From Perkinsus olseni (taxonomy: Eukaryota), in contig JABANN010000289.1 in assembly GCA_013115125.1 (NCBI GenBank), positions 1 through 42,387 of the forward strand: a stretch of 42,387 bases of DNA, read 5' to 3'. Below, piece after piece: positions 1 through 42,387 of this stretch; position 1 is the stretch's first letter, and the number at the start of each line of letters is the position of its first letter. Position numbers and translations under genes: made by a program. Below the pieces are notes generated by a model. It was not told the DNA's origin. It did not search any database and worked only from the letters and a program-made list of their open reading frames with translations.

Positions 1-511
1 AGTTCCGAGTTGTCTAGTCTCGAGGGGCCACCAAACCACGGGTTCGATCAGTCCGACGAATTATTACATCAATTGGCTCGAGTCACTACTCGTGAGTCAC
101 CAGCGGCTGATGGTCAGCCCAACCATCCGAATATATCCCGAGTCTGAGGCTTCACCGGGCCCAACTCCAAACAATCTTATCCAGGGCTTGTTGAACTTTC
201 GTTCGTGCCCTGTTGGCCTGCACATCATGTGTCCAATGGTCAGACCAACGGATTACAACTGCAGTTACCCATTCTCGGGCGTCTCGGATTCCAGGGCAGT
301 CCTTTTCAGACAATTTGCATCACAGGAAGTCTCGAAGCTCACCTGCCGAGGACCTGAACAGCTCAGACTGAGCTGCAGCCTGCAGCGATACCAGTGCCAA
401 GAATCTTGGCCCAAGATTCTCTCGCAGATTCGAGGAGGCTTGAGGGGGCTTTCGATTTCGCATGTCGTAGGAAGATGGCGAGGGTCCTTCAAGTGACTCG
501 TTTTTAATGTT

Positions 512-1447
512 ATGCAACTGCCCTCCTCATCGACTACCCTAGCTCTTCTCTTCACTGCCATAACCCTACAAGGCTGCCCACGCGAGGGTCAAGGAGATCA
601 GCAACCGTTGTCGACAGCCTCCAACTGTACATGGGCCGGAAACGATGCTCGCCACATCGATCTGATCAGGAGAGGAAATTCGTTCATGTTGAACTCCTTC
701 GTGTGTGGCAAAGGAGTCAGGTGAGTACACAGGAGATATAGTTTTCGATTGTCTTGTCATCTGTCAACCCTCTCGATCTACGTGTATAATAGTCTACACG
801 TAGATCGAGAGGTACTTCTATTATTAATAGAAGTTCATGTCCTGGCTGGCATCTTTTCATTCGTAAGGTACACAGCCCAACAGCTCGGGCACCACCAAGA
901 CATAGTAAACGCCTTCAATTTCACTCTAAACGAAAATGCCTCTTCTGCCGACTGTAAAGACCTCCTTGCGCAAATGGCGAACAAGTTGACAGACGAGAAG
1001 CTCAAAAGCGGCAAGAACTCATGGTTCGGCCATTCGAAGCCGGTGGATTGGCAGGACGTTTCGCAGACTTTGTGTCTATTAGCTGAGCCTGCCGGGTCGA
1101 ATCACCAGCAAGTTCAGCAACAGAGGACCGAGCCAGGCTCCAACCAACAAGCTTTGACCTCGCGAGTTCCAGCACCCGCCCCTATCCCTCAACCTCCAGG
1201 CGGAATGCAGCAGTCGATGCCCGATGTTCAGCAAATGCAGGCCATCGTTCCACCAGTAGAACCTCAGCACCAGGCCCAGAGTTCCTCAATAGTCCCTGTG
1301 GCCGCAGCGACAGCCCAACAGGGAGCGCCTGCGGCACAGCGGACCGTTACAGCCGGGCAGCCTGCGAATGGCGTGGGGCAGCAGCAACTGCCACAGAGCA
1401 ACGATCAGTCTGCTCTGGCGGTCGTGGGAGGGCAGAGGACAAGATGA
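512..1447 (+). CDS. Two-exon orphan secreted/membrane-targeted protein (~262 aa) with Gln/Pro/Ala-rich C-terminal tail
   Basis: Exon 512-720 (MQLPSSSTTLALLFTAITLQGC..., hydrophobic leader), donor gtgagt at 721, acceptor AAG ending 867. Splicing keeps frame (GVR|YTAQQ) to TGA at 1447. Low-complexity Q/P/A tail. Confidence 0.7.
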
Positions 1448-2202
1448 TGATACGGCATGACCTTGTGATGTATCTGTCATGATCCCTGGTGATGTATGTT
1501 TTATGCATATTTCTGAGTTACTCAGTGAGTCCCCAGTCGTTCGATGAACGATAGGTGATCAATTTGGCTGCTTTCCTAAGGAGACTACTATATTCAAGTT
1601 GATTACAGTAGTGAGGCAGCACTAGCAGTGGTGGTACCTGGAATATGTCAATCTGTTAGATTAGATAACTCAACAAGAGTCGTTTACAGTGGTTCTTGAG
1701 TTATAACTACAGTAATAACAGTAATACGTAAGCTAGGCTAGCAAGGGAGACAGTCACAAGGGGTGAGACACTCAATTGTGTACAACTTCTCCTCGCAGAA
1801 TCGACCCTCACTGATTCACGAATAAGGGGCGGGACTTGACTGGGCTGCCTAGTCTTTGGAAAGCGTGAAGCTCCCGCGACCTCTGTTCGCGGCTCGATCG
1901 TCGCATCACGCAGCGTGAGTAACCGTGAATCATTCATGCTACTTACTGAGAACGTGGCGTATGACGACGATCGAGAGCGATCAGTCGCTATCGTCGTGAA
2001 TAGCGTGACAGGGCCAGGCCTCGGAGACCTCGAAGGCCTTAATCGTCTTTGACGCCGATTGATCGTGCAATCGTCCGAATGTATGATCGCTGACGTCGCC
2101 ATCAGCCTGTCATCACCCAGCTCGCCCCTATTTATTGCATTTGCCGAACACCTCAAGTCAACCCTGCCTTCCACTAGGTTAACAGTTGATAGAGAACAGA
2201 AT

Positions 2203-3705
2203 ATGCCTAGAGCGCCACGTTTGCAGCAAGGACTGGTCGGAAAGGTCAGCACCCGGGCGCGTGAAACTTCGCAGCGTTCGCACCCACGACTGAGGATCAG
2301 AGAATAACTCCCCCCATAGAGGGCTCCTTCCGAAGGACTGCCTCGGTATCTCGGATGAACAGAGTGGCCCTGCACGACGGGGTAATCGCTCTAACGGATA
2401 TTTTTTAGGAGTTGGACGACCACTCTACAGAATCGGACGAGACGCCTTTTGATGAGAAGGAAGTGGACCTTATGAGATCCCACTTTCACAGATTCGTACG
2501 TTCGATTCGTCTTCCGCGGGTCTCGAACCATCTATTCGCCCACCTGATGAAGCCTTCGATGAGGTAAGGCTCTCAGAGTCGTTGTTAAGGCGTCGAACTT
2601 CTTAGGATAAACAGCAAGGCATATGTACGACGAAAGATCTGCCCGCACTATTGCGCTGTTGTGGATTCGCGCCTTCCAAGAGGAAGCTATCGTTATACAA
2701 GGCGAGTTCTGAGGAGGCCGTTCCTCGAGCTGTGACGGGCTCCTACTTCATCTGTCTCCCGTTAAATTTGTCTGGCACGCTCTTCAATATGCGCGACCCC
2801 TCAGCAATCGCCGCTGAGTCTTCTCTTCGACTAAGCACCTTCTGACGCTTTCAAGTCTCAGGTGGCGGCTAGATTGACAATGAAATCTATTTGAATGTTC
2901 AAACTCAATCATCGACGACATACTCTTTCCATTTCCGCATTGAACTATGCCGCGTAGAACTTCGGCAATCTCAAGCGTTTCAGGAGGAAATCGATGACGC
3001 TGGAGGGCTTATGTCATTCGGTACCTTCCTCGACTATTGCTACCGATGCCGCGACTTTACGGCAGAGGTTACTCCGGAGGACTTGCTCGGGTTCTGCAGA
3101 TCACTGGAGAGAGAAGACGAAGAGGACGGGACACTGCCGGTTAAAGTTTTGAGGTCAGTGCCGCTTAATGCCACATTCTCATTGGCACAGCAAATAAGCC
3201 CTACGTATTGGTGGCAATAAGCTCCACTGATTGATACGGGCCGTATCGTACGGGTCAGGCTGTATCAATCAGTGGTGAGTATTCACGTCGAAATCCTGCA
3301 ATCGAAATGAAATAATACTCACAATTAAGTTCGAGTCTTCGAAGTTTGAGAAATACTGAAAATACTGTATTTAATACAGTGTTTTAACAGTGCGACGATA
3401 TTATCTGTACGATAACCGTTAGGGGCCCTAACTTAGGGCCCATTGACGAGACCTCACGGTCGGGTCGGACCCAACTATGACGTGGACCCGATGGGTCCAC
3501 TGTACAAGATGGACGTCGATTTCCGAGTAACTCGGGAATCTGGGCTTTTCCTCCGTCATCTGACTGATGCGACCTCCCTGTCATCAGGAACCTCCTGTTG
3601 AACGTCGGGGAACCGTTCAGCTCAGAGGAGATGGACAGCTTTCTTCGTGACTTCGCCGATAGCGAGGAAGAATCGGTGGACTACGAACATTTTTTGCAAA
3701 CGTAA
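2203..3705 (+). CDS. Calmodulin-like / myosin light chain-like EF-hand protein, multi-exon
   Basis: Spliced model gives ...MRSHFHRF|DKQQGICTTKDLPALLRCCGFAPS...YK|EEIDDAGGLMSFGTFLDY...GTLPVKVLR|NLLLNVGEPFSSEEMDSFLRDFADSEEESVDYEHFLQT*, the four-lobe CaM/MLC pattern with degenerate EF hands. Introns 2496-2605, 2702-2983 (GC-AG), ~3154-3587. First exon (ATG 2203) uncertain. Confidence 0.75.
3224..3275. repeat. Intronic inverted repeat (14-bp perfect arms, 24-nt loop)
   Basis: ccactgattgatac (3224-3237) and gtatcaatcagtgg (3262-3275) are exact reverse complements. Confidence 0.9.
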
Positions 3706-4544
3706 GAGATAGGAACGCTCTACGATATTAGCGGTGAATCATTTGCCTCACCATCCTGCCCATCGAGACTCGATGATCTACTCAATCACTGGACTCCGCT
3801 CCACTCGACTCGAGTTACTCGATCAGATCGAGTAACTCGCTTGGACATGGGCGACGACGCGTCCCCTGTTCTCTTTCAGAGTGAGCGCTGCCGAGGCGAT
3901 TCCCGTCAGTCAAGATTCTGATCGTGAATAAACTTCTCTCATGCGAGCCGTTCTGAATGCCCACTGAGACTTGCCCGGTGGCAGCCTACCACTGGCAGGA
4001 GCTCATGTTCATGATTCAGCCTGTTGTGTGAGTAGCTAACTTGCTCTCGTGTACTCTCGATCACCCGACTGATCAGCCTACCTCTTCGGGAGCCATGAGA
4101 GCTCTCCTGGGCGATTCATAGATTGAACGCCAGAGATCAGCCGTCCTGAATCAGGATTCCTGATGGCTTGCAAACATGGGTAGCCAATTCACCCGCTGAG
4201 TTCTCGGCCGGAGGGGTTATCGAAATTTGCTGTAAATTTCAGCCGGAGAGTATACTCTTGCACAGTGGTTTCCGTAATGTATCATTGTCTTCTGCGTAAA
4301 CCGAACTAGCCGGGATGCTGGCGGTTGAGCCACGCGTGAATATCCGGACCTCTGGCGGAGCTGCTCCGCTAGTTGCCAACTAAGCGACTTCGCCCCACTG
4401 TCACTTTCAACACATTTGCTGGGTAGAACAGGACACACGATCATCATAAACATCTTCGTTGTATCGGCCAATCAACCATCAGCATGGTATCAATCAAGGG
4501 TGCTCGGTAAAATATTGGTATAGGCCGATCTTCGACCTCAACCG

Positions 4545-5419
4545 CTACTCGGCATCACCCAACTCGTCATCCTCGGAGGGCTCTTCCTGATCCTGGGCAG
4601 TGCTTACAGCATTTTCGACAATTTCGTGATATGCGTCGCACAATGAACTGAACGAGCCAAAGCGCTTTTTGACTGCCTCGATGACAGCCCAGCAGACCCT
4701 GCTTAATCTGAACATCACTGCTCTCTCGTCATCCGTCATAATCTCCAAATCGCTGTCGAAGAGAGTCGTGTGCTCCACTGACCAAGCTACTCGACTGGCT
4801 GCCAGTCGCGCTCCCTCCCAATCCTCTTCGAAGATCGATTGATCGAGGTTCACGAGGGGGTCCAGTCCCGACTGGTCGGGAGGGGAACCCTCGAAAAAGT
4901 ATGATGATCTGTTGTTAGGATAATCGCCCACGTACAGGACGCTTTGCCTCGAGTAACTACAGTGAAGAGGGAAACGCCGTAATGCTTCTTCCCAGCTTCC
5001 TCACCTGATCGAGAACGCAGTGCGTGTGCCCTTCTTGGGACAAATAATTGCCATTGTCCGGGGTTCTATGCTCCAAACGTTGATCTCTAATGCGGCCGTG
5101 TAGTTGTTCCTGTAATTGTGATTTCGGTAGTAGCAGCGAGCAAGCCCGAACTCGACGTCGAAGTATGAAGGTTGATCTGGTGGGTAGTCCTGAGATACGA
5201 CCAAGCCTGTCAATGGAATGTCGCCTGATCAACAGGACTAGCCAACAGCAGGCCAGAATGAGAACCAGAATGAGAAATCCTGATCCCGGTTACCAGCTAG
5301 TTGACACCCACCAATAGGTTCGACCTTACGTCCTGTATTATGTCCGGGACCATGGCCCCGGCTCCGGAAGCGAGGGGAAGCATCGCAGAAAGTGATGCTC
5401 CGATGAGTGCTTGGATCAT
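4545..5419 (-). CDS. Four-exon orphan putatively secreted protein with acidic C-terminus
   Basis: Exons 5419-5330 (MIQALIGASLSAMLPLASGA..., signal-like), 5296-5225, 5189-5005 and 4956-4545 join in frame through introns of 33 nt (GT-AG), 35 nt (GC-AG) and 48 nt (GT-AG). Ends ...QEEPSEDDELGDAE*. Confidence 0.65.
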
Positions 5420-6210
5420 CGTTCTATTATCCCTGCAAGGGCAAGCGGAATACCGTATCGTGCGCGCCCGGAAACGGGGAATCCCCGTCGGGGATATGCC
5501 GCTCAATCGGGCGAGCTGATCCGTGCCATGATGGCACTGCCATCACTTTGGAGGAAGAGAGTGGCGGCGGCCCATGATGGTTGCAGTGAAAATAACTCGT
5601 TGACAGCAAAGTCGCTATGGACTCTGTCGGAAACGCCGACCTAACTTAGGTCGCTGACTCTGTTCACCGAAGCACGCGAAGAGTGGCACGGGTTTTTCCA
5701 AAAAACTTTTTTGGAGTGCGCTCTATGGCATCGAAGCCGAAGTTACGGCTCAGCCGTAGCTTACAGCATGGGATATGCTTGTGGTAAATGAAAGGTCACG
5801 CGGTAGGGGAATCGTCTGAGATAATCTACGGACCTCCGATCTGCTGACGGCATCCGGTCAGGCTCCCCACCCGCAGGTGGTTGTTCTACCCGGTTCTTCC
5901 AACGACTAGTGAATCTCGTGCTTGTTTCTGTCCGCTGGTATATTCTGGCACTCAGTGCCAGGCACCGCCATAATATGTACAGGATGAGTTGTACGGGTTT
6001 CACTATGAGCCCCTCAAGCAGCGCCGAGGGTTGAAGAATCACTTGCATGATAGCGTGACGCAATTAGCGTCGACGCTGTCGACAGGGCATTGGAAGGTGT
6101 TGCACACCATGGCCTCGTGCCTGAACTCTCCTACTCTGCCCTGGGCAGATTAGCCTGCCGCAGGCTGCGAATATTCATTCTGTACACCAATGAAACAAAG
6201 TCACTTTTTT

Positions 6211-6484
6211 TTGAAGTAAGCGTCGTCCCAGAACTTTTTGATGCGCACTGCTGCCGACTCACCAGCGTAGCTCATTTTGCACTCTTAATTGTACAAGTCA
6301 TCGGTCTCCATGGTGATTTCCTCGGCAATTGGCCCCGTTTGAAGGCCAAGTTTGCAAGGGAAGGGAAGTTTGCTTCACTGGTGATATGATATCACTGATA
6401 TCTCTCAACACGCGCGAATACCTGACTCCTAGGAGCGGTCCGTAGAGCCACCACCGAGCTCAGGAGAGAGATTGATGCCAGGCG
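6211..6484 (-). pseudogene. Truncated copy of the 5' part of the 9944-10641 gene
   Basis: Clear nucleotide similarity to 10376-10624 (e.g. ttgaagtaagcgt.gtcccagaactt.ttgatgcgcac; accgagctcaggagaga). Lacks the ATG segment and has tca>tga relative to the paralog. Confidence 0.75.
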
Positions 6485-7147
6485 GCAGTCTCTCTCCTGA
6501 GCTCGGTATTAGCTCTTATTTGAGCTCGGTGCAGCGGCTCTTCTAAGTACTTGAACGCAATCGCTCTGCATCTACATCTACCGTAGATGATCTACGTGAT
6601 GTCGGTAGGTAGTCGACTACAGGTGAGAACAAGAAATCTCCGGAGTGCACGCGGACAGAGAGCCCACAGGCGTCGTCTACACGGTGTAGGCTACACCCTT
6701 GCAGCTGCCTGGGAGGTTGCGACCAATTTCTACAAGGTGACGTGACGGGCGTTGATCTTCGTATACTCACGGGCGCACGGTAGGGCGACCTGTGCATTAA
6801 TTGGTTAAAAAAATCAGAAATGCTCGGCTTGCCCTGCTGAACAAAATGGTGTATCATACACCGTGTATGCCCATTCTCTAACTCTCAGTAGTTAATGATT
6901 TCGTCTCGACTGAAAATCTACTTGCAGAACACACAGTGGACACAAGAATCATGCACGTGTTGGGTACGTCGATGCGAGGATATGACCGTTGCTACTATTG
7001 TTTGCGTATCCTTATTATTGCATTATCGCTCGCCAAGATACTCGCATGTATATTTGAAACCGCCGGCCCCGCAGGCCGAGACGGTCGTTCTAATTAAGCT
7101 CCATTCCTCCAGTCAGGGGAGGGTGCGTTGTCAACTGCGGATCTAAC

Positions 7148-7175
7148 AACGCAAACGCAAACGCAAACGCAAACG
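7148..7175 (+). repeat. (AACGCA)n microsatellite, ~4.7 units
   Basis: aacgcaaacgcaaacgcaaacgcaaacg read directly. Confidence 0.95.
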
Positions 7176-8239
7176 ATCCTCTGTGCACAACGTCCATCAC
7201 TAAGCAACATATTGAGACTGCCTGGACAAATTATCTTTCGGGAGGTATTAGCTTGATTTTGCCATGGCACCCCGTGTTACCTGCAAGGAGAGATACTGCT
7301 CGATTAAAAATTTTAATCAATTAGTGCACAGGTGACCTGTGACAGGTCGCCCTACCGTGCGGGGGGTCACTGCGGACGTACTGGATGCGGAGGACTTGGA
7401 GCAGTACTCGAAGAATCTCAGTGGAGAGCTGAAACGTGTCATTTTCGGAGAAATGGCTGCTTCATCGCGACATATTCACATGGTTGAGGTTCCATTGGGC
7501 TCAGACAGGCGCTCCACAGAATGGCGCGAAAGAGTTCGCAACTGTCCGTTCATTTTGAAGTCGAAATCCCGTCACGGTGGCACCGTGGCATCCAAGTCAT
7601 CGTTGTTAATGGACGACCCGGTAGGTGGATCATCTAAGATGATCTACGGTCCGTAGACTACGGATCTCCAACGCAGGAGGTTTGGTAACCTGTTGGAAGA
7701 ACCTTGTAGAACAATCGTCGTGATCGCTCTACGGTGTTGAATCTGCGCGGTTCTGCCGGCGAGTAGGGGGTCTGCCAGCCTGAAAGGGTACTCTCTACTA
7801 GAGAGTGCCCTACTAGACAGTCTCGGCAGGAGACCCTCTAGTGCTTGTCACTAGCCTGGCACTGCCAGAATGACGGTATGAGCTTTGAGCGTCGCACTTC
7901 TCATCCTTGCTCTCACATACCGGGATTTATGAATCGTAATTTCGCGGAGTTTAGCTGTCGAGTCGACTGTGGGCAAAATTGCCTTCAACCCTCGGCGCGG
8001 TCGATCAGACGGGACACTGTTTTTGGACGCCGTTTCATACCGTGGCCTGGTTCCCGAAGTTCGGGACCCGACCTCGCGGACAATTGGTGGTTCGCGAGTC
8101 GGGGACGTGGGAGGATTAAACCTGAGTGCTCATCGAACGCGTTGATAATGCGCTTTTTCCAGTTTCAACTTATTTCGACTAACGCAACAGTACACGCGAT
8201 CAACATCCACATCACTATTCATGTCACCACAACATAACA

Positions 8240-8935
8240 TTATCGCAACAGTTTCAACTTCTTCTCCGGAGTGGTCCACCCGGGTAAGGTGCGAATGACA
8301 TTCTCCGCGAGCCATCTTCTGTCGATGAAGTACTGATGAAGCCAAACCGTGCCGGGCTTGTACTCAGGCCATTCACTCGGGGGATGCTGTTCAATATACA
8401 CGGCGGCCTTGGTACAATCGCCATCATCCATGATCTCAACGATCGAGGGCATCATCTCGTAGAAGGGATTAATCATGGAAAAGTACAGTCCAGCCTTGTC
8501 CGCCGTATCAGTTCTGTCGACATAAGCACCTTTAGGACCAGGCCCAGCGCGGAACCTCCAGCTCTTATCGCCGTGAAGACTGAAGAGGCAATCAGTGATC
8601 ACACACGAATAGATGATTATTATAATTACAAATATGTGGTGCTGAATCTAGATCCATCAGGTGAGGTTGCCAACGCTTCAATGGAATGATAATGATGGCT
8701 CTCTTCAGAACCATTACCCCCAAACCTATGAAGATTCACAGTCAACTTTTCCTGTTCATAATGGATGATACAATCTTTGTTGATCGAGCCACCTAGCTCG
8801 AAGATGTTGTTGGCTAGAGGCTTGGCCTGAGAAGGGATACTGGAGCACACACTGCCATCACAGAGCACTCAGCCAGCGTAATTCCCCCGAAGCTAATTGC
8901 CGCAATCGTCGCTACACAAACTACGGTAAAGTGAT
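8240..8935 (-). CDS. Lineage-specific secreted-protein family member (paralog of 9944-10641), possibly a pseudogene
   Basis: Last exon FSLHGDKSWRFRAGP...FSMINPFYEMMPSIVEIMDDGDCTKAAVYIEQHPP...PGTVWLHQYF aligns by eye with the 9944-10264 ORF. Hydrophobic leader (FTVVCVATIAAISFGGITLA) upstream, but no clear ATG. Confidence 0.6.
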
Positions 8936-9943
8936 AATTAGCTGCACAGCGCTGGGTTGAGGAAGTCTCTGTCACTTGTGCTGATTAAGATAAAGTAGTT
9001 TGATCCTCGCTCGTACCTTGTCTTGAGAGACGGTGCGTAGGGCCACTACTGAGCTCCCAAACGACATCAAGGAGAGGATGGAGGCGAACATTGTACTGTA
9101 ACTTGGTACCAGGGTGGCTGAAATATTTCAAAGTGAAATATCTCAAGAAAGTTTCAGTGAAATAAGTAATCGAATATTTCACCGGAAAAAAATTTCAGTG
9201 AAATTTTCACCTTTTACGAAATTTCAGCGATTTGGGCTAATTTCGGCCGTTTTTGGCACTGTAGTAGAAGTTAGGGGAGTGCTGATCAACAGGAGTCTTC
9301 GATAATAGTGCAGATTCAATAACTGCACGCGGTTCGGCGTTGCCCCCGTCACTCCGTAGCTCATGGGATGTAGTCGCCCTCGCCGCAGTGTCGAGCTTCG
9401 CTTGGAATCAGTAGCGGGGGGAATACCTCGGGTTATGGCATTGCCCAAAAAGCTGGACACAGTCGACGCGCTCGAAAAAACGCAAGATAACAAGAGATTA
9501 CCGCCTTATTGCAATGGCACGCACTCCTCACTTTGGTCATTGTTCAGCGCTCGGAGCCCGCATGTCTACATGCCAGAGGGCCTCTATATTCAGCATGCGA
9601 GGGGCATCGATTCGGCTATGCCTTTTCGGAAACCTGTCCTTCACGACTCGTGAATCACGAGGGGATCATTCAATTGCTAGTGCTGATTTAACTGGGTGTA
9701 CTCGAGCTTCTGGCCAAGAGTCTCTTAGGCCTCGGGTCTCGGGGCTTGGGGCGCCAGTCGCCTGCAGGCCACTTACAGAAAGAGGCCCACGGAGCCTGTG
9801 GCAAAGGCTGGTGAACTCGCTCAGTTCGCAGTGTTAGGGATTAGTTATATGAAGCACGACAGTAACCTCTGCAAACAATAACATCACAACATGTCATGAC
9901 AGTCGCTCATGCGGCATGAGTCATGCCTCGGTGGGGCACTCTT

Positions 9944-10641
9944 TCATTTCTTGACCTCTACTCTATCTCGGGGAAATTTCCCCATAAGCCATTTTATCTC
10001 GTTGAAAAAATGGCGTAGCCAGACGGTCCCGGGCTCGGAACCACGTGGAGGGTGCTGGTCAATAGTATAAACAGCAGCTCGCTTGCAATCGAAACCGTCA
10101 TCGACAATCTTCATGATTTGAGGCAACAATTCGAGGAAAGGATTGACCAGAGAGAATCGTTGGCAGAATTTTCTCTCGTCTTCTCTTCGGTCCAGATAAT
10201 ATCCATCGGCGCTAGGCCCAATGCGAAACCTCCAAGATTTGTCGCCGTAAAGGCTGAAATGCACGGAAGATCATTCCTAATCGAAGAGACCGATTCTCCT
10301 CATTAGTATTCGGCACATAGCTTCTCTCCATCGTCCAGAGTCACGTTCGTTCCGATATGATGATAATGGCTTTTCTTGAAGTAAGCGTGGTCCCAGAACT
10401 TCTTGATGCGCACCACCGCCGACTCACCAGCGTAGCTGATTTTGCACTCTTTATATTGTACAAGTCATCGGTCTCCATGGTGACTTCCTCGGCAATTGGC
10501 CTCATCGGAAGGGGAGGGAGGATTGCTTGACTGGCGGCATCTCCCAACACTCGCGAATACCTGCCTTCTAAGAGCGGTCCGTAGGGCCACCACCGAGCTC
10601 AGGAGAGAAATCGATGCAAGGCAGTAAGCCAATGGAGCCAT
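9944..10641 (-). pseudogene. Lineage-specific secreted-protein family member, apparently frameshifted
   Basis: Signal-like start MAPLAYCLASISLLSSVVA at 10641. Last exon FSLYGDKSWRFRIGP...FSLVNPFLELLPQIMKIVDDGFDCKRAAVY..QHPP..PGTVWLRHFF. I could not join the middle exon in frame with canonical splice sites. Confidence 0.6.
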
Positions 10642-12710
10642 TGTGGCAAGAGAAAGGCTATCACTAATTGTACTTGGAAACACCCACGACATATTCTTCC
10701 GAATCGGCACCACTACATCCGTGTGGACCCTCGGAAAATCACTGCGAAGCGAGTGAGGTCTTCACTCCTCCGAGAGAGTTTGGATGTAACGTGATAACCT
10801 CGACGCTTTATTTGTCGAGGGACAAGAGGGTGGCGTGGCTGTCAGAATCCGATAAGCGATTTGAGACAGAACTGGGAAGTTTCCTGACGTGGGCGGAAGC
10901 TAGCAAGAGATTTAAGTGTGGACAATACACACCGTGTGTAACACACGGACAGTAGTAGTATTCCAACAAAGCCTGTTCGAGTTCTGTTGGGGATCTATGC
11001 CGACGAGCTGCTTTCATTTGGCAACGCCACTGTCCGTTGGGCTGATGATTCAAATTGATGTGTGCGTCCCTCACGCTGCTCACTCCATCTACTATGTCAA
11101 AGGTGTTTAATTACGTTCTTAGTCAAAAAGTCGTCGTGTCCACACAACTTGTGTGACACGATTTCGTCCAGGCTGAGCGAAGTATGAACAACGTCGTCCT
11201 TAGGAATCCTGAGTTAAGATTATATGACCTCCATAGCTGTTCGAACGGCGAGGACCGAACCCAGTATACGAGCCGTGCCTTCTTCTTTGTGAAAGACGGT
11301 AGCTGCTTCTTGAGGAAGAACCGTAAGTTTCTCAAGAGAGGAGCTTTAACTTCAAGTTTAGGCATTTCTTAGCCTCCTTCTGGAAGTAAGGACTCTTCAT
11401 ACCGGCTCACCCGCAACTTGGGAGCTTTTTTACGAGTATATCTCCCAATCTGTGCTCCCGCAAATCGAACCGGTCACCTCGCAGCTGTCAAGCGCGCCAT
11501 CAAGCATCAATAAGACTCCGTTCTAGATAAAATTCAGCTCCTCAACTGGCACACACTTGTTGTCTATCTTCATCCAGCGTTCGTTCCTATCCTGTGGCCG
11601 TTTTAAGTGATGAGGCCTCCCGAGTTCCGAGTCCTTGGTTACCGTCTTACGAGCCTCGCTAAAATCTCTGAGCACTTGAATTCGCGGTTAGCACTTGCGC
11701 TGGATGCAACGGCTTCTTGCGAGTACTTGAACGCAATCGCTCTCACGTGTTCCTGTGCATATCGAAGCCCTGTATTCAAGAAAAGTGCGATCATCGGATA
11801 TATGAGTCGCCGCCTCGAATTGAACCTGGATCACGCGAGTGATGGTCTGCCGCTCTACATATTGAGCTGCGTTGGAGTAGTGTAGCCGTGGTTTCTCAGT
11901 AACTTGCCGTCTGACTACGACTTATGCTCACGATTCCGACCCACGCCGCCACGGGTCTCCGCCGATTCTCGGCAAGGAGCGGTTCCTAAAGCTCGTCAAG
12001 GAGGAACTCCAAGTTGTGACTTTTTCGCGCTCCTCGAGAATGAGATTTTTTCGCTGCTCAAGGCCGGGGTGGTAAGCACTCCTTCCTCGGAGGTCTGCCT
12101 CAGGAGAAACTCCTGAGTTGTAGAGACATTTTCTCTAGTTTTTTGCTTTTGTGGGAACTTTCTGTCACGCTGCACGCATGCACAGCCATTTCACTCCTCG
12201 GCCGGCAGCTATGTGACTGAGCAAAATCATCAAATCGTAATCTCTTCCTCGAGCGGCTCAGCAAGGATTTAGAATATCATCTTCTGGGCATATGCTTGTG
12301 TTGAGACGTCTGTCAGTATTCGCTTAAGAGAACTTGGGAAACGCTTTTGTCCATGAAGTTGACAGTCTTCTCTCCACACCATTCGTGCCGAGTTGAGTGA
12401 AGGTGCTGTTAATTTCGTCATTCCCTTACGCTAACCTTTCTGATGTTCATCTAGGTCTTTACTGCCCCGCTCCAGCGCGGAGCCTCCCGGACGCTGTATC
12501 TGATTTTTGGGGAAGAAATCCTAAGCGGCCTCCGCTGGTTTCATCATGAACTCGAAGGAAAGCAGACTTAGCCGGCCACTTTCTTGTTCATTTCAAGCAG
12601 GGAACAGGAAAACTTTCGGAGGAAAATATCACCAGGGAGATGCTGCCGGTAGTATTCTCATAATTTCCCCCATCAGTGGGTTTAGTATCATTATCACCAT
12701 CCCCCACTCC

Positions 12711-15700
12711 ATGCTGGCCGGAGGCTTCTACCGCGCACTCTTATCCAAGCACTACTCGGGGCCTAGCAGGACGGTCAAGGTCGTCTATAGTTCTCGAACG
12801 GGGACCTCGAAGGCAGCAGCCGGCAGATTGAAAGATACTCTCGAATCGGACAAGATTCGCGTCATCTTGCTCCCAATCGAGCAGTATTCCTACGAGGAAC
12901 TTTGCGAGGAGTCTTATCTCGTACTTTTGCTCTCCACGGATACGGATGGAACTCCTCTGCCCGGGGCTAAGGACTTCACTGAGCAGCTTCGCGATGCTGT
13001 TTACGATTTTAGAGTTGACAAAAATGTATTGGAGAAGTGCAAAGTGGCGGTGATTGGATTTGGTTCGGAAGAATACCCGGCCAAGCACTACTGTAAAGTA
13101 GCCAAAAATTGTGACGATTGGTTGGCCAAACTTGGAGCCCAGCGAGTTTCGCCCTTACTGTGCATTAGCGATACAAGAGACGTTGAGAAGCAAGTTAGCA
13201 GGTAGTAAGGGGGAGCAGCACCTGCCCGACTGGAAGAGCTCTTGAAGTCCGCTATTGTGTATAATTGGCGTGACAGCCGGCGGCGCCCTTTGTGCTGAGA
13301 GTCGCCCAGTGAGAGATCTGACGATTTGTACCATATGCAGTAGGATGTATGAGGAAAGCTTCTATCGAGAGGAAGGGGAGCTGGGAAAGTTATTCAAGAA
13401 TCTCAGGTGCATCGACCTGATTAAGAAGGCGTATGCAAGGCTGGATGCCGAGCCTACTGATCAGCGGACGGCTGATCTCGAGGATGATGTGGAATCGGTA
13501 GGCTCTGAGGAGTCCACGAGTGATACTGAGGATGGCGATGTGGAGGATGCTAGTGGTAGTAGGGGGTGCGGTTACCGCACTGCGGTACTCACGTCAAAAA
13601 GGTTTCGGAATATATTCGGGAAATCTCCTAGTAGTGAAATTTACACAGTAGAAGATCTCGGGATACGCGGCCACTTGCCGATGGTCGAAGGTTTACCTTT
13701 CGTGTAAAACAGCTTGTTGGGTCGTGGCCGACGTCCAAGGCAATTGAGGTCGTGAGTCTTGGTCGATCTGGTAGCCTCGATAAGAGCTGACGTTTCGCAT
13801 TGTAGCGGAGTTGCTCACATGGATGTTCTCCATGCCTCTCGCTCGCGAGGTCCTTGGTTCTATTCCCGGATGTGCGTATTGTCTTCGTACTATACATCAC
13901 TCAGAGTGTTCTACCGAGGAGGGATTCCTCGTCAGGTGCCTGCGGTGGCAACGACAAAGAGATGGTTACTAAGAAGCACCGCGCAGCCCTTACTCGGGAA
14001 GGCTATCGACTGGTTGGCAGCCACAGTGCTGTGAAGCTGTGCAGATGGACCAAACATCAGGTCATAACCTTAGCGATGGGTTTATATACATAAGCATCAA
14101 TGATAAATAGTGTTATTTGCATATGACGGAATAATATGGGAAATTTACAGTGTGTGAGAGTATAAACAAGTGGAGGAGTTTACAGATGAACTCCTTCGTA
14201 GCGAGAATAAACTTATTTCCTTGCAGTGAGCTGCGCGGATGCGCATATTATGTTTGCTAGTCATGCCCTCTCAGCAGTCATGCAGTTTTTTTCCGTTATA
14301 TCATCTTGTTAAGTCGTCGACGACCGAGGCCTTCAGACATGCTGCCATGTTGACGACCTGTTCTCGAGCTGAGCAAATCTTGGTATAGATGTTGAGTCGT
14401 CATGCAAGTTTCAGTCGCACTGCTTTTGCCCACTCGCACGCGCTTCCTTCTGTTGTTGGTGGCTGTCAAGACTTGTATGACTCCATCTCGATCGAGGGCC
14501 GACTTGTCTCTGTCCAGGTCCGAGGTCGAGGAGGATGCTACAAGCATTCCTTCTACGGTATTGAGTCCCATCAGTGCATGGAGGCCACAGCGAGTCTGGC
14601 CTGCGCTAACAAGTGCGTGTTCTGTTGGAGGCATCACCGGAATCCTGTTGGCCGCTCCTGGACGTGGGCACAGGACCCTCCGGAAGAGGTAGTAGGCAAT
14701 ATTTGACCGCGCGCCACGAAATTCGTTGCACGTTTTTCAACTTTTTCGTACCTCGTACCGATCTCGAATACCATAATTTATGGACTGCGAAACGGTCCCG
14801 AAATTCTCGCGTGTTATCTTCGCTGAAACCTTCGCGTTGTTGATTCAGATCGTGAACGGTTGGCTCGGCAACCATGCTGGGATGGTAAAGGAGTTGAAGG
14901 GCGTGCCAGGGGTCACTCCTGAGCGCTTCGAACAGGCTAAGAGAGTGAGGCATTGCGCACTGAGTCTTGTTGGTAGTAAACGGGGAAGGGGGAGCTGGTG
15001 TTGTTGTGGCCCTGTTATGAGTATGCTTACGCGAAGCATATCTGTCAACTGAATGCAGGAGAAATTTGTGAAACGTAAATCGATCTGGATGAGTTGTCAA
15101 GTGCGTTGGCTGGAAGTATCCAAGGTTGACCCTTGCTTGATACAGATAATCAGTCATTCCGTTGAACCAAATAACAAAATCACTACTAGGGGCTTTCATC
15201 GTGTACCTCGGAGTTGTTGTAATAATTTTTGCTCAGCTATGTATCGTACCATCTGCTTCCATTTCGCTGATTATTTCCACTGTAGCAACCGCAATCTTTC
15301 TCCACTAATAATACCAGTAGTCCTTTCTTTCTCAAAATTTATTATCAGCAGTAGCCTCTCGCCGACTTGCGGGGCTCGCCGACTTGCGTGTATTCTTCGG
15401 AAGAAGTTCATCTCGTCTCTTCAGGAGAGCCGATCATTTATCCTCAAATAAATACAGCGCTGGACCTGCTCCATCAGAACGGCATTTCGACCTTTATGGT
15501 CACCAATGGGCAGTTTCCCGAGGCCATCCGATCCCTCATACCAGTCACGCAGCTGTAATAATGGAGCGTGGGGGGATCGAACCTGTGCAGCTTAGGATCT
15601 TACCGTAGCTCTCATCGTTTTCTGTATCTATCCGGCAGTGCATTCGAATTCAGCTTCGTGATTGAGAATTGTGTGGTTCATACCGTGATGAAAATCTCTT

Positions 15701-18425
15701 TTCGATGTGGATTCAGAAGGCACTGTCATAGTATCTTTCATATTGGATGAATTGCGGGCGTCATTTTCAATTGGCACAATTTCTCGGTGTCTTTTCTGCA
15801 ATTCTGTCTGATTCGAAGCCTTCGAGTTTTCGCCCTTCTTGCCTCCGAGTTCATCACATTTCCCGACTTTCTTATGTATTCCTTATGTATCACTAGAGGT
15901 CATTAGTGTCTTGGACGAGCTGTCTGTCGATCCTCATTCCTCGATCAGGTACGTTTCTGTTGACGCCTCCAACGCTGAGGACATGAAGGCCATCGACAGA
16001 CCCCTCTTTGAGGACTTCTGGGACCGTTTTATCGACTCCCTCACAGCACTCAAGCATAAGAAACAACGGACTGTGTAGGAGCCTGAGGGGGGCCTAGCAA
16101 ATTGTCCTCGCGCTTATGGCCTGCAGCATTGCTGTCGTAGTGCTGGAGTGAGATAGTGTTATCTTATTAGGGTCGAGCTTGTTCACGCGGGAATAGCGGA
16201 GGATCGCTTGGGAAGTTGCTTTCGAATGTAGTTCATAGCTCTAGGAGCGCGCAGGCTAGCTATCTTGGTCAAAAAGTGTGACGTGATTCGTATTGAAGTT
16301 TCTTGGTGGGAAGGTGGGCGAGCAGTTGGTTGAAGCAGTTGTCGGTCAGTAGTGGGTGTGGATGCTCATCTTGACATCACTCGAATGCAGACTGGCCGCC
16401 CGGGATGGGGGGAAGCCTAACTCACCGCCGTATCATGAGCTGTGCTCTGTTCTTCCGATCGCAGAGAGTTTTTTGCCGGAGTATCTTAAGTACCTATGAT
16501 GTGCATGGTTGAATAGGTTGTATTTCTAATATGCCTCGTTGGTATGGGAATTCGTCCATTTCCATGTATTTGTGAATGACGTGGTTGGACCTTAGATACC
16601 GTATGACGTTGGTAAAGGGATATAACATATCGACTGCTGCGGAGTACGCGGAGCTACTTCATTTGGGCAACCCTCATTTCCTCGAGATCAAGGCGGTCAC
16701 GTTCTGCGGGAAGGGAGATGGCTCAGCTCAGATGACGATGGAAAATGTGAGTGAATAGCGTGTGGCGAAATAGCAGTGGTAGGGGTGGCAGATCAACTCG
16801 CCTGCATTTTCTGATGGAAAAATCGGATAAACGATAGACTTGAAGAAGGCTGCTATTAGGGTTATATTATCATTTCAGAATTGTGGTCGTTTCGCTCCGT
16901 CCGCCGTAGGGTATCTTTAACACCATCTGCTCTGCCAGGTGCCTTGGTTCGAGGAAGTGGTGGAATTTGCTCAGATGATTATAGAATCATCGCCGTGGGT
17001 TGAAGAACGATATGAGATTGCGTGTACTCATCGGCACTCCTGCACAGTCCTCATTGCCCAGAAGTAGGGGGGCATACGAACTTTGTTTGGGGAGGTAGCG
17101 GGTCTCTTTCGAGTGTGGTAAATGAAGATACCACCTTTGCTGGGTGAAATGTATCGCTTGAGAAATGTCAACTTTATTGTATCAACTTTCGGTTGTATTT
17201 TTGGGAAATGGAGATGTTCGAAGCCATTAATGTTCATTATTGAGAGATTCCAGCACTTCCAAGATTCGCGAATCTTAGATCGTTCAAAGTGGATGGTGTG
17301 TGGCACACCTGGATCGACTATGATAAGTTCACCCAACTAGCCCTGAAGTATTCCAAGACCGGCAAGCCCTTCGCAGTCGAAGAGTACTGGGCTCCCACTC
17401 CTGCATGGGCCGTCTATGGCGCTGAGGTAATAAGGAGGAGGGCTGCAGGGCGTGGTGGGGTGTTCCATTTCCAGTGCTTGCTTATTATATTGGGGAGTTG
17501 GATTGGCCCAAGTAGCAAGTTGCCCTTGGTTTGGAGAATAAAAATAGATTATTACTATTCTTTCCGGGGCGGCGGGTACTATTATTCATAATACGCCAAC
17601 CTACCCTATGAGTTGCCGACCAACTGACAGTTGGTTTGTCCAGCAACTTGCTGGCAGCAAGCACCATAACGGTTTCGAGTATTGATGTGAGTAACGCATG
17701 CAGAAGTTAGTACTGGCCAGTGGTGTGGTGGGTTGATTAGTGCATATCATCAGTATCATCAGCATCTAAAAGGGTGTTCAATAGGCTGCTGCCTCTCCTG
17801 AATTATGGCAGGGCTCTCGGAATTGAATTAAATATGTAAAAGTCAGTTCTGGGAGCATTGCAGGAACTGATGGGAGGCAGCAGTCTATCGAACGTTCGGA
17901 TTCTTAATAATGTATTGAAAGAGAGTATTGATGTATATTTCGAACTGGGAAATTCCCAGTGGAAATTTATTGGCTGTTATTGTCAACTTTGTCAGGAAGA
18001 GGGCTTCGATCCAGAGATGAAGCGGCATTACCGGAATGGCAAGACGCCCGAGCTGGGGAAGCAGATACGAGCGAAGCAGCTTCGGGAGGAGCAGGAGAGA
18101 TCGTCTAAGTGTGAGTGCGGGATATGTTCGGGAAGAATTTCCGTCGTGTTTCGCGTATTTCAACTGTGCGTTCTGAGTTGGTCAGGATCTTCCTTCCGAG
18201 ATACTAGTCTTGTCGTTAGCGCAGTGATGATAGCATAATATCGCTGTAGAGTTCGACTGAGCTGGTAATGGCCGACCGACTCACTCAGGACGACGAGACT
18301 ACGTGGAAGACTGGAATTCGAGTGTTGAACACTTAGTGTTCCGAAGGCAACTCTCGTGTTGTTGGTGGAGTATTTCTCACAATTCAGGTGGCGACGGTAA
18401 GGAGTGCTGTGGTGGAGGATGTTGA
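12711..18425 (+). CDS. TYW1: tRNA wybutosine-synthesizing protein 1 (flavodoxin + radical SAM), 12 exons
   Basis: Flavodoxin domain (YSSRTGTS...AVIGFGSEEY), GYRLVGSHSAVKLCRWTK, RGRGGCYKHSFYGIESHQCME, radical-SAM CANKCVFCWR, HCALSLVGEPIIYP, FMVTNGQFP, QLYVSVDA, RTVYRMTLVKG, EIKAVTFCG, WHTWIDYDKF. Exons: 12711-13201, 13407-13555, 13936-14060, 14518-14688, 14849-14972, 15425-15554, 15949-16074, 16596-16746, 16939-17063, 17279-17426, 17996-18110, 18388-18425. True start may lie upstream. Confidence 0.95.
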
Positions 18426-20353
18426 GAAGAATAAATGCGCGTCACTTGTTTTATAGATAACGTTACTTCCGGTCTCGGCGAAGATGTTGTTGAGTTCTTC
18501 GAGTAAAAGTTGGGATTGATGATCGAATGGTTAGTCCGTGGGCTTCAACCCAAAGGATCTATTGGGACTGGAGGGTTTTCGAAAAACACTTTCCTGAATT
18601 AGCGGACATTGCCCGAGAGATATTAAATAAAGGCATATGAAGTATAATGATATATCACAAGACACTCATATCAATGTGCCGGGATTGAACAACACGGCGG
18701 AAGTGGGTGTGAGACAATGGCCAGAGTTCTAACCTTATCTGTTCTTGAGTTACAAGGCCAAGAGTGTACTGTTATGTTGAATCACGAAGATACTCAGTTA
18801 GTAACCTAAAAATTTTAGGTTACTGCGGCGCGATCATCGCAAACCTTGACGTAAAATTTCTTCGGACGGGAACCTATAAAATTTATAGTATAAATCATAA
18901 CGAAGACACTGTAGAGCAGAAAAGGTATTGAATCAAACCTGTAGAGTTTGGAGAAGATTCAATGTCAGTGAGGGAATTGCAGATGGGGCAGATGTTCAAC
19001 TTGGTGGGCATTTTTTAATCAGAGAAACTGGCTGAAAATAAAGGACTCAAGACAGGAGTTATCATAAGCGAATAGCAGAAGATTGAAATCACGAAGGTTT
19101 GTTCAATGCTTGCAACATTGTGAGAAAGATCCAGGTTGAATCCCGGGGATTCAATCCCCCTCAATCCCCCTAAGCATATGACTTACACAGTGTGTGAGAG
19201 TGTCACTCTTGATAGTTCATCCGGGATGATCGGGATGAATCATCCCCGGAACGAACGCCCCGGCATTTTGTTCAAGGCAGGGTTTTGCTGGTACTCATAA
19301 TATGAGTCTCATATTCAGAAAGGATAATTCATCATCGTTGACGACGATATAAGTTACGTATATAAGTTATCATATAACATAATATTGTAAATATTTGAGA
19401 CTAGCAACACATTTCTACTAACAATCTATGGGTTATGTTATCAATCTATGATAGATTGCGTAGATCATCTATCACCCCAGTTCGACGGTTGATGATGAAT
19501 CACAGAAGCAATTCGGCCCTTTTGGGACGAAATGACTTTTCATGCACCCGGAATCAGTGTTGGGTTAGTATTGGGAGGTGGGTCAGAATGAGATTGGAGG
19601 CGATAGTGGTGTCGACTCCGCCGTCTGTTTAGCAATCCAATTCTGAAGCTCAGGTTGGTTCTTCATACACGGAGGGGTGAGTGTATTAAAGTATGATACT
19701 TTTAGTATCTCACTCGCGGGCCGCGAGTCGCGGCGATTGGGTTCCCGTAGATGAGAGTGTTGTGTACGCGCCATTGCCCCGCGATTGTTAGCGGCAGCGA
19801 ATGGAGGCCGCGCGATGCGATAGACTGCCGTGCACAGCACTCGTGCCGGGTGAGGAGGGATGAGGCGAGAAATGACTCTTGCACCTCTCACGAGAGGTTC
19901 TATGACGACTTCACAGTTAATCTCACATACGTATCTTGTACGCGACGCGTAACACGCGTGCGCAAACGACGCCCGCGGGTGTGTTCGCTCGCATCCGCAT
20001 TTAACATTCGATAACAAGTTATTCTTGTTCGAACACCCCGCGGTATGGTGTCACAACAGCGCGGCAAGTCCATGACTCTCATTCTCATTCCACTTCGCTA
20101 CGATGACGTAGAGTCGACGACTAGTCCGCGAGCCTGTCATGCCAACGGACCGTGCGATTGGCATGGAAGCTTCAACATTCCTGCTGGCCGCAGTTTTTAC
20201 AAGAACTTTGTGTCCCCAACTGGTCAGATCGGATGATGGGCGATTATTAATGTGGCAATAATTCCGTGCCCGGAGTTTGTCACGCGTGTTACAACAGCGT
20301 CATTCTATGTCGGGGCGCGCGGGAATTTCGGCTCGTCATCCTTGAGTTGAAGC

Positions 20354-23300
20354 ATGGCTCATGTAAGATATGATAATCTCCTGGAATCTTTCATACCTGT
20401 TCTATGCAGGGTAAACCTCCCAGGGTAGATTGGGATATTCCCAACACTTACGATATCCGTCAAGTAATTGGAGCGGGTAGTTATGGTCAAGTGTGTGAAG
20501 CTTACGATAAGGTAATCCGAAGGCCGGAGGATCTATTCCCAGGGGGGGTATTTTCAAATTGACTCATGTATTGTAACGACTACTAAAGGTGTTCATAATT
20601 TTCCAAAGAATTGTAGCTATAATTTTAATACGGAAATAAGACAATAATTGTGGGAGTTTTCAACAAGTCCTTTCCGAGCACTTCCAGGATTGAATCGTCC
20701 CGTATAAATCACGAGGGGTATATTTCTGTGATATTCTTATTCTCGAGAAGGGCCAGCAGCAGTATGTCTTGTTAATGCGGAACCCTTATCGTTGGACTTC
20801 TCTGATGCGCTTGACTCAGGGTTAGTCCATGGTCAGGACCATCACCGATTGGTTGCTATAAAAAAGGTGGAATTTGTCTTTGACGATTTGGTGGACTGCA
20901 AACGGACACTGAGAGAGATAGCGATCTTGAACAGGTGATAATGAGAATTATTCCCGCGCGCCACGAAATTGCCGCAATCCTATTTCGCTTCAGGTTGGAC
21001 CATACTAGCGTGATAAAGATCGTGGATCTCGTGGTACCCGAGGACTTGGTCAAATTTAATGACTTTTACTTGGTAGTGGACGAGGGAAGGGATAGTATTA
21101 TTGGTATGGTTGTTAAGAATCTTGTGAAATTAGTCTTCATGCCATTCAAAAGGGCACTGTTTGAGTTGAGCATCTTTCGTGTCACTTACCATAAAAGGCT
21201 ACTCGTAGTGGCTTCTGACTGAGCTTAAAAATCTTGTTCTAGTGATTGTCATTAGTTTTCGGTCGCGGCGTTCTTCCCTGGGCGTCGCTTCGAACCATTT
21301 CGAATGCACCGGCACCTTTTTCTTTTGGGCTCATATCTTCCATTCACTCGCTCCATCTGTCCTTTACTCGCGAACTTGCAGGGAGAAGGCATCAAGCGTG
21401 ACGAAGCGATGCTTTTTTCTGAGGGTTCCGCAGTCCTTTTTGATCAGTTTATCGCTGCATCTTGATTGAACGATTCTCGATCGAGTTTCGTGCAGGTCCT
21501 GGAGATGGCCGATAGCGACATGAAGAAACTATTCCGTCAGCCAATTTTCCTCACAGATCTTCACGCGAAAACTCTTCTGTACAACCTTCTGGTTGGCATC
21601 AAGTTTCTACACTCGGCAGGAGTGTATCACCGGGACTTGGTAGTAACTCGGGGTGACCTGGTGGAATTGAGTTGGTGGAAATGTGGTATTGTTTCTCTCG
21701 CTACTTCTATACACGCTAGGAAGTTAATAGTCAGGCGAAATTATTTGCAAATCTTTTTTCAATATTGGCTGTCCGAAATTTTGCTGGTCAGCCGGGTGCA
21801 AGTCGCGGTGGAAGTACCGTGATTTGTTCAAGTTGTGGTACAGCTTATTTAATATATTTCTCCCTATGTTCAGAAGCCAGCGAACTGTTTGGTTGACCAA
21901 GACTGTTCAGTGAAGATATGCGACTTTGGCCTATCGAGAGCGGTGGGAATGGAAAAGGAGTTGAAGAGCATGAAGCAGGGGGCGTCCACGATCTTCGAGG
22001 AGGGGGCGGAGGCTGCGAACGACCAGGAGGTTATAAATGGGAGGAAAGGGGGGCCAGACCTTTCATATCGTGGGATGGGGTAGATTTGAACGCGTTGATT
22101 GGTCCTCGACGTGAAGACGACTGTCCGACTGAGGCGTGCGAAGTATCGGAACCAATAGGTTGGGTCGAAGTGGATTTTGGCGTGGAGTGATGATATCAGT
22201 CGTGTTAAGGTCCGGTCTAGGGCGAAATTTATCATCATTTTTGGTGTTGTTCAGGGGAAGCAGAAGAAGGGTCGGGAGTTGAAGCGCCAATTGACGGGAC
22301 ACGTTGTCACCAGGTGATGCCGATAACTTAAAAAGAATGGCGAAAAATCTGGAATTGAGAAATTGAGAAGCTGGAAAATTGTAAATTTGTTTTTGGGAGG
22401 GGTTGATAGATGATGGCAGTGTGCTCTGATGTTACACTTTAACCAGCCGATTGGCGGGGAAAAATCACACTTACTAAATCTAGGAGAGTCGTGCAAGGGC
22501 AGGGCGAGCAGCGATCAATCTCAATCACAGATCATCATCAATTAACACTCGCTCACCCTTTGTAGACAATCCACATGACTCTCGTCGGTCGGTGTGTTTG
22601 TGCAGATGGTATCGCCCACCGGAGTTGATTTTTGTGGAAGATATGTATGATGAGGCTGTCGATATTTGGAGTGCGGGATGTATCTTTGCGGAGTTACTTG
22701 GTAATATTGGGAATGATTTGGGCGATTTATGGTAGTAATAGCATCGCGCTGAGTTTATCATGTTACTTCGGGCATGATCGCATTGCTTCGATTTTCGTCA
22801 CCGCTGGTTGGTTGAAATTACCGCCAGAAACTCTCGGCGCATAGTTTTCACTACGTAATGATTGCAGTTTATAGCGTATCTCAGGTTGAATAGTTAGCGA
22901 AATATGGAGCTTGTGTGTTGAGAATCTTCGGCCGGATAGACTTTCTCAAAGTCGGTTTCAAGTTTGAGCTGATAAAACTGAATAGAAGGTCTCAGTAAAG
23001 CTGAATCAACTAGAATGCGTTGTTTTGAAGTACTTCGTCACGACAAGCCGATTTTGTGCGCGGTGATGGTTAACGTTTTCGGTATCCACTTTTGTTCGGT
23101 CGAATTCAGGGTTAACCTGTGAATAGCTTTGATGAGCATCGAGGTGTATCTTCTCAGGGATGTTGAAGGAAGTGGTGTCTTTCCCGTCGGATCGAGGGCC
23201 TCTGTTCCCGGGCAGTACATGCTTTCCTTTATCTCCGGATCATAAGCATGCCAACGATCATAAGGTGGGGGAGAATCGAACCGGGGGTCTATGGGATGGC

Positions 23301-24052
23301 GGCCTGAGGCTTTGCCCTGTTAATCAGTTCCACGCTCGAGGGAATAAGGATCAGTTGAATATGATATTCAATGTTATTGGTACGCCTAGTGATGAGGATG
23401 TTGAGTCGTTTGAGGAGAAGGATATCCAAGAGTGAGTTATCGGTGCGGGTGAGGAATTTCGTGGCGCGTGACGGCGAGGTGGCCAGGTACTTGCGGTGCT
23501 TCACGAAACGTCCTGGAATAGGGATAGCAGAAGTCTTCCGGGCGGCATCAGGTAGAGAATTTCGTGGCGCGTGACGGTGGGAAGGTTCCTCATTTCCATA
23601 GCTGACGCCTCGGACCTCTTGGAGAGGATACTGGTCTTCAATCATAAGAAGCGCCTTACTGTGGGAGAGTGTCTCGAGCATAGTTACTTCAAGGAAGTAA
23701 GAGGAGTGGAATTAGTTGCGAAAGATCAGGTAGGTGGGAGGTTCGAACTCGGGGTTATTGGAATAGAAGCGGTGGATTATACCGCTGGAGTATCTTGACA
23801 GGTATTTCTGCCGTTCGAGTTGGAATCTACTTTGGATGAGAAGGATATGAGGCAGTACTTTATACTAGAAATGCAGAAATTCCACCCGGAGGTAGTAGTA
23901 GTAGTTATGATGCTTCACGTTGACGGCAATTTCGGTTTGGCATCTTCTTGTGTGATTGATCGGTTGCGGTCGTGAAAGTAGCATAAATTTTTTCGAGGTA
24001 TATCATGCCGCTCTCTCAGGTTAAGATACCTCAGGAGTTGACGGTGAAGTAG
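20354..24052 (+). CDS. Mitogen-activated protein kinase, alveolate MAP2/MAPK3 type (TGH activation loop), 14 exons
   Basis: [99 protein letters not shown]. Exons: 20354-20362, 20410-20511, 20837-20934, 20994-21072, 21496-21639, 21874-22029, 22255-22313, 22606-22700, 23158-23264, 23328-23431, 23487-23551, 23602-23729, 23802-23891, 24020-24052. Confidence 0.95.
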
Positions 24053-24283
24053 ATCGTCGCCGCTTGTGATACGCATGTCAATGATAACCGTTGTTCGCGG
24101 ACTTGCCGTCTTGTGTTAGAGCTGATTCAATATTAATCGTTTCAGGGGGTAGCTACGAATTGGGTGAAAGATGGTATTCCCGGTTCCTCATTTTACCCTA
24201 CTTTAGAGCACCGTTGTTCATTGCGGACTGGTCTGACGGACTGCGGGGAAGTAGAGTTCAAGTTGTCATATTTTTTCGATGCC

Positions 24284-26545
24284 ATGGGGTCAGCCCCTTC
24301 CATAACGGAAAGGATTCTCTTCCCCGCGCCCCGGTCAAGCTATTCTGCGTCCACGCCCTCCCTGGTCTGGTCTAGGGACTGTAGAAACGGTAATGACAGG
24401 CCGTTTATGCTGGTGAGTTTGCACGAAGATGATAATTTTCCATCGCTTTTTTCAGCAGTTGGGGCGTTGGAAAGTTTTAGTGTAATAAAATGAGGAACTG
24501 CCGTAGAAACTTACATGGGCACATGTACGCGTTGGTTCGTACGCGAGGGATAAACTCTCCGAAGCTCGTGAGCGTATATCTGACAAAGATCCTTCGTAGT
24601 GCGACGGAGCCCATAGTGAGATACGATTCTATCACAGTCCCTGTGGCAGAGTGTCCTCTCTGACATCCGGAACTCGCCTTCGAGCGGACTCGTTTGTGTA
24701 GATACCCTCGGGAGGGAATGCTGGGCCGTTGACAGGCCCGGCTGTTATTTACTTGCATGGCAATGCTTGTGATCTTGGCCATGTGAGTAGGTGGGTGGAA
24801 TTATGAAACTAAATTTAGATTCTACAGGATGGACAGTATCTTAGCTCACCCGTGGCTTTGACGGGGTCATAAGATTCCTCGCGGTCCTCTGTGCGTTATG
24901 GAGTTTCGTACGAGTACCTGATTTTTATCCTTCACTGGACAGGTGCAATTCGAGCTGCAAGAATTAGCCAGAAAGATACGTGGCACTGTCCTCGGTGTCG
25001 AGTAAGTCGGTTTGGCTCCCTCATACAGTAGTCCCTCGATGACCTACGGCCTCGGACGCGTGTTGGAAGAGTGAGATTTTTGCTCTTGACCGCGCGCCAC
25101 GAAATAGGAGGGTGAAGACCCGTATTCTGCTGACCGGTATCTGAGTAGGACTCATTATTCGGTGACCTCTCGGTGTATCTTGCTCACCGTAATTGACTCG
25201 CTCGAGCTCAAGATACCCTGGTTACGGAGTATTGAACAATGGAGTGGACTCACCGACAGCTAAAGGAATACAAGAAGCGGCTGAGCATGCTTGCGAGTAT
25301 CTCACCAAGAAGCGGTGAGGTCGAGGGTGGCAACTTAACAGCTTGGTCACTTACAAGGTCCTGTACATCTGGAGTATTGGCTTATCTGCGTATGTCCCGG
25401 GCCTACGATCTACCAGGTCGCCTGTCATTGACGTTCAACAGGGCTCCATTAAGCAGCAGTGCTCCCCGAGGCCCAGTCGTATAGCGGTCTCTATATGAGC
25501 GATTTGTCTGCTCGGCCCTTATCCAGTGGTCTCATTTTCACATTCTACAATGGCCGAATGGAAGTGATCTGATTTTCGGCCGAGATTAACTGAAGTTTTG
25601 GTATGTACGCATGCACGCGTATCCTGTTCAGGTCAATTCCACCGAGCAGTATTTTCATTTTTGGTCGTTCTATTGGTTCTGGAGTAGCGGCCTCCCTAGC
25701 CTACTCGTTAGCTAGTGTTGGCACCTTCATTGGTGGTTTGATACTGCAGAGCCCGTATCTCAGTATTCATGACGTTGTTCAGGATTACTTCCCGCCCGGT
25801 AGGATGGGTATCTTCAGGTTGAATCAAGCATCAAGTGAGAAGTGCTCGTCTGGCGTCTCATTTTGCCTTGAGGAGAATTGCGACAGTATACTTTCATGCC
25901 CTGGTGTCGATGATGGAAGTTTCATTTGCTCACGTATCTTCTATGTGACATAGACTAAGGAGCGTCCATTTTTCTTAGGCAAATTCAAAATTTTTTCGTT
26001 TCTCGTCAACTAAGGGGAGTTTAGTCTTATGTCCGTCCAGCGGATGCAGTCTTTACTGTATTTTTTGCGATGCTTCTGTGAGAGCGTCATGGCATCTTCG
26101 TTAGGTAAGCTAATCATTTCTAATGAATGGGAGCCATCGAAGTGTCTGTCATCAACTGAGCTTGCCTCCACGCCGCTCCTCGTAATACACGGCAAATGTG
26201 ATGAGGTTATCAACGTAAGTCTCGATTCCGTGGGCCTCGTGGCGCGGCGGTCTTTTTTGTTGAGCCAATCGGATGGGATGCCGGATCGGATAAAATGCTT
26301 ATTCTCAACAGTGAAGTGTACTGTGATGGCGTTTAGGTCAGGCATGGCGAGGAGCTCTACGCTCTGGCGACCACTGCAAAAAAAAGAATCGTACTGCCTC
26401 CGAGAGCTACACACAATCAGTTTGATGTTTATGATGATGTTATCGGGTAGGAGTGCTACGATGGCATCACTGTTCTGATGGGCGTCATTCCCTTGGAAAT
26501 TTCGTCAGGAGTTCAATCTCCGAATTTTACAGTTGTATATCGTAA
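24284..26545 (+). CDS. Alpha/beta hydrolase, ABHD17/ABHD13-like (candidate depalmitoylase), ~8 exons
   Basis: MGSAPS..ILFPAPRSSY; VIYLHGNACDLG; GVEYPGYG; nucleophile FGRSIGSG; GLILQSPYLSI; LVIHGKCDEVINVRHGEELY; catalytic His in ATHN. Last exon (26509-26545) less certain. Confidence 0.88.
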
Positions 26546-26837
26546 AATTCGAGGGTTACAGTGTGTAACGTCAGCGACAGGGAGCTCCCTAATCTCTATC
26601 CTCATGAGTAGGCCTCCCATCTCCTGTTGTGAGTAGCCGGGGCGTGAGGCGAACGCGCTCTAGCAGAACTCAGACTACATGCCATGTAGTACATGGTGCT
26701 GTCACAGGACTGCTGTGGATAGCTGGGAGCTTGGCGGCCCCAAGTTGGCGCCATTAACTCATGGCGGGTTAATTTGTATCTGAAGGGGACAATGGCTGTT
26801 CAAGTTGTGGACGGCAGAACTGTGATTCCCACTGTAG

Positions 26838-27410
26838 ATGCGGCCTGGAAAAAAAATCAACACAAGTCGGCTGTCAACGACGAGAAGCCAGGGCGACCAC
26901 AGTGGTCGGACCACAGGACGTCAGCCAGGCACTTGGTTTCGCTCGATTAGGGGTTCACCTTGGCGTCCGCTAGGAATTATCACTAAATTTGGTAATGTGA
27001 AGATTGCTGTTGGGGAATACTCGGAGCTGCTCCGGCACAATTATGAGCTAGTCAAGTACTGCCAAGATCCCATGATGAACGGCTTTCAGACAGCGTTGCC
27101 AAGTGGCCTTACAGACCAATGGTCAGACCATGCATGCGTTGAATCTGTACTTGCCGTTGCTGGCGGATCATGAGATGGCTTCAAAAATCAATCGACGGCT
27201 TTCCTCATCCCACACGGGTGATAATAAATGCCGAGTAAGGTCATCTGTTTTTGCTACAGGACAGAGCAACCCCTTACGGCGTGAGGCTCATGCTGATGTG
27301 TTTAGAGCGAGAGGCTGCAGTGGGTAAGTGTGAGTGGCCGTCAACTCCCCTGACTTCAACCCGATCGAGAAATGCTGGTGGATGTTGAAGTCTCGTTTCT
27401 CTGAGACGCC
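26838..27410 (+). mobile_element. Degenerate Tc1/IS630-family DDE transposase fragment
   Basis: FLLQDRATPY (27248-27277; cf. FQQDNAPxH), then EWPS and, after a frameshift, NSPDFNPIEKCWWMLK (cf. WPxxSPDLNPIExxW). D-to-E spacing is about 35. Confidence 0.8.
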
Positions 27411-28855
27411 GAGTGAGATTATAGTAGGCCTAGCGAATTTCAAGAGCTGTGGGCTGAATAGTGAGCGACGTTGCATACCAAGATTCCGAAGTGACCATAA
27501 ATTGCCGCCGATTGATGCACTGCTTCCGCGAGAGGATGAAATTTCGAAGCCACGAAGGGCAACCCCTTGTGGCTCTCGGGCTAAGATCATCATGTAAATA
27601 AGATGCCGGGGGATTTGTTTCGGGGTTCTTGGTCCACTGGACTGTCCAATCTGTCTTTCGCTGAGGCCTCGGGTGGAGGCCATTTTTGCGTTTTACAATT
27701 CTGGAGTCTCCGTCTGCCATTCTCTAACTGAGAGGGGCATAGTGTTTCTGTATTCTACCAAATCTGCCACTGGGTGAGTTGCTCGGATAAGGCTGCTGAG
27801 CGCCGCTCTGCAAAAACCCTGCATGCATTGCAATCGTGTCTCCATTTCCTCAGGCCCATTGCCGAGTTCATCGGATCTCACCACAAGACTGCCTCCGGTG
27901 GCGGTGGTTGACGTCTCATCTGCATCACGTACAATCGAGCATTGCAAGCCTGATTAGGATTGATCGTTACATGAATCATTATACTTGTCAATTTCTCGCT
28001 CGCTAATTTGTGTAGTTTTATCCTGGAGCCTCTACTGTCTGTCACCTTCATGAGAGCCTTCCGACCCTCACCTGTGAGGTACCACCTGACGATGGACGGT
28101 TGTTAGACCACTCATGAATGGTCCAAGCTGGGCGAATCTGGTCACCGATCAATAGTAATTTTCCTACGGCATCCCAGCGACAAGGTGTGGCGCCTTCGTT
28201 GGCCTCTGGAGGATTGTGCCGTATGAGCAGCCTTGTTGTTCGGCATGCGTTTCAACGTTGAACTCGGCGAGTTTGCCGGCTGATTCCATCAGCTCAGTAT
28301 GAACGCAATCTAGGAAATCCTCAGGAGAAGTGAATAGTATCGCGGAGGGCCTCCTAACTGTCTTTACCAATAACCGAGGTCGCGTCCTCTGTAATAACCA
28401 ACAGAGCATGTTTTCGCATTAGCTATGGTTTGGTGGCAAGGTAAGTAGTGTTTCGAAGCATCATAGGCGTCGACTCCGTGAGACTCTTGTGACGACCACT
28501 TGAACCTCCACATCACTAGAAATTTGGGATCAATGGGTAGCTTCACAAGCAATCGGCGATGACCCTGTAGGTTCATCGCCGATTGCGCATTGTCCCATAC
28601 GGTAAAGTTGATATCGCTCACGTTTTTCTCTTCCGATCTCTTGACTGATCTAAGCTCATATGCTCTTTACAAAACGCTGGGCAGACGACTTGGGATAGCA
28701 GTAACTGATAATCAGTTTCCCCGGCCAGACTATTGACAAGGCGAACGTCAGCTTTATTCGATGGAAAAGACTCAGCCAAAGAGACTGATGCCCTGTACTC
28801 TCTACTAGAGAGTCTCTAGGTTGAGACGAACGTCACAACAAGTCGCCCCAGACAA

Positions 28856-29245
28856 TCAGCATTGTGTCAGAGCGAAGTTGAGCAGATTTACGACGTGGAG
28901 GTCCTTGCCGTCATAGTGGAGATGGGCGAGGTCAGAAGCCTTCAAAGGTGCACCGATTTTGGTGATCAGGTCCTGCAGCTTGATGGTGTCGGTGACCGTC
29001 AAGTCGCTTGTCGAAGCGTCGTACTTGTAGGGAACACCGGCCTCACTGCCGCTCTTTTCCGTACCCTTAGTGGGAGTCCACGAAGCCGAGATGTCGAAGG
29101 CTGTATCACTTGTGACAGTGACCTTGACAGTGCCTTTACCCTTAGATGGTATATCCGGGGACCCACAGTAGCTGCCTGATGGACGCCCAGCCTGGAGTAT
29201 GGCGTGAGCAACGAGGAGAACAATGACGCCGAAGAGGGTGCGCAT
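28856..29245 (-). CDS. Small intronless secreted protein, 129 aa, two cysteines
   Basis: Signal peptide MRTLFGVIVLLVAHAILQA, then PSGSYCG, a beta-rich body and a terminal Cys. Clean ATG-to-stop ORF with visibly C/G-ending codons. Confidence 0.85.
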   Translation of the reverse strand: MRTLFGVIVLLVAHAILQAGRPSGSYCGSPDIPSKGKGTVKVTVTSDTAFDISASWTPTKGTEKSGSEAGVPYKYDASTSDLTVTDTIKLQDLITKIGAPLKASDLAHLHYDGKDLHVVNLLNFALTQC

Positions 29246-29899
29246 TCAGCCGTGTGATTTTATGAACTGAAATTTGCACATTAGGAACGAGTAGAACTTT
29301 CATTTACAGCTGGCTACCATGACCAGACACTCCCCTTCTTGAAGAAGTATAAATTTCCGCCGGAAATTGTGCTGACTCGTTCCTGTTGTCTCCCCTCTGT
29401 CCCTCTACTGCATGGGAAGACCAGATCAACTGGACGGTTGGCGCGAATGCTGCCTCCTCAGCAGCCTCCAACTCGAGCCTTATGTGAAAGCTTCCTACTC
29501 TAAAACGGAATTTTGCGTTCGGTAGGTTCACAAGGTGATCGATGTTAGAGATTTTCATGGCCACTCTGTGCGGGAGCTAGCTTGTGGGCAGAGTCTGCCC
29601 ATAGGCGGGGACAGCGCTGAACTTGACAAGATGTGTCGTCCCGGATATTTTCGCTCACCGTTACAGGGATGTTAGTTGGTCATATATAGACTACGACCCT
29701 AGCCGTTCACTGCTGTGTTAGCCAGGTTGAGCGGCGCTGTTGCTCTCGTTCCCTAGGCCTCATGACTCAAACTGATGGCCTCTCGGATGCACTATAGTGA
29801 CAACTTCCTCCATTGCTGCTGAGTTTAATGAATCTCAAGGTCTACCTACATTTATTTTTTGAGCGCATGAATTCGCAGTAGTGTTCCGTGCTATAACCT

Positions 29900-32450
29900 A
29901 ATACAGTGTGGCACGGTGTAGCTATTTGTGACGGGGCTCAAAGTGAATTGGTGACATCGGACTGGAGAGGACTTTGGAGAGAACGTGTGTTTAGTAGCGT
30001 GACGAGTTATGCGCGCGATTGCTCGGATGATTGCACGCACCGAAAAGAAAATGCGCATGGAGCAAATGCGGGTAGCGACGTTGGGACTCATGGTTCGCAG
30101 CAGCCATGGTGGTGGTTTGTGTCACCGTAGTGCACTAGTGGGAGCGTCCAAAGCTAGCCAAGCTAGCCAGCTCAGCTTCGTAGGCACTCTAGAAGGTGTG
30201 TATCGCATCTCATGATCTACTGTTGGTGGGGTACCGCTTTCTCACGTAGGCTACGTGTCGAAGCTCCATATTTACCCATCACATGAATCGTTAAATTCTT
30301 TCTAGTCGTATCGGCGATTTCGTTCCGGAGACTAAAGTCGTTCGGGTCTAGGGTTGAGGACCTCAACTTGAGGTTGTATTCGCGCAAAAAGCCTCCTGAC
30401 TGTTTCGTGCGGGGATTACCAAGCTTCTCAATGTAGTTGAAAACGATTTGAATGGCTGCCGAGTTCCTGACTGAAGGTTGGGATACGCAAGATGAATTGA
30501 TGGTTGTGAGGCAGCCCCCTAACAAGTAATGTTATCGGCTGTTGTTGTGCTCGGCACAGCACAGCACTTGCCAACCGATTCTGGATTCAAGCGCCATACT
30601 ACGGAAGGGCAACACTTGTCGTCGGCCCTACATCGATACACCCGCAGTGATGGCGTATACGCGAGATGCAAAAACGAGCTCTATAGGACTGTGGCAACGA
30701 AGTGGATTACTCGGGTTGATCTGTTAGCTTCATCCAAGGGGTACTCATCAACTGAGTATCGATCCATAGTCATCTCGTATCTGCCTGAGTTGGATGTCTT
30801 CACTGTGGATTCCTCAGACTGACCCCAGTCGTCTCATGTGGTCAGGTGGATGTTCTGGGATCTCCCGACTGAGCTGTGGATATCCGAAATATCTCTCTAC
30901 CTACAGACAGTTCTTCCGAAAGGTATCGAGGACTCCAGGGTACTTCGTGGGTAAGTTGGTACGGAATATTGTACATCGATTTCGCTACGCCCTATTCGGT
31001 CGCTGCAGTGTAATATTCTGGTTGGTGTATGTGAGCCGCATTTGACTCCGCCCCTACCGCCGGGGGTATTACTGTAAAATTTTCGGAGGGTGCCTACGGA
31101 TTGATGCATGATGGGCTGAGCCGAGGAGAGCCCCCTTGTTGACACCATATGGCAGCGTTTACTACGATGCTTGTGTCGCGTTCCATCAGATGTTTTCTGG
31201 AGACGGCTCTCCCGGATTGTCTCATCTGGCGACCAGTCAAAGATTTACCGGGTAGGCTCGAAGGGGTGGTGCTCCACCGCGGGTGGACCACCGTTGGTCG
31301 TCTCGTTAGCTGCGTGTCACGCAGTGCGTGGTAAAGTTCTCTGTTTAAAGTTGGCATGCAATGCATGCCATGCATCGAGAGCCTCGGGACCTGGGTTTAG
31401 GGAACCCCCTGGTAGACTTGTCCCTTTCGCACTCCACGGTCCATCATGTAACCGTCGCGAGCCGTTTCGTCTTCAGTGAAAATTCTTCACTCCACGTCCG
31501 GGCCGGAGTTTCCAGGTGTAAAATATGATTTTAGCTGTTCTCCATAGGCTGGTAAAACACCTCGGATTCGCAGTCAAGCGCACTCGGGATAATGCATGCA
31601 TCCTGGAGGTCCCTGTGAACAAGGTCGTAGTTTCTGCAATGTGTGGTCGCTGCCTTGGCGAGATGGTCACTCTGCTGCACCCTGTTGCGGGCCTAGTAAG
31701 TATCTGGTCTGGGAATACCTACCATCTATGGGCAGTTCTGCCATCGCCATCGTACTGCAAAGATGTTACGTGAAGTTGGGCCGTGTCGCCGGGTTGTCCC
31801 CGATAATGCCAAGAATCTGAATGGCCCTGAAGTCAGCAAGGTATTGGATTAATATTACATAAGGATGGTCCACTCTAGTGAATATCATCCCCAAGGCAAT
31901 TCGCCTTCAGCGAGATGGCTACTCCGTCGCGATCTGTTGCGGGCCTCTACTTGCGGCTTCATGAATTACGATAGATGCTACTTCTGCGGCTTGGTGCATA
32001 ACCCCACTCTACTGCTGCAAGGAGTACGGAACGTTCCGAGCGTGACGCTCGGCAAGGCTAGTTCAAGGTGCAACGAGAACCACGGTGCCTCGTGTTGCAA
32101 GAGCGAATCCCCTTCTTCTCCGTCGATCCGGCTACGAATGCACTTGTAGCTATCAGCAGTGGGGCTTCTTTGTGGTTACATGCTTCATTCGCCCGAGAAA
32201 CCGCATCACCTCAGAATTGGTCATACTCTTTTCAACACGCAGTCGATGAACCTTGTTCAGTCTTCAACACCGGACAGTGTCAGTGTCTGTCACTGTCCAT
32301 TGGACAGTATCGCGATACGTTCCAGTCGCCTGACGTCCACCATTCCTCGGATTCTCACCAAACCCGGTTGGGCGAGAACGGTTGGGCCAACCGTTAGTAA
32401 CCGAATACACAAGAACACTTCAACGATTGCAGCGGAATCGGTTCAAAACT
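29900..32450 (+). mobile_element. Heavily decayed LTR retrotransposon pol (Ty3/gypsy order RT then integrase)
   Basis: Fragments in correct order across frames: MFWDLP and LQTVLPKGIEDS (~30850-30936; RT VLPQG), LVYVSRI (~31022; eroded YVDD), WRPVKDL (~31227), AHSG*CMHPG (~31578; integrase Zn finger), PSKYLVWEYLPS, VVPDNAKNL..VHSSEYHPQGN (~31793-31900; rve core). Boundaries approximate and no LTRs identified. Confidence 0.65.
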
Positions 32451-32704
32451 TCTAAGATGGATTGATTCAATCAATCCACTGTGAAATCTATCATTCTTGC
32501 TCCGTGCTGTAGGTGTTGGTGTGAAGCGTATCGATGATAAATGCATCGTAGCGATTGTGGCCTCCAAGGACTATCATGAGCATTTCCGTACCCGAGAAGA
32601 GGGGTATCGAGATCGGTAAGATGCGATACAGACTTAGTGTGTGCTCATCCGCATCTTTTAGATGGGAGGAGATGGCCCGTCATTTGGAAGATGAGATCAT
32701 ACCG

Positions 32705-33956
32705 TCATTGATCATTCACCGAAACTCTCCTCGGATGTAAGTGTCGGAAATGACGGTTCTCCGACTCGATGGAATTCCAGCCTTTTCCGTTCGCTTGCGT
32801 ATCTATCAAAGTCTTTGATTCAAAGATGATACAATCGTTGCAATTCACTACGCGTTTCTCCTCGCTGCCGTCCTCGCCTGTATCATCGTGCTCATATTGC
32901 GAGTACTCTACAAGATCATCTGTGATAGACAGTGGTCGATATTTCTATCGTGGATTTTCCCGCTCGCTCGCAGTCATTGCAGGGCATCTTGAACACTCTC
33001 AGGAGCATATTTCACATAAGCGAGTCTTTTCTGTGTTCATGACGCGACCGTCGCCTCCCGCCGGGCAGCATCGCTGTGGGTTTATGCTCATTAACTGCTC
33101 CTCTTCAGAACGCAAGAGTGGCTTGATTTCATCGGCTTCAATCTGCTGCCAAGGCCTCGAAGGTCGTACCTAGCTCCTCTGCCACCGTCTCCACTACAGC
33201 CACGTGAAACCGTCGTCTCTCGACCTTTGAGAGTTCGCCGTCCCCTAGCTGATGGTAAGCCTTCCATCTCACACCGTCCTATGGATGGAAATTTGCCATG
33301 AGTTTCATTGGAATTCATCTGGGAATTTTCCTTTGCTCTCGTGGATGCTTACATCCCTATCGTCATCAGTTCCGTTCAGCGTGAAGTAATATGTTGAAGT
33401 TAGCGATGTGCTGCCTACGGTCTCAATGACGAGTGCTAGTATTTGATTCACTCAAATGAAAAATGTCGTTGACATGTCCCACAATCTGATGCACCGCGAC
33501 CGGCCTCTCGCCAACTCTATCATCGTTGATCATCGCAAGGAGAGGCTGCTTGGCTTGATAGACTCTTATGATGGCGCGAATCTATCACACCCATTGTCAG
33601 CAATCGTTTCGTTATCGTTAAGCTGATGCATATATGAGGCAGGGCACACCTCAACTTTGAATACCTTTCAGATCCTGCATGGCGCGCTCGATCGAGGTCG
33701 CCCCGACGTTTTTCATACTAAAGCTTCTAGTCAGCGATATTGTCGAGTTGGCGGTCTGCCAGGGAGATCCCTTTGTATCAGCCTTGTCGCTTGGCCAACC
33801 GGCCGACCTGCGTACGGCAGAAAAAATTTTTTTCAGAGTAAGTTTATCGTTGTTTTCTTGCCGCAGAGAATTTTTCGTGCAAAAAGGTTTTGAAGCAAAA
33901 TGAGATACCTGTGAGTCGCAGCAAAATTTTCGCTGCACTGCTCTTATCATCCGCAT
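32705..33956 (-). CDS. Possible multi-exon hypothetical gene divergent from COG2
   Basis: Several open minus-strand segments bounded by AG/GT (e.g. IRAIIRVYQAKQPLLAMINDD..., VRPSRPWQQIEADEIKPLLRSEEEQL). No recognisable domain and I could not build a fully consistent model. Confidence 0.3.
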
Positions 33957-34042
33957 GCCTCACGATTGCTAATGAACTCGTCATTCCAATTTTGAGCGAA
34001 TTCCATTTGCATCCCGCTGGCTAACAGGTTTGTCAGTTTTCT

Positions 34043-37000
34043 ATGGCGGGTGTGGCGGTTCCTCTTTCCGAGTTTACAGAGCCGGGAGCAGATCCAGTGG
34101 CGATCATACAACGGTATCGACGCAGAGGGGTGTCGATGACGGACCTCGTGAAAAGCTTCACGCGCCACGAAAATAAGGTGGATTGGATCAGCTAGTCGCC
34201 GGTCTGTACATGTTTCTGTCAGATACAAGAGGAGCTCGTTCAGCTGATCAACGATCACTACAGCGAGTTTATCGGTCTGTCTACTAAAATGGAGGATGTG
34301 CGTGAAGCTGCAGCAACTGAGTCGTCCCGCACAGGTTCGATCCCCGGGCCCTCTATTCTAGGTATCACGCAAAACAGCTCGTCTACGCCCCCCTCTAAGC
34401 GCAGCACTGGAATCTTCTACGGCGTCGACTACAACGGTGAAGGGGATGGTCGGCGAGGCCGAGGCGCTCATGAAGGAGAAAGAAAAGATTAGACGCGAAC
34501 GATCAGTGAGGCGGGTGACGGAGCAAGGAAATCGGAAGGGAGAAGTTTCCTTTTGGTTTCTTAGCGAGCAAATAGTTCCGTTGTTTTCGAAAGAGCGATG
34601 ACTGTGATCTCCCCTTGGTCAATCGACTGCGGTCTGCGTACTATGAGCTCTGTTTCAAGCGTGGGTTTTTATAATCCAGTACACACGAGCAGTGTCCTTC
34701 GATCGCTTCGGCTTACTACATGATATGAACTGCGTCTATTCAATCGTACTTGATGATATCGTTGCGAGAAGTATCAGAAAAAAGGCGGGAAAGTCGCCAG
34801 TTATCTTTCAATTCTGTATATGACCGTCTCGACCTCAAGATTCTCCTTGTTTACAGGCATCAGTTCCCTCAGTTACTTCGTCTCTACAAAGACAACCGTG
34901 CATTATTATCGAAGATATCTGCTTGTTTGGCTGCTGCCTCGTCCCCCTCCAACGACCACCTCACCCTAGCTGGCTATGCAGCCCTCGAGAACAGCGCCAT
35001 CGAGCTCACGAGGATCGAACTGGCCTTGGCGGAGGCTCAGTCGATAACCTCCGCAGGTGAAGCCCTATTGAAATATGGTTCACTCTTTGAGCTGGACAAG
35101 TCCTCGAAAAAACTTGAAAACTTGCAATTTCTTAACGGTGCTCTCATTGTATAGATGCTTCGTCCCCAGGATTATACGTTGAGTGAATATTCTCATTCCT
35201 GCATGCCCCATACCACACATTTGTCAACTTTTTGTTGATTGTGTAGATACCTCTGGAGAGTCCGAAGCCACCAAGTACGCGGATAGCTTACGTGGCGACT
35301 TGACTACCGCACGCGATCAGCTTCACCAGACACTTTTGCAGGAGTAAGGCTTACTGAGTTAATCTTGCTTCACTTGCATTCCCTCAACTCAGGCTCAATC
35401 GTCTCCTGAAAGTATTCGCCGAGGCCCCGTCAGAAGACCCCTCTTCTGTATCGTCAATGTGCCTGATTGCCACCTGCAAGGGATTGGTGAGTCGGCCAAT
35501 TTCGTGGCGCGCGACATTTCTCTTTCCTCAGGTTAATCTGGGGCATACCAGTGACATTTGGAGTTCCGTTGTGAGCACTCTCGTTGAAGAGCAGCTGAAA
35601 GATATTGCCGGTGAGGACAGGTCCCCGGTTCGATCCCCGGTTGCAACATTTCCCCTTCGGTTTTTCAGCCGTTTGCATGAATTGTTAGTATCAGGTTCGG
35701 AGCAAGGCGGTCTGGCTGTGGCTTCCTCGGGAGCGGCAACCGCAGTTCTGCTAGCCCCGTACTTCGAGAAGGTGAAAGCAGTTTTCGGTAGTCAGACCAA
35801 CGCCTTGGCAAAGTTGAACGAGTGCCTGAAGGGTGTTGAAGGGTTGCATTTATTACCGGGTAAGAAACACCGCAGCCAGAGATCGAACCAGCGGTTGTTT
35901 GCATGGTTAATATGCCGCTTACCGACTGAGCTGGCTCGATTTGGAGTATTGGACATCATTCCTTCTCCAATGCGAGTATTCAGCTGCTAAGATATCTATA
36001 TGAGAAGATATCTTTTTGTAGCATAACTTGGATGAATCGGCATTAATTCAGTTCTCAGAGTGCCTCCTTCGGCCTGTCCTACTCGACGTTCAGCAGCGAG
36101 TCCCATCGGTTTTCATGCCAACCTACCCGGTTCAATTCGCTGAGAACTATGCTGCCGCGCAAGACTTCATAAGAGGAGTGGGAGCTGGTCACGAGCCCTA
36201 TCTTATGACGGTGAGGGTGCGATGTCCTTACTGGGTTCGAACTTGCGACCTTTATCTTAGGCGTCGTGGCTAACAGCATTTGAAGCAAAATGGAAGACCA
36301 ACGTGTAGGGATCAACGTGTCGGCTTGTCACCCCAGCTAGGTGGAATCAAATTTTTCAGCTATTTTTCATTACGGCAACGAGAAATTGCGCAGCAAGTCC
36401 GGAAGGAGCTATTCACAAGGCAGGACAACCCTTTGGCCATCCTGCGCTCTCAGGTGGGGATCTTTCGGGCAGTCTGCCGGAAGCATGCTTCAACCCTAGA
36501 TATGGAAGCACTCTGGGGCGCTGGCTGAATTGATGCCGCAGTTGATTCCGAGGTGCCTTCATCTCACCTGCGACCTTCTCTCGGCTTGGCAGGGCCACAT
36601 CAGCTCTCAAACGAAGTCAGGATCGACCGGTACGGAGACTACTGCCTCGCACGTCACACCCATATCATTCTTTCTGCCTCTGCCACGCTGCTACATTAGA
36701 TTCTTCTCAGATCCTGGTCTCGCTCTTTCATTTTGCAAGGACCTCTCTGCCGTGTCTAGTGAATTGGACCCTGATACAGTTGCTGGATTGGGGGCTGATA
36801 TCGTGAATATAGCGGGAGAGGAGATGGCAGATGGAGGTACATCATTCAGCTCACAGCGACTTCGGCGCCTACACAAGCGAATGAAGCTTCTCCTCGTTAT
36901 ATCTATCTCCATTCTAAGCAACACTGTTCGTGCAAAACAGTATTGAGAGTCGTTTCGATTCGATAATGATGAACTCACTCATTACTAATACAGAATTGAT

Positions 37001-37905
37001 GACTAGCTGTTGTGATTATTATAATTTTATTTCGACGCATCGTCTCTCAGTTGCCCAGCTACTAGCCTTATGCATCGATCGACTCAAGCGGCAAGTATCC
37101 GAGGTCGAAGCATGTCTGATAAAGTCTCTTGTTGACGCTGTTGGTGAGAGAACCCCAGGGGTTCAACCCCTTCACGTCTCAAATGATACCTTCCTTTCTA
37201 TCAGTCCCTAAACTTGAAGGTGTCAAGCAAATACCTGTGCTCTATCGTATGACGGCCAAGTCGGCTCCGACGACTCACAGCGCATATGTGGACAACGCCA
37301 GCAGCATCCTCACTGATTTCGCTCAGAAATACAGCAAAGATCAGTAGCAATCTCCTAGCCGTGCTCTCTTCTCTGTTGACTTCCCCTATGATGCGCTGAT
37401 CTTCTTGTCTTTCTGTCTCCTCGCCGTTTCGTGTCTACTCGGCGTTCATTCGTTTTCGGAAACTTTCCGTTGATTCGTCTTGTTTAGCGCCCTGCTGAGC
37501 TCCCGGTCAACTCTCTGTGTAGAAATTCGTAATTTCCTACGTCTGTTTCTCAGTCCCGACGAAGTGAACAAAGTGCTGATCCGTGTCGGCGACGAATGTG
37601 CAGAGAGATTCGCAGAACGGTGTGAAGCCGTCCTGGAGAAGGAGGAATCTTTGAGTCGGTTCACGCATCAAACGAAGGGTAGGAAGAAGTAGTGATTTGA
37701 ATGTATCACTGTTCTCCATCCAGGTTCAGTAGCCTCATCTGAGTTTTCGGACATCGACAAGTTACGGGCGCAGTTGTGGTTGGATGCGTCCCATTTCATC
37801 GCTGCATTGCCCGAAACAGAGTCCTTGAGCATCCAAGCCCTCCGCGATGCGACGAAGTCGGGGAAACTCGTTACTGATAGATATATACCAACTACGGCGG
37901 TCTGA
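34043..37905 (+). CDS. COG2: Conserved oligomeric Golgi complex subunit 2, multi-exon
   Basis: N-terminal MAGVAVPLSEF...ENK|IQEELVQLINDHYSEFIGLSTKMED matches the COG2 'VELINxDYxDFVxLS' block. Also PSVFMPTYPVQFAENYAAAQDFI, YFSLRQREIA, LEGVKQIPVLYRMTAKSAPTTHSAYV and C-terminal SDIDKLRAQLWLD. Stop TGA 37903-37905. Confidence 0.88.
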
Positions 37906-38042
37906 GAAAGGTTTCCATGAAAGATGAGATGGAAGAGTTGGTGGTTCAATAGGAGTATGAACGCACATGAGGGTGAGAAGAAGTTCCAGGGTGTGAGGGA
38001 GTTGCAGCACGCAAGCTCCTATCTTGCAAAGCGCTTGCGGGT

Positions 38043-39200
38043 TTACTTGCTTTTCACCATCAGCTTTGAGACAAAAGAATAGTACCTATCGCGCGTAGCC
38101 TGCATGGTCGTTACTTCAACTGCTTCTGCAGTTGTTGCGAACAAGTACAAGGTATTGTTCATCAGAAAGTGTCTCAAATCGAAGTCGTGCGTCGTCAGGG
38201 GCGCCTCATCATCCCTGCAGTGGTGAAACTTGTCACTTTGGAGTGTCATTCCATTGAGGTCATTCCACACGGGTTTAAATATCATGTATCATGTTAAAGG
38301 CGACAGCCTTGTGGCCATGACGTTAGTCCACAGAATACAGTTACTGCATCGTACAACGCCAACAAACACCGCGACTATAACAACAGAAAGCAGAATTGTC
38401 TTCCTGGAAGACTCCCACGCCTGGTCCGACCAGGCGTGGGTTCTTATCTCACAGTGGGCTTGGAGGGCCCACCATGATGAAAAACCCGATGTTGTACCGT
38501 ATTTTTTAACGACACTCATATAGCACCTTGCAGCTGCGTCCTTGGAAGGGTGCTTTACTTTGTGCCACGGCCCTCCCCGTCTTAGTCACGAACTGGGAAA
38601 ATTCCATATTTCCAAGCGCGAACTCCTGCCACCTACTCGGCTGCCATGGGAAATCGAAGAACTCGCTGTTGCCGATAATAATCTCTTCATCATCTCCGGT
38701 AGAGGCGCCTTCAGCGTCTATGTGCTGTATGAGTCCCCTGGGACATCTGGTATCCTGGCAAACCCCAGTAACGACACCGCTCATCGATTGTGCCGCGTTT
38801 CACCACTTCCTCTTGATGTGCGAAATGCCGTGGTAGATGGGGTATAAGTTGGCCTACTGGGTTCTCCCCCCGACGAAGCAACTCCACGACTATCATTAGG
38901 TTTATTCGGGAATCAAATGTCCAACAGACTGGACGAGCGTGGTCTAGGACAGATTCTGGAGTTAAAGGAATCCTTTAACTCGATGTGACTGGCGCCGAGG
39001 AGGTTTCTCGACGGAGGTTGTTGGTCACTGCTCGCGTTGATGGTGAACGCGACGCTTGTCTTTGCGTTCATTTCGTTTGGTTCCTCGTTCGTTAAAGTGT
39101 ATTGTGGTTGCGCTAGGCAAGCAAGGTTTGTGCCAAACACTGGTGGCACTACTTGTGTTGGTCTCTGCCGATCTCACGCAGTTTTGTTATCTTCCACTGA
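38043..39200 (-). CDS. Possible multi-exon hypothetical gene convergent on COG2
   Basis: Run of open minus-strand segments (38913-39149, 38711-38896, 38506-38784, 38289-38519, 38043-38285) with plausible splice sites. No domain recognised. Confidence 0.3.
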
Positions 39201-40574
39201 GGAGGTCCTCGCCACTCTGCTCGCCAAAGTATCGATGTGCTCGGTTGATGAAAGACCTTACAATGTAGTGGCCACCCGAGACTGGGAGATATGTGTCAAT
39301 GTTCACCTTTTCATCATCGACTACCCGGAGCGACCTAGAACTTAAAGTGTCACTTTAAAAGTGATGATGTTATCCCGATCACTGAGGAGATCAGATGTTT
39401 TCGTTTGTGGGCGCAGCATGTGTCCAATCGTCGGCGTGAGATAACCCAATGAGGTACCGTCGTTTTCATTTGATGTTTATATCACTCCACCTTTGAGTGG
39501 TGTGGAAGTCGTGGCGCACGTAGTGATTGTGGTGTGAAAGTGTTTCAATATAGCTGCCACTCAACGATGAATAACATTCATAGCCTTTGAAGCCGATCAG
39601 CGTTGACGCTCACAACAGTGTTGTGAGCAAACTGAGCACTCTGATGTCAGGGCGTTCGCGGGGAGCGTTTGCTCTGTGTGATCGTAGACATTAATCTAGG
39701 TAGGCTAGAGCTTGTATTGCGAAGAAAAGTTAATGTTCAGTCTCTATTGGTTTGTGGTCCTTACTGGTTGGACCATCCTTACGTGAAGTACTATCGTTGC
39801 AAGTTGCAACTTGCAACCCAAGGCTCGGTGGGTTGATTATTATCTATCCATTAGTATCGGTTGGTTGTGTTAATCTAGTGGGATGAGTGCATCCTCTCGC
39901 GACACTGAGAACATTGACATGGAAACCCAAAACGGCTCCCAACTTGGGAGTCCCAAGAACGCCCTAGAATGTCTTACTCTAGAAAATTCAAACTACCTTG
40001 GAAGCAGTCTGCTTCAAGCAGAGAAACAGGGGGCATGATCCGGAACTGAGAAAAAGAGAAGTTCAAGGCGTCGTGAACTTAAAGAGGTAAGTTTATTACT
40101 GAATAATCCACGGGCTGAGACTCGAGGCGTTCTACTAGCCGGCGACTAGTAGCCTCTGCTCACTAGCGGGTTAGTGCAGAGCTCTCGGTTCAGGTGCTCA
40201 GCATGCTGCAAGACTCTGCAAGTGAAACTCACGAGTCCGTCCTGCCTCATTGGATGATAATGGCCTCTGCGCAGGGCCCTATGTTGGCACAAGCGACAGA
40301 AGTCTTCCGGCAGTTGACCTGCTTCCCGAGCACGTTGGTAGTGGCGGATCGCCTATGAGCTGAGGTGAAAGACCTTGAGCAACGTGATCAAGATATACGG
40401 AGGATGAGAGTGAGACTCACTCAGAACTCACTCAGTGAGTTCTCCTGAGTTAGTCCATGTAGTATGATAGCATCGTGAAGACCTATTGTGTTGTCACTTA
40501 TCGCATCATTAGCAGTGGTACTACTTATCATTCCAATTTGCGTTTCCGCGGATCGTGGTCCATAGGACATGAAG

Positions 40575-41350
40575 TTGAGATGCATACCTAGGAGAATTAT
40601 GACGTGATGGTCAGGGTGTCTGGAACACGGCATTTCTTGCAGCAGTCGTTGGTGCGCCGGCTATATGAAGAGGAGTGGGAGGATGGCGCCTGAGATAGGT
40701 ACGGCTATTCATCTAACCGACTCCCCATGGCTCACTCCTCTAGGTGTTACTCGGTGGGTAAGTGGAATTAAGTCGCTTTACAGACTGCTGCATAATTGGA
40801 ACATACTGGCACGACTCATGGACAGCATGGAAGGCAGGCTGCCTTCCATGCTCGTCCCAGCTGCCTTAGGCAGCTGGGACGAGTGAGTCACCCGTGAATC
40901 ACGGACCGTGATAAAGCCATTAGGGAGGAGTTGAGGTTGGCCAGAATGATTCCGTGATTCAGAATCACTTTCGACAGCACATTGTGTCTCATGTAACACA
41001 CCTACCGCAGAATTCTCGCTCTCACGCCAAGTTCATCCTCAGGTTGACAGATAAAATCAGGGAACTCCACTCGGTACTGGCTCCCTCAGGGAGCCTCCCT
41101 GTATCCGAGACCAAGCGCAACGAGCCAGAGAGCAGGAGGGCATGGACTTGCTGCGACCTCTCGTTGACCTGAGTAACACATCGCAATCCGACAGCTGCTC
41201 ATTCATGGAAGGGGTAAAATTGATGGACGAGACGTTGAGCCAGATGAAACACAACCCTGTCCTCGCCAAGGAATCCATCCAGCTCGTGGATCAAAGGTAC
41301 TACGTACACGTGTGGAACACGATTCACACGCAATTCCCAATGGGAATTCA
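40575..41350 (+). mobile_element. Degenerate hAT-superfamily transposase fragment
   Basis: LTPLGVTRWVSGIKSLYRLLHNW (40731-40800; cf. hAT TRWNS...LxRLL), followed by DLLRPLVDLSNTSQSDSCSF..VDQRY (41145-41300; cf. LLxPxxxxTxxLQSD). Interrupted by stops and insertions. Confidence 0.6.
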
Positions 41351-41477
41351 TGTCAATGGGAATTTCCCATACGACCCTAACGATCTTCGCATAAATTCGC
41401 GTCGAAAGATTGAATTGGGCAATGGGGTCCTCTTGAATTCCTGCAGCCTGGGAATACTCTGCAAGTGCTTACTCTGC

Positions 41478-41528
41478 AGGGCTCTCTGTCAGAGGCTACA
41501 GCAGCTGTAGCCTCTGACAGAGAGCCCT
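41478..41528. repeat. 51-bp palindrome: 25-bp perfect arms with 1-nt spacer
   Basis: agggctctctgtcagaggctacagc-a-gctgtagcctctgacagagagccct. Confidence 0.95.
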
Positions 41529-42387
41529 TGCTCAGCAGCTGAGCCTCAGCTGTAGTACAGCTGCGTACCTAGTTATATTCGTTCTGCGTCAACCTTCCTT
41601 TAACCGAAATCATTTCGATTTGCGATTCGTAGATCACGCATCGTAGTATGACAACTTATTTACTACCCTCCCCTACTCCGTCTCATAAGTTGTTTCTGAT
41701 TTTCAGGGCGCGAGCCGAAAGCTCCGGCCCGAAGGTGCTGAGCACCAGGTGCTCATCCGCTAATCCTCCTTTGTCTACTCGGCTCTCCAGAGCGATCGTG
41801 GAGCGCCGGGCACGGGTTGTCATGTAGAAGACTCTTCTAAGAAGAGCTTAGAATGAAAGGCCGACGACCGCCCCGCCTCACCGGAGCAACCTGCGACACT
41901 ATAAAGCTAACCGGTAGCGTGACCATCGCTTCGCTAGCCCGTGCTGATATGCACCGTCTCTAGTGCATCGGGTGCACTGTGCACATTCTCGGCATTTGCG
42001 CTAACCATAGATTTGTTCCACGATTCTCAGACCTACGACACTCTAGGGCACGAAAATGAAGCGGGAGGGGTACTTCGTTCTCCCGTCTTCACCCCTCGCG
42101 CCGGTGGCAAGTAGCCCTGGGCATCTAGTTCTTGTGCACAAGTTTCATTTCTTAAAGGCCCTCGGGGTGTCGGGAATCCCGACTCGTTATCCGATAAGTT
42201 ATCCTGCCAATTTTGTCTCTTCCGTACCGCTTTTTGCGAAGGAGAGCAGGGTGGCTGAAGGCTGCGGAAGAATCATTATTCCCTTCCCCAATAATTCCCG
42301 TTTTAGTTCCCGGGAATAATGACCGCCGTGGATGGGGACGAATGGACCCCATTTGGGGAACTATCGTGGAAATCGCCATATGCCCCT

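Follow-up and report, generated by a model that had tools for sequence, protein, structure and literature searches.

The 42,387-nt window analyzed here, by which we mean the whole stretch of DNA studied, raises the question of what produced the many perfect inverted repeats with a single unpaired central base that it contains. The organism that carries them is a shellfish parasite, a Perkinsus that resembles P. olseni. With arms of at least 7 nt, the window holds 122 palindromes of the form arm-N-arm (spacer 1), against 2.6 in dinucleotide shuffles. Counts at spacers 0 to 12 were 3, 122, 2, 4, 3, 5, 0, 3, 6, 1, 6, 5 and 5, and ten shuffles gave 1.5 to 3.1 inverted repeats per spacer length; thus the excess at spacer 1, which the initial annotation had suspected, has no counterpart at the other spacers. 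All 13 examples listed there with coordinates were exact in position and arm length. At arms of 10 nt or more, spacer 1 gave 12 palindromes and the shuffles 0. The arm-length histogram had its maximum at 7 (n=76) and did not fall steadily, and a spacer-3 signal in a score-based scan was almost entirely the spacer-1 set counted again.

The palindromes had been described as separate units, some of them nested. The one-base centre was borne out by the counts, but the apparent nesting consists of paired centres exactly 7 apart (41 pairs), and each pair forms one 22-bp double-palindrome motif, T[1-7]+revcomp(T)+T[2-8], in which T is any 8-mer. Halves of this motif account for 86 of the 122 centres, the other 36 being singles whose partner is unreadable. 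Copies with an 8-mer numbered 31 exact, 14 with one mismatch and 19 with two, compared with 0, 0 and 0.6 in five shuffles, and exact copies built on other lengths of T were 2 for k=7 and 0 for k=9-12. In the 31 exact cases all 22 bases derive from the local 8-mer, so that no element sequence remains, and the 45 T words examined are all distinct. The geometry corresponds to one base lost per side; the window has 0 copies of the arrangement expected with no base lost (k=5-11) and 0 with two bases lost (k=8-11). To keep the assay of the centre bases from being circular, 39 sites were picked by the inner 6-mer triplet alone. Both centres were the complement of the matching outer base in 31 of these sites, one in 7 and none in 1, the chance that both obey this rule being 1 in 16. 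The arms of exact scars ended at 7 in 24/31 and 25/31 cases, at about the chance rate. Overall, the 22-bp product makes up 63 of 99 events, a share subject to an ascertainment biased towards long palindromes; event density is about 2 per kb of natural DNA in the window, and the scars that can be recognised lengthen it by about 1.25 kb, or roughly 3%.

The reality of the palindromes was examined in public sequencing runs over positions 1-20,000 of the window. All 67 centres in this part lie within zero-difference contigs of run X3, and 12 of the 67 lie in zero-difference pieces, among those listed, of run X7, which comes from a different sample and study and matches 67-718 and 19276-19851 without difference. 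The divergent run X21, which shares 5% of words, covers at least six centres among the pieces listed. By length arithmetic, X21 lacks no more than 8 letters over 309-709 and none over 11108-11453, so the scars in these two stretches look shared; it carries 14 and 15 extra letters there, respectively. Among the rows listed for the four runs over 1-20,000, neither an element-occupied allele at a scar site nor a clean empty allele in another strain was present. An artefact of sequencing, amplification or assembly, the last two of which the initial annotation had named as a danger, gains some room from the facts that X3, the run covering every tested site, is possibly the source sample and that the comparison covered 1-20,000, short of the example bearing 25-bp arms. 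On the other hand, the agreement of X3 and X7, the scarcity of scars in gene blocks and their graded decay all speak against it, and we regard this explanation as extremely improbable and already largely refuted.

The distribution of the scars is uneven (Table 1). Centres with arms of at least 7 nt reach 5.1 per kb at 3-11.5 kb (43 centres), 7.5 per kb at 18.4-20 kb and 7.0 per kb at 38.1-42.4 kb (30 centres), against 0.26-0.48 per kb in three gene-rich blocks, in agreement with the earlier impression that they concentrate in intergenic and decaying DNA. The RNA-defined TYW1-like gene, whose introns were taken from RNA joints, has 0 centres over its 1,891 bp of exon and 7 (5 events) over 3,822 bp of intron, a difference that is weak when taken alone. 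A JGI metagenome scan for the first TYW1-like exon gave 344 pattern matches, 0 of them confirmed. Local hopping or clustering of scars found no support: 14 of 81 gaps were 40 bp or shorter and 12.9 were expected.

Table 1. Scars, palindromes and related features of the window (scars by start position, single palindromes by centre)
Feature	Position	Strand	Exact scars	One-mismatch scars	Two-mismatch scars	Single palindromes	Remarks
Scar cluster	98..834	.	396		98, 353	379, 824	
Scar-rich intergenic and decayed-gene block	3233..11162	.	3418, 5474, 5523, 6381, 6575, 6848, 7327, 7643, 9640, 9906, 10926	3365, 4143, 5692, 5946, 6676, 8052	3233, 3761, 3802, 3978, 4348, 6050, 7622, 11141	3825, 4800, 5645, 5751, 6142, 6159, 7310, 7580, 7798, 9198	
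Exact scar with in-window paralogue	6381..6402	.					Paralogue (about 10,520-10,540) has a plain 8-bp site
Decayed long inverted duplication	6444..6516	.					36-nt arms, 83% complementary, 1-nt centre
Type example of exact scar	7327..7348	.					CACAGGTGACCTGTGACAGGTC; T bases 1-7, complete revcomp(T), last seven of T
TYW1-like gene, intronic scars	13566..18341	.	13566, 17640	17945, 18320		17627	
Dense intergenic cluster	18800..19959	.	18874, 19138, 19293, 19713	19688	19938	18812, 19239, 19450	
Scars	23355..33834	.	26675, 28798, 30353, 31354, 32805	26894, 28696, 31310	26696, 26730, 27272, 30243, 32030	23363, 25947, 29360, 29593, 32300, 32386, 32468, 33827	
Exact scar in apparent short intron of multi-exon gene	37150..37171	.					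GT-AG intron (about 37,144-37,205) read by eye
Dense block	38398..42190	.	39343, 39796, 39936, 40001, 41080, 41530, 41825	40891, 41733	40947, 42169	38405, 38427, 38970, 39618, 40415, 40433, 40838, 40867, 41340, 41363, 41503, 41555	
Probable decayed hAT-like transposase fragments (40608-40823, 41148-41336)	40608..41510	+					ESM Atlas look-alikes
Longest perfect single palindrome (within dense block)	41478-41528					41503	25-nt arms

Enrichment in introns and intergenic DNA is also what would be seen if the palindromes were selected functional elements, either protein-binding sites or RNA hairpins. However, the T words differ in 45 of 45 cases, broken genes are interrupted by the scars, short gaps occur at about the chance rate and decay resembles that of neutral DNA, being graded, with four scars for which a single later change in the middle copy is the best account. 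Selected function consequently deserves almost no credence, and the preference of the initial annotation for a mutational process over a binding site is upheld. Its present-tense wording that the genome "is being remodelled" goes further than these data.

Comparison with paralogous DNA bears on the direction of change. The alignment of the exact scar at 6381 with its paralogue has a gap of 14 nt, counted by eye, and the 8-mer of the paralogue shares just 5 of 8 bases with T; elsewhere in this alignment there is another 14-nt gap, one that departs from the motif. A two-sided search for paralogues by the flanks of 64 scars found none and missed the 6381 case as well. The paralogue of the region 6444-6516 runs on without the long duplication, indicating that the right arm is derived. 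The centre base of this duplication is that of the paralogue, against the complement rule, and the duplication sits on a short quasi-palindrome that the paralogue also has.

An unchanged centre base on a shared quasi-palindrome suits fold-back, and the scar as a whole has the shape of a miniature inverted triplication, so that replication template switching or synthesis-dependent end joining, generating forward-inverted-forward micro-triplications independently of any transposon, would find support here and in the 36 of 122 centres that are single and have no readable partner. Such processes should yield many lengths and spacers, whereas the length here is constant at 8, and each of the two switches would have to be offset by exactly one base; in addition, snap-back synthesis cannot be primed by a 1-nt loop. 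We consider a transposon-free origin of this kind very unlikely.

The palindromes are most probably footprints left when a cut-and-paste transposon using hAT-type chemistry excised. The initial annotation had proposed hairpin-opening repair, fed either by hAT excision or by an unusual end-joining pathway. The fixed 8-bp geometry of the dominant unit fits the first source and makes the hairpin-opening reading stronger than was then apparent, because it needs a prior 8-bp duplication; general end joining without such a duplication would not hold the length at 8, and this part of the proposal falls. Insertion would duplicate the 8-bp target T, as the fixed k=8 suggests. At excision the transposase would close each flank into a hairpin with loss of the element-adjacent flank base, so that the hairpin tip would bear the complement of the lost base, as in the Ac/Ds precedent and in keeping with the complement rule seen here. 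Each hairpin may then be nicked 8 nt or more from its tip, leaving single-stranded extensions complementary over exactly the inverted T, which could anneal, be trimmed of flaps and be filled in. Geometrically, any nick position beyond 8 nt would lead to T[1-7]+revcomp(T)+T[2-8], a gain of 14 bp over the empty site. Single palindromes, with arms of up to 25-36 nt, would come from the smaller share of events in which the ends were joined at another place and the other flank was lost, and scars would survive where a frameshift of +14 carries no cost.

The hairpin and excision chemistry is already known from Ac/Ds. In plants, Saccharomyces cerevisiae and Candida albicans, Ac/Ds resembles the scars in its flank-copied P-nucleotide palindromes, 8-bp duplication and microhomology joining, but its footprints, scored at one engineered donor site at a time, are diverse and for the most part short, whereas one whole inverted-8-bp product dominates in this window (PMC5873905, PMC1978519, PMC4561436). 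As described in PMC5873905, Ac/Ds palindromes are centred on the complement of the element-adjacent base, with arms that in yeast reach 20 nt at most, microhomology is present at 85-100% of yeast and Arabidopsis joins, and Ds footprints in Candida fall into 28 types among 128, with a longest P-insert of 3 nt; the Arabidopsis series in PMC1978519 has 5 types among 17. In the Perkinsus window, moreover, the element itself is unseen. With mPing, too, the target duplication provides the microhomology that fixes the repair product, but there direct microhomology restores the empty site, while the inverted microhomology of the scars adds 14 bp (PMC4561436).

Of 90 strand-symmetrised observations, 34 have thymine at position 2 of T (p=0.014 before correction for the 10 positions), a weak and symmetric preference that is lost after multiple-test correction. 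In RAG joining, which is somatic, there is no target duplication over which ends could anneal. Both Hermes and the RAG/V(D)J coding-end hairpins are formed as proposed here, with the non-transferred strand cut first and a hairpin on the flank (PMC6900584, PMC10368747). The thymine preference runs in the direction of the Hermes target nTnnnnAn, at which Hermes makes 8-bp duplications, although the preference of Hermes as described is much stronger (PMC10368747).

Since no element was identified in the window, the superfamily is inferred from geometry alone, and the same scheme would also suit a different transposase that forms flank hairpins and duplicates 8 bp, such as a MULE or a relative still undescribed, or a domesticated host copy. 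MULEs make 8-10-bp duplications, and Muta1 resembles the scars in its flanking-DNA hairpins, its 8- or 9-bp duplication and its duplication-dependent donor repair (PMC5499845); Perkinsus marinus has Dada elements, which are hAT relatives (PMC3706591). However, scars at k=9 or 10 number 0 although Muta1 makes 8 or 9, so that only a MULE confined to 8 bp would be compatible. According to the experiments described in PMC5499845, the Muta1 hairpin (43+43 nt) loses no base and excision in yeast is more than 90% precise, which contrasts with the absence of even-centred scars here, and Dada, as characterized in PMC3706591, makes 6-7-bp duplications in small-RNA gene targets. An enzyme of this kind is thus unlikely as the source, and hAT-type excision is retained as the preferred reading.

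The initial annotation had pointed to a hAT relic beside the longest palindrome. Stops break this relic and several scars interrupt it. Its ESM Atlas look-alikes are hAT-related, namely a ZBED1 RNase-like helical group (0.90, 55% of cluster members), DUF659 (0.86, 18%) and a hAT-like RNase H (0.88, 11%), with recognition values under the 2300 reference level, and it has what we take to be a likeness to a TRW-type motif. On the other hand, Pfam found no hAT family among 21 ORFs of the window or 13 of the relic region, word-index searches of longer proteins gave no relic match, phmmer with a 63-aa piece gave 0 matches among 1.84 billion representatives, and of two PDB sequence searches one returned a single irrelevant esterase (E 0.65) and the other nothing. 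A single-sequence structure model had two helices (pTM 0.31). No pair of terminal inverted repeats bordered by an 8-bp duplication surrounds the relic, although decay could have erased one, and a search of the window for an intact element so defined yielded, at its two settings, 1 and 6 loose candidates, of which none convinced. The identification as a decayed hAT-like transposase is weakly supported, and alignment-based searches do not confirm it. Its adjacency to the palindrome is no evidence of cause, because scars are as dense there (7.0/kb) as at 18.4-20 kb (7.5/kb) and the relic is itself interrupted by scars; it would be a target of the scarring process, and nothing in the window demonstrates it as the source.

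Excision footprints are usually too varied to be recognized after the element is lost. In the literature searched, the uniform 22-bp product and its density of about 2 per kb were unmatched, though the footprint may stand in other papers as a minor class; no paper joining Perkinsus, non-homologous end joining and Ku70 was found. Here a sequence-independent rule finds scars with almost no background (31 exact in 42 kb, 0 shuffled), and genome sequence alone could therefore make element visits and departures countable and show which targets the elements prefer and how their activity is spread over time. The uniform product is informative, too, on hairpin opening and end joining in this alveolate, and hence on break repair. 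Scars that vary from isolate to isolate, should there be such, would serve as nearly homoplasy-free, polarised strain markers.

A bolder reading, possible but doubtful at present, is that a hairpin-forming transposase goes in and out of the DNA much more often than it leaves a copy behind, making the scar a leading insertion signature of the lineage. The source could be a few serially hopping elements, a near-futile cycle of insertion and excision or a domesticated enzyme, in partnership with a repair route in which hairpins are opened well away from the tip and ends nearly always join over the inverted 8-bp duplication. If this were true, the process would be one steady cause of longer introns and spacers in Perkinsus, and the scars would record, naturally and across the genome, the workings of an alveolate end-joining pathway not yet described.

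The initial annotation described many perfect palindromes with one central base, and the coordinates and arm lengths of its 13 examples were all correct. When perfect inverted repeats with arms of at least 7 nt were counted by spacer length, the window showed 122 with a 1-nt spacer and only 0-6 at each of the remaining spacers among 0-12, compared with 1.5-3.1 at each spacer in dinucleotide shuffles (n=10); 1-nt-spacer palindromes with arms of at least 10 numbered 12 in the window versus 0. This excess over other spacers and shuffles, on which the annotation had staked its proposal, was approximately 45-fold within the window. As a mutational signature, the palindromes are real, strong and well defined.

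Arm lengths in the window peaked at 7 and 41 pairs of centres (the single middle bases) sat 7 apart, indicating a single 22-bp motif, or scar, in which bases 1-7 of a local 8-mer (T) are followed by the complete reverse complement of T and then by bases 2-8 of T. The window contained 31 exact copies, 45 with at most one mismatch and 64 with at most two, against 0, 0 and 0.6 in shuffles (n=5). At other unit lengths, 7-mers yielded two exact copies under the rule and 9- to 12-mers yielded none, and geometries with no base lost (k=5-11) or two bases lost (k=8-11) gave 0 copies in the window. The palindromes had been regarded as independent or nested; their one-base centres stood, but the one motif takes in 86 of the 122 centres, the other 36 being singles (centres without a partner) with arms of 7-25. 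Merging left 99 events, of which 63 were full and 36 were single, about 2.3 per kb.

The centre bases followed a complement rule: in 39 sites picked by the inner 6-mer triplet alone, they were complementary to the matching outer base at both centres in 31, at one in 7 and at none in 1, the chance expectation for both being 1 in 16. The T words of the motifs with at most one mismatch were all distinct (45 of 45), indicating a process and not a repeat family; a function for the palindromes is close to excluded. A T base at position 2 (34 of 90, p=0.014 uncorrected) pointed to a weak target preference, and the scars showed no clustering beyond chance in the window.

That the palindromes are an artefact is likewise close to excluded. 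Over positions 1-20,000, contigs of sequencing run X3, which may be the assembly's own source sample, showed zero differences to the window across 67 of 67 centres, and run X7, from a different sample and study, matched at least 12 of the 67 among the pieces listed. Polarity was assessed with the paired segments of the tandem paralogous genes (see table). In the alignment, the scar at 6381 is paired with a simple 8-bp site and a gap of 14 nt; this site matches T at only 5 of 8 bases, and a second 14-nt gap nearby departs from the motif rule. The same pair marks the inverted arm of 36 nt that ends at 6516 as derived, and its centre base is the paralogue's base, contrary to the hairpin rule. Judging by piece-length arithmetic, the window and the divergent run X21 (about 6% substitutions over 309-709) appear to share the scars at 353, 396 and 11141, in which case at least some are older than that split. 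From the mismatch classes (31, 14 and 18 events with 0, 1 and 2 mismatches), a hand estimate puts scar age at about 2-3% substitution since formation, plus an older tail.

The scars, putative members of the hAT footprint class, behave like such footprints and share three of their defining features. Hermes makes 8-bp duplications at nTnnnnAn (PMC10368747), and footprints of Ds consist of palindromes whose centre is the complement of the element-adjacent base, in yeast with arms of up to 20 nt and microhomology at most joins (PMC5873905); a passage of PMC8062965 treats end joining generically. Ds footprints described in the literature are short and varied, whereas the Perkinsus scar is one stereotyped full-inverted-duplication product. 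The listings and abstract openings searched described neither such a genome-wide stereotyped scar nor one-base-centred palindromes of this kind in Perkinsus. Neither an occupied allele nor an intact element turned up in the window or among the allele pieces listed for 1-20,000.

The scars are most probably hAT-type excision footprints resolved via one dominant joining route. By prior insertion, a donor element would have been flanked by T on both sides; its left hairpin would run through T1-T7 to the complement of T8 and from there return along T, with the right hairpin as its mirror image. If both were opened at least 8 bases from the tip, the extensions would be complementary over exactly the inverted T, and annealing there would give the 22-bp motif independently of the nick positions. 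Such annealing would explain why the length is fixed, why each centre is a single base and why the arms of exact scars extend no further than 7 as often as chance predicts (24 and 25 of 31). Hairpin-opening repair, from hAT excision or an unusual end-joining pathway, had been the source first proposed; the sequence shows the geometry, the complement rule, the excess and the placement, while the prior insertion, the family of the enzyme, how far from the tip the hairpins open, the annealing step and where the singles come from are inferred. Serial hopping or a dedicated repair is an unlikely variant of the scheme. The main alternative is a MULE with 8-bp duplications, but 9-bp scars are absent and Muta1 reportedly makes a full-length hairpin and excises precisely in >90% of events (PMC5499845). 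Dada elements, which in P. marinus target tRNA genes, produce duplications of 6-7 bp (PMC3706591). Template switching may explain some long singles, but its length would not be fixed at 8.

Centre density was 0.26-0.48 per kb in three gene-rich blocks versus 5-7.5 in spacers and decayed DNA, in agreement with the intergenic placement noted initially; since a +14 insertion shifts the frame, selection accounts for it. One window protein matched proteins of Perkinsus olseni (94% identity) and P. marinus (74%). A gene with a flavodoxin domain, which we take to be TYW1-like, had 11 exons defined by RNA-type joints, with 0 centres (arms of at least 7) in exons (1,891 bp) and 7 in introns (3,822 bp), a contrast that is weak taken alone.

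Positions of features and side observations in the window
Feature	Position	Remarks
22-bp motif, example	7327-7348	
Exact scars of smaller unit	3360, 9192 (7-mer rule); 6154 (6-mer rule)	could be variant duplications or a second element family
Identical 17-bp palindrome	7790-7806; 28797-28813	unrelated sites; chance or favoured target word
18-nt arms, 2-nt spacer	28549-28586	94% complementary; sole long even-centred case besides the scar at 39796, whose T is itself palindromic
Perfect 18-nt inverted repeat, 8-nt spacer	769-812	adjoins palindrome 814-834; departs from one-base rule; within stretch skipped by X21 (709-866)
Short multi-copy segments	about 1-71, 7000-7118, 9112-9225, 13242-13330, 19742-19876	summed X3 depth 500-3,500 versus ~160 elsewhere; loose ends; may be dispersed repeats or remnants of non-autonomous elements; terminal repeats not found
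TYW1-like gene	12675-18390	GT-AG introns 160-569 nt; exons mostly 120-170 nt, several ~125 nt
GC-rich 11-14-bp motif, six copies	14709, 20956, 23456, 23559, 25092, 35499	either strand, in gene regions; 14709 inside RNA-defined intron; possibly regulatory or splicing-related element, or tiny repeat
Tandem paralogous genes, partly decayed	8240-8780 and 9944-10450 (minus strand)	paired segments 6206-6483 and 10371-10622; ~50% amino-acid identity; no Pfam match
Presumed tRNA 3' end-like segments	15560-15588; 34329-34357	short; opposite strands
Relic frames, broken	40608-40823; 41148-41336	ESM Atlas and motif likeness

The putative hAT relic near 40.6-41.5 kb, reported beside the longest palindrome (41478-41528), was only weakly upheld. 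For both frames, which we take to resemble pieces of the hAT catalytic region by motif, ESM Atlas gave hAT-related clusters (ZBED1 RNase-like helical 0.90, DUF659 0.86, hAT-like RNase H 0.88), the recognition values lying under the level that the tool uses as reference; no support came from Pfam, phmmer, the word index or PDB, and no terminal repeats were found for the relic. It is probably, though not provenly, a hAT transposase remnant. The relic carries many scars at the density of other non-coding blocks, indicating at most that hAT-like elements once lived in this genome.

Follow-up and report, generated by a model that had tools for sequence, protein, structure and literature searches.

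A short motif occurring in both orientations near the 5' ends of introns in Perkinsus olseni

A 13-nt sequence, CGCGCCACGAAAT (motif A), recurs close to the 5' ends of introns in a 42.4-kb window of the Perkinsus olseni genome, the window being the whole stretch of DNA analyzed here. Motif A is real and unexplained: it is intronic, lies near splice donors, occurs in both orientations, has flanks in common with its neighbors, and appears to be dispersed. Its mobile origin, a binding protein for it, and any present function are inferred. Our tentative explanation is that motif A is a short module recognized at the DNA level, linked to the 5' ends of introns, with a copy-paste origin like that of a mobile element. 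We give almost the same weight to a protein-binding site with function alone, and the data do not cleanly separate the binding-site reading from the mobile-element reading.

Six exact copies of motif A and one with a single mismatch were found, compared to 0.08 expected, and none of 100 shuffled windows reached seven matches at ≤1 mismatch. In a k-mer tally, motif A ranked first by repeat count among the 10- to 12-mers of the window. The original prediction had described six 13-mers far in excess of chance, and we recovered all of them at its positions (14710, 20957, and 25093 on the forward strand; 23456, 23559, and 35499 on the reverse strand). The core is invariant across these six copies and its edges are sharp, while from donor to core the copies are unrelated in sequence. 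New here are a consensus of about 17 nt, YCR-CGCGCCACGAAAT-T (YCR-core-T), a second intron-linked motif (motif B, described below), and the recognition of weaker copies of motif A at 20307 and 26237. The nine copies, seven of them intronic, are as follows.

14710..14722, forward strand, exact copy in TYW1 intron 14689-14848 (160 nt; RNA joint), starting 22 nt in
20307..20326, reverse strand, degenerate copy with two core mismatches, 5' of the first recognizable MAPK2 coding exon
20957..20969, forward strand, exact copy in MAPK2 intron 20935-20993 (59 nt), starting 23 nt in
23456..23468, reverse strand, exact copy in MAPK2 intron 23432-23486 (55 nt), starting 25 nt in
23559..23571, reverse strand, exact copy in MAPK2 intron 23552-23601 (50 nt), starting 8 nt in
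25093..25105, forward strand, exact copy in hydrolase intron 25002-25212 (211 nt), starting 92 nt in
26237..26246, reverse strand, partial copy (10 of 13 positions) in hydrolase intron 26215-26336 (122 nt), about 23 nt in
34161..34173, forward strand, copy with one mismatch in COG2 coding exon 1, codons T-R-H-E-N
35499..35511, reverse strand, exact copy in COG2 intron 35487-35531 (45 nt), starting 13 nt in

Thus, four forward and three reverse copies, plus the two weaker reverse ones, lie in or beside genes that are all on the forward strand. The surroundings of 20307..20326 could be a UTR, a promoter, or a 5' intron. The partial copy predicted at 26237-26246 proved to be a 10-mer match inside its hydrolase intron. 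At ≤2 mismatches, no copy was found in 36-42 kb or in the first 12 kb, which the original prediction had described as free of the motif. Exact copies are absent from 1-12 kb and from 26.5-34 kb, both regions without mapped short introns. Relaxing the search to ≤3 mismatches gave 19 matches versus 10.6 expected, and we therefore regard the additional matches as chance level.

Based on RNA contigs and protein-to-genome mapping, six of the seven copies with ≤1 mismatch are intronic. RNA-type contig joints in three runs support TYW1 intron 14689-14848 (joint 14686/14847, cut +2) and COG2 intron 34178-34222 (joint 34175/34221). P. olseni's own partial MAPK2 protein (P0002) placed introns 23432-23486 and 23552-23601, and the P. 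marinus MAPK2 protein placed intron 20935-20993. COG2 protein P0077 placed intron 35487-35531, and hydrolase P0079 placed introns 25002-25212 and 26215-26336. The seventh copy, at 34161, lies in coding sequence and stops 4 nt short of the COG2 donor at 34178, just before the donor as had been predicted.

The claim that motif A starts near the donor held for five of the six intronic copies (8 to 25 nt) but not for the copy at 25093, which begins 92 nt in. That copy had been placed about 22 nt past its donor. The homology-supported donor is 25002, and a donor-like GTGAGA at 25071, 22 nt 5' of the copy, was apparently mistaken for it. Another donor-like hexamer is found at 23449, 7 nt 5' of the 23456 copy, and the spacing of both hexamers matches the real-donor spacing of sister copies.

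Motif B, a near-palindromic GGTTCGAWYY that reads almost the same on both strands around TCGA, shows the same distribution, with eight copies in the window compared to 0.84 expected.

11462..11471, reverse strand, match where no gene is modeled, membership uncertain
15574..15583, reverse strand, TYW1 intron 15555-15948 (394 nt), 20 nt in
23273..23282, reverse strand, MAPK2 intron 23265-23327 (63 nt), 9 nt in
23740..23749, forward strand, MAPK2 intron 23730-23801 (72 nt), 11 nt in
34334..34343, forward strand, COG2 intron 34298-34361 (64 nt; confirmed by an RNA joint), 37 nt in
35627..35636, forward strand, COG2 intron 35611-35694 (84 nt), 17 nt in
35880..35889, reverse strand, COG2 intron 35860-36058 (199 nt), 21 nt in
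36234..36243, forward strand, COG2 intron 36211-36260 (50 nt), 24 nt in

The 29 nt around the TYW1 copy (15560-15588) are 83% complementary to 34329-34357. When motifs A and B were taken together, 11 of 13 intronic copies began 8 to 25 nt past the donor, including three of the four in introns of 160 to 394 nt (simulation P from 9e-5 to 4e-3). A bias toward tiny introns was also seen: of the introns shorter than 100 nt, 9 of 16 contain either motif, compared to 4 of the 28 introns above that length (Fisher P = 0.006; per-base binomial P = 5e-7).

Neighboring copies of motif A share 7 to 8 flanking bases, and these bases vary from pair to pair. The longer common stretches in the original prediction were found as a 20-mer (20 of 20 nt shared by 14703-14722 and the 25086 copy) and a 21-nt unit (23454-23474 and 23557-23577, 21 of 21 identical, with 23 of 27 over a longer stretch). 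Moreover, 20307-20326 is complementary to 20950-20969 at 18 of 20 positions, the 7-nt flank included. Positions 34154 and 34300 have an inverted 10-nt flank in common; the 7-nt flank of the 34161 copy recurs inverted at 34300-34309, where the next COG2 intron starts. In three of the four flank-sharing pairs, the partners are in the same gene and at most 650 nt apart. Since the pair-specific flanks extend beyond the core, we propose that motif A spread by copy-paste, frequently locally. In one DNA run (X1), 6 to 11 contigs per site matched the window only up to the motif edge, diverging at about 14704/14723, 20951, and 23473/4, and beyond these edges they agreed with each other at only 0.42 to 0.49. 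Because the contigs break at the motif edges, motif A appears to be dispersed genome-wide, as judged from one 42-kb window and this one run. By our estimate, the number of X1 contigs sharing flanks could be due to chance if the genome held several thousand copies.

The origin that we consider most likely for motif A is the protein-recognition end of a mobile element associated with introns, similar to a terminal-repeat module of introner-type elements. It would have been copied into, or retained in, introns a few to 25 nt past the 5' splice site in either orientation. A putative sequence-specific protein would read it as double-stranded DNA, and the spliceosome would not read it as RNA; motif B may be a second module of the same kind. 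The original prediction of a DNA-level element rather than a splicing signal is partly supported, by both orientations, the intronic and donor-near positions, and the tiny introns, but the alternatives that it offered, a protein mark and a mobile remnant, are not separated.

Introner-type elements that insert in either orientation have been described in Symbiodinium and Polarella (bioRxiv 10.1101/2020.10.14.339549) and in Amoebophrya (PMC7789003). In these accounts, the introners of dinoflagellates and Amoebophrya, a sister lineage of Perkinsus, resemble our motifs in being intron-confined repeat families, several per genome, some classes of which create introns in either orientation, many of them short. 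As described there, however, introners are similar from splice site to splice site (blastn E ≤ 1e-10), whereas the Perkinsus motifs have only 13 to 27 nt in common, and introners carry terminal inverted repeats and target-site duplications that supply splice sites, neither of which was found for the Perkinsus motifs.

The strict introner tests fail here. An all-against-all blastn of 49 mapped introns, taken with 5 nt of exon on each side, gave no pair similar across both splice sites at E ≤ 1e-10. The best pair shared 21 nt (E 1e-6), and all motif pairs were intron-internal and 13 to 21 nt long. This similarity between introns, limited to 13 to 21 nt, and the divergence of the X1 contigs at the motif edges show no sign of a known larger repeat, of which the motif might have been a fragment. 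No terminal inverted repeats or hairpins were detected when 14 introns or units were folded as DNA (z, -1.54 to +1.25 versus shuffles). A 4-nt duplication, in which the first 4 nt of the intron equal those of the next exon, was seen in none of 47 introns at 4 of 4 positions; 10 of 47 matched at 3 of 4 (with coordinates off by 1 to 2 nt in 3 of the 47). Separately, the next exon opens with GT in 19 of 47 introns, which is only suggestive. A MITE or DNA-transposon relic was rejected: the inverted pairs 20307/20957 and 34154/34300 enclose exons and have mutually opposite polarity, and no duplications were seen.

Other observations also speak against a mobile origin. The invariant core, the unrelated donor-to-core sequence, and the sharp edges look more like binding-site selection than element decay. 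Donor proximity in both orientations, and in long introns, is not predicted for an asymmetric two-way inserter. In addition, we know of no mechanism for a mobile unit of about 17 to 27 nt. These same features of the core would be expected if motifs A and B were separate putative binding sites for sequence-specific DNA-binding proteins just past 5' splice sites, a possibility that we take seriously while considering it doubtful. Such sites could pause or mark RNA polymerase II or chromatin, leading to co-transcriptional definition of very short introns, or they could be architectural sites inside genes; the common flanks would then represent a longer composite site of about 20 nt. This proposal accommodates the irrelevance of motif A orientation, the donor spacing and short-intron bias of both motifs, and the absence of exact copies where no short introns were mapped. 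The palindromic arrangement of motif B around TCGA also fits, as such symmetry is frequent in the sites of dimeric DNA binders. However, the pair-specific flanks of 7 to 8 bases point to copying rather than independent selection, and the donor-like hexamers at 25071 and 23449 are left without a role. Its prior is low because we know of no precedent for DNA motifs coupled to splice sites in this way.

A functional parallel is intragenic CTCF, whose sites pause Pol II and favor inclusion of the upstream exon. In both cases, a DNA-bound protein 3' of the exon would affect splicing independently of motif strand, and we know of no other kind of mechanism that would suit a motif lying beside a splice site in either orientation. 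The motif differs, however, and vertebrate CTCF sites of this kind are rare and not typical of most short introns; we know of no CTCF in alveolates. More speculatively, and with rather little confidence, we suggest that Perkinsus marks the first 10 to 35 bp of many introns, mainly those of 45 to 85 nt, with one of two or more motifs in double-stranded DNA (A, the 17-mer, or B, which is palindromic and B-box-like). Bound by putative dedicated proteins, possibly a domesticated transposase and a TFIIIC-like factor, they would amount to an "intron start" code in the DNA, linking transcription or chromatin to how very short introns are defined, with motif strand irrelevant.

An RNA-level element appears unlikely. 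On this view, copies of opposite orientation within a single pre-mRNA would base-pair over 13 to 20 GC-rich bp and loop out the exons between them, with effects on splicing order, exon skipping, or back-splicing; or else each orientation would be an intronic splicing enhancer of its own. The core-adjacent TGAC would be the branch site. MAPK2, the hydrolase gene, and COG2 each contain at least one forward and at least one reverse copy, and within the coding part of each gene the forward copy precedes the reverse copies. Complementarity in the pairs 20307/20957 and 34154/34300 runs on into their pair-specific flanks. Furthermore, sense-strand TGAC adjoins the core in four of eight copies and lies about 14 to 26 nt from the acceptor in introns 23432 and 23552. 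However, TYW1 has only one copy of motif A, donor proximity is unaccounted for, no single intron folds better than shuffles, and an enhancer read as RNA would be expected to be strand specific. Motif A was not seen in spliced RNA contigs, and it therefore has no role in mature mRNA.

It is very unlikely that the motifs are fragments of an abundant small RNA gene or SINE captured in introns by insertion or repair, motif B having come from the T-arm of a tRNA or a Pol III B-box and motif A from some other RNA of Pol III type. In its commonest form, motif B fits 10 of the 11 positions of the B-box consensus for Pol III, GGTTCGANTCC, and both motifs are short, sharp-edged, and present in both orientations. 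Nevertheless, ARAGORN found no tRNA genes in the window, and the bases beside motif B form no T-stem by inspection, which led us to reject a tRNA gene or tRNA-derived SINE as the source of motif B. Rfam returned nothing at any motif copy at the gathering score and nothing relevant at the copies at E ≤ 10 over 21.5 kb. Sub-window 23250-23810 gave no match, and 35470-35710 gave only three unrelated sub-threshold matches (leuA-Halobacteria, E 0.32; a CRISPR repeat, E 1.5; an lncRNA region, E 5.5). Extra-TFIIIC sites, which are B-box-only sites in Pol II gene regions of yeast and human, offer another comparison: by sequence, motif B appears B-box-like, dispersed in both orientations, and without a tRNA gene. 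Intron placement at 8 to 25 nt is not, to our knowledge, among the properties of these sites, however, and motif A has no testable Pol III counterpart. Finally, the predicted resemblance of GGCGCG to an E2F site did not hold: the core contains GGCGCG and CACGAAA (consensus TTTSGCGC for E2F, CRCGAAA for fungal SCB), but TTTSGCGC occurs only twice in the window (7524 and 12023; 2.59 expected) and fits no copy, the sites are intronic rather than promoter sites, and SCB is read by SBF, a fungal factor that one would not expect an alveolate to have.

P. olseni is a shellfish parasite whose gene regulation is almost unknown. If motif A does have a mobile origin, the introner phenomenon would gain, from Perkinsus, a very compact kind of repeat associated with introns. 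If instead the motifs are functional sites, orientation-free, splice-site-proximal DNA motifs would represent a new layer of gene-structure information, and the 17-mer, as bait for its putative protein, would provide a direct experimental handle on the recognition of 45- to 60-nt introns. Under either reading, motif A is a cheap genome-wide marker for one intron class.

We searched the whole window for motif A, defined by the 13-nt core CGCGCCACGAAAT, and recovered six exact copies, one copy with a single mismatch and a few weaker relatives. The exact copies lie in introns of the four genes of the window, TYW1, MAPK2, an alpha/beta hydrolase and COG2.

Copies of motif A (start coordinate, strand, match, position)
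14710 (+), exact, TYW1 intron 14689-14848 (160 nt), starting 22 nt in
20957 (+), exact, MAPK2 intron 20935-20993 (59 nt), starting 23 nt in
23456 (-), exact, MAPK2 intron 23432-23486 (55 nt), starting 25 nt in
23559 (-), exact, MAPK2 intron 23552-23601 (50 nt), starting 8 nt in
25093 (+), exact, hydrolase intron 25002-25212 (211 nt), starting 92 nt in
35499 (-), exact, COG2 intron 35487-35531 (45 nt), starting 13 nt in
34161 (+), one mismatch, COG2 exon
20307 (-), degenerate, two mismatches
26234 (-), partial, three mismatches, with a 10-mer match starting at 26237, about 23 nt into hydrolase intron 26215-26336 (122 nt)

The seven matches at up to one mismatch compare with 0.08 expected from dinucleotide-preserving shuffles (n = 100), none of which reached seven. 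The family also ranked first, by a wide margin, among all 10-, 11- and 12-mers with both strands counted. The original prediction had held six near-exact 13-mers to be far beyond chance, and this was borne out; the motif is a real observation. When up to three mismatches were allowed, the window gave 19 matches versus 10.6 expected, and only 20307 and 26234 stood above background besides the true copies. The remaining matches are at chance level, including three in the first 12 kb, where the motif had indeed been reported as absent. A repeat finder confirmed that two copies share 20 bp (14703-14722 and 25086-25105 are identical) and returned 21 identical nt at 23454-23474 and 23557-23577, as well as an inverted match of 18/20 between 20307-20326 and 20950-20969.

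All four genes are on the + strand. Exon 12525-13205 is 100% identical to the Perkinsus olseni tRNA 4-demethylwyosine synthase (TYW1) protein. The MAPK2 is of the alveolate type and is about 70 to 90% identical to P. marinus MAPK2; a partial P. olseni protein is the same as its C-terminal part. The hydrolase is about 93% identical to the related protein used for mapping (P0079), and for COG2 the identity is about 90%, to a protein of P. olseni that has COG2 Pfam domains. The only confirmation from a Protein Atlas search was a flavodoxin domain. By mapping related proteins onto the window and choosing frame-keeping GT..AG boundaries, we defined 44 introns in the four genes, two of which, in MAPK2, are approximate (21073-21495 and about 22070-22254). 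Three public runs were compared as contigs, their RNA-type status being a putative tool call. The segments 14689-14848, 34178-34222 and 34298-34361, all with GT..AG ends, were absent from the RNA-type contigs, as were all eight TYW1 introns of the 3′ part, counted from 14689, which have the same ends. No skipping joint was among those listed for the DNA run. Most donors of the TYW1 introns (12711-18425) read GTAGTA, GTAATA or GTAGG, not GTRAGT; the Perkinsus SL-RNA donor is reported as Gguag (PMC3101222). The first bases after the acceptor are GT in 19 and G in 26 of 47 mapped introns, a bias that echoes the G-H signature reported downstream of acceptors in dinoflagellates.

Outside the four genes, 20 open reading frames gave no Pfam match except a weak one to a hydrolase. 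Over 28608-29274, word depth in RNA-type contigs rises to about 70,000x, and the runs differ at many letters. A minus-strand frame there (28856-29245, 129 aa) has a hydrophobic signal-like start and no Pfam match, and probably encodes a small secreted-type protein with multiple gene copies and very high expression. Segments 6206-6483 and 10371-10622, 4.1 kb apart, are about 90% identical, which suggests that the first 12 kb may hold a duplicated gene; the surrounding frames had no Pfam match. The locus at 30526-33671 is spliced in RNA-type contigs (introns of 239 to 1261 nt), and its joined exons contain no clear open reading frame; possible identities are a UTR, a non-coding RNA and a gene with an incomplete model.

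Proximity to splice donors, as originally proposed, held for five of the six exact intronic copies (8 to 25 nt in) and failed for 25093, 92 nt in; the donor-like GTGAGA at 25071 had apparently been taken for its donor. We rejected a constant 22-nt spacing between donor and forward copy, which fits 14710 and 20957 and applies to 25093 only from that hexamer, not from the homology-supported donor. The 85 nt at 25071-25155, inside the 211-nt hydrolase intron, look like a complete small intron: they open with GTGAGA, carry motif A 22 nt in and a branch-like CTGAC, and close with TAG. The copy at 34161 does lie just before the donor of a COG2 exon, as described; it is coding sequence (T-R-H-E-N) ending 4 nt upstream, and the protein reads TRPEN in a P. 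olseni relative and KRHGN in P. marinus.

In motif orientation, the core is preceded by Y, then C (8/9), then mostly R, and is followed by T in 5/7 copies. Because these flanking bases recur, the consensus extends to about 17 nt. Farther flanks are unrelated, except in particular pairs. TTGACCG is common to 14703 and 25086, and ATTCCCG to 20307 and 20950, which form an inverted pair spaced by 650 nt; 23/27 positions agree between 23449 and 23552, a direct pair 103 nt apart; and the AGCTTCA flank of the 34161 copy reappears in inverted form right where the next intron opens, at 34300-34309. Conservation does not extend into the stretch from donor to core, even in copies that are 20/20 alike downstream, and the homologous unit is therefore sharp-edged.

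A second motif, GGTTCGAWYY (motif B), occurs eight times in the window versus 0.84 expected, a count reached in 0/100 shuffles. It nearly equals its own reverse complement around TCGA, and seven copies, on both strands, are intronic in genes that also carry motif A.

Copies of motif B (start coordinate, distance from the donor)
15574, 20 nt
23273, 9 nt
23740, 11 nt
34334, 37 nt
35627, 17 nt
35880, 21 nt
36234, 24 nt
11462, the eighth match

At the start of several more short introns lie possible decayed copies of motif B, which we left out of the count. In tests of intron length and donor distance that were picked post hoc, after the data had been seen, A or B was present in 9/16 introns shorter than 100 nt versus 4/28 of greater length (Fisher p=0.006); per base, 9/13 copies fell in short introns, which make up 10% of the intron sequence (binomial p=5e-7; motif A alone, 4/6, p=0.0013); 11/13 copies started within 25 nt of the donor, a figure equaled by random placement in the same introns in 9e-5 of trials (2.3e-3 when the last 15 nt were excluded); and in the four introns of at least 160 nt, 3/4 copies had a donor distance of at most 22 nt (p=0.003).

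Beyond the window, we used X1, a DNA run (about 42 Mb of contigs). On the 20-kb stretch, 66 of 84 contigs match only partially, and the best-supported loose ends, among those listed, fall exactly at motif edges.

Loose ends in X1, among those listed
before 14704, 11 contigs
behind 14723, 6 contigs
before 20951, 6 contigs
behind 23473 and 23474, 7 and 8 contigs

Past these break points, the sequences agree with one another only at 0.42-0.49. Since the contigs break at motif edges, other genomic places have about 20 nt in common with the copies here, and nothing else. In public metagenome contigs, the 14-mer matched 120 loci, once each (median GC 0.58), with no flank consensus and no window-like sequence (blastn, E<=1e-5) among them; they are chance occurrences in contigs that are for the most part unrelated.

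The motif family is real, strongly non-random, associated with intron starts and present in both orientations, and no tested family accounts for it. Across four Rfam settings no motif copy was matched, whether at the gathering score or, on 21.5 kb, at E<=10, and one of two small sub-windows gave only three unrelated sub-threshold matches. Weak C/D-box snoRNA-like matches at 22163-22242 (-, E 8) and 26427-26480 (+, E 2.4) were far below the gathering score. The suggested likeness of the core to an E2F site was not upheld, as no copy matches the E2F consensus. In the sister lineage, introner-like elements are defined by inverted termini, target-site duplications and similarity that runs from one splice site to the other at E<=1e-10 (10.1101/2020.10.14.339549). 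Here, in contrast, the best similarity between introns (49 introns) has E 1e-6 over 21 nt, folding of 14 introns or units gave z of -1.54 to +1.25, and no exon begins with the first four bases of the intron before it; a strict introner-like element was rejected under that definition. Possible second inverted partial cores adjoin the 14710, 20957 and 35499 copies, with CTCAG-type ends. The idea of a palindromic MITE was dropped because folding gave no support and any short intron would be expected to have acceptor-like ends.

Several facts indicate copying: flanks are shared in a pair-specific manner, with three of four pairs local; the same 20-mers are dispersed elsewhere in the genome; larger introns hold donor-like hexamers (25071, 23449) at the "right" spacing; and intron-generating elements have precedent in dinoflagellates (10.1101/2020.10.14.339549) and Amoebophrya (PMC7789003). 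Others indicate selection on a double-stranded DNA site: the core is invariant with sharp edges, its orientation is irrelevant, its position follows the donor even in long introns, with no homology in between, and the second motif is near-palindromic. As these facts pull apart, we tentatively favor a combined reading, in which the motif would be a short putative protein-recognition module of mobile-element origin, copy-pasted into the 5′ parts of introns and recognized as DNA. A site with a purely functional role ranks next, not far behind. Pairing of forward with reverse copies at the RNA level is improbable. Captured fragments of a Pol III-type RNA or SINE are more doubtful still. Motif B resembles the Pol III B-box. 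ARAGORN found no tRNA genes, and presumed resemblances to parts of U6, U1 and 7SL RNA and a tRNA anticodon arm were given no weight.

The literature searched, supplementary files aside, describes neither the motif nor introner-type elements in Perkinsus, and that on Perkinsus transposable elements held nothing relevant to the motif. A paper on Merlin transposons reports conserved transposase open reading frames without recognizable termini in P. marinus; the portions examined of the SL-RNA and Merlin literature do not mention the motif sequence. That the motif is mobile, is bound by a protein or has a function is inferred. Under the combined reading, the module would have arisen from a mobile element and spread by copy-paste, often locally, into the 5′ regions of introns, where a putative protein would recognize it as DNA.
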